Notes: generated by a model from the sequence alone, not told the origin. 64,000 nt of DNA from an uncultured virus (IMG/VR IMGVR_UViG_3300028048_000078) (IMGVR_UViG_3300028048_000078); one strand, 5' to 3'. Counted from the first letter of the stretch, positions 1 through 64,000 are shown. Translations and numbers: made by a program.

Positions 1-2
1 TA

Positions 3-191
3 ATCACAAATAATGAAAAACATTATATACCAACAAAAGAATTTGAATATACTAACAATGATTTTGATGATGGTGAATGGCTAAGAGAATTTGGCTATGA
101 GCCTATTGAACAATTAGAGCCTATTTCTTATACACACAGTAGAGGCTATGTTGTATATAGAAGTGGGACTACTATTTGGCGAAAGCAATAA
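3..191 (+). CDS. 3' end of an upstream ORF (hypothetical; possibly endonuclease-like C-terminus)
   Basis: Frame 3 is open from the window start to TAA at 189-191 (...EWLREFGYEPIEQLEPISYTHSRGYVVYRSGTTIWRKQ*). Confidence 0.5.
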   Translation: MTNNEKHYIPTKEFEYTNNDFDDGEWLREFGYEPIEQLEPISYTHSRGYVVYRSGTTIWRKQ

Positions 192-194
192 TTC

Positions 195-227
195 AAGCCT
201 TACCATGTTTTAGTGGTAGGGCTTTTT
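195..227 (+). terminator. Rho-independent terminator
   Basis: aagccttacca / tggtagggctt stem followed by a T run. Confidence 0.55.
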
Positions 228-249
228 ATATATAAATGAGGTGAAGAAT

Positions 250-3200
250 TTGGCAAAGAGCGGTGACAATAAGCAATCTCTTATTATTGAGACTGGTATA
301 ACTGGCTCTAAGGAAGTAATTACTGACCTTGAAGCTATAAATACTTTAGTTAAAGATACTAAGGGTAGAAATGTCAATGTTAATGTTAAGACAACAGGTA
401 TTAATGAAACCTCAGTTAAGAACATTAAGGATATAACTGCACAATTAACTAAACTTCAAAATGTTAGTAATAATATTGAGAAGTCTGTTAAGTTGAGTGT
501 TGATGGTAGTACCATTAAAGACCTTCAAAAGCAGTTAGATGGTGTTACGGCTAATATTGGTGTTGAGGTAAAAAAGAGTTCTATTAATAACGCATTAAAA
601 GAAATTAGAAAGGTTCTTAGTGGAAAAGTTATTAATGTTACATTAACACCACATTTAGATGCTTCTAAAGAAAAGTTTGATGGCAAGCGGGCCATTGATA
701 GAATTAAGCAGTATGTTAATTCTGTATTTAAAGATGTAGAAGTAGATATTAAACCTAAGTTTAATACTAACTCTATTAGAGCCTCTATTAGAAACTTAAA
801 ACAGGAGCTTAATAAGGTTGCAGGTACAGAAACCGATACTAAGGTTAATACCTTAATTATAGCTAATCATAGAGGTAACATTGATTCTCCAGAGATGTTA
901 TCTAGTTGGATTGACCAAATTAGTCGGTTTAGTAGAGTTGCTAAGAAAATACCTCATGGTCTTATTAATGTTAAGGTAAATCTTGCTGCCAATATTGATG
1001 AAAACTTTAGACAGTTGATTAATGGTGGATTAGATTTATCTAAGGTTAAGAGTGGTAAGCTTGACATTAATATCCATGATGGTGAAGGTTCATCTAGTGG
1101 TGGTGGTAGGCGTAAGGGCGGTAAAAGTAAGAGTAGTGGAAGTAATGATTTATCAGAACTTGATAATTTGCCATCATTAACCTCTGGTGATAGTTCAAAA
1201 TTACTTAGTGCCTTTAATAAATATTTTAATAATAATAGTAAGTTACAGATTAAGACTCTTGAAGATGCCATAGATAAAGCTACAGGAATTAACTTTAAGT
1301 CTATGGGAAATAATCAAGATGTACATATTCAAGCTGCATTATCTAAATTGGCACAAGAAGCTCAGAGATATATGTATGATAATAAGCTTGATGAGGCCAA
1401 GGTGTTAAATGATTTAGCTAATAGGTTGCGTACTGAGTATGCTAAGTATAACTCTGAGTATGCTAATAATGGCATATATGGTCCAGCTTCTAAGGCACAG
1501 TTTAATCAGTTAGGTTTAATGTCCACATCTGATTACCATAAATCTTTAGATTCTGATAGAAGTGCTAAGATTGAGGAAGATAATAAGCGTAGAGCTAAGT
1601 ATCAGAAGCAACTTCAAGCCGACTTAGAAAAAGGTACATCATTCTTAAAGAATGGTAGTATGGATGATGTAGGCACATTACTTACTCATAAGTTAAGAGA
1701 TGCAAGTAATGATGATGTTAAGTCACGCCTTGAATTACTTAAGGGTTATGTTGATGAGTTTGAGAAACAAACTGATGCTGATAAGAAACATATAAGAGAA
1801 GCCCTTAAAGAGTGGGTAGATGGCGAAGTTAAGAATATGAAGAACATCTTAGATGCTATGCAGGTGCGTAGTGAAGATGTTAATAAGTCCATACGAAATG
1901 CTACAGCACAGCAGTTGAATACAGCTAATGAAGTTGCTGGACTTAATTCATTGAGTCATGGTGAGAGTCTTAAGGAAAAGGCTTTCCAAAGAGCAAACTT
2001 AGATGGTGATTATGACGAAGCTATTCGCCACTATAGAGATAAGAATAGGCAGAGATTAGAGAGATTAGACCCAATGCAGGGCAAGATTGATGATTTGCTT
2101 AATGAACGTAGGGGTCAATCTGAGTCAGAAAGAAATTCGTCCAACCAGAGATTAGTTGATTTAGTCAATGAGAAAATTCGCTTAATGACTGATGCTAAGC
2201 AGTCAGATTTTGGATTAAAAGACCAAATAAGATACTTAGAATCACAGCTTAAAAAGACTGGTGAGGATAAGGGAGCATATAATTCTATAAAGGCTTTGCT
2301 TGATAAGGCAAATAAGGACTTTAATGACGGTATTCAAGCTACTTATGCTGATAGGGTTAAATACTTTGACCAAATGGCAAAAGAAGCCTTTAATAGGGCA
2401 AAAACTAATGCTGCAAACGGAAAAGACTTTACTTCTGATATTAATGACTTTTTAAGATATGCTAATTTACATACTGAGAGTCAGTTAGCTAACACTAAAG
2501 GTCAGAGTGCAGATTTTAGTAGATATGCTACATCTTTCCAAGAGATGCAGAAGTTCGGTGGAATAGACCCTAAGTTAAAGGGTGAATTGGCAGACCTTGA
2601 AGTTGAGTATAAGCAGTTAGATAAGGCTATGAAGGCTGCTGGCGATACTTCTAAGAAACTTGATAATGAGTTTAAGGCATTACAGGATAGTGTTAGTAAG
2701 ATTAATAGTGCTTCTGGTGTAAATAAGTTAGCTACAGATTTAGAAAAGGTTCTTAATGCTAAGTTTAGCCGTGGTGACAGTATTAATAAAGAGATAGGTG
2801 CTTTGAGTCAGATGGCTACATCCCTCAATAGTAGGGGATTAGACGGTGAGCCTATTGCTAGACTTGCTAGACGGATGAAAGAGTTATCTGATGAGGCTAA
2901 GAAAGTTACACAAGCTGAACAGCAAGTCACAAAAGCACAGACAACTCAAAATCAAGCTATAGTCAATGCTGAGAAAGAGTTAGAAAGATTAGCTAGGGAG
3001 CTTGATAAGGCTTATAGAGCCGAAACAGCTATAAGTAAGCTTAACCCATTTAGTAAGCAGTCTATTGATGCAAGAAAGGCTACACAAGATTATAAGAATC
3101 AGTTAGAAGTACTTTATAAACTGAAACGTGAATTAGGTCAATTACGCTCAGATGGTGATGTCGCTAAAGAATTATTGGGAAAATCTGGTATATCCAATAA

Positions 3201-6200
3201 TAAGGATTTCTTGGGCAGAACTAATAATTTTGTTAGAAATACTATTGAGAGCTTGGCTGGTAAATATGCTAGAGAAGAGGGTTACGCAAGGGATAGAGCT
3301 AGGCGTTCAAGTTTTTCTAATTCTTTAGTTGATTATTTGACTTATAGTGGTAAGTTTTTAGGTCGTTCTGCTAAAGGTTCTGGTTCTGCACTTGAAGCTT
3401 CTGCTATGGGGTTGAAGGATGCGTTCAGTCTTTTAAAGGGTTCAACTTCAAATGTTGGTAAGTTATTTGGTGCAGCTGGTGTAGCTATATCTGCTTTTGT
3501 TGGTGGCGTGGCTCTCGGTGTTGAGGCTATGTCATGGATTGTCAATATATTTCAACGGCTGTATGATGTTGTATCTAGGTTACTACAGCCAGGTATTGAG
3601 TTATACAAACAGGTAACTAAGGCTACATATAGTATGGGTGCTGCAATATCTTCTAATGCTACGTTTGCTGGGGCTGAGATAGACTTAGCTCATGGTATTG
3701 CTACGTCTGCTAATTTGCAACAGAGGGCCATGTTAGATGCCGAGAAGTCTGTATTTGATTTTGGCGAAATTATGACTTCATTATCTGGCACCTTACCAAT
3801 TCTTCTTGGTAGAGGCATGACTTTAGACCAAGCATATCGTACAAACTTGGGTGTAGCTTCTGTAGCTAAACTTACAAACTTAGCACCAAACCAAGTATTA
3901 CAGGAAACAAGAGATTTAGCACAAGGAACTATCACAGCAAGAAGTTCACAGGTAGCTAATGCACTTGGTATTTCTTCTGCTGATTTACAGGGTAGAGATG
4001 CTGATGAAATATTTAATTTCTTTATGGATAAGTTTAAGAATTATGAGGATGTTCTTAAGCAGTATGCAGAAACACCAGTAGGTGCTTTTGAGCAGATGAT
4101 GGATAGAATGAAGCTTGTATCCATGAAGTTTGTTGAAGAAATTGCGTTCCCGTTTAAAGAATTATTTAATTGGCTCACCGATATGACTGGTACTTGGGTC
4201 GATTCGACTAAGCGTAAACTTATGCGTGTTGATATGGGTGATGGTACTACAGAGCAGTTCTGGCGTTATATAAATGAGGATGGGTCTGAGGCTAAAGGTC
4301 AAGGTGCTAAATATACTATAGATGAAGCTATGACTAAGCTTGGCGACAAGTTATTCTTATTAAAAGAAGCCATAGATAATTCTGTTGTTGGTAAAGCATC
4401 AACCAAGGATGCAGATGTTCTTAGTAAATTTGGGATAAATGCATCTGACCTTTCTGGTAAAGATATTACCTATAGAGATGTATTTAAAGATTTATTTGGT
4501 GAGGTTTTTGAACCTATTGGTGAAACTGAGTTTCAATTTTCTGATATTATGGAGAATTTGAAGAAGCAGTTTGTTGATGTCTTTACATATTTGGGTGATG
4601 CATTAGATGAGTTAATTGCTTATATTAGTGATGCTTTTGGTGTAGACTTAAGTGATACAATTACTGATGTTAGTGGTGTAATAAAATTACTTATAGATGC
4701 TTTTGTGCTTTGTGCAGAGATAGTAGTTGATGTTGTTAGTGAGATATATAACTACTGTAAAGCAAATCAAGTGATGTTAGAGCAATTATATATGGTTGCT
4801 AAAGTTGCTTATAATGCGTTCTCATTATTTGGTAGATTATTTAGATATATTTTGAATGGTTGGCAGATGGTTGGTGACGGTGTATTAGTTGTTATTAATA
4901 CGTTGCTTGAAAAATTAATTTCTTCTGTTGTTGGTGAAAATTCATTATCTAGGTGGTTCGCTGGAGCTAAAGCAAGTGCTATGGGCAGAATAGATAAGGG
5001 ATTTGAGAGTTTTGAGTACGTTAAAAAGGGAGTTAGTGAAGATTATAATGATATATTAAGTGCATTGGGGCTAACAGATAAAAAAAGTAAGGATGCGTTC
5101 TCATTTATTGCTGATATGATAGAGAATGGTAAAGCCAACTTTGAGGAATATAAGAAGAAAATGAAACGTGAATCTGGTAAAGCTATTGACCCTAAAGATG
5201 CACTTGGTAAGAAGAAGCCAGAGTCAGATAAAGATAAAGAAAAACGAGAAAGAGAAGCTAGAAAAGCAGAAAAGAAAGCTTTTGATAAATATATTGCTCA
5301 ATTAAGAGATGCACTTGAAAGACATATACAGGAATTAAAAGATGCTCTTGATAAGAATGAAGCTGCTTATAAGCAGGGATTAAAGAACTATGATGCTTAT
5401 ATTCAAGAGAAGATGAAAAATGAGCTTGAAGAGCAGGTAGCTAAGCGTGATGAGTTACTTAAAGAAATTGAAGCAATTAAGAGTACTGGTAAGTATGAAA
5501 GTGAAGATGAACGAGAGAAGGATTTATATAATGCTGATAAGAAATTACAGAGTATAAATAAAGCCATTGATAAACTTACTATTACACAAGGCGAAGTAAC
5601 AAGTATACTTGGAGAGAGTAATCAACTTCTCGAAACTCTTGTTGGCTTAAACCGTAGTGCTAACGATAAGAAAGATAAGGCTAATTCTGATATAACTACT
5701 AAGGTAGAGACTAAGGAAGAAAGCTTAAACACAGAAGATTTACTTAAGTATAAGGATATTAATGACCTTGACGATAAGAAAAGTTGGGCTATGCAATACT
5801 TTAGGGAGTCTGGTTTTGCTAGTGATAATGCTTCAAGTATGCTTGCTCATACTTTAACAAATTCTGCTGATTTGAGCGGTAATATATTTGGTTTCGATTC
5901 AGAGACATTAAATGCTTATGCAACAAAAGCAGGACTTAATTTATCTGATGCTACAGATATGTTTAAGACAAATATAATGATAGCCACAGATAAAATTAAA
6001 GAAGCTATTCCTACTGATAACGATTACACATTAGACCAATTTAATGCTGAGCTTAAGAAGCTTGGTATGTTTGTTGGTGATGCTGATTTGTCTGTGATGA
6101 ATCAGTTAGCTCAGTCTTTTAAGCCATTTATGAGACAAATTACTACAACTACTCACACACTTGCTAATGCAAATGGGGTTGTAAATCAAGCAATTAATGG

Positions 6201-8961
6201 TTACAAAGAGGGCGAAGAGTGGTTAAATCCGATGAGGTCAGACATACATGGTGGCATACAGTGTGATTCTTGGGTAGGAGATGTTTACTATGAGGGTGGC
6301 TTAAGGAATATTGGCAACTCTCCTATAAGTAAGGGAACTGTTATTCAAGATTGGATGTTCCAACAAGCTGGATTATGGCACGATGTTAATAGCGGTTATG
6401 TGCCGAAGCCTGGTGATTATATTTCTGGTAGAACTCATGTTGGTATAGTTTTACCAGAAGGTAAAGTTAGGTCAAGGGATAGTTGGAGTAGTGGTGTACG
6501 AACATATAACAGTATTGATGATTGGGATAGATATCACCATATAGAAGGTTATGGTGAAGTAGGGCCATTACTAAGTGGTAGTTCTGGTACCAATGCAATA
6601 AAAGATGTGGTAGAGAAGATAACTAGAGGTACAGCTTCTACTTATACAGGAAATGGTTTACAGGCCATTGAGATGAAAGAGAAATATCTTACTACTGAGT
6701 TTAATTTGCAAGCACAGTTAGATAAGTATGAACAAACTGTATTTGATTCTGTTGAGGCTTCATCTAAGTCTGCCGAAGTAATTAAAAAGGGACTTGAATC
6801 ACAATTTGATATATTCAAGACTACAGGACTTAATGATAAGCAACAAAAGAGAATTGTAGATAAAAAAGAACGCTTGATGATGTTCCAGATTCAAGAACTT
6901 ATTGGTAAGCAACTTAAAGAACAACTTGAATATCAGCTTAGCGATATTGAGGCATTATTTAACTATGATTTAACTGCTAGTGCAAGTAGAGTAGATTATG
7001 CATTAATTACTAAGAATTATCAAGACATATTTACAAATATGGATAATGATATTCATAGAACGATTAATTCTATTAAAGAGATGATAGATAAGGCTGATGC
7101 AGAGGGGAATAGAGCTTTAGGTAAAGACTTACGACAAGCTTTATATAAGGTAACTAATAAGTTAAATGAGTTCTTTGATAAGGCCGAAGATGCAGTTAAT
7201 AAGCAATATGATTACATAGAATCTGCTATGAATAATATTGGTGCTACAAATCTGCAAAAAGAGGGGTTAAGTAAGCGATTTAATATTGCTAAGAATCGAG
7301 AATTAGCTAAAGTTTATCGTGATAAGGAAGTTGGTCTTACAGCACAGTATAGAGAACTTACTGAGAGAGCTTTAAAGGAAACTAAGGATTTAGGTAAGGC
7401 CACTGGTGAGACTCTCACAGCAATAGCTGATGTGCAAGAAAGATTACTCAAAAATCGTTGGGCATTACAGCAAGCAGAAGATTTAAGTAAGTTTAAGACT
7501 TCTCTTGAAGAGGCTAATGATGTATTTAAGCAAGCACTTGAAGATGGTCTTGTAGACTTTATGACAGATGGCGTAAATGCTGTACTTGAAGGAACAAAGA
7601 CTATTGGTGAAGCATTTAGAGAGTTAGCTGTTAGTATTCTTAAGACTATGCAACAATTCTTTGCTAAGAAATTGATTGAAAATCTTATGAATAAGCTTTA
7701 TCCTATGGACGATGATATAAAGCGAATAACTGATACAGCTAATTGGCAACCAAAGGATTTGTTGAAAAACCCACAAGGCGAACAAACATATAAGGAGCAG
7801 ATGGATAATCCTGTATTGAAGCCTTATATGAAAGAGGGATATATTATTAAGAATGTCCCTAGTGATACAACTTATGGGCCAATTAGAGAGCCAGAGTATG
7901 AAGCTATTAATCCTGCTGATGCATTAGCACAACAATTACAAAAAACAAGCAATTCTTTGGGTCAGTTTGACAGTGCCTTATGGAAGTTTATAGATGAAGC
8001 TAACGGTAAGACTATCTATCCAAATGAAGATGTGTCGCAAACTAAAGCAGAAACTTCTGCGAATAATTTGTCTGTGGCTATGGATAATGCTGCAACCGCT
8101 ACAACTAATAATGCAACAACTACAGCCGTGAACATTGCAACTACAGAAGTAAATTCTAATGCTAATACACAAGCAACAACTACTATACAGCAGAAGGATT
8201 CTACTGAGCGATTAAATATCAGTGCTACTGAAAATGATACGGATGCATTAAATAGACATGCAAGCGCATTAAGTAATGATACAGCACCGCAAGTACAGAC
8301 TGAGGGCGTTGATTCTGTTTCTGGTAGTGGTGTTGATGGTGGAGCTGGTATGCAGTCTCCAGGCTCATTTAAAGGCAATTTTTTAACTAGCTTAATGGGC
8401 AGTGATTTTATGCAGTTAGCAGGTGGTCTGTTTGCTGTTAAAACCTTATTTAGTGGAGACACTAAAGAAAAGCTTTTAAGTGCCATATTTATTGAATTAC
8501 AGTTGATGTATGTTGAACTAATAAAGTTAAGTTCCAATTTACTTACTGGTTTGTTCGGTTATGCTAGTGGTGGATATATAAGTGGTCCAGGTACAGGCAC
8601 TAGTGATAGTATTCCAGCTATGTTAAGTAATGGTGAGTTTGTTGTTAAGGCTAATGCAGTTAAGAAGTACGGTACTAATTTCTTAAATGCAGTTAATGAC
8701 GGTACATTTGCTACTATTAAGCCTAGACATCATTATGCTAGTGGTGGTTTAGTAACTGAAACAGCAAGAGAGGCGACTTCTACTGTTGTTACTGAGCTTG
8801 GTAGAGGTATTGGTACTAATATAAATAATGAAGCACACTTTAATTTAGTAATGGCCAGCAATCAAGAGGATGCTATGAAAGCCTTTATGCGTTCACCAGA
8901 AGGTCAGAGAATTTATCTTGATATGGCTAGAAAGTATGCTAGCACAACTGTAAGATTTTAA
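250..8961 (+). CDS. Tail tape measure protein (~2900 aa) with an internal NlpC/P60/CHAP-like domain
   Basis: Very long helical/coiled-coil ORF with TM-like stretches; C-terminal GYASGGYISGPGTGTSDSIPAMLSNGEFVV motif typical of TMPs; QCDSWV...PKPGD...THVGIV at ~6250-6450; RBS GAGGTG then TTG at 250. Confidence 0.92.
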   Translation: MAKSGDNKQSLIIETGITGSKEVITDLEAINTLVKDTKGRNVNVNVKTTGINETSVKNIKDITAQLTKLQNVSNNIEKSVKLSVDGSTIKDLQKQLDGVTANIGVEVKKSSINNALKEIRKVLSGKVINVTLTPHLDASKEKFDGKRAIDRIKQYVNSVFKDVEVDIKPKFNTNSIRASIRNLKQELNKVAGTETDTKVNTLIIANHRGNIDSPEMLSSWIDQISRFSRVAKKIPHGLINVKVNLAANIDENFRQLINGGLDLSKVKSGKLDINIHDGEGSSSGGGRRKGGKSKSSGSNDLSELDNLPSLTSGDSSKLLSAFNKYFNNNSKLQIKTLEDAIDKATGINFKSMGNNQDVHIQAALSKLAQEAQRYMYDNKLDEAKVLNDLANRLRTEYAKYNSEYANNGIYGPASKAQFNQLGLMSTSDYHKSLDSDRSAKIEEDNKRRAKYQKQLQADLEKGTSFLKNGSMDDVGTLLTHKLRDASNDDVKSRLELLKGYVDEFEKQTDADKKHIREALKEWVDGEVKNMKNILDAMQVRSEDVNKSIRNATAQQLNTANEVAGLNSLSHGESLKEKAFQRANLDGDYDEAIRHYRDKNRQRLERLDPMQGKIDDLLNERRGQSESERNSSNQRLVDLVNEKIRLMTDAKQSDFGLKDQIRYLESQLKKTGEDKGAYNSIKALLDKANKDFNDGIQATYADRVKYFDQMAKEAFNRAKTNAANGKDFTSDINDFLRYANLHTESQLANTKGQSADFSRYATSFQEMQKFGGIDPKLKGELADLEVEYKQLDKAMKAAGDTSKKLDNEFKALQDSVSKINSASGVNKLATDLEKVLNAKFSRGDSINKEIGALSQMATSLNSRGLDGEPIARLARRMKELSDEAKKVTQAEQQVTKAQTTQNQAIVNAEKELERLARELDKAYRAETAISKLNPFSKQSIDARKATQDYKNQLEVLYKLKRELGQLRSDGDVAKELLGKSGISNNKDFLGRTNNFVRNTIESLAGKYAREEGYARDRARRSSFSNSLVDYLTYSGKFLGRSAKGSGSALEASAMGLKDAFSLLKGSTSNVGKLFGAAGVAISAFVGGVALGVEAMSWIVNIFQRLYDVVSRLLQPGIELYKQVTKATYSMGAAISSNATFAGAEIDLAHGIATSANLQQRAMLDAEKSVFDFGEIMTSLSGTLPILLGRGMTLDQAYRTNLGVASVAKLTNLAPNQVLQETRDLAQGTITARSSQVANALGISSADLQGRDADEIFNFFMDKFKNYEDVLKQYAETPVGAFEQMMDRMKLVSMKFVEEIAFPFKELFNWLTDMTGTWVDSTKRKLMRVDMGDGTTEQFWRYINEDGSEAKGQGAKYTIDEAMTKLGDKLFLLKEAIDNSVVGKASTKDADVLSKFGINASDLSGKDITYRDVFKDLFGEVFEPIGETEFQFSDIMENLKKQFVDVFTYLGDALDELIAYISDAFGVDLSDTITDVSGVIKLLIDAFVLCAEIVVDVVSEIYNYCKANQVMLEQLYMVAKVAYNAFSLFGRLFRYILNGWQMVGDGVLVVINTLLEKLISSVVGENSLSRWFAGAKASAMGRIDKGFESFEYVKKGVSEDYNDILSALGLTDKKSKDAFSFIADMIENGKANFEEYKKKMKRESGKAIDPKDALGKKKPESDKDKEKREREARKAEKKAFDKYIAQLRDALERHIQELKDALDKNEAAYKQGLKNYDAYIQEKMKNELEEQVAKRDELLKEIEAIKSTGKYESEDEREKDLYNADKKLQSINKAIDKLTITQGEVTSILGESNQLLETLVGLNRSANDKKDKANSDITTKVETKEESLNTEDLLKYKDINDLDDKKSWAMQYFRESGFASDNASSMLAHTLTNSADLSGNIFGFDSETLNAYATKAGLNLSDATDMFKTNIMIATDKIKEAIPTDNDYTLDQFNAELKKLGMFVGDADLSVMNQLAQSFKPFMRQITTTTHTLANANGVVNQAINGYKEGEEWLNPMRSDIHGGIQCDSWVGDVYYEGGLRNIGNSPISKGTVIQDWMFQQAGLWHDVNSGYVPKPGDYISGRTHVGIVLPEGKVRSRDSWSSGVRTYNSIDDWDRYHHIEGYGEVGPLLSGSSGTNAIKDVVEKITRGTASTYTGNGLQAIEMKEKYLTTEFNLQAQLDKYEQTVFDSVEASSKSAEVIKKGLESQFDIFKTTGLNDKQQKRIVDKKERLMMFQIQELIGKQLKEQLEYQLSDIEALFNYDLTASASRVDYALITKNYQDIFTNMDNDIHRTINSIKEMIDKADAEGNRALGKDLRQALYKVTNKLNEFFDKAEDAVNKQYDYIESAMNNIGATNLQKEGLSKRFNIAKNRELAKVYRDKEVGLTAQYRELTERALKETKDLGKATGETLTAIADVQERLLKNRWALQQAEDLSKFKTSLEEANDVFKQALEDGLVDFMTDGVNAVLEGTKTIGEAFRELAVSILKTMQQFFAKKLIENLMNKLYPMDDDIKRITDTANWQPKDLLKNPQGEQTYKEQMDNPVLKPYMKEGYIIKNVPSDTTYGPIREPEYEAINPADALAQQLQKTSNSLGQFDSALWKFIDEANGKTIYPNEDVSQTKAETSANNLSVAMDNAATATTNNATTTAVNIATTEVNSNANTQATTTIQQKDSTERLNISATENDTDALNRHASALSNDTAPQVQTEGVDSVSGSGVDGGAGMQSPGSFKGNFLTSLMGSDFMQLAGGLFAVKTLFSGDTKEKLLSAIFIELQLMYVELIKLSSNLLTGLFGYASGGYISGPGTGTSDSIPAMLSNGEFVVKANAVKKYGTNFLNAVNDGTFATIKPRHHYASGGLVTETAREATSTVVTELGRGIGTNINNEAHFNLVMASNQEDAMKAFMRSPEGQRIYLDMARKYASTTVRF

Positions 8962-8968
8962 TGTAATT

Positions 8969-9000
8969 AGAAAGTCACATTATGTGGCTTTCTTTTTTTT
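8969..9000 (+). terminator. Rho-independent terminator after TMP
   Basis: agaaagtcaca/tgtggctttct stem plus T8. Confidence 0.8.
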
Positions 9001-9003
9001 GTG

Positions 9004-9032
9004 TTGACATTTATTGTGTTGTGTGGTAGTAT
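9004..9032 (+). promoter_or_regulatory. sigma70/sigmaA-type promoter
   Basis: TTGACA-N17-TAGTAT with TG extension. Confidence 0.6.
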
Positions 9033-9425
9033 ATGAATATGAAGGGAGAGATTCTATTGAAGAAGTGTATTAAATCTATTGGATATTTTATTAATTGTTA
9101 TAATAATCATTCTATTGTTATTGACCCTAAAGATAACTTTGATGAACTTAGTAGGAAGTATTTTATTCAGAGTTTGTTAGTTGGTTCCAGTACAGGTATT
9201 ATTAGAATTACTGATAATGGATTTGGTAAAATAAAGATTGATGATGGTGCAAAAAGAATTAATGCCATTGTTGATTTTGTTAGTGGGAAGTTTCCACTTG
9301 ATGATTTTGTTTTAAGGGATATAGGTATAGAAACTGATAAACCAATGTACTATGGTGAACTATTTGACAATCTAGTATTTGAAGAAAAGTTTTTAAATTA
9401 TCTTTGTTTTGTGGAGGTATATTGA
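9033..9425 (+). CDS. DUF262/ParB-like short protein
   Basis: FIQSLLVG...IDDGAKRINAIVDF resembles the DUF262 (I)DGQQRLT motif region. Confidence 0.45.
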   Translation: MNMKGEILLKKCIKSIGYFINCYNNHSIVIDPKDNFDELSRKYFIQSLLVGSSTGIIRITDNGFGKIKIDDGAKRINAIVDFVSGKFPLDDFVLRDIGIETDKPMYYGELFDNLVFEEKFLNYLCFVEVY

Positions 9426-9625
9426 TGGCAGGAATAAGTTTGAGAGCAGAGGGTGGTATATCAGTTAATATAGAACATTATCCCGACCCAAAGTTTAAGT
9501 TAGTAAAATTGGTTGCACAGGATAGATTTAATTATATTAGTTTATTTTTATATGTGGATGAGGCAGATAAATTGATTAAACTATTACAACAAGCAGTGGA
9601 GGAAGTGCGGTCTGTTGGAGAATAA
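9425..9625 (+). CDS. Hypothetical protein
   Basis: ORF with RBS GGAGG; ATG overlaps the previous stop. Confidence 0.6.
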   Translation: MAGISLRAEGGISVNIEHYPDPKFKLVKLVAQDRFNYISLFLYVDEADKLIKLLQQAVEEVRSVGE

Positions 9626-9965
9626 GTTAAAAGTTTGTCCATTTTGCGGTAGTCAGAAGCTTGAAATATTAGAGTGGGCATTTGAGGGAGAAGCACCAAC
9701 ATATCAGATTGAATGTCAAGGTTGTGGTGCAAGTGGAGCAGTACATACTACACAAGAAGAAGCGATAGAAGATTGGAATGAGAGGTATATTGGTGTGAAC
9801 AATGAGTTGAAGTTATGTCCGTTCTGTGGGAAGGAAGTAAGAATGGCTTATAGTATGGTAAAGCCATATTATAATATAGTTTGTGATTACTGTAGAATAT
9901 CATTTAGGCCATTTGAGAATTTAGCTAAAGGTCAGTGCATTGATTGGTGGAATGAAAGGGCATAA
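9615..9965 (+). CDS. Lar-family (restriction alleviation-like) tandem zinc-ribbon protein
   Basis: Two LKxCPFCG...CxxC...WNER units. Confidence 0.75.
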   Translation: MENKLKVCPFCGSQKLEILEWAFEGEAPTYQIECQGCGASGAVHTTQEEAIEDWNERYIGVNNELKLCPFCGKEVRMAYSMVKPYYNIVCDYCRISFRPFENLAKGQCIDWWNERA

Positions 9966-9980
9966 GTATGAAGTATGTAA

Positions 9981-10009
9981 TTGACAGTTAGTATTATTTA
10001 TGCTATAAT
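9981..10009 (+). promoter_or_regulatory. Consensus sigma70/sigmaA promoter
   Basis: TTGACA-N17-TATAAT with TG extended -10. Confidence 0.8.
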
Positions 10010-10054
10010 ATAATCTAGGAGTTATGGGAAAACTATAGATTTGGGGGTATTTTA

Positions 10055-10447
10055 ATGAGCTTTATTCAGATTATTCAGAACAAATTGGAAAAGGCTGAGC
10101 AGGAGTTTGTAGCTAATAGCAATAATTCACTTAGTAATGTTGGCCCACTATTAGCATATATTGAAGCGTTGCAAAATATATATAATATGGCGGTAACTGA
10201 GCGTTCAGATATTGAAAGTAATCATAATGATTTAGTTAGTATTAAGGAAGATATTGTTTCAAAGATAGCTGATAGTATTAGTGTTGCAAATATTAATACA
10301 CAGACTATTAATAGTAGTTTAAGCACAATTAATTCTAACATTGGAACAGTTAATAGTAAGTTGGATTCTTTAAGCTCAAAATTATCAACAATAATTTCTG
10401 AGCTAGAGAAATCAAATGGGTATCTTAAAACTATGTCAGAGAAATAA
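10055..10447 (+). CDS. Hypothetical coiled-coil protein
   Basis: Heptad-rich ORF with RBS. Confidence 0.7.
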   Translation: MSFIQIIQNKLEKAEQEFVANSNNSLSNVGPLLAYIEALQNIYNMAVTERSDIESNHNDLVSIKEDIVSKIADSISVANINTQTINSSLSTINSNIGTVNSKLDSLSSKLSTIISELEKSNGYLKTMSEK

Positions 10448-10467
10448 ATTTAAAGGAGACTATTTTT

Positions 10468-10701
10468 ATGAGTTTTAATGATTGGCTTGAACATGAGATT
10501 GATGAATGTATAAATAGTGAAGTAGATTATACAGATGAATTTATTGATAGGTTGTATAAGCTTACAACCATAAAGGCTAATTTGGGTGCGTTTGAGCAGA
10601 AAAAGGCTATGGGAAATATTTTTGGTGGGCTTATGGAGAAAATGAAAGATTTAGATATCAATGAGTTAATGAGAAATAATCCAAATTTGGGGAGGTTTTA
10701 A
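10468..10701 (+). CDS. Hypothetical protein
   Basis: ORF with AAGGAG RBS. Confidence 0.7.
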   Translation: MSFNDWLEHEIDECINSEVDYTDEFIDRLYKLTTIKANLGAFEQKKAMGNIFGGLMEKMKDLDINELMRNNPNLGRF

Positions 10702-10704
10702 TAG

Positions 10705-11607
10705 GTGTATGTTAGTGGACACGCTAATAGTATAGCGGATTTATTTGCAGCCCTTAATGATGCTCTTGTTGGGGTTGGCTGGATATCCCATATAGTTTCA
10801 GTAGATGGTTCTGGTACTACTGATGGTGCTATATATGAGGGTTCTGGTGATGGTACAGATAAGATTTATATTTATTTGAGTTATCACAATAGAGATGATA
10901 GACTTATTCTTGATAGTGGTGCAGGTTATGACCCACATTTAGGAGCGTTTGAGCAACCAGGTTCTATTCAGCAGTGGCTTAAGGATGATTGTCAACATCC
11001 TTCTGATACACCACAGTTGGTAATTAGTAATAATGAACGATTCTTTTATTGGATTTTTGTTGATACTTATAGAGTAATTTGTATTACACGAATGAGTATT
11101 GTATATGAGTCTTTTTATGTTGGTTTCCTAAATCCAATAGCTAATGAGAGACAGTATCCGTATCCTATGTATGTATGTGGAAATTCTCATGCTAGGGGAG
11201 CAGATTGGCCTAACAATCTTAATGGTTCATTTGTTTTCCCACAGAATAATCAAGGTTGGCTTCGTAGAGCTGATGGTTCTTGGCGACCATTTGATGCCTC
11301 TAAGCCTAATCCTAATCCAGCAACTAAGGGAACACTGTTTCCATATAATGCACATAATCAGAAGTTAGTGCCTAACTATAAGGAGACAGATGCAATTAAT
11401 CAAGATAACTTCTTGATTATTCCTATTATGCTTTGTACGAATGACCCAGTAGATATTAATGGATTACTTCGTGGTTGTTATTGGGTTTCTGGTACAAGAG
11501 ATATTGATGCTGAGCGTGTACTTGTTTATGGTGGAGACCAGTATATGGTATTTGATACTAAGCAGGATAGAGGTGCAAACACTTATTTCTGTGTTAAGAT
11601 GGAGTGA
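10705..11607 (+). CDS. Putative virion structural protein
   Basis: In tail operon; YESFYVGFL...QYPYPMYVCG and C-terminal G-L-RGCYWVSG...YMVF pattern seen in phage virion proteins. Confidence 0.65.
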   Translation: MYVSGHANSIADLFAALNDALVGVGWISHIVSVDGSGTTDGAIYEGSGDGTDKIYIYLSYHNRDDRLILDSGAGYDPHLGAFEQPGSIQQWLKDDCQHPSDTPQLVISNNERFFYWIFVDTYRVICITRMSIVYESFYVGFLNPIANERQYPYPMYVCGNSHARGADWPNNLNGSFVFPQNNQGWLRRADGSWRPFDASKPNPNPATKGTLFPYNAHNQKLVPNYKETDAINQDNFLIIPIMLCTNDPVDINGLLRGCYWVSGTRDIDAERVLVYGGDQYMVFDTKQDRGANTYFCVKME

Positions 11608-11613
11608 TGTTAG

Positions 11614-14145
11614 TTGTTATATAGAGAAGGTACAGCCAATGATTTTGGTGATTTGATGCTTCAATATATTGAGTTCTTGCAGTGCTATAATGATGATACT
11701 ATAGCGTGGAATTTAATTGACCCAAGGCTCAATTCTTATTATGGTGCAACTATGTCTATTCCTATGTCTGATTATAAGGTGGAAGAAAGTAACTATATTA
11801 AACCATTTGATGCAGACAAGTTACCATATAAGAGAGGCACAATAGTTAGTTATGGTGGACACAACTATAGGCAGTTAGTTGATGATTGTATGGATGTACC
11901 CTCAGATGAATCTAATGATTGGCATAAGATGCATAAGACTAATGTAGTTGTGTTTTATGATAATGGTGTAGATAGTAGATACATTAAAGATTTTAACACT
12001 AATGAGATAAAGCAGAATAAGGATTATTTTGAGCACACATTAATTAGGACATTACCAAATTCTAATGTTACAGCAATTAATTTTGATGAATTAATAACCA
12101 CGGTTAATCCCCGTGGTTATATAGATTATGTGGCAAATGCAAATCATGACATTGATAAGTTAATTGTATTTGTTAATAGGCTTGGTTTTGAGTTTGGTGG
12201 TGAGAGAAAATCAGCATTTATTTATGCACATAAAGCACCTCAATTTGTTAATCCTGTGTGTCGTTATGATGAGGGAATATATCATGATGGTGATGTGGCT
12301 CTTGGTATGGATGGGATTTATTATTTAAATATTTGTAATCAAGCCACGCCAAGTGTTTCAGAGTGTCATTGTATGCCACATATGGGAGCTGACCATTGGA
12401 AACCTATATTTAGAGAATTGATTGATGCTAATTTATATGATAGTTCATATAATGCGGTTTCAGAGGCTCAACATACAGACTACCAAAAAATATTAACTGA
12501 TTTTTATAGTGGTAAGATTACTGAGTTTAAGACTGATGCAGATACACCATTGGATGGTGGTAAAGCAGGTGGTAAGGGATTTGGTGATGGAGATATTGCC
12601 ATTAATTCTGATGGATTATATCATTTAAATATCAGTGATTTAGCGCAAGGTGGTTGTGGTTGTCCGATAGGTGGTGCAGAAGAGGGTGTTGAATTAGGAC
12701 ATTGGTTGCCTATAGGTAAGTTTAGTGATGTTGACACTAGATTTGCAACTAGGTCTACTGATGAGTTTATTCGTGCTATGGATGATTTAGATTACGAGTG
12801 TTATCAGCGAGGCATTGATGTAGAATATGTATATGCTCCATCTATATTGGACATTCGTTCAAAGAACTATGTTGAATCTATTTCATTTATAAACTTTTTA
12901 AATAATTATATTACTAAGTACACTAAGAGTAAGGTGCACAACTTCTTTACTGATATTTTAAATAAATTTGATAGCTCGTTTTTATCTAAGATTTACAGTA
13001 CTTATGCTCTTAAAGATAATACGGCTAACTATATTGCTTATAATAAGTCAATCTCTAGTTTATTGACAAGGTACTTAATGAATAAGTTGTTTCATACTAG
13101 TGTAGGAGAGATATTTGTGTCATTTCACTATAATGAAATAACTTCAAGCACATACTATAATTTTATTTATAATAATGATGAGTATATGTCAGAAGAGCTT
13201 GATAAGTTACAGGTTTCTTACAGGTCTATTCGCAGTAAGTATAGTCCATTAAACCCATTTAGGAATAGTGGTAGTTTAGTGTCTGTGGGTGTACATACTT
13301 CGTTTGATTATGATGTATGGATGTGTGAACAAGGTGGTATTACCTGTAAAAAAGAGGAAGATGAGCAGATTAATGATATCAACTTATTGCCATTTTGGAT
13401 TTTTACTTACGGTACACCTTCAAAGAGGTTAGACCCAGCAGTATATCCAACTACAGGCTGTCCTTGGTTTACTATGTCTACAGGTAATAGAAGTAAATAT
13501 CTAATTAATTCAGATAATCCTATTCATTATTATTTTGTTAAGGATAATTCTAATTCAACTATTACAATTAGATTTTGTGATGGGCATGGGCAATTAGCAG
13601 ATGTTTGGCAGACAATTTCTTTTGGTAAGTTGGAACAACCATTCGATGGTTTTAATATAAATCCATTATATTGTGTGGGAGGAAATTCTGCATTGTCGCC
13701 AGATACTTGGACATATTATGTTCATTCCCATGTTGAGGGGTTGTCTTATGATTTAGATTTTAAGAATCCATCTTTAGTAAACTCAAATTTCTTGCACCCA
13801 ACAAAGTTTGGTAGTGCTAATTTATCTAATTTCAGAGTGATGGTTAATAGTGGTGAGTGGCGAGATATGTATGCACACTATCAGACATTTAGTACATACC
13901 AATATTTTACATTGTCTGGTGTTATTTATCAGTGGGGTGTTCCATTAAATGCTCCTACAGACACTATAGGTAATTCTATGCATACAGCATACCCATTTGG
14001 TTCACCGATTAGAGATAGAATAGATACTTATAGTGTTAAAAAGCGTGAGTATATGGATGATTATATGTATAAGTTTACTAGTGGCGGTCAGCTTGATAGG
14101 CTTACTATTTATTTATATGATAATGATACTAGAAATGGGGTGTAA
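11614..14145 (+). CDS. Putative virion/tail-associated protein with CBM5/12-like motifs; paralog of 17964-20303
   Basis: YKRGTIVSYGGHNY...W repeat; shares NSG...VYPTxGxPW...YDLD...TKF...SNFRV with the 17964 ORF. Confidence 0.65.
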   Translation: MLYREGTANDFGDLMLQYIEFLQCYNDDTIAWNLIDPRLNSYYGATMSIPMSDYKVEESNYIKPFDADKLPYKRGTIVSYGGHNYRQLVDDCMDVPSDESNDWHKMHKTNVVVFYDNGVDSRYIKDFNTNEIKQNKDYFEHTLIRTLPNSNVTAINFDELITTVNPRGYIDYVANANHDIDKLIVFVNRLGFEFGGERKSAFIYAHKAPQFVNPVCRYDEGIYHDGDVALGMDGIYYLNICNQATPSVSECHCMPHMGADHWKPIFRELIDANLYDSSYNAVSEAQHTDYQKILTDFYSGKITEFKTDADTPLDGGKAGGKGFGDGDIAINSDGLYHLNISDLAQGGCGCPIGGAEEGVELGHWLPIGKFSDVDTRFATRSTDEFIRAMDDLDYECYQRGIDVEYVYAPSILDIRSKNYVESISFINFLNNYITKYTKSKVHNFFTDILNKFDSSFLSKIYSTYALKDNTANYIAYNKSISSLLTRYLMNKLFHTSVGEIFVSFHYNEITSSTYYNFIYNNDEYMSEELDKLQVSYRSIRSKYSPLNPFRNSGSLVSVGVHTSFDYDVWMCEQGGITCKKEEDEQINDINLLPFWIFTYGTPSKRLDPAVYPTTGCPWFTMSTGNRSKYLINSDNPIHYYFVKDNSNSTITIRFCDGHGQLADVWQTISFGKLEQPFDGFNINPLYCVGGNSALSPDTWTYYVHSHVEGLSYDLDFKNPSLVNSNFLHPTKFGSANLSNFRVMVNSGEWRDMYAHYQTFSTYQYFTLSGVIYQWGVPLNAPTDTIGNSMHTAYPFGSPIRDRIDTYSVKKREYMDDYMYKFTSGGQLDRLTIYLYDNDTRNGV

Positions 14146-14148
14146 TAG

Positions 14149-16425
14149 TTGTCACAAAAGAGTGTTATAAAGAAGTTTATTAGTTGTTTAACTAATTATG
14201 GTAGTAATGTAACATCTAATGCAGTTGCAACTAAGGCTCTTGATTATGCGACATTTGAAAGCTCATCCCACAAATTTAGTACATTTAATGAAGTAGTTGA
14301 TAATTTTTTGGCTGACTTTAAGCGTGAGTCTGATTTTCCTACATTCTTGAAGAAATATTGTGGCATTGATTATGAAAATTTAGATACTGGTGCTATAGAT
14401 GGCTTAGATGCTGGTGGTTCGCAAGAGATAAGAGCGGAAGATGTTGTAGCAGAGGTTGGCCCGATAAGGCATCTTGGTAGCAGTAGTTTTACTACTAATG
14501 GGTTAAAGTTTAATGTACCTAGTGGATTAAATACTAAGCAGAAGTATGTTATAGATGCTTTATATACTTGGTGGGCCAAGGCATCTTTAGATAGAATTGA
14601 AGATGTATATGGTTTAAAGTTTGGTAGTCAATCTGCTGTTAATGAAATTGATGTTTCGTTTTCCAATAGTTTAGACCCAGATGCAGTAGCTATGGTTAGT
14701 AGTCATTATTCTATATATCCAGATAGTGGTGTTGCAAAGGTTAATCACTTAGACTTATTTTTTGCTAATAATTATTTTTCTGCGGTTGATACTACTGATG
14801 CTAATGGTGGAGTTGTTGGCGGTATTTTTTCGGATTCTGTTGTATTACATGAGTTTGTCCATGCTGCTATGTCCTCTAACATTCAAGGATATTATTATTA
14901 TCCTACAATAGTTCAGGAGGGTCTAGCTGAATTAATTCGTGGTGCTGATGAAAGACTTGTATGGTTAAGGCCAACTTATGATGTTGTATCTTCATATTTT
15001 AAGCCCTTACCACATACTGGCGTTCCAGGTACAGGTTATGCTTTATATTACGCTTTTTGGAGATATTTTGCTAAGCAGAGCGATAAGGATAAAGGTAAAA
15101 ATCCTGTATGGGCTTCTAGTGGTGGTATACCTACTCATGGTCAGTTATTAGCAACAGGTATTGTACCACATGCATACTCATCTTGGGCAAGAACTATTCC
15201 AGAGGGAATTACTAATATTGGTGGAAAGCAATATTTAAGTATTCCTAATGGTTGGCAAGGTAGGTTGTGGCATTATCCTTGGTGGTGCGGTAGAATTTAT
15301 TGGTCTAATGGCCCACGGAATCAGTATGGTGGTTCACCAACACATTCTGGTGTTATTTATAATGATGTACAGCGTGAGTTCTTTTATAAACAGCGCAGTA
15401 TATTACAGGAGAATATTATTCATGATAAGTTGTTGATAGATTTTGGTGATGTAGCTTCTGATATTAGTACAGATGTTCAAATTGAGTATCCAAATGATTT
15501 TATAGAGGCTTCGGATAGAAATACAATTATTAAGATGAAAATTAGGGTACTGCATGATGATAGTACTGTCATATTTTGTTTTAAGGAGCTGAAGAAAACT
15601 ATCAGCATAGATTTTGGTGATGGTGAGATTAGTAGGTTTGAGTATAGTGATATTTATGGTGGTATGTTACACGATTATGAATCGGCAGGTGAGTATACTG
15701 TAACTCTAATCAATGATAATATTACTAATTTTAGAGAAATGTTAGCACCATCATATTTCTATAAAGATACTTCCTATATGTCAAATACCTTAGAGCCTCT
15801 GTATTCATTGGTTTATGAGGTATCTGAGTTACAAGATATTGAGGGTGTATATCAATCTGAAACTTTATTAGAATTTTATATAAATCCGTATTTCGTTGAT
15901 GGGTTTAAGATGTATAATGAAGTTGATTGTGTAGCTGATGTAAATTATCATACTGAGTATGATGCAGAGGATATATTGACCAAGTATTATCGGTGGGACA
16001 TTAAGCCTTATGGATTTCATTTAAATTATCAGAAGAATTTGACTAAGCTATACATTCCTTATGGACAATATAAGAAATATAATTCGTATATCAATCTTAT
16101 TGGTTCAAATATCTCAGACTTGTATTTATATGGAACTTGTGATATACTTAATATTGTAAATAACTTAAATATTGATAATGTGTATTGTGGTTATAAGGTC
16201 GACTTTGTTGATGTGTCTAATCTGTTCACTAATGATGTAGATGGCTCACATTTATATATGCACAGTAATAAGGAATTAACTATGTTTAGTAAGATTGATT
16301 TTGATGCTAAGTCTGGTATATGTACTTTTGGCAGTATTAATTTTATTGTAGGGGTTAAGTCCTCGATTTATGAGCACATGCTTGATAAATATTCAGATAT
16401 AGATTTTAGGGACGAGGTGATATAG
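14149..16425 (+). CDS. Putative virion protein with N-terminal gluzincin (flagellinolysin-like) metallopeptidase domain and a PKD-like domain
   Basis: HEFVH at ~14848 plus downstream QEGLAELIRG; CGIDYENLDTGAIDGLDAGG; IDFGDG...HDYESAGEYTVTL PKD-like motif. Confidence 0.7.
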   Translation: MSQKSVIKKFISCLTNYGSNVTSNAVATKALDYATFESSSHKFSTFNEVVDNFLADFKRESDFPTFLKKYCGIDYENLDTGAIDGLDAGGSQEIRAEDVVAEVGPIRHLGSSSFTTNGLKFNVPSGLNTKQKYVIDALYTWWAKASLDRIEDVYGLKFGSQSAVNEIDVSFSNSLDPDAVAMVSSHYSIYPDSGVAKVNHLDLFFANNYFSAVDTTDANGGVVGGIFSDSVVLHEFVHAAMSSNIQGYYYYPTIVQEGLAELIRGADERLVWLRPTYDVVSSYFKPLPHTGVPGTGYALYYAFWRYFAKQSDKDKGKNPVWASSGGIPTHGQLLATGIVPHAYSSWARTIPEGITNIGGKQYLSIPNGWQGRLWHYPWWCGRIYWSNGPRNQYGGSPTHSGVIYNDVQREFFYKQRSILQENIIHDKLLIDFGDVASDISTDVQIEYPNDFIEASDRNTIIKMKIRVLHDDSTVIFCFKELKKTISIDFGDGEISRFEYSDIYGGMLHDYESAGEYTVTLINDNITNFREMLAPSYFYKDTSYMSNTLEPLYSLVYEVSELQDIEGVYQSETLLEFYINPYFVDGFKMYNEVDCVADVNYHTEYDAEDILTKYYRWDIKPYGFHLNYQKNLTKLYIPYGQYKKYNSYINLIGSNISDLYLYGTCDILNIVNNLNIDNVYCGYKVDFVDVSNLFTNDVDGSHLYMHSNKELTMFSKIDFDAKSGICTFGSINFIVGVKSSIYEHMLDKYSDIDFRDEVI

Positions 16426-16426
16426 G

Positions 16427-17971
16427 TTGTTTGCAAGATTTTTAGTGAATTCATCCACAGATATGATAAGTAAAATATTTGAGTTTATAGCTAATCTAGC
16501 AAATAAACCTGTACCATCTTCTGATAAGATAAAGTTTGTTAGTGGTAATGGTAAGCAAGAGTATTGGTTTGTTAAAGATTCAGATGGAATATCAGTTTGG
16601 ATAGTTGATGTTGGCGATACAAAAATAAATGGTGGAGTCCTTATTAATCCTTGGGAGGCAATTACTACAGTAGGTGCTAGGGCAACATATACTAAAGATA
16701 TGTCAAGATTAGAGATTGATTGGCCAGCGACAAATGCTATGCGGGCACCATTGTATGAGGATAATAACCAAGAGTATTATGATACATTGGTTGGAGCAAC
16801 TAGCACAAAAGCTTATAAGGATGCTTATGATAAGTGGTATCATAGAAATAAAGAAATTAGTGAGATGTTTGAGTATGAGTCTGTTTGGCATAGAATAACT
16901 GGCACTAATATATTTCATGTTGGTGGCTCACTTAGATTTAGTCAAGTATCATTTTCTGGTAAATCTTATAAAACTTTAGATTGTCATTATAATGATGGAA
17001 CTTTTTCATTCAATCTTTATAGTAATGCTGTGCCATATCAGACTAGAAGTTTAATTGTTGGTGAGTTTGATGTTGTTGACGAGAATGTAAAGAGTAAATC
17101 CTATATACTTTCTAATTCATTTATACTTAGGAGTAATTATAAGCCTGTAGGTCATAAGGATGCATTTTGTTTACCGTCTGTTGTGAGTGTACAGAGTGAT
17201 GTTGAAGCACCTATTAATGGGCAAACATTTTATAAAGATTATCCTAATTACTTATTTAAGTGTTGTAGGTGTGATGTAGATTATGATGCTAATTATGTTA
17301 GAGATAGTTTTGATGGAGTTCCTGTAGCATATAGGGTAAATATTAATCTTATGATGCCAGTTTGGAGTATTGCTAAAGACCCTAATTCAGCAATACCAAA
17401 TTATGCTGGCAGTAATTATAAACTTACTGACTGGGATTATAGACAGCTTTATACAGCTTATGAGCATAAGGAACATAATGTTGGTGTTAGTTACTGGTCT
17501 GTTATGGGACAGGAGAAGCGTGAATATATTTTTTATGATGATGTGGCTGATACATTTAGGAATTATCCAATTCAAAGGCGTTCTGGTCCATGTGGAAATA
17601 CAGTAAACACTAAGAATAATGTAAGTGAAATAATGCCAATGATATTTTATGTATTGCGTGACCCAGACGACTTAAATTCTTGGTCAGCTATTGGACACAC
17701 AGATAAGGTTGGTTATGTTAACATGTATAATATGGGTTCTGGTAGAACATTACAGTCATATTATGATGCTGACTTTAATAGATATTATTGTTATAATTTG
17801 TGGAAGAAGCGTTGTGCTCCAATACCCTATTGCACATACACAAATCCAGTGAGTGATTTGAATTTTAGATATAATGCTTCTTATGGTGTTGGGGGATTAG
17901 CTGGTATAGCTATACGACATACAGATAAGATGGATTATGATGATTTTGCTGGGAGGTGGGTAAGTGGCTAA
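16427..17971 (+). CDS. Putative virion structural protein
   Basis: C-terminal NTxNNxS...YVLRDP...WSAIG shared with the 20310 and 22312 ORFs. Confidence 0.6.
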   Translation: MFARFLVNSSTDMISKIFEFIANLANKPVPSSDKIKFVSGNGKQEYWFVKDSDGISVWIVDVGDTKINGGVLINPWEAITTVGARATYTKDMSRLEIDWPATNAMRAPLYEDNNQEYYDTLVGATSTKAYKDAYDKWYHRNKEISEMFEYESVWHRITGTNIFHVGGSLRFSQVSFSGKSYKTLDCHYNDGTFSFNLYSNAVPYQTRSLIVGEFDVVDENVKSKSYILSNSFILRSNYKPVGHKDAFCLPSVVSVQSDVEAPINGQTFYKDYPNYLFKCCRCDVDYDANYVRDSFDGVPVAYRVNINLMMPVWSIAKDPNSAIPNYAGSNYKLTDWDYRQLYTAYEHKEHNVGVSYWSVMGQEKREYIFYDDVADTFRNYPIQRRSGPCGNTVNTKNNVSEIMPMIFYVLRDPDDLNSWSAIGHTDKVGYVNMYNMGSGRTLQSYYDADFNRYYCYNLWKKRCAPIPYCTYTNPVSDLNFRYNASYGVGGLAGIAIRHTDKMDYDDFAGRWVSG

Positions 17972-20303
17972 CGATTATGTACATTTTTATTTAGATTCAT
18001 CTTTTAGGCATTTAGATAGTAATATTTGTGCATTTGCTTGTGGTGGGCATACATATAGTTATATTTCTAGGCTAGGTGATTGTAGTATTTCTGGCAAATT
18101 TAAGCGGTGGCGAAGATTAGATAATCGCTGTACTGACTTGTTTGGGTCTACTTATGAAGTACCTTTAGGGGAGTATAAACAGCATACAGAGCCTATTAGG
18201 GTACTAATTAGTGGGGATAAATTTTTGCAGTGTAGTTTTGTTGTTTATCTTGGGCATAATATATTATATGATAATTTTATGGCTAATAATCACGACCTTA
18301 ATTGTCATGTTCACGATTTTGATACATTAGATTCTCTGTTGTTGCAAGCATATCCTAATGCATCTATAGATTTAATTGGAGATTTTAATGAAACCTCATT
18401 GTTTGAGGCTGATTTAGTTCAGTTATTAGATTATCTTAATAGTAAACTTGTTAGTGGAGATGAGTTACCTACTCACATAATATTTAGGGGATTGGAGACT
18501 ACATATAATCGGTTTGGTTACGATAGAACTGCCGAGATTTATCAGTCAATATTAGATATTTGTAGTAATAATGCCATAAAAATTGTATGTGTGTTGTGTG
18601 GCCCAAATTATGATGATGGTTATTCCCCAATTTCTGGTGCTAAATTTAAGAGGCCCACTTATGAAGAGATTTTTACATTAGAGTTCATTAAGTTGGTTAA
18701 TATGTTAAGTAATTCTTATGTGGTTAATTTATATGCTTGGTTAAAGAAAAGGTCTGAAATTTACTCCCTTGGTTGGAATGTTGTGCTTGATACAAAAGAT
18801 AACCTACCAAGTTTTAATGAGACTAATTCTTGGGGAGTTCAGATGGACTTAGCTTATAATTATATATATGATAATTGCTTTAAGAAGTTGGGGTTAGAGG
18901 TATTTAGGGAAAAATATTATGTATCTATAGTTAATATGCGAATAAATGCTCCAAACACAATGAATACTATAACTGGCAGTGTACATACTACAGATTTGTA
19001 TTTTAAAAGTACTTATCCGATGCCACCACCACATGACCCACCAATTATTCCACATTATTTTACAAAATATGGTGGTTCTGAATTTAAACTAAATACGTTT
19101 AAGAATTCTGGCGAATTTGTTGCTGTAGTGGTTCATACAGAGTATAATGATGCTTTATTTGCAAGTGAACAATTCCAAGCTAACTGTAATAATGAATTTG
19201 TGGCTCAAAATGATAAGTATGCTGAAGGTGGAGTATTACAAAATTTATTAAAGATTAGGTATTGGACTACTGGATATATTATTGGTGAGCAGGGTTACTA
19301 TCCAGTACCAGTTTATCCGACAGCAGGTGCACCTTGGTTGACCATATCGGATAGGAATGTTACTGATTATGGTGAACTTGATGAGTATAACACTAATCAT
19401 ACTAGAATAGGTGTGTGGCTGACCAGAGACGATAGTAGCATGACAATCACAGTAAATTTAAGGTCTGTTTCTGATGATAAGCCGAGCTTATATCAAAATA
19501 TTGTTTTTGGGTGCTTAGACATTAAGCCAGTTAATCATGTTCATAATTTATATTGTGGTGGTGGTTCTGGTGGGTTATGTCAAGATATCTATGTTCACCC
19601 AAATATAAGAACAGGAACATTACAATATACCGCAGGAAATGTTTATGATTTAGATATGGATAATTTGGCTATGTCTAATTCAAATATATTACATACAACA
19701 AAGTTTAATCAAAGTACAGCAAGTAATTTTAGGGTGTTAGCTTCTGAGGGTATTTGGAAAAATATCTTTATGCATAAACAAGATGCTAGTGTGGTTAATT
19801 ATCCAACATTGGGTTACCCAGTAGATTGGGCTTATGTACTTAATGATGTAATTGATTATTATGGTGAACATAATATTTATCCTAGAATGTCTAATGATTG
19901 TAAGAGGCTTGGTAGTAAGTATATTAATAATAATGGTTATGTTAATGTTGTGGGCAAGAATGAGTTGGTTAATGAGTATAAGTTGAGTGATTATATGCAA
20001 CGTATTCGTGTTAACCTTAATCCTAATATGCCACATAATGAGTATAGGTCTACAGGCGCAATACCTCATTGTTTTGTATGTTGGGATGATGAGATTCCTG
20101 CTGGTGAGATTGAGATTAGTGGTAAGAAATACCTCAGTATACCTTGTGGTTGGGATGGAAGATTATATAATTATGGCCCAAAACATATAGGTATAGTTAA
20201 TGATGTTTGGGGTACTGAGACAGTTGTAGATGATTGGGAAGAAAGAGTAACCCTTAGAAAAGAGAATGTAATTAGGGATAAGTTATTGATTGAATTGGGG
20301 TGA
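17964..20303 (+). CDS. Putative virion structural protein (paralog of 11614 + part of 14149)
   Basis: Shared motifs described in findings. Confidence 0.6.
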   Translation: MANDYVHFYLDSSFRHLDSNICAFACGGHTYSYISRLGDCSISGKFKRWRRLDNRCTDLFGSTYEVPLGEYKQHTEPIRVLISGDKFLQCSFVVYLGHNILYDNFMANNHDLNCHVHDFDTLDSLLLQAYPNASIDLIGDFNETSLFEADLVQLLDYLNSKLVSGDELPTHIIFRGLETTYNRFGYDRTAEIYQSILDICSNNAIKIVCVLCGPNYDDGYSPISGAKFKRPTYEEIFTLEFIKLVNMLSNSYVVNLYAWLKKRSEIYSLGWNVVLDTKDNLPSFNETNSWGVQMDLAYNYIYDNCFKKLGLEVFREKYYVSIVNMRINAPNTMNTITGSVHTTDLYFKSTYPMPPPHDPPIIPHYFTKYGGSEFKLNTFKNSGEFVAVVVHTEYNDALFASEQFQANCNNEFVAQNDKYAEGGVLQNLLKIRYWTTGYIIGEQGYYPVPVYPTAGAPWLTISDRNVTDYGELDEYNTNHTRIGVWLTRDDSSMTITVNLRSVSDDKPSLYQNIVFGCLDIKPVNHVHNLYCGGGSGGLCQDIYVHPNIRTGTLQYTAGNVYDLDMDNLAMSNSNILHTTKFNQSTASNFRVLASEGIWKNIFMHKQDASVVNYPTLGYPVDWAYVLNDVIDYYGEHNIYPRMSNDCKRLGSKYINNNGYVNVVGKNELVNEYKLSDYMQRIRVNLNPNMPHNEYRSTGAIPHCFVCWDDEIPAGEIEISGKKYLSIPCGWDGRLYNYGPKHIGIVNDVWGTETVVDDWEERVTLRKENVIRDKLLIELG

Positions 20304-20309
20304 TTATGT

Positions 20310-22328
20310 TTGTTTGTAGAATTTGATTATAGTTATTGGTCTAGATACAGAGAAGATACCAGTAATCCGTCAATGAATCATTTAACTTACTGTAAAGGAA
20401 TGATAGATGCCCTAAAATCATTAAATATTTGGAGTTCTGTTGAAGAGGACTTACCAATGAAATCTCAGTTTTATGATTCCAATGGTTATTTGTGTGATAG
20501 AGAGTTTGTGTGTGGCTTAACAGAAGAAGAGTGGGATTATGTAGGCAATTTGTTAGTAACCCTACCAAATTATCCGACACCGTTATTCTTTTTTTGTGCT
20601 TATCCAATTCTTTCTCCAGGACCAGCAGGTGGTCCAGTCCAAGCCAATGTTACACGTAGGTATGTAACAGATAGCCCACTTGTTTTTATGGCTCTTGGTT
20701 TAAATAATTTTGAAAGTTATTCTTCTTCTGAGAGACATTTTGTTGTGTCTGATTCTGACATCATAGAAGAGTATGATGTTAGTGTTCCATCAACTCATTA
20801 TACTGGCGATTTGGTTAAGTTTGATGATAATATATATAGGTGTTTGATAGATGGTTGTGGGTGTAAGCCTTGGGAAAACAGTGACCATTGGTTGCCACAA
20901 TTTCAGCAATTAGTTAATCCAGAGAAGTCTGGTAAGAAAATCTATACTGCTGGTATGTTAGCACCAAAGTATCTTGAATCAAAGAAGCTTAGTGATGCTC
21001 CAGATAGCTTCTTTGCAACATTTTTCTATAATAAAACTAAAATTATAACTAATTTTACTGTTGGCCCAAAGGATACAGTATATCAGTGGAGAGTGGAAGA
21101 TGTTCCTTATGCTAGGGGAACAATAGTTGAGTATAATGGTAAGCGGTATAAGAATGTTACCAATAATCCAGCAGGATGTAGTTGTATACCAATGCCATAT
21201 AATTTTGTACCTCCTTATGGATGCTCTGGCCATTGGTTACCAGAGACATTCGAGGATTTGCCAATTGAGATTCAGTCTCCTATATTGCCAATATTTACTA
21301 ATGAAAGACGGGAGATTAAGGGCAAGCAGGCAGACGATTTTATTATTTCTTATCATAACGATACACTGACTTTTATTGATTGTGTTCGTGTTGGGATAAC
21401 TCAGCGTGGGTGGGAAGATGCTCATTTGTGTGTTGATGAGAGTTTTCCTTCTAAAGGTGATGCTTGGGTATCTATATCCCCAGGTACGGATAATAATATA
21501 CAGACAGATGTTCTGTGTGATTATTTTGTGTTTGGTGGTCTTTGGGCTGTTGGTCATAATAGATTTCATTTTACTGTTTCTAGGGATGATAAGTATTGTG
21601 ATGTTGATAGTAGGGAACACTATTCTGGTGATGATTGTCCGAAATCTACCATTATTTTTAATGAATATCGTTCTGGCGGTGGAGGCAGTGATGTGATAGT
21701 AGACGACTTTGTGGCCGAATTTTCTGACTTGGCTAACTGTGCTATGTTAAACGCTGTGATTGATAGTAAGGATGGCACAAAACAAGTTGAATCAATTCAT
21801 GATATGGGATTGTATTATAATAGTGATTATCCTATGCGTTTAACTATTGCAACCTCCTTGTGCCCAGTAGATTTGTCTAGTACTGAAACTAACTATAAGG
21901 ATAAGAATTATACTAAGTATACAGTAGATACTAGTGCCCACATTACAACAGAAACAAATTATAACAGATTATTTTATTCTGACATTTTTGGTTTAATCTC
22001 TTATTCACCACTATATGTTACAGACAGTAGTAAAGCTTGGCAAGCATTGGTTCATTGTCAGACATCTTTGCGCAGTCAGTTAAATGGTATAAATTATTTA
22101 GCTCCTATTTGGATGTATGTTAGGCGTGAGCCTGTAGTGTTGGATACATGGTCTGTTCCATTTAAGAGTACTGTTTTATTTGCTTGTGATGCAGTATATA
22201 ATGATTACAAGGAGTTATTGGTTGTAGACGGAAAAGCATATATTGTGTTTAAATATTTAGTTAGCTGGAATAGTGGTAATAAAGATAGCTGTGGTGTAGC
22301 TTTATTAGTGGATGAGGGGGAATATTAG
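20310..22328 (+). CDS. Putative virion protein with CBM5/12-like motifs
   Basis: HYTGDLVKFDDNIYRC and YARGTIVEYNGKRY repeats; C-terminal YVRREP...WS. Confidence 0.6.
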   Translation: MFVEFDYSYWSRYREDTSNPSMNHLTYCKGMIDALKSLNIWSSVEEDLPMKSQFYDSNGYLCDREFVCGLTEEEWDYVGNLLVTLPNYPTPLFFFCAYPILSPGPAGGPVQANVTRRYVTDSPLVFMALGLNNFESYSSSERHFVVSDSDIIEEYDVSVPSTHYTGDLVKFDDNIYRCLIDGCGCKPWENSDHWLPQFQQLVNPEKSGKKIYTAGMLAPKYLESKKLSDAPDSFFATFFYNKTKIITNFTVGPKDTVYQWRVEDVPYARGTIVEYNGKRYKNVTNNPAGCSCIPMPYNFVPPYGCSGHWLPETFEDLPIEIQSPILPIFTNERREIKGKQADDFIISYHNDTLTFIDCVRVGITQRGWEDAHLCVDESFPSKGDAWVSISPGTDNNIQTDVLCDYFVFGGLWAVGHNRFHFTVSRDDKYCDVDSREHYSGDDCPKSTIIFNEYRSGGGGSDVIVDDFVAEFSDLANCAMLNAVIDSKDGTKQVESIHDMGLYYNSDYPMRLTIATSLCPVDLSSTETNYKDKNYTKYTVDTSAHITTETNYNRLFYSDIFGLISYSPLYVTDSSKAWQALVHCQTSLRSQLNGINYLAPIWMYVRREPVVLDTWSVPFKSTVLFACDAVYNDYKELLVVDGKAYIVFKYLVSWNSGNKDSCGVALLVDEGEY

Positions 22329-22332
22329 TTTT

Positions 22333-23574
22333 ATGGCGTTTATAAAATATACAGATTTAAATACACCAGATGAGGTGTTAACTAAGATGGCAGAGTATAT
22401 AACTTCAAGGGGGTATACAATTATTGAGCCTTTGAAGGACGATACTAATGTTTATGATAGAAGTTCTGTAGATGGTAAGAAGTTTGTATTTATGGATAGA
22501 ACACAAACATACTATATTCATTTACGTTCTTTTAATGAGATTTGGCCTTTTGGTACAACTGATGATGCTTATATGGATATTCAGACACCAGATGTTGATT
22601 ATAAGTATCAAGGTATAGCCATGACGGTATCAGAAGGGTATTCAAGAACACAGCGTTGGTATAATCAGTATTTAGTGCCAACTAATCTCAGAGGTAAAAA
22701 TGTGCAGTTTGTTTGTATCCCTGTTCCAAGTAGAGCAGAACAAAATTCTGATGGCACAGATAATGAGAATTATAACTTAAATAAGTACACTTTGTATTGT
22801 AATAATATTGTAGAGCCATCTGATACGTTGATTTTTAGTGTTGTAGCTGAAAATGTTGGTGGAGATGCTTATAGAGGTCATGATTATAGAGCAGTGCATT
22901 TAGCTTGTGGTATGCTTAGAAAGTATGATAATTGGGAAGGTGGATTTTGGTTTACAGGCTCTACCGTACCATCTATGATTAAATCTGCTTATGATTTATT
23001 TGCTAAGAGTGATTTGGACGAAGAAGATGCTTTTTATGAGATTAAGGACAGTGGTATTTTACCAATTCTTAGTAGTGGTACAGTATCTAATACATTTTTA
23101 AGAATAGATATTGATGATGCTCCAAAAGAGAGTAGAGGTTATATTAGATGGGCTTCTAGTGGTACAGATAATGTAACAGGAAAACCAATGTCTATGCCAG
23201 TGCGTGTTAGTAAGGGTGGTAATGGTCTTATACCTCATTATGCAAATATGCAATCGTCCAGTAAGCTTGATTGGGGTAGAAATATAAATACACTCAATTG
23301 TATTACATTAAACATGCCAAATTTCATGGCAGTTAGGGTAGACCCAGATGTATTAAATAATTATGCAGCTTGTGGGCAAGTAACTGGTGTATATTATGTA
23401 AGTACATTAAATATGCAGACAAGTTATTTATATGAGATGTCTTACCCTCGAAGTAATGACCTATGTCAAGTGTTTTCATACTCTATGAGGCGTGGCAGAT
23501 ATGGGTTTGATGGAATAAGTGTTCGTCAATTAGAGGACGATTCTGATAGTACAGAAGGAGATATTACTCGTTAA
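22333..23574 (+). CDS. Putative virion structural protein
   Basis: RBS GAGGGGG before ATG 22333; HLACGMLRKYDNWEGG motif; C-terminus similar to the 16427 and 20310 ORFs. Confidence 0.65.
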   Translation: MAFIKYTDLNTPDEVLTKMAEYITSRGYTIIEPLKDDTNVYDRSSVDGKKFVFMDRTQTYYIHLRSFNEIWPFGTTDDAYMDIQTPDVDYKYQGIAMTVSEGYSRTQRWYNQYLVPTNLRGKNVQFVCIPVPSRAEQNSDGTDNENYNLNKYTLYCNNIVEPSDTLIFSVVAENVGGDAYRGHDYRAVHLACGMLRKYDNWEGGFWFTGSTVPSMIKSAYDLFAKSDLDEEDAFYEIKDSGILPILSSGTVSNTFLRIDIDDAPKESRGYIRWASSGTDNVTGKPMSMPVRVSKGGNGLIPHYANMQSSSKLDWGRNINTLNCITLNMPNFMAVRVDPDVLNNYAACGQVTGVYYVSTLNMQTSYLYEMSYPRSNDLCQVFSYSMRRGRYGFDGISVRQLEDDSDSTEGDITR

Positions 23575-23581
23575 TTAGTAG

Positions 23582-23639
23582 AGACTTACATTGACATATT
23601 ATGGCAAATATGCTATAATAATAGTGTTGATGTAAGTCT
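23582..23639 (+). promoter_or_regulatory. Consensus promoter bracketed by an inverted repeat
   Basis: TTGACA 23591-96, N17, TATAAT 23614-19; agacttacat (23582-91) / atgtaagtct (23630-39). Confidence 0.75.
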
Positions 23640-23660
23640 TATTTTATTTTTGGTTAAGGG

Positions 23661-24659
23661 GTGAATTTATTATTGGCAGAAACAAGAGGTAATGTAGCTG
23701 GGGTAGTTACAATTTTAGATATTAGTTCGTTTGAGCAACATACCAATAATGATGTTATTGCCTTCTCTAAACCATTTTTTAACGGAATATTTATAATGGA
23801 TAGTGGGCTTGTTTCATCTGGTATTAGCCCAATATATTATGGTGATAAAATGACTATGCGTGGTTGGAACTTCTTAAAGATTCCTTTTGGTGCAATCAAG
23901 GATAGTGAAGAAGTTCTTACTCACCGAGATGGTTGGAAGTATATATATAATCATAAAAAGAGAACTTTTGATGCCATAGATGATTCTGGTAATACATATA
24001 TACATAGAGATAATATACAAACTATTGGTGATTTGCATATTGATTTTACCATTCAGATGAGTCATGATTTTGAGATAGTTATTGGTTCATCAGATGCATC
24101 TGATTTCGATTTTTATAGATTAGCTAAACACAGAAAGCCTACATTTGGCCCAAGCCCTGTTGTTGAAGGTAATTGCAGTTTTGATAATCTGTATGGTTAT
24201 AATGATGTACCATCATTTAGTAATCATTTAGCTACAGATAAGCGGATAGCTGAAATTGATGATGAGGATGGTGTAGGAATTATTCCTACTCTAAGAAGTG
24301 TTGATGTACTGGAATCACCAACATCAGTTGGTCAGCGAGAATTTGGTAACAGTTATGGTGCTACACAGGAATCTAAGGTATATGATGATGCGTTTGAGGT
24401 ATTTGACTTTAAGTTTATTAAGCCTAAGTATAGAGCACAAGCATTAAAGTGGAGTTTCTTATTACCTATGATGAGTAGGTGCATTTATCCAGAATTGTTT
24501 GGTGTGGAAAGATTTGGCGAAACACATAACAATAGGCCAGTATATGAACCTTGGCTTATTTGGGGAGTATTTAAGTTCTTGTTCTTGCATAGAGATGATG
24601 CTGATGATGGTACACCACCTATTGATGTGTTCGACCTTTCGCCTAACTGGTCTTATTGA
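23661..24659 (+). CDS. Hypothetical tail-region protein
   Basis: 332-aa ORF; C-terminal VFDLSPNWS resembles the start of distal-tail-like domains. Confidence 0.6.
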   Translation: MNLLLAETRGNVAGVVTILDISSFEQHTNNDVIAFSKPFFNGIFIMDSGLVSSGISPIYYGDKMTMRGWNFLKIPFGAIKDSEEVLTHRDGWKYIYNHKKRTFDAIDDSGNTYIHRDNIQTIGDLHIDFTIQMSHDFEIVIGSSDASDFDFYRLAKHRKPTFGPSPVVEGNCSFDNLYGYNDVPSFSNHLATDKRIAEIDDEDGVGIIPTLRSVDVLESPTSVGQREFGNSYGATQESKVYDDAFEVFDFKFIKPKYRAQALKWSFLLPMMSRCIYPELFGVERFGETHNNRPVYEPWLIWGVFKFLFLHRDDADDGTPPIDVFDLSPNWSY

Positions 24660-24681
24660 TAATTGGTAGGTGAGTATATAA

Positions 24682-25920
24682 TTGGCAAATACAAGAATAA
24701 CAGAGAAAATAGAGTATTTAACAGATATAATTACTGCTTATGATGGTCATGAGCAGAGACTTAAGCTAAGACAGAAACCAAGATATTCATATAGTTATGA
24801 TTATGATGCTATGGATAAGTATCAAGCTCAGTGGCTTAGAGGACAGACTAGAATGAGACAGAGTGATTTGTGGTATATACCAATGTGGCACTCCCCAGCA
24901 TATCTTAAAGAAGATTTTGTTGAGCATGGTAAAGCATTGTACATAGAAGATAAATATATGTATAATTTTAGAGATTGTGAATATATTGAAATATTTTGGG
25001 AAGATGATTTTAAGCAACAATCTAATATAGTTCGTGCTGTGCATAGCTATCAGCCTGGAGTTATAAGGTTGAAGGGTAAGATTGATATCCCATTATATAC
25101 AGAAAACACATTTATTTATCCGTTGAGGCAGTGCTCAACTACAGCACAAGATGGTCTTAAGTATGTGTATTCTAATGGAACAGCAGAAACACTGAACTTT
25201 GAGATAGTATCTAAGGAGAGTAAGGTCACTATACCAAATAATTCTATATATAATTATCAGACAGATGCTAATTACTTTAATGATTTTGGTTTACCAGAGC
25301 AATTTATGGGCAAAGAAGTGTTTTTAGAGCACCCACAGTGGGTTGGTGATGATGCACAAAGTTTGACTGTATCTAAGAACACACAGAGAATGGACAATAA
25401 TACAGGTATGTTTGTGTTTGATTTGAGAAACACAAACTCTTATGATATTCATACAACAACCATATTGCTAGATAGTCAGTCACGTATTAATAATATTAAG
25501 CGATTTTTTGAGCGTGTTTGTGGTAGGTATAAGTCATTTTATATGCCTACTTGGGTAAATGATTTTCAAGTTGATAGAGATTTGAGAGCACAAGATAATT
25601 TTATGTACACAGAATTTAATATATTATATAAGTACTATGTTAGTAATGGTAGACCAAAGAATATTGTAATATTTACTAAGGATTTTAAGTCTTATATTCG
25701 AGAGATTGCTTCATATAGTTATGAGAAGATTGGTGATAATACTTATGGTAAGTTGATTTTATCTGATAGATTGGGTGTAAGTATACCAAAGGAAGAGGTA
25801 TTGATGGTATGCTATTTGAATTTGGTTAGGTTAGATAATGATGAGTTAGTTATAAATTATGAGAACAATATTGTGGCAAATACAACATTAGTAACTAAGG
25901 AGGTTGATGATTTGATATGA
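24682..25920 (+). CDS. Distal tail-like protein
   Basis: ITEKIEYLTDIITAYDGHEQRLKLRQKPR and FFERVCGRYKSFYMPTW; position before the BR0599-like gene. Confidence 0.7.
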   Translation: MANTRITEKIEYLTDIITAYDGHEQRLKLRQKPRYSYSYDYDAMDKYQAQWLRGQTRMRQSDLWYIPMWHSPAYLKEDFVEHGKALYIEDKYMYNFRDCEYIEIFWEDDFKQQSNIVRAVHSYQPGVIRLKGKIDIPLYTENTFIYPLRQCSTTAQDGLKYVYSNGTAETLNFEIVSKESKVTIPNNSIYNYQTDANYFNDFGLPEQFMGKEVFLEHPQWVGDDAQSLTVSKNTQRMDNNTGMFVFDLRNTNSYDIHTTTILLDSQSRINNIKRFFERVCGRYKSFYMPTWVNDFQVDRDLRAQDNFMYTEFNILYKYYVSNGRPKNIVIFTKDFKSYIREIASYSYEKIGDNTYGKLILSDRLGVSIPKEEVLMVCYLNLVRLDNDELVINYENNIVANTTLVTKEVDDLI

Positions 25921-26804
25921 GTTTTTATGATGATGAAACATCAATTGATAATGCCAATCCAATAGAGTTATATTTATTTTCATATAATGGCATTGATTAT
26001 ACATATACAAGTCATGCCAATACAGTTACAGCTTACTTAGAGGGTAAGTATTATACATTTTTTCCCGATTTTATTGAACGTGGTGAGTCACTTCGTTTGG
26101 GCGATTCTGGTGGTTCATTAGAGACTTGTACAATTAAAGTTAGTAGAGCAAATAATGTTGCTTTGCTTTACAAGGGAGCACCTCCAGAGTTAGGTGCTAT
26201 TCGTGTTAGAGTTTACCGTGTTCATGGAACAAATAATAGTAATCATACACTGATTTTAAGAGGAAACGTGTCACAAGTTTCATTTACAGATAGTACAGCA
26301 ACATTAACTATAACTATAGAGTCATTGTTAAAGCGGTCTATTCCTAGAGGAACATTGAGCTATTTGTGTCAAAATTGTATTTATGATTCTAAATGTAAGT
26401 TGTCAAAGGATGATTATGCGTTACATTGTTTTGTTGATGGTGGTGTTAATGGTTTGAAATTATTTTCCACTAATCTTAATCAAAAGCCTAGTGGTTATTT
26501 TACTGATGGTTATTTGAGAATTGGTAATTCGTTGCGTACTGTAGTTAAGCATGAGTCAGATTGGGTGTTGTTAAAGTACCCAATTCCTCCATCTGATAGG
26601 TCTGCTGGTGAATTTACTATTTATCCTGGGTGTAATGGTAATTTTGAGACTTGTGCCGAAAAGTTTGGTAATACTGATAATTTTAGTGGTATACCTTATA
26701 TTCAGCCTTATGATGTATTTAGACACCCAGTTACCAATGATATTGCTTATTGGGTCAATGGAAATATTGTATTTAGAGATACAGACGGACATTTGTGGTC
26801 TTAA
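25917..26804 (+). CDS. Phage BR0599-family (GTA-like) tail hub protein
   Basis: PIELYLF, CQNCIYDSKC, PGCNGNFETCAEKFGNTDNFSGIPYI. Confidence 0.85.
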   Translation: MSFYDDETSIDNANPIELYLFSYNGIDYTYTSHANTVTAYLEGKYYTFFPDFIERGESLRLGDSGGSLETCTIKVSRANNVALLYKGAPPELGAIRVRVYRVHGTNNSNHTLILRGNVSQVSFTDSTATLTITIESLLKRSIPRGTLSYLCQNCIYDSKCKLSKDDYALHCFVDGGVNGLKLFSTNLNQKPSGYFTDGYLRIGNSLRTVVKHESDWVLLKYPIPPSDRSAGEFTIYPGCNGNFETCAEKFGNTDNFSGIPYIQPYDVFRHPVTNDIAYWVNGNIVFRDTDGHLWS

Positions 26805-26822
26805 TGTGGGAGGTAGATTAGT

Positions 26823-29800
26823 TTGAAACGAGGTGGCTCTAGTAATATACTAGATATGTTTTTAGGGTGGGGCGTAAGTACATTATTGCTTTGGTTATTT
26901 AGAGATAGTGCCTCATCTAGTGATACATCTACTACACAACAACCAACTAAATACTCTAATGGTGATAATAGTAATATGATTGGTTCATGTATACCTGTTG
27001 TTTTGGGTAGAGCTATGGTTAAGAGTCCTTTAGTTAGTTTTTATGATGATTTCGACTATAGGCCATACACAGAAGAGTATGGTATGCATTGTGGTGTAGA
27101 TTGGGATTCCATATTAGCGGAAATTATTTTTGCCATACTTAGTTTTGTTGTGATGCCTAATATGGTTGAGACTCCTATGGGTCCAGGTGTAGATAATGAA
27201 GAGGGTGCAAAAAATGAGGCAATACTTCAGGTTATATTTGATGTACTTATGCATATACTTATGCTTCTTTTTCTTGACCATCTTGGTAGAATAACAATTC
27301 AGAAAGGTTTTTTGTATTATCTTGGTTGGCAGCATATTATTTGTTGGACTGGTGAAAACCTTGGTTTACGCAGTATTTGGATGAATGTTTATGATGCAGA
27401 TGCCGAAGCATCTACACAGCAGGGTGTTTGGGGTAATGATATTTGTTGGAAGGCTGATAATCCTAATGGTATTGTAGTTCACATAGATAACCCAATGATG
27501 TTTGGTGGTTGGGATGAAGGTGGTGGCTTCATTGGTGATATTAGGGTTTATTTTGGTACAGAACAGCAAGGTAGAGATTCTTGGATGGTAAAGCAAATGA
27601 CAGAATCTACAAATATTCCTGCTAGTTTGAAGGGGTTAACACCTGTATATCCAATGTTTTTAACTTGTGTTATCCCTAAAGCATATATAGGTAAGCAAGC
27701 AACTATACCAGAAATGTGGTTTGAAGTTGTTAATTACCCAAATAATTTGTATACTGACTATCAGTATGAGTTACAGGGCATATATTTAGAATACATGGAT
27801 AAGTATTTAAATGAATTATATGCTTATTTGGCTAAACAAGACCCTGCGGTGCAACAATACATAAAGCCATATAAGGATGCTTTAGATGATGCTAAAGCAG
27901 ATTATGAGGATGAGGCTAGAGATGCAAACTATTGGCTTGAAGAAATGAATAAAGCTCGTAGTGACTTAGAGCAAGCTGAGTATTCTGGTAATCAGAGTGC
28001 AATTAATGCCTGTCAACAGATTTATGATAATGCTAAATCTAAGTTTGAAAGTGCTAATGCTAGTGCAAAGAGTAAGTATGATGTTGTACGAACATGCTTG
28101 GAAAATATGTTAAATAATTATCCACCAAGTAAGCGTGATGAATTTAAGAGTTTTGCAGATAAGATAACCAATCTATTGGACAATGGTGTTTGGCATTTAG
28201 GTAGGGTTGATAATGACTTGAATCCTGCTGAAGCTATTTATGAGATTTTGATGAATAAGGATTGGGGATGTAACTGTACAAGAAAATTTGAAATAGATGT
28301 ATATAGTTTACTTAGGCTTGGTATAACCTGTGAGGAAGAGGGAATGGGTATATCTTGCTTAATTAATAATGTGTCTACAGCAAATGATTATATAAATAAA
28401 ATATTAGACCATATTGGTGGGGTTAAGTTTGATAATCCATTTACAGGTAAATTAACATTTAAATTATTGCGGAGAGATTATATTGTAGATGATTTATATG
28501 AATTTAATACAAGTAATTGTTCTACTTGTGAGTTTAGTCGTTTAGATTGGAGTGAAGTTGTATCTTCTGTATCTATAAACTTTACTCATGCCGATAATAA
28601 GTATTTGGATGCTCAAGCTAGTATGTATGATTTAGCTAGTAGGTTGGTTACTTTATCTTATGTAGATAAGAATATTGATGGTAGGTATTTTACTACAGCA
28701 TCTAACGCAAAGCGTATGGCACAAGATAAATTGTTAACTTTTGGGTATCCTTTAGCCAGTGTGGAGTTAAAGTGTAATAGAATTGGTCAATTTATAACTG
28801 TTGGCGACCCAATATTAGTTAACTGGGAGCCTTATGGTATTAGTAAGCAGGTATTTAGAGTCACTAATGTTGACTATGCAACACTTACTTCTAATACTAT
28901 AACTGTAACTGCCATAGAAGATGTATTTGGTTTTGAGGATACAAACTATAGTTATAGTGATGCACCAACATGGACTGACCCAGAGAAAGTACTTGGTGAT
29001 ATTAGTCTATATAAATTTATTGAGATGCCTTATGAAATTATTAGAGCTACACATACGAGGGTTTCTGTTTGTGCATCTAAGCCAGATGATGATAGTGTTT
29101 ATTATAATGTGTGGCGTTATGATAAGGGTACTTACAGTAAATCAGCTATCTCTGATACCTGGGGATTAACTGCTCAATTAGTCTATGGTGTTAGTGAAGA
29201 ATATGGTTATAATAGTAATGATGTTGAGATTTCCTTAATAGGTAGAGATACACGAACTTTATTTGAAGATAAGATAATAAGGATTGGTCAAAATCCAGCT
29301 ACTTATAATCAGTTTAGTGGTCGAAACCTGTTAGTTATTGATGATGAAGTATTGTCTTATGAAAATATGGAAGTTCTTGCTAATGGTAATATTATTTTAA
29401 GGAATGTTATTCGTGGTGTTTATGATACTTTGCCAAAGGTACATACAGCCTATTCTAAGGTATTCTTATTGGATAACATTGTTGATGTAAATAATGGGAT
29501 GCCTGTGGCTAGTGCGGGAGATTATGCTGATGAACAACTTGAATTGACTACATCAACAGCATCTATAGAACAACCATTTGATATTGATAAAGTTACCCAT
29601 TTTTATACTAAGCGTAGAGCAGAATCACCAACACCAATGGCTGATTTACAGTTTGGTGCTGATAGAGGAACAGAGATAGAGTATAGATATAATAAGCCTG
29701 CTGGAACGGTATATAGTGGGGATATAAAAACTAAATTTAAGCTTAGAAATAAGTTTAAAGATTCTTCCATTGTTTTACAGACTGATGACCCTAGTGTTGT

Positions 29801-30485
29801 TGTTAAAATGGATGATGATATTAAATATTATGTAAAGAGTACGTCAAATAATGTAGAATTTGAGAAGCGATTTGATTCTACTGTGCATGGTGTTGACCCA
29901 ACAACTTCTATGCCATATACAGACTATATTACTGAGTTCGACTTTAAATGGGCAACCTTCTGTGGTGAGATGAATGATAGATTAATGGAAAGAAATGAAG
30001 TTAATTTAGAGATTGGTACATATAATAATGCTAATGGTTTACATTCCTATGACCATTATGAGAAGCATATATTTTATTCTACTCCTAGAGTGGCAGGTGT
30101 GATAATGGATTCGCCTACATTATTAGCTGATGTACAAGCATATGCGGATTCTATAACTCAGCAAACAATAGTAGAAATTCCTTCTTCTAAGTACATACAA
30201 AATACTACAATGACATTTGATGATTGTCCGTTAATATTAGTAGCTACTGGTATTAATAATAGTTCTGAAATTATTATGCAAAATGGCACAAAGGTAGATA
30301 TTGGTACTAAAGCATACAGAATTGACGGATATGATACAACAACTAACAAAGCTGTTATTCATGAAATTAATTTAGACCCAGAGTATGTATTCAGAACAAA
30401 TTTTGGCTCTAGTGGGGATAATAAAACATTTTGGAAGTATCGTAGTGGTAATTGGATTTCATTTACCCCATATACGACTGTTTAA
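26823..30485 (+). CDS. Tail tip / central tail (host-specificity, Phage-tail_3-like) protein
   Basis: IPVVLGR, MFGGWDEGGGFIG, NPAEAIYEILMNKDWG, TGKLTFKLLRRDY, RGVYDTLPKVH; internal coiled-coil insert. Confidence 0.85.
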   Translation: MKRGGSSNILDMFLGWGVSTLLLWLFRDSASSSDTSTTQQPTKYSNGDNSNMIGSCIPVVLGRAMVKSPLVSFYDDFDYRPYTEEYGMHCGVDWDSILAEIIFAILSFVVMPNMVETPMGPGVDNEEGAKNEAILQVIFDVLMHILMLLFLDHLGRITIQKGFLYYLGWQHIICWTGENLGLRSIWMNVYDADAEASTQQGVWGNDICWKADNPNGIVVHIDNPMMFGGWDEGGGFIGDIRVYFGTEQQGRDSWMVKQMTESTNIPASLKGLTPVYPMFLTCVIPKAYIGKQATIPEMWFEVVNYPNNLYTDYQYELQGIYLEYMDKYLNELYAYLAKQDPAVQQYIKPYKDALDDAKADYEDEARDANYWLEEMNKARSDLEQAEYSGNQSAINACQQIYDNAKSKFESANASAKSKYDVVRTCLENMLNNYPPSKRDEFKSFADKITNLLDNGVWHLGRVDNDLNPAEAIYEILMNKDWGCNCTRKFEIDVYSLLRLGITCEEEGMGISCLINNVSTANDYINKILDHIGGVKFDNPFTGKLTFKLLRRDYIVDDLYEFNTSNCSTCEFSRLDWSEVVSSVSINFTHADNKYLDAQASMYDLASRLVTLSYVDKNIDGRYFTTASNAKRMAQDKLLTFGYPLASVELKCNRIGQFITVGDPILVNWEPYGISKQVFRVTNVDYATLTSNTITVTAIEDVFGFEDTNYSYSDAPTWTDPEKVLGDISLYKFIEMPYEIIRATHTRVSVCASKPDDDSVYYNVWRYDKGTYSKSAISDTWGLTAQLVYGVSEEYGYNSNDVEISLIGRDTRTLFEDKIIRIGQNPATYNQFSGRNLLVIDDEVLSYENMEVLANGNIILRNVIRGVYDTLPKVHTAYSKVFLLDNIVDVNNGMPVASAGDYADEQLELTTSTASIEQPFDIDKVTHFYTKRRAESPTPMADLQFGADRGTEIEYRYNKPAGTVYSGDIKTKFKLRNKFKDSSIVLQTDDPSVVVKMDDDIKYYVKSTSNNVEFEKRFDSTVHGVDPTTSMPYTDYITEFDFKWATFCGEMNDRLMERNEVNLEIGTYNNANGLHSYDHYEKHIFYSTPRVAGVIMDSPTLLADVQAYADSITQQTIVEIPSSKYIQNTTMTFDDCPLILVATGINNSSEIIMQNGTKVDIGTKAYRIDGYDTTTNKAVIHEINLDPEYVFRTNFGSSGDNKTFWKYRSGNWISFTPYTTV

Positions 30486-30533
30486 TAGTTGGGGGCAATT
30501 AGCCCCCTTATACTATATCGAGGTGAAATAAAT

Positions 30534-33500
30534 TTGGCAACAACTAAAACAACAAACCTTGAACTGAGGTATATACAGCCTACAGATTACTTTATAAGTG
30601 ATACATTTAATAATATATTAGATGATATTGACTCTAAAGTTGTAGGTGTGTCTCATTTATCTAGTGGGGCACATTGGGAGGTTTGGAAGAAACAAACAGA
30701 CTATGTTAGGGGTGACATAATAAGGACACCGTATTTACATTCTAATCAGTATTTAGAATGTTTACAGGGTGGTAAGTCTGGTACAACAGAGCCAGCAGTT
30801 AATGTTACAGGAACAGAGTTTAATGATGGTTCGGCTAAGTGGATAGTAAAGGTTCTTGGTGCTACAGATGAAAAGACTGTATCAATTTGGCTTGCAGGTG
30901 AGAATTACTTAAGAGGTAGCTTAGTATTATATAATAATAAGCTGTTTCGTTGTAAGACCCCACATCAGTCAGTAAAGTTTGATACAGATTATTCTAAGTG
31001 GCAGGAAGTTTATGCAAGTGTAAGTCCTTGGGTAGCTAATAGGTATTATGCATTGGGTGATACAGTAATTAAGGATAATTTACTTTATGAGTGCACTACA
31101 GCTAATACAGATATTACATTTACAGAAGCTAATTGGAAAATTGTAGGCTCAATTTCTATTATCAAGGATTGGGCACAAGCAACTGACTATAAAGAAAATC
31201 AAGTAGTTAGATATAGAGATAAGCTTTATAGAGCTAATGCAATACATACAAGTGGAACAATATTTAGTGATAATGATTGGACAGAAATTTATGCAAATAT
31301 ACCAGAGTGGAAAGCAAATGAGCAGTATATTGTAGATAATGTTGTTTATTATAATAACATTATGTATATTTGTACAACATCTCATAATTCTACTGCATCA
31401 TTCATAAATGATATTGATAATTGGCAAATTTTCCATAAATTATTTGCATTTATTCCTACTTGGTCAGCTAATACTTATTATGAGGTTGGGCAGGTAGTAG
31501 AGAGAAATGGTGTAATTTATCGGTGTAAGACTACTAATCATGATGGTACATTTACACCTACTAATTGGGATATATTAGTTAAAGCCATTGTTGATTGGAC
31601 TTCTGGAGATTATTACCCAGTAGGTCAGTATGTAAATTATAATGGCACACTGTATAAATGTACTACAGCCAACAATGATACATCATTTAATCCTGCTAAG
31701 TGGGAAAAGATTGGTGGCAGTGGATTAGATGATTGGAAAACTAATACTAATTACAGTGTTGGCGATTATGTTGTAACTAATAATCTTATTTATAAGTGTT
31801 TAATTGCCCATAAGTCTGGTACATTTGCTACTGATTATAAGGACGGTAAGTGGATAGAGGTATCTGCTTGTACTACAAGAATAAATGATTGGGTAGCTTC
31901 AACTGATTATATTGTTGGTGATTTGGTAGCTCACGATAAGAAGATTTATCGTTGTATTTTAGCCCACAAATCAACTAGTGATTTTAGTGCAGATTTAGCC
32001 CACCCATATTGGGAAGAATTGTCAGCAACTATTAATGAGATTGCTGTGTGGAGTGCTTCAAAGAAATTTGGTGTAGGTGATTTAGTTCTTCACGATAATA
32101 TTCTTTATCGTTGTACAACCAATCATACAAGTGGTTCAACATTTGACCCAAGTAAGTTTGCTATGGTTGGTGCAATAAGTGTTGTACCGAATTGGGCAAA
32201 GAATACAACTTACTATAAAGACCAAATTGTAGAGTATCAAAATACCTTATATAGAGCAGTAGATAATCATAAATCAACTAATGGTAGTTATGATGATTTT
32301 AGTAATGATGATGCTCATTGGGAATTAGTTTATAGTAACATTCAACCATACAATAATGATACTTGGTATAAGGTAGGTAGTATAGTATATCAAGATGGTT
32401 ATTTGTGGAGATGTAAGCAGAGTCATAAAACAAACACAAATAATGTTGATGAGAGAACATTTACTATTGGGCCAGATTTTAGAAATTATACGTTAGCTTT
32501 GGGGCAAGAATTTACATTACATAATATTGTATTAAATACAAGTTATTGTGGTGGAGTAGATATTGATATAAGTACAGATGGTACAAATTACACTAATTTA
32601 TGGCATAGTGATGATGCAGGTAATGTTGAGAATATTAATTGTAATTCAGCACATGCAACTCATATCAAATTTACTGTATTAAATATATTTGATACTCCAA
32701 GTACAGGAGCAAGCTCTGGTGCATATCAAGGTATTACAAGTGCTGTTATTAGTACCAATAATGCTTATTGGGAGAAGTTGGGCATAACTGCTGGGGCTAT
32801 TACAATTTGGCAAAGCAGTAAGCAATATGATAAAGATGAAGCAGTATTCTATCAGAATAAGATTTATATTGCTAAAGAAAATCATTTAAGTGGTAGTACA
32901 TTTGATTTAGCTAAGTGGAAATATATTGACCCATCACTGTTAGTTGATTGGCAAGCTGAAACTGATTATTATAAAGACCAATTAATTTATCACGAAAATA
33001 TTGTTTATAGGGCTACAGAAGATTTCACAAGTGGTAGTACATTTGCTGATACTAAGTTAGAAAGAATAACAAGAGGTTATTTAGCTACTTGGGAGGCAAA
33101 TACTTATTATAATTTAGGTGAATGTGTTGTTACTAAGTCAAATATTATTAGATGTTTAACGCCACATACAAGTGGTTCTACTTATGATGTAGCAGAGTCT
33201 AATAATTGGCAGATTATAGCAAGCTCTGTAACGGTAATTCATAAGTGGGATAAGAAAATAGAATATGGTATAGGTGATGTAGTAACTCATGGCGGTATTC
33301 TTTATAGCTGTATTAATGCTCATACTTCTCCTAATACTTCATTTGCAGATGATGTTGCTAACTGGAAAGTAATTAATGCAGGTATAGCTAAATGGGAAAA
33401 GGAGACTGATTATGCTGTAGATGCTGTAGTAACTGATGTAAACCATAAGCTTTATAGGTGTATTACAGCACATACCAGTGGTACAACAGATATCAGAGAT

Positions 33501-34997
33501 GATATTACTAATTGGGAAGAAATTTCTCCAAGCATTTATGAGTGGAAAGACACAACAGATTATTTCATAGACGATATTGTAATCTATAAGAATAATCTTT
33601 ATAGATGTATTGCAGACCATACATCAAGTGCTACTATTGATTTAGATTATATTGATTGGGAATTAATTAGTGGTATTTATGAGTGGGAAACAAATTCTTT
33701 CTATTGTGTTGGAAATGTTGTTTTACATGATAAAGAACTCTATATCTGCAAGATTAAGCACGTTTCTGGTACTTTTGATACAGATGAAACAGCAGGTAAG
33801 TGGGAGCTTCTTAGTTATAAACAAGTAACAGATTGGACAAAGAATACAAAATATTATCCTAATCAGTTAGTAATGAATAGTGGAATTCTCTATAGAGCTG
33901 TTGATAAGCACATAAGTTCTAATGGAGCAAGTGATACTATTATTACTGATATAGCTCATTGGCAACAAGTTTATGCAGGAATAAAGACCTGGAGTGCAAA
34001 TTCTGATTATACTGTTGGTAATGTTGTCATTAATGGGAATAAATTATATCAGTGTACAGTAGCTCATACAAGTACAACTACATTCGATAAGGATAAGTTT
34101 ACATCACTTGATTCTTCTTCATTGATTCCTAATTGGGCAACAAGTACTGTATATCGTGTTGGCGAGACAGTATATTATAATGGTGTGTTATATAGAGCAA
34201 ATGTAAATCACACAAGTAATGCTTCTGCTTGGAGTAATGATGTTGCTAAGTGGGATTTAGTTTATGCAAATATTAGAGACTTTGCTGATAGTACTTACTA
34301 TAAAGCAGGTAGTATCGTTTTAGGTAAGGACAATAAGCTATATAAGGCATTGGCAAATCATACAAGTTCAAGTAGTGACTTACCAACTTGGACTAAGATT
34401 TTAGATGAACATTGGGGCGGTTTGTATAGAAGTAGTGGTGTGACATATCCACCACACCCACAGACAAATACAGTAACATTTGATTTAGGCGCAGTAAAGA
34501 ATATTAGTAGACTTTATTTTGAGCTTAGTGTTTGGGATGGTACAACTAAATCTTATGTAGATGAGTTTACTATAGAATATAGTGTAGACGGAGTAGAGTG
34601 GGAAACTTATACAGATAGTAATAGATATACAGGCACAAGTAATGGTGCTTATCATCCATACATATTTGATTTGAGACCAGATACTAAAGCACAGTATGTT
34701 AAATTTACATTTGTAAATGTTACATTGGGTGCAGGTCAAGGTTCTGGTTGGGGTGGAGAAATTTGGACACAAGACCTTAGAATTTGGGACTATAGTTCAA
34801 CAAATTTCACTCAAATAACTGATATTATGCCTTGGCTGCCAACACATAAGTATTATCAGCATGATATTGTTAAGTATAATGATGAGATGTGGTATGCTAA
34901 AGTAGAGCATACAAGTACATCTGCATTTGTAGAAGATAACTGGGAGCCAATGACAGCATTAGCTTCAGAACAAGATATAAAGGATATGTGGTTGTAA
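30534..34997 (+). CDS. Giant tail fibre/adhesin with ~24 CBM5/12-like (ChiC-BD-like) repeats and two discoidin/F5-8-like inserts
   Basis: Repeats of WxxxTxYxVGDxVxYxxxLYxCxxxHxS...W; IDISTDGTNYT and FDLGAVKNI...IEYSVDGVEW...AQYVKF; RBS GAGGTG then TTG 30534. Confidence 0.8.
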   Translation: MATTKTTNLELRYIQPTDYFISDTFNNILDDIDSKVVGVSHLSSGAHWEVWKKQTDYVRGDIIRTPYLHSNQYLECLQGGKSGTTEPAVNVTGTEFNDGSAKWIVKVLGATDEKTVSIWLAGENYLRGSLVLYNNKLFRCKTPHQSVKFDTDYSKWQEVYASVSPWVANRYYALGDTVIKDNLLYECTTANTDITFTEANWKIVGSISIIKDWAQATDYKENQVVRYRDKLYRANAIHTSGTIFSDNDWTEIYANIPEWKANEQYIVDNVVYYNNIMYICTTSHNSTASFINDIDNWQIFHKLFAFIPTWSANTYYEVGQVVERNGVIYRCKTTNHDGTFTPTNWDILVKAIVDWTSGDYYPVGQYVNYNGTLYKCTTANNDTSFNPAKWEKIGGSGLDDWKTNTNYSVGDYVVTNNLIYKCLIAHKSGTFATDYKDGKWIEVSACTTRINDWVASTDYIVGDLVAHDKKIYRCILAHKSTSDFSADLAHPYWEELSATINEIAVWSASKKFGVGDLVLHDNILYRCTTNHTSGSTFDPSKFAMVGAISVVPNWAKNTTYYKDQIVEYQNTLYRAVDNHKSTNGSYDDFSNDDAHWELVYSNIQPYNNDTWYKVGSIVYQDGYLWRCKQSHKTNTNNVDERTFTIGPDFRNYTLALGQEFTLHNIVLNTSYCGGVDIDISTDGTNYTNLWHSDDAGNVENINCNSAHATHIKFTVLNIFDTPSTGASSGAYQGITSAVISTNNAYWEKLGITAGAITIWQSSKQYDKDEAVFYQNKIYIAKENHLSGSTFDLAKWKYIDPSLLVDWQAETDYYKDQLIYHENIVYRATEDFTSGSTFADTKLERITRGYLATWEANTYYNLGECVVTKSNIIRCLTPHTSGSTYDVAESNNWQIIASSVTVIHKWDKKIEYGIGDVVTHGGILYSCINAHTSPNTSFADDVANWKVINAGIAKWEKETDYAVDAVVTDVNHKLYRCITAHTSGTTDIRDDITNWEEISPSIYEWKDTTDYFIDDIVIYKNNLYRCIADHTSSATIDLDYIDWELISGIYEWETNSFYCVGNVVLHDKELYICKIKHVSGTFDTDETAGKWELLSYKQVTDWTKNTKYYPNQLVMNSGILYRAVDKHISSNGASDTIITDIAHWQQVYAGIKTWSANSDYTVGNVVINGNKLYQCTVAHTSTTTFDKDKFTSLDSSSLIPNWATSTVYRVGETVYYNGVLYRANVNHTSNASAWSNDVAKWDLVYANIRDFADSTYYKAGSIVLGKDNKLYKALANHTSSSSDLPTWTKILDEHWGGLYRSSGVTYPPHPQTNTVTFDLGAVKNISRLYFELSVWDGTTKSYVDEFTIEYSVDGVEWETYTDSNRYTGTSNGAYHPYIFDLRPDTKAQYVKFTFVNVTLGAGQGSGWGGEIWTQDLRIWDYSSTNFTQITDIMPWLPTHKYYQHDIVKYNDEMWYAKVEHTSTSAFVEDNWEPMTALASEQDIKDMWL

Positions 34998-35485
34998 TGA
35001 TAAAAAGAAATCATACCTACAATGTAGGAGATACAGAATACTCTATGGAAGGGTATAAATTAGTTTGTAAGACAGCAGGTACAACAGCCCCTACCCCTAT
35101 TAATATGGGGGGGGGGCAAATCATAACTGACGGAACAGTAGAGTGGGAAGTAACTCTTGGTGAAGATGCTATGCCTAGTGATGTGTATATTAGTTATACC
35201 TTCACACCATCTGTAAGTACATGGAAAAAGACAGAAGAAGTAGCGCCAGCAAATGGTTATTTTATGGTATTTGCTAGTGCAGTAAGAGATACAAATGGAA
35301 TATTGCGTATAGTATCTAGTAGTGGTTTAGAGCAAGCTAGTTATGGTATTTACGATTTAATGGTGTTTATGCCTGTAAAGAAAAATGATATGCTGGCGGT
35401 TTATGGTAGCCATCTGATTGATGAAAACGCAAAGTTTGATTTTTATTATTCAGTAGGAGAAGCAAAGAGGTTAGGTTTGATATGA
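34997..35485 (+). CDS. Poly-G fibre/adhesin cassette 1 (G10, in frame)
   Basis: KRNHTYNVGD...CKTAGTT anchor; G10 at 35107-35116; C-terminal APANG...VKKND...YSVGEAKRLGLI. Confidence 0.8.
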   Translation: MIKRNHTYNVGDTEYSMEGYKLVCKTAGTTAPTPINMGGGQIITDGTVEWEVTLGEDAMPSDVYISYTFTPSVSTWKKTEEVAPANGYFMVFASAVRDTNGILRIVSSSGLEQASYGIYDLMVFMPVKKNDMLAVYGSHLIDENAKFDFYYSVGEAKRLGLI

Positions 35486-35506
35486 ATTTAGTAGAAAAGG
35501 ATGCTA

Positions 35507-35535
35507 TTGACAGATACAGACTTCTATGATATAAT
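35507..35535 (+). promoter_or_regulatory. Consensus promoter
   Basis: TTGACA-N17-TATAAT. Confidence 0.75.
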
Positions 35536-35565
35536 AAAGTAAATTATGAGAAAGGAGATTATATC

Positions 35566-35826
35566 TTGGCAAAAATTTATTATAACATTAATAATCTTGG
35601 TGAGTACACAAATAATGAAAAATTAGCTCAGTTGAAGGTTCGTCAAGGTGATTGGGAAGATTTTGGTGAGTCTGATGAGGAATTTGTAATGCAGTCAGAT
35701 GGTAGTGGTTATGTTAAGAAGAGTGAGTATATTGAACCAGAGATACCACCAGCACCACCTTCTACAGAGGAACAGATTGCAGAAATTCAAGAAACACTTT
35801 TAGCTTTGATGGGTATGGAGGAATAA
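35566..35826 (+). CDS. Small tail-fibre assembly-like protein
   Basis: Acidic, Pro-rich, C-terminal STEEQIAEIQETLLALM; follows fibre genes. Confidence 0.55.
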   Translation: MAKIYYNINNLGEYTNNEKLAQLKVRQGDWEDFGESDEEFVMQSDGSGYVKKSEYIEPEIPPAPPSTEEQIAEIQETLLALMGMEE

Positions 35827-35831
35827 TTTAA

Positions 35832-36008
35832 ATGGCAAGTTTTTTGGCAACAATGTTACAGAAAGGTAAGTTGAAGTGGTCTACTTTAGAGAGTTCTACA
35901 ACTTATGCAAAATACGCAGATGCAGTATTATTGATTTTGGAGAGCAGAGGTTATTGGATTGACCCCGAAGGTAATTGTTCCCCAATTCCAAAGGAGAGTA
36001 AGAAGTAA
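35832..36008 (+). CDS. Small protein (XkdX/CD1375-like), 58 aa, not in ORF track
   Basis: MASFLATMLQKGKLKWSTL...YADAVLLILESRGY; paralog of the next ORF. Confidence 0.6.
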   Translation: MASFLATMLQKGKLKWSTLESSTTYAKYADAVLLILESRGYWIDPEGNCSPIPKESKK

Positions 36009-36166
36009 TGGAAAAATTCTTAGCAACTTGCTTGATAAAGGGAACTCTTTCTTGGGAGTCTCTTAAGGCAAATAAGAAATATAATAGCTATGCTGATAAA
36101 GTATTGGAAGTTCTTGATGAACGTGGTTACAAACTTGACGATGATGGCAAGGTTATAAACAAATAG
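36008..36166 (+). CDS. Small protein, paralog of 35832-36008, 52 aa
   Basis: MEKFLATCLIKGTLSWESL...YADKVLEVLDERGY; RBS AAGGAG; TAATG overlap. Confidence 0.6.
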   Translation: MEKFLATCLIKGTLSWESLKANKKYNSYADKVLEVLDERGYKLDDDGKVINK

Positions 36167-36217
36167 AAAAAAAAATTAGAGGAATGTATTGACATTCCTC
36201 TTTTTCTTTTGTATAAT
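36167..36217 (+). terminator. Terminator hairpin overlapping a consensus promoter
   Basis: A9, agaggaatgt/acattcctct stem, T run; TTGACA 36189-94, N17, TATAAT 36212-17. Confidence 0.75.
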
Positions 36218-36261
36218 AATAACTGTAAGAAGTCAGTAGACAAAGAAAGGATTGGTAGAGT

Positions 36262-39200
36262 ATGGCATTTGTGCATGGCAAAGAATTAAAGGGGACTGAT
36301 AGTGAGTTGCTGGATGGCATTTTGTGGCAGATTGATAAAACAAATGCAAAAGGGTGGGAAACCATGCAGGTTTATACCACTAATACGCAGGAAATGGAAC
36401 TTATTTGTGAGTGGTTTAGTGATTTGGGTTTTATTGTTGATAAAATTGATGGGTGTACTGTATTATTGGGGTGGTTTTTGTGAAGGAAACTGATATTGAG
36501 TTGTTGAGTAGTATTTTACGGTCTATTGACAGAACAAATGCAGAAGGGTTTAAGGCCATTGAGGTTTATACAGCAAATGCGTATAAGATGCATTTAATTC
36601 GTAAGTGGTTTAAGGAATTAGGCTTTAGACTTAATAATATTGATAAGTTTACTGTAGAGTTGATGTGGTAGATTATAGGGGGTGATTAATATGATTATAG
36701 AAATACCAGATTGGTGTGTTATAGGAAAGAAAGTAGAAGTTCTTATGTATGATAAGGATTATTGTAAGTTTGATTGGTTTAAAGAAAAGATTATTTCTTA
36801 TGGTATTGATGGCTTCTTTCATCAAGCATATGGTTGTCCTGTTTATTATGATAAATTTGATAGTTATGGTAAAACTGTTAGAGAAATAGCGTAGTTATGA
36901 GGTGGTAAATTATGTTGAAAGATTATGTTGCGCATGTACTTAATAGTGGTTCAGATGCAGGTAAGTTAAAAAACTTTTTAAATGATGTTGAGAAATTAGA
37001 GAAGAAAAAACGTGAAGTAGAGAAGAGGTTATCTGATATTGATAGAGTCGGGGGAGATAACCATTTCATTTGAAAGAACTCAAACAGAGTATGATAATCA
37101 TGGAGTGTCTATGGCAAGCAACGAATATTCAGACCATATTAATAGCACTTATGACTGTGATTGTTTTGTTGAGATGAAGGAAGTATATATTAAATACTTA
37201 AAGGCTGAGTTAGGAGAAATTAATGCTCAGTTAGATGTTTATTATCTGAAGTTAAATAAGATTGTGGGGTTATTATGAGGAATATAGATAAGATTCAGCA
37301 AATGGAAACAAGAGAGTTAGCACAATTCCTTAATGATAATAATTTTTGTGCAAATTGTTCAGAATATGGTGATGGTGTTGATGGTATAGAGCGGTGGTTA
37401 GAGACAGAGGTAAACCCAGTACCACCATTTAGAACAGGAATGGTAATTATTTATCTTAAAGGTAACTCTTCAATAAGAGATGCAGTTATGTTAGATGATA
37501 GGTGGGCATATGATTTTCGTGTAGGTTTAGTTGATACTATCGAATTGCGGAAAAGTGATAAGGTAGTTGTACGAAAAATTTATGTGTGTGAAGATAGTCA
37601 GTTTAAATTAATTTGGGAGGCAGATTGATGGCATATGGTGATTATGGTGCATATGTATACCGTAATGGTATTCGTATGAAGGATAGAGAAGATGTAGAAG
37701 TATTCCTTGATTCAGATATATTGGCTCACGGTGTAATGGGTGACGGTGATGTAAGAGTAGCTTGTTATAAGCAGGGATTACCTACAATTTTACATCTTGT
37801 AGATGATGGTGAGGCTGAAAAGATTAGTATTGGTGAAGATATTGATATATTTGATTATGGTACAATAAACTTTGAGTATAAAGGTTATTGCTTTGAGTTT
37901 GTTTGTGATAAACCTTATTACGCAAAGATGGTAGAGCCAAGTGGTGTTACTTGGGAATGTAAGTATGATTATTGGTATGGGGCTGGTTTTGATGATGAAG
38001 AAGATTGATGAAATTATTACAAAGCTGGAAGAGATTTCAAGAGAAGATGTTGCAAAAGCATATGAGTTAAACGGAGTAGCATACGCTGTTCTGTCACTGC
38101 CAGAATACCTTAACACAGATTTAAGTTACGAAGCCGAGTTTATGCTTGTAATGGAAAAATGTAATAACAGAAAAAGGCAAATTTTGTTAAAGGCTATAAA
38201 TGAAATTCATAAACTTAATGAAGAGTGTACGGAAGAATTGGAACATATTAAACATATCAAAGAATCCAATGACCGTGTTGAGGTAAAGCTTAAAGCTTTA
38301 GGTCTTTAAATGCAGAGGATGATGCCAATGATTGTATTTGATAAAATAAAGGAAATGCCGATAGAGGAACTTGCACAGTATTTAGTAAGAAATAATGATA
38401 GATTGAAAAATGATGCTTTTGAGTTTTTATCTTCGGAATATATAGGAAAGTCTACACTAGATATATATAGAGTAGATGGATATCATTGTAATAATTGTGG
38501 TGGTAATCGAATTGCTTTCGATAATATGCATTACCCATTTTGTGATGAATGGGGAACAAAATATATGTGTGTTGATTGTGGATATTTCTTCCATGAAACA
38601 AAGGATATTCATACTCTTCCACTATATGATGTATATTATAAGTTATATGTACCAGAATTAGAAGAGAAATTTAATTTACCAAGATGTATAAGAGGACATA
38701 TTCATTTGAGTTGAGGTGGTAAACTATGACAGTAGTACAGGCAATTATAGAGGTTTTTGAAGATTATTTAAGGGAACGTGGTATTGAGATACCTAATGTA
38801 GAAAAAGAAGGTATTGAGGGCGAAGCAATTATTTATGGTACAGATTATGGTGAATTAGAGAGTCAGATAGAAGAAGTATTGACTAGAGCATTTTTCAGAG
38901 ATAGATTAACAACATGGAGATGAGAACAATGAGTAAGAGGTCTTATTGGGATATTATAGATGATTGTGAACACTTTATTGCTAAATGCAGTAATTGTGGG
39001 AATATTGAAGATAGTCGTTTACTTCCAAATAAATGCCCAAAGTGTTCAGCTATAATGAAAAACAGTGAAGGAAATAGTTTAAAGCCTTGTCCATTTTGTG
39101 GCTCAAAGGTTGAATTAAGGGTAGCTACGTGTTTCGATGATAAGGATGGAAATTGTCATGAAATTATTCCTACGCCACAGATTGAATGTAGTTGCGGTTT

Positions 39201-40535
39201 TATCTTTTGGCTAAAAGACCCAAATTGGAATTCATTAGATGAGTTTAAGGCAGAAACCATCAAGGTATGGAACAGGAGGGTTGATGATGGAACAACATTG
39301 GCATGAAGGGTTAGCATATATAACAATAACCCATTATTTCAATGAACATCCTATAGAGAAAAGAATTGGGTGCAGGAGTATCGAAGATATGTATGAGCAT
39401 AGGTATGAGATTATTGATAGTTTAATTAACGAAATTAAATGCTATGAAAAAGAAATTCTAAGGAAACAGTTGACCGAAGATGTTACTCCTGTCAATAGTA
39501 GAGGTATGTATAGGGGGACTGACAATGATTAATGATTGGGTTTCCTTGGAAACTGTAGATGGTGACAAGGTTACTATAAATATTAATAGTTTTGTATGGA
39601 TAAACAAGAGTGAGTTATTTATACATTTGAGTGATTGTTCACGGCTTTATATAACCAAAGAATCTATGAAGTTTTTGTGTGACTTTATTGGTATAACTTG
39701 GAGGGATGATAATGAATAAAGACTATATTCTTAAATTAGCACAGTTGATTAGAGAATATCCGACATTACCAGTAATGGCATGGGTTGATGCGGAGACTCT
39801 TAACTCAGACTTTGACTTTTGTCCATGTGACATTATAGAAGAGCCTCGTATAAAGTGGATATGTCGTAGTGACGACCCGACAGATTTAGAGATATTGGTT
39901 AGTGATACTAAAGAAGATGATGGTTTGGAGTGGGAAGGAGCTATCTGTGTATATATGGAGGGTTAATAATAATGGATAAAGATGATGAATTTTACATATC
40001 ATATTGCGAGAATAACAATGTTAGTTGTTATGAGTGTCCATATATGTATGAATGTCCGATAAGAGAAGAATGTACACTAGAATGAATAGGAGGCTGAAGC
40101 AGGGGGTGAGTAAATGACTAACTTAGAAATTGTATTGATTTACTTTGCTATTTGGTTTAATGTTTACATTAATCATTAGCGAGATAAGAAGAAGTTATCT
40201 TGATAGGGATGATATTCTTTTTGGCACGACTTGTTGGCCTGTGATAATAATAGCCATGATTGGTTGGAGAGTATATCAGAGAATTAAACGGAGGGGTAAT
40301 AGTGAATGAAGAAGTAGTAGTAGTTTCGTTTATTCTTACACTTATTCTTTTTATAATACTGTTGGATAAGCTGTCAATGTTAAAGGAACGGTGTGATGAT
40401 TTAGAGTATCGTGTTCAATCAATAGCGTTAGATGATTATATGGAAAGATTTTTCCAAACTGATGAGCAAAGATTAGATTTGTTACTTAATAAGAAAATTG
40501 AAAGAATTATTGACGATAAAATGAAGTTGGAGTAG
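36262..40535 (+). other. Island of ~15 small hypothetical genes (early/accessory type) inserted in the tail module
   Basis: Tightly packed 60-135-aa ORFs with RBSs; own promoter at 36189 and terminator at 40530. Confidence 0.75.
38914..39306 (+). CDS. Lar-like zinc-ribbon protein
   Basis: CSNCG...CPKC...LKPCPFCGS...WNRR. Confidence 0.7.
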   Translation: MEMRTMSKRSYWDIIDDCEHFIAKCSNCGNIEDSRLLPNKCPKCSAIMKNSEGNSLKPCPFCGSKVELRVATCFDDKDGNCHEIIPTPQIECSCGFIFWLKDPNWNSLDEFKAETIKVWNRRVDDGTTLA

Positions 40536-40554
40536 GTTAAATCCTACTCCTTTT
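40530..40554 (+). terminator. Rho-independent terminator
   Basis: ggagtagg/cctactcc stem plus T4. Confidence 0.7.
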
Positions 40555-40557
40555 AGA

Positions 40558-40586
40558 TTGACTAATTACAGAAAATATGCTATAAT
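40558..40586 (+). promoter_or_regulatory. Promoter of the fibre-cassette operon
   Basis: TTGACT-N17-TATAAT with TG. Confidence 0.75.
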
Positions 40587-40621
40587 GAAGTATATGAATA
40601 AGTTAGAGAGGATGATTATTA

Positions 40622-41124
40622 TTGAATTTAGGAGATTCTAATAATATATTTGAGTCAATCTATACTGAGAAAATAAATACAGGAACACGTATAGTAGATA
40701 TGAACAATTTATCACTTAATGCGGGTGAGGGGGCAAGTTCTGTGGGTGTAGAGATACCCTGTAATTTACAAGAAGTCGTCTTTAATGTTATTACTACAGA
40801 GTATGGCTACCCTACTAATATATATATTTTGCTGATAATGTTGTTCGTGATGCATCATTTTCTTGTGATGGTACTAAATTCCACCTAGAAACTCATGTTT
40901 GTTGTTTGTATGTTAAATTTAGACAAGGCAGTAAGCGACAGAATAGTGCTAGTTATGAGTGTGCTAATTTGCGTGGTAAGATAGTCTTGCCTCGCTCAGA
41001 AATACAGTCTGGTTACTTAAAGATAACTACTAGTGGTGGAGTATTTGCTATGGGGTCACACGAATTGGGTACTGAATATAGTGGATACTGTTTTTATTCT
41101 TATGATGTTTGGAGGACTGATTAA
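40622..41124 (+). CDS. Fibre-like cassette frameshifted at an (AT)5 tract (OFF)
   Basis: Removing one AT unit at 40818-40827 joins ORF 40622 to the frame of ORF 40906 (...PTNIYFADNVVRDASFSCDG...LYVKFRQ); N-terminus MNLGxxNNxF matches 41127. Confidence 0.6.
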
Positions 41125-41126
41125 CA

Positions 41127-41873
41127 TTGAATTTAGGTGCAAAAAATAATAGATTTGATACAGGCTACTTTAAAAATATAGATGTAGAAAATGGAATCAT
41201 GGGGGGGGGCGTTAATGTAACACAGACTACTCTTTTATCTAACAGTGCTTATGTGTTAGCTGATGGGGTTGACCATAGTTTTTCCTTGTCAGATAATATG
41301 GCGAACTATGATTATTTAACTGTCACCACATTAGACGAAGGTAGTTATACCAATACAACAATAATAGATACTGCAAATGTAAACTATACGCCTTGGGCAT
41401 ACCATAGCGGAAATGGATATTTTAAAGTAGGAGGGTCAACAATTAAACTGAGAGCTTTTGCCTTTACTTCGGCTTCCAATGACTCAATCTCGATTAAATC
41501 CATTATAGGTATCAAACTCAATACCCTCACAACAGCAGATATAGCAGAAATGGCTATGCCTAGCAAAGTCAATATAACTATACCAGATGTTATTGATGAT
41601 TCCACCTATACTGCTACAGCTAATGGTTTAGTGGCAGTACAGGCTACATCATCAAATAATTCACTTGCATCAGTGTATATTAGAACATTAGATAGTAGTT
41701 CTAGCATTATACGAACAAGCAGAAATATTAACTACGGAAGTACAGCTTCTATTTTTTGTTCACATATGGTAGCAAAGGGTGATACTATAGCGTTTGGTTT
41801 AATTAACTGTACTGCTTCGAGCGTGAAGTTTTTCTATTCAGTAGGAGATGCAAAAGCATTAGGATTATTATAA
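41127..41873 (+). CDS. Poly-G fibre/adhesin gene (G9, in frame)
   Basis: G9 at 41201-41209; C-terminal AMPS...YTATANG...VAKGD...FYSVGDAKALGLL shared with cassettes 1, 4 and 7. Confidence 0.75.
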   Translation: MNLGAKNNRFDTGYFKNIDVENGIMGGGVNVTQTTLLSNSAYVLADGVDHSFSLSDNMANYDYLTVTTLDEGSYTNTTIIDTANVNYTPWAYHSGNGYFKVGGSTIKLRAFAFTSASNDSISIKSIIGIKLNTLTTADIAEMAMPSKVNITIPDVIDDSTYTATANGLVAVQATSSNNSLASVYIRTLDSSSSIIRTSRNINYGSTASIFCSHMVAKGDTIAFGLINCTASSVKFFYSVGDAKALGLL

Positions 41874-41895
41874 ATAGAAGGAGCTGAGATATAAC

Positions 41896-44800
41896 TTGGC
41901 AAAAAGAATAGATATAGACCTATTAAAGGTTTATGATAAAGAAATGCGAACCAAGGCTATGATACTTCAAAGAAATTTTGATTATTCTTTAGATGATATA
42001 GTTCGTTGGGGAAATGTAAAATTAAAATGTACAACAGCAGGAAAAACTAATTCTACTGCTATTGTACTAACTGGTAAAGTAATAGGTGATACAGTAACAG
42101 ATGGTACTTGTGTATGGGAGTTAGTAGACCCAAATGCAGGTGGCGGTGGTACTGGTGGTGGACAAATTTATTACATAAATCAACCAGTAGGGCATATAGA
42201 ATATGCTTATGAGATTTTAGAAGGTCATTTAATATTAAATGGCTCAACTAAAAATAAAGCAGATTATCCAGAATTAGTAAAGTGGGTAACAGATAATGGT
42301 TTATGGACAAATGATGTAACTGAAATAGGTAAATTTTATGATAGTGGTAGTACAACATTTAATTTACCTAATTATATGGATAGATTTATTAAAGGAAATT
42401 CTACTAGTGGCGATATTTATAAAGATGATTTAGCTACAGGCACAGATGTTGAAAATAAGAGTATAAAGTTAATACCACAAATAAAGTATAGGGCAGACTC
42501 ATTATATAATGTTATTACAGCTTGCTTAGAAAAAGATGAGTTACATACAGAGAGTACATTTAATACTGCCTCAGAAACAATAACTATAGCTAATTTACAT
42601 AGCTACGATTATTTAACAATAACTTATTCATTTAGTCAGAATGGTACAGATATAGATTATACTAATACTGAGTTGTTTAAGACAAATGAGTTAGGCGAAC
42701 ATAATTTATCAATATATATTGATAGTACTGAATATGCTATTTGTGATGGTAAAATAAGTGGTAATGATTTTATTTTTACTCTGTATCAAGTAGCTAAGCT
42801 TACTAACTATAAGATAGATTGTATTAATGGATTTAAAGTAGGTAGGGGCAATAAAGCTTATATACTGGACTGGGAAGAAAATACAAGATATGAGCAAGGA
42901 ACAGTAGTAGTACATGATAATATTTTGTATAGATGTATTATAGCTCATACTTCAACAAGTACCTTTGACGATAATAAATTTATTCCTATTGCTAGTGGTG
43001 AAGGTAAAGGCAGTGAAAAGGTACTTTCAAAGAAACATTTATATGATGAGAGTACATTTAATACAGCCTCTAAGACTATAAATTTAAGTGCAGTAAATAC
43101 ATATAAATATTTATCAAATATGTGCGTAAAACCTCCTAGCTTTAGCTAGAGAGATATAAGCACATTAAGCAGGTAAGCCTATAGGGAAACTTGTAGGTAG
43201 TCATAGCTAACAGCTATGCAACAAAGAAACTGAATTGCTGGAATACCATAAAGCCTATTTCACTACAACATAAACATGAAATAAGGTTAAGTGTGAAAGT
43301 TGCGAAAGCAGAAAAAAGCAAATAGGATAGTGCAAGGTTAAATCCTAAACACTATAAAAAATTGGTAATCAGCAGGTAAGCTCCGAATAGGAGAAACTTC
43401 AACGACTATTCCTCTTGAGGGAAGTACACAGTAAGCTATTGACTGTGGAAGTGGTTTCGCCTAAGTCATAGAAATATGATATGGATAAGATATAGTCTGT
43501 GCTTACATGAAAATGTAAGAAGTTCATAAGAGAACTGCGTAAAAAGTAGCGAATTTACGTGAACTAGACCTCCTAAAGAAGGTTAAAGTTAGAGGGTTCT
43601 ATCTTCCATATTTCTTAAAATGTCTTGACAAATATCGTACATTGTGTTAAGATTATGTTAAGAACTATGAGAGGAGGTGAGCCAGAATGTACTTAGCTGT
43701 AAAACAACAGTTAAATAATCTAAGTAAGAGTGAGTATCTCGTTTTGAGGGAACTTTGTCGTGTGTCTAAGGATTTATATAATCAAGCATTGTATGAAATC
43801 AGACAAGAGTATTTTAGGTCAAAGAAATACTTGAATTACTATGAAGTATATAAGAGATTGCAGAATACAGAAAGTTATGGTCTTTTGCAAGCACAAGTAT
43901 CTCAGCAGACACTTAAATCTGTTGACGATAGTTTCAAGAGTTTCTTTGGCTTAATCAAAAAGAAGTTAAAGGCAAGAATTCCTAAATATCTTGATAAGGA
44001 TGGATTTTTCAAGCTTATAATACCTACTATATCCATTAAGAATGGTAAAATACAGTTACCATATTCTAGGCAGTATGCTAAGAATCATAATAAGATTTAT
44101 CTTAAAGTACCTAGTATACTAAAGGGCAAAGAGGTAAAGCAAGTATGGATAATACCAAGACAAAATGCCAGGTTCTTTGAGGTTCAATACATATATAAGG
44201 TAGAGCCTAAAGAGAAGAAACCAATTAAAAATGTACTGGCAATAGATTTAGGTATAACCAATTTATGTACTTGTGTTACCACAGAAGGTAATTCATTCAT
44301 AATGGACGGTAGAAAGTTGAAATCATTTAATCAATGGTATAATAAAGAAACAAGTAGACTCAGTAGTATTAAGGATAAGCAGAAGATAAAGGGATATACC
44401 AAGAAATTATACAAGATAGTGACTAAAAGGAATAATAGAATTTCTGATATTGTACATAAAACATGTAAGTATATTGTAAATTATTGCATAGATAGTGAGA
44501 TAGACACAATAGTTTGCGGTATAAATAAGGACTTTCAGAGGTATTCAAACTTGGGGAAGGTCAATAATCAGAAATTTACTCAAATTCCTTTTGGTAAGAT
44601 AAGAGACACTCTTAACTATCTCTGTGAATTAAATGGTATAAACTTTATTGAGCAGGAAGAAAGTTATACAAGTAAGGCTAGTTTTTGGGATAGGGATGAA
44701 ATCCCTGTTTATGGTGATTCTAAACAACATAGTTTTAGTGGAGAGCGAATAAAGCGAGGCTTGTACCAAACTTCTAATGGAAAATTACTTAATGCTGACT

Positions 44801-45521
44801 TAAATGGTTCTCTTAATATACTTAGAAAAAGTAATGTTGTGAGCCTAGAGGCTCTATACAGTAGAGGCGTTCTGAATCCGCCATCAAGAATAAGGGTAGT
44901 ATAACTATCAAACTTCTTGTAAATAGAACTCCCTAGCTTTAGCTATGGGGAGGTTCAGCAGTAACTTATGAGGTAACTGATGATACTAATACATACAGTA
45001 ATACAGCTTTAATAGAAACTTCTGAAAGTGGAGAGCATTTACTTACTGTATATGTAGACAGTATGAATTTTGCAGTAATGAGTGCTGAAATTAATGCTGA
45101 TGATTTAATTATTACTAGCTATCAAGTAGCTAATTTAAGTAAGTATAAAATCTTAAGTATTGATGGTATTAAAGAAATTTATGCTGGCGGTGGTGGCGGT
45201 GGAATAGTCCGTTGGAAGGCCAGTGAGAATTATAAAATAGATGATGTAGTATTATGTAGTAGTGAAGTAAATACTAATGAATGGGTAAGCGGTACAAACT
45301 ATGCTATAGATGATATAGTAGTCTATGGCTCATTAGTATATAAATGTATTACAGCAAATTCAGATACTACATTTGATATTGATAAATGGGAATTAGTAAG
45401 AGAAGTCTATACTGTTTTATACAGGTGTATTATAAATAATAATGATAGTACATTTGATGAAGTTAAGTGGGAACAGATAGGTGGCTCTGGTAATGCAGAT
45501 ATAGAGGGGTTGTTTGCTTGA
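41896..45521 (+). CDS. Tail fibre protein interrupted by an IStron; exons 41896-43114 and 44959-45521 (593 aa spliced)
   Basis: Anchor module, collar-like segment (TTFNLPNYMDRFIKG) and CBM repeats; splicing restores an internal repeat (YDYLTITYSF vs YKYLS|VTYEV). Confidence 0.85.
43115..43570 (+). ncRNA. Group I intron catalytic core of the IStron
   Basis: P gaattgctggaa 43232, Q aatcagcagg 43367, R ttcaacgacta 43398, S aagatatagtct 43487. Confidence 0.88.
43687..44904 (+). CDS. tnpB: TnpB RNA-guided nuclease (zinc-finger-less type)
   Basis: LYNQALY, AIDLGITN, QEESYTSKAS, RIKRGLY...NADLNGSLNI; own promoter TTGACA 43625. Confidence 0.92.
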   Translation: MYLAVKQQLNNLSKSEYLVLRELCRVSKDLYNQALYEIRQEYFRSKKYLNYYEVYKRLQNTESYGLLQAQVSQQTLKSVDDSFKSFFGLIKKKLKARIPKYLDKDGFFKLIIPTISIKNGKIQLPYSRQYAKNHNKIYLKVPSILKGKEVKQVWIIPRQNARFFEVQYIYKVEPKEKKPIKNVLAIDLGITNLCTCVTTEGNSFIMDGRKLKSFNQWYNKETSRLSSIKDKQKIKGYTKKLYKIVTKRNNRISDIVHKTCKYIVNYCIDSEIDTIVCGINKDFQRYSNLGKVNNQKFTQIPFGKIRDTLNYLCELNGINFIEQEESYTSKASFWDRDEIPVYGDSKQHSFSGERIKRGLYQTSNGKLLNADLNGSLNILRKSNVVSLEALYSRGVLNPPSRIRVV

Positions 45522-46241
45522 TGCTGAAAAGAAATTATGCTTATAATGTAGGAGACATAGAATACTCAGATGGTGGTGTAAGACTTACTTGTAAGACAGC
45601 AGGAACAACTTCTATAGAAGATTTAGTAATACCACCTAATATTAGTGAAGTAACAGACGGTACAGTAGTATGGTCACTAATAGATATATCGGGGGGGGGG
45701 GAATGACCAAGTAGGTACTATAATACAGTATTTTGGGTCAAATCCCCCTAAAGGATTTTTAAGTTGTGACGGAAGTATTTATAATATTATTGATTATTCA
45801 AGATTAGCTAATCACATTGAGGTAGAGTTTGGAAGTAAGAATTTCTTTGGTGGGGACGGTGTTACAACTTTTGCAGTACCAGACCTTAGAGGTGAGTTCT
45901 TAAGAGGTACTGGTACTAATGGAGCTACTGAAATAAGTGGTAGAAATGTTGGTTATCATCAAGATGCAACAAAACACGTAAATATTGTTGTTAATCGTGA
46001 GGGTGAGCATCTTTTCTTTACAGCTTGTGCAGATGTAGATATTCCTGTTATTGTGCCTCCCGATATATCTATACCAAGTAATGATGGTAAAAATGGTTGG
46101 GTAAGGAATGTAGATTCATATGATGCTCCTAAAAATTCACATGTATGGTCTATGGCTGATGGCACAAATACCACAAAGGAAACTCCTTATTATACTTCCA
46201 GACCAACAAATACTTCTGTATTATTTTGTATAAGGTGGTAG
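45518..46241 (+). CDS. Poly-G cassette 3 (G11, frameshifted): anchor + phage tail collar domain
   Basis: G11 at 45691-45701; G10 reads NDQVGTIIQYFGSNPPKGFLSCDGSIY...GDGVTTFAVPDLRGEFLRG...RPTNTSVLFCIRW*. Confidence 0.85.
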
Positions 46242-46246
46242 ATAAT

Positions 46247-46757
46247 GTGGTAAAAAGAAATTTCAACTACAATGTAGGTAATATAGATTATAATTTAGAT
46301 GGAACAAGATTAGTTTGTAAAGTAGCAGGAACTACAGGAATAGACCCATTAAGAATACCAAGTGGAGCAACAGAAGTTGTAGACGGAACAGTAACTTGGA
46401 GTTTATCAGATGGGGGGGGGGGCAGATTCAATAGCAGAAATGTCTGCTCCCAGTAGTGTTTATGAGAATATAGTTATTAATCATAATGATTGGACAGTAA
46501 ATAACTATACTGCTCCTGCTAATGGTTTTATAATATATACACAGAAAACTACAAACAGTGGTGGTAATATATCCATTAACTTATCTAAGGTTGATGTTAA
46601 TTTTGCAAATTGTACAAAATTGTCTGGTGAAAGGGTTTCTGCCTATTTGGCGGTACGCAAAGGCGATTCTTGTAGTATTCGTAGTGTTTACGGAACAGTA
46701 GAGTCTTGTACGTTTATTTACTCAATAGGCTCAGCAAAGAAATTGGGGTTGATATAA
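46247..46757 (+). CDS. Poly-G cassette 4 (G11, frameshifted)
   Basis: G11 at 46412-46422; G10 fuses the KRNFNYNVG anchor to ...YTAPANG...VRKGD...YSIGSAKKLGLI. Confidence 0.85.
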
Positions 46758-46758
46758 A

Positions 46759-47243
46759 TTGGTAAAAAGAAATCACTCCTACTCAGTAGGAGATATAGAA
46801 TATACGATTGATAATAATAGGTTGATTTGTACACAAGCTGGCACAACATCATCTAGCCCCTTAATTATGGGGGGGGGCAAATAATAGATGGTGGTTGTAT
46901 ATGGGAACGGTTGTCAAATATAGATTATTTGTGGGTTGGCGGTACAACACCATCCACATCAGTACAACAATTAACATTAAGTAAACCGATTAGTCATTTA
47001 TATGATAAGTTGGGTTTTTATTTTGTATATGATACGGGTGGGCTTATCAGACACTTTTATCGTGAGTTTTTGGTAGATGATTATTTATCTTTTGTTCCTA
47101 TGACTGAGGTAAAAATTTCATTCACATGGGGTTATGGTAATGCAGATGATTATTTTGACATTGTTGATGCCTCAACTTCCACTATTTCTTATATTAGTAG
47201 GTATGATTCATTGAAAAGTGTAGTCGGCATTAAAACTATTTAG
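46759..47243 (+). CDS. Poly-G cassette 5 (G9, frameshifted)
   Basis: TTG 46759 VKRNHSYSVGD...CTQAGTT; G9 at 46869-46877 gives a stop; G10 gives MGGGQIIDGGCIWERLSNIDYLW into ORF 46911. Confidence 0.85.
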
Positions 47244-47257
47244 GTAGGTGTAAATAA

Positions 47258-48988
47258 TTGAGTTCAAAAAATATTTATTTTGAAGATTTAGCTGAATATG
47301 ATAGTAAGTTAAAAGAACAAGCTAACATATTACAGAGAAATAAAGATTATTTTGTAGGTACAATAGTAAATAAAGGAAATATATTTTTACGTTGTACAGT
47401 AGCAGGAAAAACAGCAAATACATCAATAGATTTAAGTAGTTATATTATTGGTGATAGAGTAGTATATGGCACAGCAGTATTTGAAGTAATGGACGAAAAT
47501 GGTGAGTGCTTATGGAAGTATGACAATAATGGTAATTTAGTACCAAATGATAGAAGTAATAGACTTCCAATAGGTAAAGCTAATAGTGTACCAAGAAATA
47601 CTACTCTTTATAGATATGCTAGTGGTGATGAATTAGCTAGTACATCAAAAACACTTGCTTTGGGTGATGATGTATTTAAGTTTGATTATATAATTATTGA
47701 AGCTAGGGGTATTCCTTCAAGTGGTTATTCTTTTGAAAAGACATTGATGGTAGCCCCAGAAGGAGATTTAGAGTGGCAATTAAGGTATTCTGAGCCAACA
47801 GTAGACTATTTCTTTAATGTGGCTTTAACATTAGATGCTGGCGGTAGACAAGCATTTGCAACCCTATTAGATAAAGGCAGTACAATAGCTAATGTAGTAA
47901 TAAATAAGATTGTGGGCATAGAATTTGTACCAATGAGTACAGAAAAGTTAATGCAGAATTTAATAGCATCAGCCCCAACATATTATCAAAGAGATAGCTT
48001 GCCTGTATCTAATAAAACAACTATAACAATTAGTAAGACTTGGGTAAATGTCAACAATAGTGGCTTTGTAAATGATGAAAAGACTTTAGACTTAACTAAT
48101 GCAGTAAGTTGGGATAATAATACATATACCACAGCAAGCAATAGAGCAGGTAAAGATTTTTATATCTATGCCTTAGAGACAGGTGAATATATCTTATCAG
48201 CTAACTCAACAGTACCTATAGGCTATACAGCCACAAATAGTAGAAAGATTGGTGGTTTCCATTGTCTTTGTGCAGATGTCGGCACAATTAGTGGGCATAC
48301 ATTGAGTGGTTACTTAGCAGGTGACATTTTACCATTAAGTGTATGGGATTTAAAGCATAGAGCAATAAGTGAAAATGAAGGAATGGTATGGATTCCAGAA
48401 ATTGGGCTTTGGGCAGATATTTATTTATGTAGTTGGAATGGCTCAAATCTTGTAAGTAAGTTTAATCAAGAGTGTGTAACAGGAACATCTACTAAAGCTA
48501 TGCATGGAATAATGATGGCAGAAGAATTAGGTTTAGTAGGAAAAAGACTACCTACTTATGATGAATTTATTGTTTGTGCAAAAGGAAGTCCAGAGGGCGA
48601 CCATATAAGTACAGGAGCAGTACCAACAGGTGCAGGTGGTCATGTAGGAACACTTGGGGCAAGAATAATAAGCAATTACGGATTAGAGGATTGTGTTGGT
48701 GTATTATGGCAGTGGAGTAAAGATACATTTGAGTATACACCAGGTAGTACTTGGAATAGTAACGATTATTGGTTAGGTGGTTTATCGTGGCAAGATAAAC
48801 CAGTATATAACCCTACAGTAGATACAGTAAAACGTGGTTCTTGTAGTGGACTGCTTCGGCGGTTGTTGTTGGGCGGTGGCTATGGTGACGCTTTAGCTAA
48901 TTGCGGTTCTCGGGCGGCTGGTTGTGATAACGTTGGTTCTCGTCTCTATGTTGCTATTGGTGGTCGGGGTTTTTGTGGAGCTAGGTAA
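47258..48988 (+). CDS. DGR target: tail fibre/major tropism determinant-like protein with C-terminal C-lectin (FGE-like) fold
   Basis: AGKDFYIYA, NSRKIGGFHCLC, WADIYL, GKRLPT, SNYGLEDCVGVLWQW; VR at C-terminus; N-terminal anchor module. Confidence 0.92.
   Translation: MSSKNIYFEDLAEYDSKLKEQANILQRNKDYFVGTIVNKGNIFLRCTVAGKTANTSIDLSSYIIGDRVVYGTAVFEVMDENGECLWKYDNNGNLVPNDRSNRLPIGKANSVPRNTTLYRYASGDELASTSKTLALGDDVFKFDYIIIEARGIPSSGYSFEKTLMVAPEGDLEWQLRYSEPTVDYFFNVALTLDAGGRQAFATLLDKGSTIANVVINKIVGIEFVPMSTEKLMQNLIASAPTYYQRDSLPVSNKTTITISKTWVNVNNSGFVNDEKTLDLTNAVSWDNNTYTTASNRAGKDFYIYALETGEYILSANSTVPIGYTATNSRKIGGFHCLCADVGTISGHTLSGYLAGDILPLSVWDLKHRAISENEGMVWIPEIGLWADIYLCSWNGSNLVSKFNQECVTGTSTKAMHGIMMAEELGLVGKRLPTYDEFIVCAKGSPEGDHISTGAVPTGAGGHVGTLGARIISNYGLEDCVGVLWQWSKDTFEYTPGSTWNSNDYWLGGLSWQDKPVYNPTVDTVKRGSCSGLLRRLLLGGGYGDALANCGSRAAGCDNVGSRLYVAIGGRGFCGAR
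48835..48979 (+). repeat. DGR variable region (VR)
   Basis: 145-nt ungapped match to 49053-49197; 24 of 25 mismatches at TR adenines. Confidence 0.95.
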
Positions 48989-49000
48989 AAAAAAAATTAC

Positions 49001-49029
49001 TTGACAATATTTAAATAATATTGTAAAAT
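49001..49029 (+). promoter_or_regulatory. Promoter for TR-RT, overlapping an 8-bp hairpin downstream of VR
   Basis: TTGACA-N17-TAAAAT; acaatatt-taaat-aatattgt at 49004-49024. Confidence 0.7.
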
Positions 49030-49052
49030 ATATATTGTAAGGTTTGCAAGAA

Positions 49053-49197
49053 TGGTTCTTGTAATGGACTACTTCGGCAGTTGTTATTAGGCAGTAACTA
49101 TAGTAACACTTTAGCTAATTGCAGTTCTCAGACAGCTAATTGTAATAACTTTGGTTCTCATCTCAATGTTAATATTGGTAGTCGAGGTTTTTGTGGA
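49053..49197 (+). repeat. DGR template region (TR)
   Basis: AAY-rich copy of VR directly upstream of RT. Confidence 0.95.
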
Positions 49198-49359
49198 TAT
49201 TAGAAGTTTTACTTTTAATATAAATCATGTACGAGGGATAGAGTGAGCGAAACTTCTAAGCTGTCTTGCAAACCGTTCCCTTTGGGAAAAATATTGAACG
49301 AAGAAAGAGTTGGGCTAGTAGGTACAATGTATGCGAAAGTCCGATGATAGAGGTTACTT

Positions 49360-50643
49360 TTGAAGAGATATGGTGATTTGTGGGATAAGATTGTCAGCTA
49401 CGATAATTTATATCTTGCTTATAAGAAGGCTAGGAAAAATAAGGGTTGGCAGAGACAAGTACAAGAAGTTGATGCCGATGTAGAAAATAAGTTATTAGCA
49501 ATACAAGAAATGCTAATCAAAAGGACTTATAAAGTTTCACCTTATAAAAAGAGAGTTATTTTTGAGCCAAAAGAGCGAGATATTTATATCTTACCATTTT
49601 ATCCAGATAGAATTATTCAACATGCTCTGATGAATGTAATAGCTCCTTTGTGGGATAAGATGTTTATAGATACTTCCTATTCTTGTAGAGAAGGTAAGGG
49701 ACAACACAAAGGCGTTAAGAAGTGTGCAGAGTATGTAAGAAAGTACTCATATTGCTTACAAGGTGACATCAGTAAATTCTATCCCTCAATAGTACATGAT
49801 ATACTAATGCGTATAATAAAACGTAAAATAAAGTGCAAGGGAACTTTATGGTTAATAGAAGTAGTAGTAAGGAGCTTTCCCAGTAGAAAGAATGTTCCAA
49901 TAGGTAATTATACATCACAGTGGTTCGGAAATCTTTATATGAATGAGGTTGATAAGTTAGTTAAACAACACTTTCATATTAAAGGCTATATTCGATATTG
50001 TGATGATTTTTTGCTATTTGGAAATAATAAAGTTTACCTACATTATGTAGGTAGGGAAATAAAGATATTTTGCAAGTGCAACTTAGAGTTGAGACTTTCA
50101 AAATTAAGAGTATTTCCAACAGGTAAGGGAGTAGACTTCTTAGGCTATGTTAATAAGGGTAAGTTTTTGCTTCTTAGGAAGTCAACAAAAATAAGGTTTA
50201 AGAGGCGTATAAAGGGATTATGGTATGAAGTAAAGTACGGCTTAGTAGAATTAGATAGAGCTAGAAGCAGTATAGATTCTATCTTAGGTTGGCTGAGTCA
50301 TGCTAATACTTATAAGTTAAAATTGGCTTTGGGCATATATGAATTAAGGGGGTATATAATGCGAGGTCTACCTAAAAACTTAAATACAAAAGAAGATTAT
50401 GCATATCTTAAAGATAATTATGATAAAGAATATTGGTTACCAGCATTTCAAAATTTATTAGATACAAGATATTCTTGGTTTGCTATAGATGAAAAAGATT
50501 ATGTAGAGGACGATAAACATAAAAAGGTTCATAATGAGCAAGAAGATAAAGATGAATATTTTGTATATAAATTAAACAAAAATGCAAAATTATACCAATT
50601 AGGTTTTACAGTAAAAGAGGTGCAAGCTATATGTCGAGAGTAA
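49360..50643 (+). CDS. DGR reverse transcriptase with ~94-aa C-terminal in-frame extension
   Basis: PFYPDRIIQHA, DISKFYPSI, PIGNYTSQWFGN, RYCDDF, GVDFLGY. Confidence 0.95.
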   Translation: MKRYGDLWDKIVSYDNLYLAYKKARKNKGWQRQVQEVDADVENKLLAIQEMLIKRTYKVSPYKKRVIFEPKERDIYILPFYPDRIIQHALMNVIAPLWDKMFIDTSYSCREGKGQHKGVKKCAEYVRKYSYCLQGDISKFYPSIVHDILMRIIKRKIKCKGTLWLIEVVVRSFPSRKNVPIGNYTSQWFGNLYMNEVDKLVKQHFHIKGYIRYCDDFLLFGNNKVYLHYVGREIKIFCKCNLELRLSKLRVFPTGKGVDFLGYVNKGKFLLLRKSTKIRFKRRIKGLWYEVKYGLVELDRARSSIDSILGWLSHANTYKLKLALGIYELRGYIMRGLPKNLNTKEDYAYLKDNYDKEYWLPAFQNLLDTRYSWFAIDEKDYVEDDKHKKVHNEQEDKDEYFVYKLNKNAKLYQLGFTVKEVQAICRE

Positions 50644-51126
50644 AGAGAAATTATGCTTATTCTGTAGGAGATGTAGCTAATGCAATCCCAAATTGGACAT
50701 TAACTTGCACAAAAGCTGGTACTACCTCTACAGATATAATAAACATACAAGCAGGTACTATTATTGATGGTACTTGTGAGTGGAATTGTGTTAATAGTGG
50801 GGGGGGCAGTAAATAACTACTCCACTGAAGAACAAATAGTGGGCACATGGATAGACGGAAAGCCACTGTATCAAAGAACTTATGAAGCTGTTATGCCTAG
50901 TGCAGGTGTCTTGGTAACACTATCAGCAGATATAATTGTTCGAGATATAAGTGGGTATGTTGATAATAGTGGTGTGAATCAAATTCCAATTGGTTCATAT
51001 TTTGCTTCTAATAATTTTGTGCAGGTATATATTGATAACACTAATCATGTGATTAATGGTGTCAATCAAGGTTATCCTTCTAAGCCTTGTTACATCACAA
51101 TACAATACACAAAAACAACAGATTAG
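50631..51126 (+). CDS. Poly-G cassette 6 (G8, frameshifted)
   Basis: KRNYAYSVGD...CTKAGTT anchor; G8 at 50799-50806; G7 or G10 reads into NYSTEEQIVGTWIDGKPLYQRTY...IQYTKTTD, a phage fibre-type module. Confidence 0.85.
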
Positions 51127-51143
51127 AAATTAGGTGATATAAA

Positions 51144-51628
51144 TTGGTAAAAAGAAATCACTCTTATAATATAGGAGAGGTAGTAGAAGCTACTGGTGGT
51201 TATTTATTAAAGTGTAAAATAGCAGGAACAACAGACTCTAACCCTATTATTATAGGGGGGGGGCAGAATTAGTTGATGGAACAGTAACTTGGCAAGTTAT
51301 TGATGATGGAGATATGCCTAGTGATATATTTTTAATGGAAACCTCATCAGTAGTTGATGGTTTGTATAATGTTCCGTATGATGGTTATGTAACTTTGCTA
51401 GGTAAGCTTAGTGGTGCATCTGGTGCTACATTGAGAAATTCTAATAATAGTTGGTTGGGTGGGTGTAATTTTTTTAGTGTTAATAATAGTGAATTGGGTA
51501 ATTATTCCATTAATACTATATCAGTTAAGCAAGGACAAAATATTTGTGTTTATCCACCAATGTTGTCAGATTTTCAGTTAAGGTTTATCCCATCAATAAA
51601 ATCAGCTAAGAAACTAGGACTATTGTAA
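51144..51628 (+). CDS. Poly-G cassette 7 (G9, frameshifted)
   Basis: RBS AGGTG, TTG 51144 VKRNHSYNIGE...CKIAGTT; G9 at 51255-51263 gives a stop; G10 gives GGGAELVDGTVTWQVIDDGDMPSD into ORF 51314. Confidence 0.85.
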
Positions 51629-51664
51629 AAACCAGTATAATTGAGTTAAAGGGGGTGAAATAAA

Positions 51665-52765
51665 ATGCTGAAAGCATATAAATTTAGGTTATACCCAAAT
51701 AAAAATCAAGAAAAACTTATTAATCAAATTTTAGGAAGTTCTAGATTTGTGTACAACCACTGTTTGTCTTTGAAAGGTGAGATGTATAAAAACGGAAAAC
51801 AAAAATTTTCCTATTCAGATATGTCCAAACATATTACAGATTTGAAACAGTGCGAAGAATATGAGTGGTTAAAGGCAAGTGATAGTGTTGCTTTACAACA
51901 GTCTCTCCGTGACCTTGATTTAGCTTTCCAAAGATTTTTCAAGAAACAAGCAAAATACCCAAAATTTCATAGTAAACGTAAGAAAAATTCTTATAGAACA
52001 ATCAAATCTGTAATAGTAGGCAGTGGTAAACTACGCTTGCCAAAATTAGGACTTGTAAGATTTTCTCAGTCAAGAGCTTTCAATGGAATAATCAAAAATG
52101 CTACAGTGTCAAAGACACCATCAAATAAGTATTTTGTTTCACTTCTCGTTGAGCAAGAAGATTGTTTTGGTGTATCACAAGCCAATGAAGTCGGTATTGA
52201 TTTAGGTATTAAGGACTTTGCTATCTGCTCTGATGGTACGAAATACCGCTATGATGAACAAAAGCTAAAGAAGTTAAACAAGAAACTAAAGAAATTACAG
52301 AGAAAGTTTGCAAGAACACAAAACAAATCTCAAAACCATGAGAAAATGAGAGTAAAGGTAGCTAGACAATATGAGAAAATTTCCAATATAAAAACTGATT
52401 TTCTTCATAAGCTTTCAACCAAGCTAGTAAACGAAAACCAAGTTATTAGCATTGAAACATTGAGAATCAAAAATATGTTGAAAAACAGAAAATTGTCTAG
52501 GTCTATTCATGAAATGTCTTGGAACAAATTTGTAAATATGCTTGAATACAAAGCAAATTGGAAAGTGAATTGCAAAGTAGTAAAGATTGATACATTCTTT
52601 GCTAGTTCTCAAACTTGTTCAAATTGTGGGTATAAAAACCCAAAGGTAAAGAATTTGAGTGTAAGGGAATGGAAATGTCCAAGATGTCATACTACACATG
52701 ACAGAGACATAAATGCAAGCATAAATATTTTAAATGAAGGTAAAAGGCTATTGAATATAGTTTAA
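51665..52765 (+). CDS. tnpB: TnpB RNA-guided nuclease (canonical, Zn finger)
   Basis: AYKFRLYP, GIDLG, IETL, SSQTCSNCG...CPRC...HDRDINASINI. Confidence 0.93.
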   Translation: MLKAYKFRLYPNKNQEKLINQILGSSRFVYNHCLSLKGEMYKNGKQKFSYSDMSKHITDLKQCEEYEWLKASDSVALQQSLRDLDLAFQRFFKKQAKYPKFHSKRKKNSYRTIKSVIVGSGKLRLPKLGLVRFSQSRAFNGIIKNATVSKTPSNKYFVSLLVEQEDCFGVSQANEVGIDLGIKDFAICSDGTKYRYDEQKLKKLNKKLKKLQRKFARTQNKSQNHEKMRVKVARQYEKISNIKTDFLHKLSTKLVNENQVISIETLRIKNMLKNRKLSRSIHEMSWNKFVNMLEYKANWKVNCKVVKIDTFFASSQTCSNCGYKNPKVKNLSVREWKCPRCHTTHDRDINASINILNEGKRLLNIV

Positions 52766-52779
52766 ATTATAGATAAAAC

Positions 52780-52940
52780 TGTACCGTAGGGCTTACGGAA
52801 TCAGCGTACTGGATGTACGGAAAGCCTATGGAGACTGTGTAAGACATAAAGGTGTGATTATATCATACTTCATATATGCTATGGTCAAGGAAGTAGGAAT
52901 TACCCACCCTTACAAGTGAAGGGGTAGGGAATGATGTCAA
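52780..52940 (+). ncRNA. Putative omegaRNA scaffold / IS right end
   Basis: accgtagggcttacgga...gcctatggag...gaagtaggaa, terminal hairpin, ends ...gtcaa. Confidence 0.65.
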
Positions 52941-52950
52941 TGTAATAGGT

Positions 52951-52979
52951 TTGACAAATATATAGTTTTATGTTATAAT
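52951..52979 (+). promoter_or_regulatory. Consensus promoter upstream of lysis genes
   Basis: TTGACA-N17-TATAAT with TG. Confidence 0.8.
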
Positions 52980-53093
52980 ATGTCTGTAGGCAGTTAGGAT
53001 GATGGTAGGTAGGGATGCTAAGACTTTGGGCTTGGTATCCCTATTTACTTTATCTACGGAAATACTCATAAAGGGGAGGTTTACGGACAAATT

Positions 53094-53570
53094 ATGACTT
53101 TTGAACAAGTAATTATATTAGCTATTGGTGCTTTTATAACTGCTATTATTCATGCTATAGTCTCCCACTTTCAAAAGCTACATGAGCAACATCAAAAAGA
53201 ACAAAAAGAGCGTGATAGAACAGTAGATGGGTTAGTTGTCAAGATTGATGATGCTTTAGAGGAGTTGAAGCAGTTTGAAGAATTACATGAGGATATTAGG
53301 GATTTATCTTTACAGTTAGATACCCTAAAGCATAGTATTAAATCAATTCTGCGAGACAGAATAATACAGTCTTGTAGGGTATTTATTGAGAGGGGTTCAA
53401 TAACTCTAACAGCAAAGGAAAATATCTGTGGTATGTATAAGTGGTATTCAGCTTTGGGCGGTAATGGAACTTGCAAATACTATTTTACAGAGATGGATAA
53501 TCTTCCAGTAGATAATACACCTACAGTACCAAGAGTAAAGATACCAGAAGAAGGGAGTAATCTAAATTGA
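53094..53570 (+). CDS. Holin-like protein
   Basis: N-terminal TM helix, coiled coil, LRDRI...YSALGGNG; directly precedes the endolysin. Confidence 0.65.
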   Translation: MTFEQVIILAIGAFITAIIHAIVSHFQKLHEQHQKEQKERDRTVDGLVVKIDDALEELKQFEELHEDIRDLSLQLDTLKHSIKSILRDRIIQSCRVFIERGSITLTAKENICGMYKWYSALGGNGTCKYYFTEMDNLPVDNTPTVPRVKIPEEGSNLN

Positions 53571-54139
53571 AGGTAGTAGATTTAAGTGCATGGCAAGAAG
53601 ATGTTGATTGGGATACTTTATCTAATGAATTCGATGGCGTAATTCTTAAGATTGGTCAAGGTACACACATGGATTCTATGTTTGTAGAGCATGTAAATAA
53701 TGCAGTAGCTCATAATATGCCTTATGGAGTTTATTATTACAATAAAGCACAGTCTGTAGAAGAAGCACAAGCAGAAGCACAGCAAGTAGATGAATGGATT
53801 AAGACTTGGCTTAATGGTAAAAATCCACAATTAGGCATTTGGGCAGATGTAGAAGATGAGAGGATGTTAAACGGTGATGCTACAGCAAGTGCTATGGCGT
53901 TTGTAAACTATCTTTGGGGTAAGGGATATAATTATGTTGGTATCTATACTTCATATAGTTGGTTAACCTATGGCAACTTAGATACAAGTGCATTAAAAGA
54001 TGTAGCATTATGGGTGGCTCAGTATTACAGTGAGAATAGCTTATTAGAGGAACAGCCAGACTTGATTTGTAAGATGTGGCAATATACAGACCATTATAGT
54101 GATGAATTTCCTTATGATGCTAGTGTGTATTATGAATAA
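53567..54139 (+). CDS. GH25 lysozyme (endolysin)
   Basis: VVDLSAWQEDVDW, GVYYY, WADVE, GIYTS, LWVAQY, WQYT. Confidence 0.9.
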   Translation: MKVVDLSAWQEDVDWDTLSNEFDGVILKIGQGTHMDSMFVEHVNNAVAHNMPYGVYYYNKAQSVEEAQAEAQQVDEWIKTWLNGKNPQLGIWADVEDERMLNGDATASAMAFVNYLWGKGYNYVGIYTSYSWLTYGNLDTSALKDVALWVAQYYSENSLLEEQPDLICKMWQYTDHYSDEFPYDASVYYE

Positions 54140-54146
54140 AAAGTAA

Positions 54147-54175
54147 TTGACAAGTCCTTTAGGTTATGGTACAAT
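54147..54175 (+). promoter_or_regulatory. Promoter
   Basis: TTGACA-N17-TACAAT with TG; aagtcctt/aaggactt inverted repeat at 54152 and 54193. Confidence 0.7.
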
Positions 54176-54225
54176 ATACATATCATAATTTGAAGGACTT
54201 TTTAAATCAGAAGAGGAAAAGTAAA

Positions 54226-55932
54226 ATGATAACAGTAAAATACGATAAACCAATAAAACTAAAAACTAAACAGAGCATATTTGTATCTTTTCCCTATAAG
54301 GCAAAGATAGTAGATGCAATGAGAACATTTTATGGTAGATACTATCATGCAGATACTAAAACTTGGGAATTAGATTACAGTAGCTTAGATGAAATTAAAA
54401 GACAGTTACCTAATGAAGAATTTACAGTAATAGGCAAACCAATTAGTAATAAAAAGTTTAATGAAAAAGAAGTAGATAGAACTATTTCTCTGCCTAAGAA
54501 CTTAAAGACAAAACTATATCCATTTCAGATAGATACTTTTTATGAGGGTATGGCCTATGACAAGTATATATTGAACCTTGATACAGGTACAGGTAAGTCG
54601 ATTTCAGCACTTACAATTACATCAAAACGAATGGAGTTAGGACAAGTTAAGCGTTGTTTGATTATACCTTGTGTAGCTACATTGAAGTATAATTGGCAAA
54701 ATGAGATAAAACAGCATTTTGGTGAAGATGCTAAAGTGTTGGGCAATAGGAAGAATAAGAAGGGTATTTGGTCAGTTAAGTCTAATGAAGATAAATTAGA
54801 GGACTTAAATCATCTTAATAAGGACGATAAGTGGCTTATTACTAATATAGAGTCATTAAGAAATACTAAGATAAAAGAGAAGCTAAAGAAGCTTTTGGAT
54901 AAGGGCGAAATTGATTGTATAATTGTAGATGAGTGTCATAAGTGTGCTCATACATCAGCTCAACAGACTAAGGCTTTAATGCTTTTAGAGAATCATTGTA
55001 AATATTCGTTACTTCTTACAGGTACTATTCTTATGAATAAGCCTACAGATTTATATGTACCACTTAAGATTGTTGGTATAGAAGAAGCTAACTTTAATCA
55101 GTTTAAACATAGATATGTAGTTTTCGGTGGGTTCAATAATTGGCAGATAGTCGGTTTTCAGCATTTAGACCACCTACAAGATAAACTTAGTAAAGTGTCA
55201 AAGAGAATAAGGAAAGAAGATGTTTTAACTGAGTTACCACCACAAGTATTTATTGATGAGTATGTTGAGATGGACACCAAGCAATCTAAGATTTATAGTG
55301 ATGTTTTGCAGGATATTGTAAATAATATTGATAATGTGAAGCTTTCACCAAATCCTTTATCACAGATGATACGACTTAGACAAGCTACAGCAGATACTTC
55401 TATTCTTAGTAGTACAGTACAAGAGTCAGTAAAATTTGAGAGAGCTATGGAGCTTATTGATGATATTATTGATAATGGTGAGTCTGTATTAGTATTTAGT
55501 AATTGGGAAGCAGTAGTCTCTAAGTTTAATGCTTATATTGGTAATAAGTATAAGACAGCGGTAATTACAGGTAAGGTAAAAGACCGTGAGGGTGAAATAA
55601 AGAGGTTTAATGCTGATGGTTGCAATATTATGATTATGACTATTGGTGCTGGTGGTACAGGCTTGACATTAAATAAAGCTAATAATATAATAATGTTGGA
55701 TGAGCCTTGGACAGCTACAGATGTTAAACAGCTTACATCAAGAAACTATCGTATAGGTCAGACAAAGACTACAGTTGTGTATACCTTAATGTGCAAAAAC
55801 ACCATAGATGAGCACATACATTCGATTATTAAGAGGAAGGGTGCTTTAGGTGAAGCTGTTGTAGATAAGAAATATGACCTAAAGAATCCAAAGATTATAG
55901 AATATTTATTAACAGGCGAAGGGGAAATTTGA
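54226..55932 (+). CDS. SNF2-family helicase
   Basis: LDTGTGKS, IVDECH, LLTGT, GGTGLTLNKA, RNYRIGQ. Confidence 0.92.
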   Translation: MITVKYDKPIKLKTKQSIFVSFPYKAKIVDAMRTFYGRYYHADTKTWELDYSSLDEIKRQLPNEEFTVIGKPISNKKFNEKEVDRTISLPKNLKTKLYPFQIDTFYEGMAYDKYILNLDTGTGKSISALTITSKRMELGQVKRCLIIPCVATLKYNWQNEIKQHFGEDAKVLGNRKNKKGIWSVKSNEDKLEDLNHLNKDDKWLITNIESLRNTKIKEKLKKLLDKGEIDCIIVDECHKCAHTSAQQTKALMLLENHCKYSLLLTGTILMNKPTDLYVPLKIVGIEEANFNQFKHRYVVFGGFNNWQIVGFQHLDHLQDKLSKVSKRIRKEDVLTELPPQVFIDEYVEMDTKQSKIYSDVLQDIVNNIDNVKLSPNPLSQMIRLRQATADTSILSSTVQESVKFERAMELIDDIIDNGESVLVFSNWEAVVSKFNAYIGNKYKTAVITGKVKDREGEIKRFNADGCNIMIMTIGAGGTGLTLNKANNIIMLDEPWTATDVKQLTSRNYRIGQTKTTVVYTLMCKNTIDEHIHSIIKRKGALGEAVVDKKYDLKNPKIIEYLLTGEGEI

Positions 55933-56414
55933 TGATTAAAAAATTCGGATTATTTTTATTTATCTTTAGTTTATTTTTTGTGGCGATTTTGCTCCATAGT
56001 GAGCATGAAAAATCTATTGACACGTTACAGAATGAAGTGTATAATAGAGATGTGGAGATAAAAGAATTAAATGAAAATTTAAAAAATGAAAGAGAGCGAG
56101 TAGCTGAGCTTAAAGAGAAGTTAGAAGCACAGAGAGAGCAAGAAGTAAGTCGTGGCTATACAAGAAAGTTTACTTGTGAAGCCACATACTACACTCACAC
56201 AGGCTCCGTTTGCAGTAACGGTAACTACCCAGTAGCAGGAAGAACAGTGGCTTGTAATTTCCTTCCTTTAGGCACAAAGATAAGAATTAACGGACACGTT
56301 TATATTGTAGAAGATACAGGTGGTATGGGAAACAATGTAATTGACATATTTGTTGATTCTTACGAAGAAGCTATTCAAAATGGTAGACATTCTATTGAGG
56401 TGGAGGTGATATAG
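55932..56414 (+). CDS. Membrane-anchored 3D-domain protein (cell-wall lytic)
   Basis: TM + coiled coil + ATYY...TVACNFLPLGTKI...VEDTGG...IDIFV. Confidence 0.85.
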   Translation: MIKKFGLFLFIFSLFFVAILLHSEHEKSIDTLQNEVYNRDVEIKELNENLKNERERVAELKEKLEAQREQEVSRGYTRKFTCEATYYTHTGSVCSNGNYPVAGRTVACNFLPLGTKIRINGHVYIVEDTGGMGNNVIDIFVDSYEEAIQNGRHSIEVEVI

Positions 56415-56415
56415 G

Positions 56416-56796
56416 TTGAGTAAATATTTTTCTGAGGAAGAAACTAGGTGTCATTGTGGTTGTGGACAGAATCATGTAAATCCACTGCTTCTTGAAAAGC
56501 TTGATGCTATGCGTGAGATGATTGGTGGCCCGATTTATCTTAGTTGTGCTTACCGTTGTCCTGCTCATAATGCAGAGATACCAGGTAGTGCAAAGAATTC
56601 CCAACATGTTTTGGGAAATGCTGCTGATGTATTGGTACCAGATTATGAGCATTGTCATACAGTAGACCAATTAGCTTGGTATGCACAGCAAATTGGCTTT
56701 GATGGCATTGGTCGCTATTATGGTGATGAGTTTGTGCATGTAGATGTGCGTGATGGGGGCGAAAGCCCTAATTACTACACTTGGAGCGAGGATTAA
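56416..56796 (+). CDS. Peptidase M15A-family protein
   Basis: CHCGCG, YRCPAHN, SQHVLGNAADV, GIGRY, FVHVDVR. Confidence 0.88.
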   Translation: MSKYFSEEETRCHCGCGQNHVNPLLLEKLDAMREMIGGPIYLSCAYRCPAHNAEIPGSAKNSQHVLGNAADVLVPDYEHCHTVDQLAWYAQQIGFDGIGRYYGDEFVHVDVRDGGESPNYYTWSED

Positions 56797-56798
56797 TT

Positions 56799-57014
56799 AT
56801 GTTTAATAAATTTAAAAATGATATTGTGGATAGACAAATCAATAATACAAACTTTATTGAACAGATTGACATATTGATAACTAGATTAGAGTGGCTAAAA
56901 TCATCTATAGAGAGTAATGATAGGTCAATGATGCAGAGTAGAGCAACTAGGTTAATTGATATGTTGGAGCAAACAAGTGTGACTTGTAGTATTATTAAAT
57001 ATTTTTGTAGTTAA
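56799..57014 (+). CDS. Hypothetical protein
   Basis: ORF in operon with GAGG RBS. Confidence 0.55.
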   Translation: MFNKFKNDIVDRQINNTNFIEQIDILITRLEWLKSSIESNDRSMMQSRATRLIDMLEQTSVTCSIIKYFCS

Positions 57015-57026
57015 AGGAGATTTAAT

Positions 57027-57368
57027 ATGGCAGATATTGATATGGTTGCAAAGCTTAATGATGAAATTAATAAGCTTAAGAAAGAGCTTGATAAGTATAA
57101 GGCTGAGATTAAGGCTGATGGTGAAGGAACTTATGATGGACTTAATTACAGTGCCATTGTAAGTATTCGTGAAACTCAGAAGTTGGATGCAGATAAAGCA
57201 ACAGAGGTAGCTAAGAATAATGGCTTAAAATGGATTCTTAAGACAACCATTGATGAAAATATTCTTGAAGATGAGATTGCTTTGGGACACATTGATGGCA
57301 AGTTATTTGCTGACTGTATCAATACTACCAAAACACAAGTAATTAAATTTGTAAAGAGAAAGAAGTGA
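57027..57368 (+). CDS. Hypothetical protein
   Basis: ORF with AAGGAG RBS. Confidence 0.7.
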   Translation: MADIDMVAKLNDEINKLKKELDKYKAEIKADGEGTYDGLNYSAIVSIRETQKLDADKATEVAKNNGLKWILKTTIDENILEDEIALGHIDGKLFADCINTTKTQVIKFVKRKK

Positions 57369-57589
57369 TTGAGATGCCAAAGATTAAAGAAGTAACAGTA
57401 AGCAGTAAAATGACAGTGAAGATTAGGGATAATTATAGTTCTTTTGAATCGTCTTATACTGCTGATGTATCAGATTTAAAAACAGATGCCGAAGTAGATT
57501 CTTATACATTGAAGCTTTACGATAGGGTCAATAATATTATTGACACTGAGGTACAGGAGTTATTTGAAATGTATAATAAAAACAATTAA
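57365..57589 (+). CDS. Hypothetical protein
   Basis: ORF in operon. Confidence 0.6.
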   Translation: MIEMPKIKEVTVSSKMTVKIRDNYSSFESSYTADVSDLKTDAEVDSYTLKLYDRVNNIIDTEVQELFEMYNKNN

Positions 57590-57607
57590 AGAAGGGATTG
57601 TTGCTTT

Positions 57608-60600
57608 TTGACAAAAGTTATTAAGAGGGACGGTTCTCTTGTTGATTTTGATAAAAACAAAATAGTTAATGCTATATTAAAGGCTATGAAGGTTGGCGGT
57701 AAGATTTCTAAGAGCGTAGCAGAGCATATAGCAGAAGCTATCTTTGATAAGTATAGAGGTGCAGTAGAAGTACCAATTTGTGAGATTGAGCTTATGGTGT
57801 TTAATGAGCTTATTTCTAGAGGGCATAAAAATACTGCAAAGGCTTATGAGGGCTATAGAGCCATTAGAGAGTATCAGAGAAATATAACCTCTGAAACTGA
57901 GTCTAAGGTTATGGAAATGTTGGGCAATAACAGTGAATATTGGACTAGTGAAAACTCCAATAAGGATGCTGAATTAGTTACAACAAAACGTGATTATATG
58001 GCAGGTATCCTCAGTAAGGATTTGAGTAAGAAGTTTATATTTAGTCCAGATGTTGTTCAAGCAGACAGAGAAGGTATCATAAAGATACATGATTTGGATT
58101 ATTCACTGCAACATTTAACTAACTGTGAACTCATTAATCTTGATGATATGTTACAGAATGGCACATGTATTAATGGTGTAAGGATAGATAAGCCACATAG
58201 ATTGATTACAGCTATTACTATTGCTACGCAAGTGATAACAGCAGTAACTTCTTCAACTTATGGTGGAGCATCTATTACATTAACCCACTTAGCCCCATTT
58301 GTTAGGGACAGCTACAATTTATACTTAAAGAAATATAGAGAACGTGGCCTCACAGACGAACAGGTTGAAAAATTTGCGAAAGAGGATTTACAAAAGGAGA
58401 TTTCTGATGGTGTACAGACATTTAATTATCAGATAAATAGTATGTGCAACACTAATGGTTAAGATTGGCCCACTATAGTAGAGATACTATATGTGAATGA
58501 TGGTGAACCTATAAATATAGGGTGTGCAACTCACGAATAGGAATTGTAGGAAATGACAATTAGGAGTTGTGCTGACAGGGAAAGTGAATTATTGAATTTA
58601 TGGTAGTATATGAGGCAAAAAATATAGTAAATGGGAAAAGATATATTGGACAGACTACACAAGACTTTTTAATCAGAAAACAGCAACATTTAGATAGTAT
58701 TAAGTATAATAACAGTGGTTGTCATCTATTTAAGCGGGCATTGATTAAATATGGTGAAGATAAGTTTGTTTGGAAGATAATTGATGTGGCTACAAGTAGG
58801 GAAGAACTTAATTTAAAGGAAAGCTTTTGGATTGAGTTCTTTAAAACAACTGATGTTAACTTTGGGTATAACCTTAAGGGTGGTGGATATAACCCATTCT
58901 TAACAGACAGAGTTAAACAAGCAATAGGTGATGCTCAAAGAGGCGAGTTAAACCATAGTTTTGGTAAGCTTGGTGCTGATAATCCCAGCAGTAAAGCTGT
59001 TATAATTGTTGATACGGGTGAAGTATTTAGTGCTGTGTCTGAAATGTGTAGAAAGTATACAGATTTTCTTGTTAGTAGGGTTTGTTCAGTTTGTAGGGGT
59101 GAAAGGTATACATATAAGGGCCACATATTTAGGTATTTAGATGCGGATGGTCATATAATAGATAATGGGTTGCCTACTACATTTAGTGAAATACACTTAT
59201 TAAAGCATAATAATTTATCTAGTGTATCTAAAAATAAGAAAAGGATTTTAGATGTTACTAATAATGTTTTATATGAAAGTGTTGTTGATGCTGTTGGAAA
59301 GCGTTATCAGAGGTCTTTGCTTCGTAAATTACATGATGTTGATGAGTGTGATTATCATAATATTCATTGGAAGTTAATTCACTAATCCAGTGCCAAGCTA
59401 AAGAAGAAATTCTTTAGTGGGTGTAACGACTAGAACATACGACCTAAGTTATATTTTAATATGGTTATGAAGTTCGTACATTCTAGGTGAAATTCCTAGT
59501 TTGGAAGTGCCATCCACCCTAACAAATAGAGTTGAGGGTGAAGATATAGTCTACAGAGTTGACGGACTCTGCAATCTCCGTTTTTAAGCGTATTTATGTA
59601 TTTAAATGAGAATACTGAATATACAAAAGAAGTTGCTATGTTAATTGAGGAGTTCCTTAAGCAACGTATTCTTGGTATGAAAAATAGGGAAGGTCAGTAT
59701 ATAACACCAGCTTTCCCTAAGTTACTTTATGTATTAGATGAAAATAATATACATGAGGATAGTGAGTATTTTTACTTGACTAAGTTATCTGCTGAATGTA
59801 CTGCAAAGAGAATGGTTCCAGATTACATATCAGCAAAGGTAATGAAGGAATTGAAAGGTGATGTATACAGTTGCATGGGGTGTCGCTCGTTTCTTACCCC
59901 AGACCCAATAAATCATAAATATTGGGGTAGGTTTAACTTAGGTGTCGTCACTGTTAATTTAGTTGATATTGCTTTATCTTCTGAGGGAGATTTTGAGCAG
60001 TTTTGGAAAATTTTTGATGAACGTACTGAGTTGTGTCATAAGGCACATAAATGTAGATTAGATAATTTAAGAAATACTGTTGCTGATGAAGCTCCTATTT
60101 TATGGATGGATGGAGCATTGGCCAGACTTAAGCATGGTGAGAAGATTGAAAAGTTATTCCACAATAATTATGCAACTATTTCTTTGGGTTATGCTGGTTT
60201 ATATGAGTGTGTTAAATACATGACAGGTAAATCTCACATGGATGGTGCAGAGGGCGAGAAGTTTGGGCTTCAAGTTATGCAAGCATTGAATGATAAGTGT
60301 GCTGAGTGGAGAGAAGCAGAGAATATCTCCTATAGTCTCTATGGTACTCCTATGGAATCTGGTACGTATATGTTTGCAAAAGCTTTACGTAAAAGATTTG
60401 GCGTTATTGAAGGAATTACGGATAGAAATTATATTACCAACTCTTATCATTATTGGGTTAAAGAGCCTGTAGATGCTTTTACTAAACTGACTAAAGAGGC
60501 AATTTTTCAGAAATTAAGCCCAGGTGGGTATATTAGTTATGTAGAAGCCTGTGATGTCAGCAAGAATCTTGATATTGTTATTAGTCTCATGAGACATATT

Positions 60601-60864
60601 TATAATACCATTGGGTATGCTGAGATTAACTCAAAGTTAGATGTTTGTCATTCTTGTGGCTTTGAGGGAGAGATTAAGATAGTTGACAAAGATGGTAAGT
60701 TAGATTGGCAGTGTCCTAATTGTGGTAACACAGACCACGCTCTTATGACTGTAAGGAGAAGGGTTTGCGGTTATATTAGTTCCAATTTATTTAATCAAGG
60801 TAGAACACAAGAGATAAATGAGAGATTTGTACATTTAGATGATTTAGAGGATGGTTGTTGTTGA
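57608..60864 (+). CDS. nrdD: Anaerobic ribonucleoside-triphosphate reductase, exons 57608-58459 and 59572-60864 (714 aa spliced)
   Basis: ATP cone VIKRDG; splicing restores TNG|QSPFLSVFMY; CMGCRSFL; RRVCGYI glycyl-radical motif. Confidence 0.95.
58460..59571 (+). ncRNA. Group I intron in nrdD
   Basis: U at 58459, omega-G at 59571; IGS gattggcc can pair with both exons; R gtaacgacta ~59423, S gaagatatagtct ~59540. Confidence 0.92.
58600..59385 (+). CDS. Intron-encoded GIY-YIG homing endonuclease (NUMOD3/NUMOD1-like C-terminus)
   Basis: VVYEAKNIVNGKRYIGQT, ELNLKESFWI, GYNLKGGG, GELNHSFGK. Confidence 0.9.
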   Translation: MVVYEAKNIVNGKRYIGQTTQDFLIRKQQHLDSIKYNNSGCHLFKRALIKYGEDKFVWKIIDVATSREELNLKESFWIEFFKTTDVNFGYNLKGGGYNPFLTDRVKQAIGDAQRGELNHSFGKLGADNPSSKAVIIVDTGEVFSAVSEMCRKYTDFLVSRVCSVCRGERYTYKGHIFRYLDADGHIIDNGLPTTFSEIHLLKHNNLSSVSKNKKRILDVTNNVLYESVVDAVGKRYQRSLLRKLHDVDECDYHNIHWKLIH

Positions 60865-61316
60865 GATACGCTCAGATAAGAAGTTTAGATGTTTCTGATG
60901 GTTTTGGTGTAGGGGTGTCCTTGTTTACACAAGGATGCCACTTTCACTGTAAGAACTGTTTTAATAAGTCAACTTGGGATTTCAATGGCGGTAAGGAATG
61001 GACGAAAGAAGTTAAAGAACATTTCTTAGAGTTGGTTAATAGACCACACATTGAGAGGGTATCTATTCTCGGTGGTGAGCCTTTGTGTGAAGAGAATTAT
61101 GCTGATGTCTTAGATTTAGTTAAGTCTATTAAAGGCAAGAAGATTTGGATTTATACAGGATACACCTATGAGGACATAAAAAATAAAGAGATTATTGATT
61201 ATGTTGATTACGTTGTGGATGGGCGATATATTGATGAATTGCGAGATTTATCTTTGCAGTTTAGAGGCTCATCTAATCAGCGTATAATAGATATAAAGAA
61301 AGGGTGTTCCATTTGA
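60855..61316 (+). CDS. nrdG: Anaerobic RNR activating radical-SAM protein
   Basis: QGCHFHCKNCFN, ILGGEP, FRGSSNQR. Confidence 0.95.
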   Translation: MLLRYAQIRSLDVSDGFGVGVSLFTQGCHFHCKNCFNKSTWDFNGGKEWTKEVKEHFLELVNRPHIERVSILGGEPLCEENYADVLDLVKSIKGKKIWIYTGYTYEDIKNKEIIDYVDYVVDGRYIDELRDLSLQFRGSSNQRIIDIKKGCSI

Positions 61317-61738
61317 CAGTTTATGTATTAAAGAATGGCAAACAGCAGACCGAGATTATTGGTTTATTTGATGATGAAACCAATGCAACTCAGATGAAGG
61401 TTAATCTTCTGAAAACAGGTCAGTACAAGTCTATTGTTATTGATAGCTTTGAACTTGACTCTGACCCAGTTAGTCCATTGGAAGTAGTTAAGGTAACTGG
61501 TAGTTTCGTAAACGGTGTTGCTAGTCCAAAGATTACTGCATTTAATCCTACTACACCTGTAGCTGATGAGCTGACATTTAATGTGTCTGGTAATCAAATT
61601 ACTTTTACAGGTTATGTAAACTTGGATGATTCTGAGCAAGCAGCAGATGATATTGATGAGCTTAAGGCTAGAGTATCTTCTTGGGTTGTGCAGGAGTTTA
61701 AGAGCAGATTAGAGGACAATAATCCACCAACTACCTAA
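61304..61738 (+). CDS. Hypothetical protein
   Basis: 144-aa ORF. Confidence 0.65.
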   Translation: MFHLTVYVLKNGKQQTEIIGLFDDETNATQMKVNLLKTGQYKSIVIDSFELDSDPVSPLEVVKVTGSFVNGVASPKITAFNPTTPVADELTFNVSGNQITFTGYVNLDDSEQAADDIDELKARVSSWVVQEFKSRLEDNNPPTT

Positions 61739-61742
61739 TATA

Positions 61743-61797
61743 ATAAACCGTACTTTGTTGTATAAATTGTACACTTAGTACGGTTTATTTTTTTTTT
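61743..61797 (+). terminator. Rho-independent terminator
   Basis: ataaaccgtact/agtacggtttat stem plus long T run. Confidence 0.75.
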
Positions 61798-61798
61798 G

Positions 61799-61827
61799 TT
61801 GACTTTTGAGGTTATATATGTTAATAT
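61799..61827 (+). promoter_or_regulatory. Promoter
   Basis: TTGACT-N17-TAATAT with TG. Confidence 0.6.
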
Positions 61828-61857
61828 ATCTATACAATGAGATTGGAGGTAGAGAAT

Positions 61858-62088
61858 ATGAGTTATGAAGTACAGTGGCATGGCTATGAAAGAGGTAAGA
61901 AAGTATTGAAAAAGCATGGTGTTTTCAATACACTTGATGAAGCACAGGATAGTGTAAGAGAGTGGTGGAAGAAGAATGATTTTGAGCCATATTACATTAG
62001 ACAGTGTATACATGAAGATGGTACTTGTTGGTGGGATTATGGCTCTCATACATGTTTCTACTATTTTGTACCAAAGGAGGTAGAATAA
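61858..62088 (+). CDS. Hypothetical protein
   Basis: RBS GGAGGT; DYGSHT motif. Confidence 0.65.
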   Translation: MSYEVQWHGYERGKKVLKKHGVFNTLDEAQDSVREWWKKNDFEPYYIRQCIHEDGTCWWDYGSHTCFYYFVPKEVE

Positions 62089-62420
62089 TGACAGGATTGT
62101 TTGGTGAGTTTGAGGCAACTAAGCCAAAGAAAAAGAAACCTACTTTATTAGATATGGCTAAAGAGAAGTTTGGTGATGATGCTGAGTTGATGAAAGAGAT
62201 TGAGCTTTATTTGAAGTCACGGAGACAGGCACACAATTATCCTAGTAAGGTTAGTTGGGAGATGCAGTTAAATCTCTTAGAGCAGGTGTGGCCAGAAAAG
62301 AGAGCAAGTCAAGTTAGAACTTCAACTCTTAGAGGTTATAGACAGATTGCTTTTGATAATAGTGATAAGGTAAATAATAAGAAAGCAAACCCAAATACAA
62401 GATGTAAGGAAGGATTTTGA
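62088..62420 (+). CDS. Hypothetical protein
   Basis: RBS AAGGAGG before ATG 62088. Confidence 0.65.
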   Translation: MTGLFGEFEATKPKKKKPTLLDMAKEKFGDDAELMKEIELYLKSRRQAHNYPSKVSWEMQLNLLEQVWPEKRASQVRTSTLRGYRQIAFDNSDKVNNKKANPNTRCKEGF

Positions 62421-62424
62421 TAAG

Positions 62425-62901
62425 ATGAGTGATTTGATGGATTGGGCTAAAGACGAACTTAAGCTGTGGAATACTGATGAAGATGCGTTTGGTGAAATGA
62501 TGTCTAGTGATGTACTAGAAGCTCTTGAAGTACTTTGTAGTCAAGGTCAGTCAGCCCCAATTGTAATGAGAATAATTCAGAGACTTTGGTCATGGAAACC
62601 TCTTACACCACTTACAGGTGAAGATAATGAGTGGAATGAGGTTGGCGGTGGACAATATCAAAATAAGCGTTGTCCTTCTGTATTTAAAGATGGGGAGACT
62701 GGTAAAGCTTACTATTTAGATGGTAGGGTATTTGTAGAGCCAGATGGTACTACGTTTACTTGTGCTTTATCTTCTGTAGATGTTGATTTTCCTTTTACCG
62801 TTCCAGATAAACCAGTATATGTATATTTAAAGCATAGCACAGATAAGAAAGAAGTAGACGACCAGTGGCGTGATGGTGATTATGAAATTAAGAAAGATTA
62901 A
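62425..62901 (+). CDS. Conserved phage-type hypothetical protein
   Basis: KPLTPLTGEDNEW...QNKRCPSVFKD. Confidence 0.7.
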   Translation: MSDLMDWAKDELKLWNTDEDAFGEMMSSDVLEALEVLCSQGQSAPIVMRIIQRLWSWKPLTPLTGEDNEWNEVGGGQYQNKRCPSVFKDGETGKAYYLDGRVFVEPDGTTFTCALSSVDVDFPFTVPDKPVYVYLKHSTDKKEVDDQWRDGDYEIKKD

Positions 62902-63047
62902 TTGGATTAGAGCTAAGATGTTACAACGTAGATACTTTGTAAATAGAATGTGTTCAGATAAGGGAATTGTATCACATAAAGGTAGAAAAGGCATGTTTAA
63001 ACTTTACGATTATTTGTATAAGTTTTGTTTGGAGATTAGTGATGTAT

Positions 63048-63482
63048 ATGGATAACAGGGAATTAATTAAAGAATACCCATTTCTTTTACCTAGAAATGT
63101 ATTTACTGATAGAGTATCAGATACTTATGACTATAGTTATACATTATTGGACGATATGCCTAAAGGTTGGAAAAGGGCGTTTGGCGAACAGCTCTGTAAG
63201 GAACTTAAGAAGGTATTAGTCAAAGATAACCTATTAGATGATTATAGGGTAACACAGATTAAGGAGAAGTTTGGGCAGTTGCGTTGGTATGATAACTGTG
63301 GCTCAGAGAAGTTATATAAGGTTATAGATAAGTATGAGTCATTAAGTGAGCATATTTGCATTGAGTGTGGTAGTAAGGGTAAAATGCAAGATTTGTTTGG
63401 TTGGATTTCGCCTTACTGTGATGATTGTTACAAAAAAGTTAAAAGAAGAGCAGAGGAACGCTTGACAAAATATTCTAAATAG
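63048..63482 (+). CDS. Conserved phage-type hypothetical protein
   Basis: MPKGW, QIKEKFGQLRWY, CIECG...CDDC. Confidence 0.7.
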   Translation: MDNRELIKEYPFLLPRNVFTDRVSDTYDYSYTLLDDMPKGWKRAFGEQLCKELKKVLVKDNLLDDYRVTQIKEKFGQLRWYDNCGSEKLYKVIDKYESLSEHICIECGSKGKMQDLFGWISPYCDDCYKKVKRRAEERLTKYSK

Positions 63483-63670
63483 TGTAAAATAAAGGAGTAG
63501 TAAGAAATGAACACAACAGATAATGCAATTAATGAGGCTTTAAGTGCAGTAGAGATAGCTAGAAATCAGCTTGATAATTGTGATGAAGATATGTTAGATT
63601 CAGCTATATTTAATTTAAGTTCAGCAGAAGCTAAATTAAACGCATTAATAGCAAGAAGGAGAGTTGAAAA

Positions 63671-64000
63671 ATGAGAAAGTTTGCAATTTGTGAAGGATAT
63701 GAGGATAAAGCTACTATGCCTAAACGAGGCACTAAGGGTTCAGCAGGATATGATTTGACATCTATTAATGAAATTCCTGTAGATATACAGCCTGGGGAAA
63801 CAGTAAAATTTATTACAGGTATTAAAGCATACATGGAATCTGATGAGGTACTTATGATTCATGTACGCAGTTCTGTGGGAATTAAGAGAGGCTTGGTGCT
63901 TGCCAATACTACAGGGGTTATAGATAGTGATTATGTAAACAGTACCAATGGGGGAAATATTATCATAGCGTTATATAATAATTCTGGGTATACACAAACA
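63671..64000 (+). CDS. dut: Trimeric dUTPase (truncated by window end)
   Basis: PKRGTKGSAGYDL, TGIKA, RSSVG, GVIDSDY; not in the ORF track. Confidence 0.93.
   Translation, partial: MRKFAICEGYEDKATMPKRGTKGSAGYDLTSINEIPVDIQPGETVKFITGIKAYMESDEVLMIHVRSSVGIKRGLVLANTTGVIDSDYVNSTNGGNIIIALYNNSGYTQT

Follow-up and report, generated by a model that had tools for sequence, protein, structure and literature searches.

A large, uncultivated, siphovirus-like phage, recovered from bovine gut or rumen metagenomes, probably carries seven independent slipped-strand contingency switches arrayed along its distal-tail module, each built into a modular receptor-binding tip. A preliminary description of the sequence had proposed a contingency-locus array, and our analysis of the window (the whole 64-kb stretch of DNA considered here) supports this proposal: the run lengths deduced for orthologous genes extend from G5 to G15, the heads encoded downstream are intact, and the runs consist of GGG codons against the codon bias of the phage.

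Seven G runs mark the tail-fibre locus

Within the window we found seven runs of at least seven G residues, 8-11 nucleotides long, all on the plus strand between 35.1 and 51.3 kb and all read on the coding strand: G10 at 35107-35116, G9 at 41201-41209, G11 at 45691-45701, G11 at 46412-46422, G9 at 46869-46877, G8 at 50799-50806 and G9 at 51255-51263. Across the whole 64 kb there were no further G runs and no C runs of seven or more; A and T runs of that length numbered three and four, respectively. This census confirmed that runs of at least eight G occur only in six paralogous cassettes and, as G9, at 41201. The pattern G8 had 18 overlapping matches in the window versus a mean of 0.41 in 100 dinucleotide-preserving shuffles, none of which reached 18 (0/100; largest value, 4). 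The G tracts are real and non-random.

In the six cassettes, the run encodes a Gly3 loop or linker between a shared N-terminal module of ~55 residues and C-terminal heads that differ among cassettes. Each cassette is in frame at G7, G10 and G13, while a run of the wrong length brings translation to a stop within about 13 codons. The actual runs of cassettes 1-6 are 10, 11, 11, 9, 8 and 9 nucleotides long, which makes one cassette ON and five OFF. A G10 run in each would yield products of 162, 239, 169, 161, 165 and 161 aa, compared with 162, 61, 69, 41, 61 and 42 aa as written; run length sets whether the product is full (161-239 aa) or truncated (41-69 aa). Two statements of the preliminary description therefore hold, namely that G10 joins every anchor to a stop-free C-terminal domain (as do G7 and G13) and that only the gene at 34997 has G10 here, with the other five OFF.

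All of these genes lie on the plus strand. Cassette 1 (34997..35485), which is ON, carries its G10 loop before DGTVEW and encodes 162 aa with a predicted jelly-roll head that ends in ...AKRLGLI. The OFF cassettes are cassette 2 (45521..46241; module 45521-45690, followed by the G11 run and a tail-collar head in the G10 frame), cassette 3 (46247..46757; G11, head family MPS...AKKLGLI), cassette 4 (46759..47243; G9 within the module, head without a family match), cassette 5 (50631..51126; G8, head type YSTEEQ...IQYTKTTD) and cassette 6 (51144..51628; G9 within the module, head family MPS...AKKLGLL). The seventh tract belongs to a fibre-tip gene (41127..41873; 248 aa) with a different N-terminus (LNLGAKNNRFDT...) and a head of the family MPS...AKALGLL. 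Its G9 run takes in the G of an ATG at 41199; the gene is in frame here and gives a full protein at 6, 9 or 12. At all seven sites, a pure G run encodes a Gly2-4 loop or linker at the joint of an N-terminal part and a variable head. As in homopolymer (SSR) contingency loci, the run is uninterrupted, at least seven nucleotides long and inside an ORF, and its length decides the product.

The shared module and the heads

The module copies of the six cassettes form one repeat family (D1), whose alignment has K-R-N, Y, G, L, C, A-G and T as invariant positions. The preliminary description was right to place a ~55-aa anchor in the six poly-G paralogues, but the anchor is not restricted to them, as it also opens the target protein of a diversity-generating retroelement (DGR; 47258) and a 417-aa collar protein (41896). 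A wider family comprises 94 longer public proteins with the module; Collar, PF03906, CBM_5_12 and Gp53-like_C are among the Pfam domains listed for them. When the complete modules of cassettes 2, 3 and 5 were scanned alone, CBM_5_12 (PF02839) was not found at E <= 1. Comparison by hhalign of the six modules with the 15 repeats of a neighbouring 1502-aa fibre gave a probability of 80% (E 1.4e-5) over 29 columns. In fold, residues 1-54 match residues 589-640 of the cyanophage Pam1 tailspike (7eea_A; Z 7.9, rmsd 1.6 A over 52 residues, 21% identity).

The head of cassette 2 is a Phage Tail Collar domain (PF07484; 57.4 bits with a cut-off of 24, E 1.4e-15) and matches 23 PHROG families, 18 of which are in the tail category. 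For the heads of the other five cassettes, neither Pfam nor PHROG gave a family at the thresholds applied; Gp53-like_C (score 0.90) was the Atlas lead for that of cassette 5. The AF2 model of cassette 1 (pLDDT 87.6) has a jelly-roll head, the fold matches of which are Tk-SP, C1q/TNF heads, the Bd2133 fibre, PRD1 P5 and the Tuc2009 RBP head (Z 8.5-6.6, a middling range, as models without a true match typically reach 7-8). Foldseek returned no match at E <= 0.001. Modelled as a homotrimer, cassette 1 scored 0.87 versus 0.17 for the best control. In the calibration, which used two copies, 20 of 30 solved same-chain pairs attained this mark, as did 1 of 23 single chains. The interface comprises residues 53-158, with run agreement of at least 68% and partner pLDDT of at least 81. 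This model supports, but does not show, a trimeric head.

The term 'plug-in adhesin', applied to the cassettes in the preliminary description, receives indirect support from sequence and models, in that the module recurs in a DGR-diversified Mtd-like protein, the head of cassette 2 is a tail-collar domain and that of cassette 1 is modelled as a trimeric jelly roll. By analogy and from the models, the cassette products would be located on the virion and may bind host receptors.

Neighbouring fibre genes, a DGR and an IStron-like insertion

Upstream of cassette 1, a long tail fibre gene (30489..34997, plus strand) encodes the 1502-aa protein, which has 15 CBM5/12-type repeats (Pfam CBM_5_12, E 5.3e-112 over 15 stretches) and an F5/8 type C domain (F5_F8_type_C, E 5.4e-13) and matches PHROG tail fibre families. 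Its stop codon overlaps the start of cassette 1 in TAATG.

A module-bearing fibre gene is divided into two exons on the plus strand. Exon 1 (41896..43114; the ORF as written continues to 43149, giving the 417-aa protein) encodes the N-terminal module, a GGGGTGGG linker in mixed codons and a collar domain, and exon 2 (44959..45521; ORF 45063-45521, 152 aa) encodes a mixed-codon Gly6 linker and a CBM5/12-type repeat. The intervening segment (43115..44958, plus strand) holds a group I intron (43173-43519; RF00028, 53.6 bits with a gathering threshold of 50, E 2.7e-12) and a tnpB gene (43687-44904; OrfB_IS605, E 5.9e-27, and Cas12f1-like_TNB). Contigs from three of four runs contain the joint 43114->44959, that is, an insert-free allele, and the element is absent from relatives in runs X24, X2 and X3. 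Joined, the two exons form an open frame of 593 aa. Judged by sequence, the insertion fits the IStron pattern of a group I ribozyme followed by tnpB, with an insert-free allele and in-frame exons. A second tnpB of the IS605 family (51665..52765, plus strand; Pfam OrfB_IS605, TNB and HTH) gave no group I hit beside it (positions 51400-53150).

The DGR that had been noticed among the cassettes was confirmed by its repeats, with 24 of 25 TR/VR mismatches at adenines of the TR (A to G in 22 cases). Its Mtd-like target gene (47258..48988; mtd_2nd, E 2.6e-19) carries the module after ~24 residues and the VR at 48835-48979, the template repeat (49053..49197) is 83% identical to the VR, and the reverse transcriptase gene follows at 49360..50643 (RVT_1, E 3.4e-17; phrog_1423, E 4.5e-113), all on the plus strand. 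By these features the locus includes a DGR with a reverse transcriptase, a TR/VR pair and a variable C-terminal target domain.

The G tracts look selected and the heads are maintained

GGG, from which the tracts are built, is the rarest Gly codon of the phage (77/987; 7.8%). Nine other runs of at least three Gly codons, in non-cassette genes, contain no GGG among 32 Gly codons, and three long ORFs (2906, 1502 and 1220 aa) run without interruption; both results bear out the preliminary remarks that neighbouring poly-Gly linkers use mixed codons and that multi-kb ORFs are free of indels. Two related contigs, L001 and L002 (45,052 and 65,648 bases; 110.7 kb in total), contain no G or C run of seven or more. 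At three homologous tract places they have AGGGGGA (G5), GGTGGTGGGG or no run, and GGTGGTGGCGGT; the GGTGGTGGGG at the cassette 3 place of L002 is likewise 10 bases long, and GGTGGTGGCGGT is found in the L001 orthologue of the gene at 41201. Both contigs lack cassettes 4-6 beside Mtd. Because GGG makes up only 7.8% of Gly codons and the 110.7 kb of relatives is without G or C runs of this length, the tracts look selected rather than accidental.

Decay of the domains past the tracts, for which the preliminary description had suggested dN/dS as a test, was not observed. The five OFF heads, 105-179 codons long, are stop-free in the shifted frame. In an off-frame control with seven long genes, none of 15,890 positions stayed open for 105 codons, and the longest stretch was 98. 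The cassette 2 head differs from its in-frame orthologues by 16-18 synonymous and 3-4 non-synonymous changes, with omega values over 72 codons of 0.052 versus L001 and 0.033 versus L002. On this comparative evidence the heads are maintained. The cassettes are individually dispensable, since the consensus has only one of six ON and the two closest relatives are without pure tracts.

Run length varies among related sequences

We collected 73 distinct public sequences whose module shares 80% identity or more with one of the window's modules. Several members (P0074, P0164, P0173, P0181 and P0174) derive from the contig of the window or may derive from the same sample, as perhaps do P0163 and P0175. 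Thirty read through the Gly run and 43 end 0 to 13 residues past it, although part of these truncated ORFs may represent contig ends or homopolymer assembly errors. For 26 of the 43, the tail corresponds to the window's shifted frames. Run lengths deduced from the peptides (Gly count plus tail frame) and not from DNA were 8, 10 and 11 for cassette 1; 7 (interrupted), 9, 10, 11 and 12 for cassette 2; 5, 7, 8, 9, 10 and 11 for cassette 3; 8, 10 and 13 for cassette 5, whose read-through orthologues have G10 (three sequences) or G13 (one); and 7, 9, 10, 11, 12, 14 and 15 for cassette 6. Run length is polymorphic among related genomes, by this deduction from G5 to G15, in and out of frame; relatives are not all G10, and it was a uniform G10 that the preliminary description had named as the sign of a consensus error. 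The seventh tract has the public variants MGGGV, MGGGGV and MELWGGGGV. For the module of cassette 4, no public protein reached 80% identity, and a 65%-identical pair consists of one truncated (P0015) and one read-through (P0188) form.

The public protein P0163, from a 67,911-base contig, equals cassette 2 at G10 (239/239 aa identical), and cassette 3 is OFF on that contig, as in the window. Among the longest contigs listed, one of 154,396 bases is listed with cassette 1 ON and cassette 5 OFF, one of 36,478 bases with cassettes 2, 3 and 6 OFF, and one of 14,034 bases with cassette 2 and a cassette 6-type head ON and cassette 5 OFF. These cases suggest that ON/OFF combinations vary from contig to contig. 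Logan contigs from run X1 break at the 45691 G run, a weak hint only of length change; a relative's contig from run X24 ends at 50806, and the aligned part of a longer contig from run X2 stops there.

Alternative explanations

Sequencing error could make a switch out of six tracts that are truly G10, with all cassettes ON and the values 8, 9 and 11 arising from a low-depth consensus. Long G runs are error-prone, the probable source run has a depth of only about 9-12, and at the 45691 tract the window has G11, P0163 implies G10 and the Logan assembly breaks. However, Logan contigs of the same run cross the other six tracts with no differing letters and no gaps, the OFF products of cassettes 3 and 5 recur in material from JGI, Logan and ENA, and runs of A7 to A10 and T8 to T10 as well as multi-kb ORFs are free of frameshifts. 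Orthologues also lie 3 to 6 bases apart (G8 vs G11, G9 vs G15), unlike the pattern expected from errors, and we find miscalling very improbable. That the OFF cassettes are recent pseudogenes of redundant paralogues, killed by accidental tracts, is in our estimate quite unlikely: while five of six are OFF, cassettes 4-6 are missing beside Mtd in L001 and L002, and 43/73 public forms are truncated, the 105-179 codons of each head have acquired no further stops or indels and omega for the cassette 2 head is 0.03-0.05. Nor would decay readily produce pure GGG runs at seven separate joints contrary to codon bias, read-through forms of the same cassettes on other contigs, or lengths that scatter to both sides of the in-frame value.

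If the DNA were fairly stable, RNA-polymerase slippage or ribosomal frameshifting might still supply some full-length product, which would explain why heads that the consensus leaves OFF are under purifying selection. Transcriptional slippage can occur on long homopolymers and is established for A/T runs. Different cassettes would, however, need +1 and -1 corrections, and the public proteins imply length differences between assemblies at the DNA level; we consider RNA-level read-through quite unlikely as the main explanation, and it is compatible with a DNA switch. The G-rich Gly joint might also have served primarily as a short homology for head swaps, with frameshifts as a by-product. In 7 of 19 sequences a cassette 2-type module is joined to a YSTEEQ-type head through junctions that resemble degraded G runs (SRGWGGEA, SRGGA, SVGGGEA), P0162 has the cassette 2 module followed by the cassette 3 head in a shifted frame, P0002 combines a cassette 3-type module start with the cassette 6 joint and a cassette 6-family head, and contig alignments of relatives break off or resume precisely at 50806 and 51255. 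Yet a swap works without a pure homopolymer, differing heads are also present in relatives whose codons are mixed, and selection of GGG against codon bias is explained less well by recombination than by a switch. A joint that arose for recombination first seems highly unlikely to us, though the two roles may coexist.

Comparison with known systems

The switch that we favour is a variant of the poly-G switching known from Campylobacter Fletchervirus phages, and the variant itself is new. Two of the four Fletchervirus receptor-binding proteins reportedly switch. Passages in bioRxiv 10.1101/2025.10.21.683753, PMC11959909 and PMC12823448, citing Sorensen et al. 2021 (Cell Rep 35:109214), describe tracts of 7-11 G encoded in the receptor-binding proteins of these phages. 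G runs of similar length thus occur within phage receptor-binding genes in both systems, and in Fletchervirus slippage leads to phenotypically mixed populations. Here, in contrast, seven tracts are arrayed along a single set of small paralogous cassettes that share their N-terminal module, each tract lies at an interdomain Gly loop or linker, a DGR and an intron share the locus, and the source is a bovine-gut phage with a GH25 lysin. We rejected membership in the Fletchervirus receptor-binding protein family, as a tblastn search with cassette 1 through 50,697 phage records gave no match; the two would work alike but show no sequence relation in this search. Megablast of the locus gave a match in the intron region only.

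Gomez, Barrick and Waters (bioRxiv 10.1101/2025.10.21.683753) report contingency loci in T2/T4 and under-representation (0.77x) of repeats of at least 6 bases in the tail fibres of 41 coliphages. Unlike in those phages, the repeats here concentrate in tail-fibre tips and occur nowhere else in the 64 kb. Homopolymer slippage, reversible frameshifts and bet-hedging are what the array would share with the contingency loci of Campylobacter, Neisseria, Haemophilus and T2/T4.

Phages Mu and P1 invert tail-fibre segments by site-specific recombination (Gin/Cin) between two alternatives. As there, a constant N-terminal part would be combined with alternative C-terminal host-range parts through a stochastic DNA switch, but the window contains no invertase and the seven on/off switches would be independent. 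Mu is cited in PMC12823448. As in Bordetella phage BPP-1 (Mtd), a DGR that diversifies a tail-fibre tip is present in this locus; a DGR alters residues within a single binding site, whereas the G tracts would switch whole alternative heads on or off. Phage CBA120 (TSP1-4) and Klebsiella phage PhiK64-1 have branched adsorption machines with multiple receptor-binding proteins, all constitutively expressed. The cassettes resemble these in having a conserved N-terminal part, putatively for docking, and differing distal domains, and differ from them in that each protein would be gated by a hypermutable run and is very small, at about 160-240 aa.

In the array that we propose, polymerase slippage during phage DNA replication would gain or lose a G, and tract length would vary within one population. 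Each cassette would flip ON or OFF separately, so that one burst would yield virions with differing sets of tips. Changes of length that preserve the frame would be structurally free because the run encodes flexible glycines. The heads would trimerise and serve as receptor-binding tips, docked by the shared module onto the tail or the 1502-aa fibre; in the same locus, the DGR would vary one tip, and another tip gene bears a self-splicing-type intron with tnpB. If this is correct, the phage population would present a changing mix of host-binding parts.

Genomic context

The window is the tail and early-gene portion of a large siphovirus-like phage. All of its large ORFs lie on the + strand, its GC content is 33%, and it shows a strong G-over-C skew. 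That strand encodes a tape-measure-like protein of 2906 aa, tail-tip proteins (Phage-tail_3, BR0599, DUF2460) and a fibre of 1502 aa that contains 15 CBM5/12-type repeats together with an F5/8 type C domain. Further genes code for a GH25 lysin, a helicase and an anaerobic ribonucleotide reductase, and no tRNAs were found in the window. nrdD (57608-60864) is present as two ORFs, 57608-58462 and 59596-60864, with a GIY-YIG/NUMOD3 homing-endonuclease gene (58600-59385) splitting it; 59459-59571 gives a weak group I intron match (26.4 bits, E = 2.6e-4). The window's own proteins are recorded from a contig of 128,368 bases, and the runs that hold its sequence are labelled as bovine gut or bovine metagenomes. 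A search of genome contigs gave a single 15-residue match, in a Christensenellaceae MAG, which is too weak for naming a host.

Poly-G tracts and reading frames

Seven G runs are found in the window: G10 at 35107, G9 at 41201, G11 at 45691, G11 at 46412, G9 at 46869, G8 at 50799 and G9 at 51255. The preliminary description had placed all seven exactly, in position and length, and was right that no further G run of at least 8 exists; the seven are the only G or C runs of at least 7 within the 64 kb. A G8 pattern has 18 overlapping matches against a shuffle mean of 0.41, and 0 of 100 shuffles reached 18.

Six of the runs lie in cassettes 1–6 (genes at 34997, 45521, 46247, 46759, 50631 and 51144), each of which starts with a module of about 55 aa, (M/V)xKRNxxYxVGD...LxCxxAGTT...DGTVxW. 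The run sits inside the module in cassettes 1, 4 and 6, in the loop preceding DGTVxW, and directly after the module in cassettes 2, 3 and 5; in either placement, G10 supplies Gly-Gly-Gly and leaves one base for a neighbouring codon. The module had been described as opening all six cassettes, as it does, but it is not confined to them: it also opens the Mtd-like target of the diversity-generating retroelement (DGR) at 47258 and the collar protein at 41896, in both cases preceded by about 24 extra residues. The seventh tract, in the 248-aa fibre-tip gene at 41127-41873, follows a different N-terminus (LNLGAKNNRFDT...) with the same logic of a short N-terminal part, a Gly run and a variable body.

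A scripted test of run lengths bore out the claim that G10 frames all six cassettes: the head is read through only when the run has 7, 10 or 13 G. The products at G10 are 162, 239, 169, 161, 165 and 161 aa for cassettes 1–6. With the actual run lengths, cassette 1 alone is ON (head in frame with module), as had been proposed, and cassettes 2–6 are OFF, encoding 61, 69, 41, 61 and 42 aa as written. Start codons of the cassettes overlap the stop of the gene before them or lie directly against it (TAATG at 34997, TGATG at 45521), which suggests that their translation may be coupled to that of the preceding gene.

The head of cassette 2 carries a Phage Tail Collar domain (E = 1.4e-15), those of cassettes 1, 3 and 6 share with the 41127 gene the ending ...AK(R/K/A)LGL(I/L), that of cassette 5 reads YSTEEQ...IQYTKTTD, and that of cassette 4 has no match in Pfam or PHROGs. 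These two databases gave nothing usable for five of the six heads or for the modules.

Judged against codon usage and close relatives, the runs are not accidents. GGG is the rarest Gly codon in this phage, at 77 of the 987 counted in 25 genes, and in the nine other runs of at least three Gly codons it accounts for 0 of 32. Cassettes 2 and 3 and the 41127 gene all have in-frame orthologues in the two closest IMG/VR relatives, L001 and L002, whose Mtd proteins are 87-89% identical to that of the window. The relatives' sequences at the tract places are AGGGGGA; GGTGGTGGGG in L002 and no run in L001; and GGTGGTGGCGGT. Neither contig (45,052 and 65,648 bases) has a G or C run of at least 7 anywhere along its length. 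Since the relatives have mixed or short runs, the window's lineage gained its pure runs through substitutions towards G at several separate joints, which is unlike a sequencing artefact.

Variation of tract length

For the 24 sequencing runs the data are assembled contigs; shares below 0.2 and uncovered parts were excluded as evidence. In the Logan assembly of the probable source run (depth about 10), six tracts are spanned and identical to the window, and a contig break falls at the 45691 run. At position 50806 a relative's contig ends in run X24 and the aligned piece of a longer contig stops in run X2, where an alignment restarts exactly at 51255.

Among 1.84 billion representative proteins, phmmer with cassette 1 found only 42. 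A profile search with the module retrieved 25 proteins with lengths of 19-102 aa and 94 that were longer, with more added through cluster members. We took as a census the 73 distinct sequences, which are not independent samples, in which the module shares at least 80% identity with a module of the window; at least five come from the window's own contig or its probable source. Forty-three of the 73 end 0 to 13 residues past the Gly run, a few of them perhaps at contig ends, and 30 read through. Of the 43, 26 have a short tail that is the shifted frame of the window itself (e.g. ...SGGGGMTK, ...IGGGGRISRWNSNLASY, ...DGGGRFNSRNVCSQ, ...MGGGANHN), and in these the run is where the frame changes.

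Run lengths inferred from the peptides, by Gly count and tail frame, are 8, 10 and 11 for cassette 1; 7 (interrupted), 9, 10, 11 and 12 for cassette 2; 5, 7, 8, 9, 10 and 11 for cassette 3; 8, 10 and 13 for cassette 5; and 7, 9, 10, 11, 12, 14 and 15 for cassette 6. Read-through forms with two, three or four Gly all occur, because the run codes for glycine. The seventh tract appears in public proteins as MGGGV, MGGGGV and, in the shifted frame, MELWGGGGV. Thus the comparison with relatives that had been called for does not return a uniform G10: the peptide-inferred lengths scatter, in frame and out of frame. The public protein P0163, from a contig of 67,911 bases, is the window's cassette 2 at G10 (239/239 aa identical), while cassette 3 on the same contig is OFF, as in the window. 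P0195 matches the window from 41199, judged by its length (224 = 248 - 24) and by eye. The longest contigs listed per protein suggest that the sets of ON and OFF cassettes differ among contigs.

An IMG/VR scan with cassette 1 alone gave no match, and one with the module alignment A1 gave only the two contigs already returned by the Mtd query. The reverse transcriptase (RT) query returned 77 loci at no more than 54% identity, with the module in none by two motif scans. Metagenome contigs yielded nothing with A1 and, among the matches listed for the public protein P0087, 13 distant loci with a single G7 and no G or C run of at least 8. In the phage collection, tblastn with cassette 1 found nothing and megablast of 34900-52000 found the intron region only (3 records, 75-79% identity).

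DGR-bearing viral contigs whose RT is about 50% identical to that of the window contain other runs: a lone G8 in L039 (2181); G8 and C10, spaced by about 1.05 kb, downstream of the RT in L040 (2271, 3322), L042 (6158, 7209) and L079 (7765, 8816); and C8 ahead of the RT in L046 (5097). These are possible contingency runs of unrelated DGR phages.

State of the OFF heads

Each of the five shifted heads stays open for between 105 and 179 codons. Off-frame reading of seven long genes gives open stretches of no more than 98 codons, and none of 15,890 positions is open for 105. For the head of cassette 2, the only one covered by this measure since the others part from their relatives within about 12 codons, omega over the 72 codons shared with L001 and L002 is 0.052 and 0.033 (16 and 18 synonymous, 4 and 3 non-synonymous differences, respectively). 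The proposal that the post-tract domains are intact and stop-free thus agrees with the open shifted frames and, for cassette 2, with low omega; as far as the sequences tell, the OFF genes show no sign of being dead.

Predicted structure of cassette 1

AlphaFold2 modelled cassette 1 from 17 aligned sequences with a mean pLDDT of 87.6. Residues 1-54 are predicted to form a small beta domain that can be overlaid on the cyanophage Pam1 tailspike at residues 589-640 (Z 7.9, rmsd 1.6 Å over 52 residues), and residues 56-155 a jelly roll, whose best matches are middling (Z 8.5 to 6.6): Tk-SP, C1q/TNF heads, a Bdellovibrio fibre tip, PRD1 P5 and a lactococcal RBP head. Foldseek found no match to cassette 1 in the PDB at E ≤ 0.001; influenza haemagglutinin heads, its top rows, were disregarded at an rmsd of 17-19 Å. 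ESM Atlas gave leads only (features 0.76, structure TM < 0.5).

Three copies of cassette 1 are predicted to assemble through the head and not the module (score 0.87 against 0.17 for the best control, run agreement at least 68%, partner pLDDT at least 81). In the calibration, which used two copies, 20 of 30 solved same-chain pairs reached this mark, as did 1 of 23 single chains. The module bears a distant likeness to the fibre's CBM5/12-type repeats (hhalign probability 80%, E = 1.4e-5) and no match to the CBM5/12 Pfam model. Its candidate roles are docking of tips on the virion and sugar binding; we infer docking because the module is N-terminal and found on eight different tips, including the DGR target.

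Neighbouring elements

A DGR does sit in the array locus, as had been reported, and is complete in target, VR, TR and RT (Mtd-like target 47258-48988, VR 48835-48979, TR 49053-49197, RT 49360-50643). The VR has G in place of A at 22 of the 24 mismatched TR adenines; for a DGR, so one-sided a spectrum is unusual.

An IStron-like element occupies 43115-44958, with a group I intron (43173-43519) followed by tnpB (43687-44904). An Rfam scan of the whole window at the gathering threshold gave 0 matches; a narrower e-value scan found the intron above its gathering score (RF00028, 53.6 bits, gathering 50, E = 2.7e-12). The intron part is 75-79% identical to one Clostridioides phage record and two Listeria phage records. 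Exactly 43115-44958 is absent from relatives in three of the four runs compared, and its removal joins ORFs of 417 and 152 aa into a single open 593-aa module-bearing fibre gene. A second tnpB (51665-52765) lies directly past cassette 6. P0005, an orthologue of cassette 6 from another sample, departs early from the head; one frame of the 36 bases preceding the second tnpB is similar to its tail, as if a tnpB copy had inserted within the head.

The block at 35500-40560 holds about 20 small ORFs of 50-134 aa, and G skew peaks there within the window (0.495). By PHROG two small ORFs are Lar-like, one in this block (38914) and one at 9615. Perfect sigma-70-type promoters at 35507 and 36189, terminators at 36178 and 40529, and a tandem duplication (36289-36475/36483-36669; 187 bases, 71% identity) spanning two small ORFs are also found in the block. 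Its homologous start comes after the Mtd gene in L001 and L002, and so the locus has been rearranged between relatives.

Among the public proteins, P0066-P0071, P0075, P0077, P0162, P0002 and P0187 combine one module type with differing heads, and their junctions fall at the Gly run or next to it (e.g. SRGWGGEA, SRGGA, SVGGGEA).

Discussion

The length of each G run sets the frame of its head, peptide-inferred lengths differ in both directions between assemblies, and the heads are conserved. Replication slippage would change run length at a high rate, each tract probably switching on its own, and the products may be virion tips that alter adsorption.

Homopolymer miscalls cannot explain these data, since they account neither for length differences of 3-6 bases, nor for identical OFF products from three sources, nor for the substitutions towards G. 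Decay of the OFF cassettes is contradicted by their open shifted frames and by the omega of the cassette 2 head. RNA-level slippage or ribosomal frameshifting could act in addition to a DNA switch. The joint may also be a recombination point: of 19 sequences with a cassette 2-type module, 7 have a YSTEEQ-type head behind it, and the run is the breakpoint of several chimeras, a pattern that suggests exchange of heads at the joint.

Beyond switching by run length, we tentatively propose, while leaning somewhat against it, that the poly-G/Gly joint is a dual-purpose connector for switching and head exchange in a three-layer host-range engine, with OFF modules perhaps capping. Per-gene on/off at seven joints would give 2^7 = 128 possible phasotypes. 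As shared micro-homology, the joint would let heads be exchanged between modules and between phages, and with tracts, DGR and mobile intron-tnpB in one 17 kb, tips might be chosen, shuffled and rewritten. Cassettes 2, 3 and 5 would still make a complete module when OFF, which might cap docking sites and so set the copies of each tip per virion.

To our knowledge, poly-G phase variation of phage receptor-binding genes has been demonstrated experimentally in Campylobacter phages only. Papers citing Sorensen 2021 describe poly-G switching of receptor-binding proteins in Campylobacter Fletchervirus phages (PMC11959909, PMC12823448), and reviews still describe it as exceptional (PMC11959909). A 2025 preprint reports contingency loci in T2 and T4, and under-representation of repeats in coliphage tail fibres (bioRxiv 10.1101/2025.10.21.683753). 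Titles and abstract openings in the literature revealed no such array in rumen or gut phages. The proposed switching is of the kind known from Fletchervirus, and the phage belongs to an unrelated gut lineage. What is new is the arrangement: seven switches placed on small paralogous tips that have one module in common, every switch at a glycine joint, beside a DGR and a mobile intron.

This is a natural case far more elaborate than that of the Campylobacter phages, in an uncultivated gut phage lineage, with switches in differing positions across samples as inferred from census peptides. It places three diversification mechanisms (SSR switching, DGR and mobile intron) side by side at one locus, and it suggests a design rule by which a run within a glycine linker makes in-frame length changes harmless. 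In automated annotation, loci of this kind would be mistaken for a series of tiny hypothetical ORFs. The array offers a concrete system for phage population hedging over hosts or phase-variable host surfaces.
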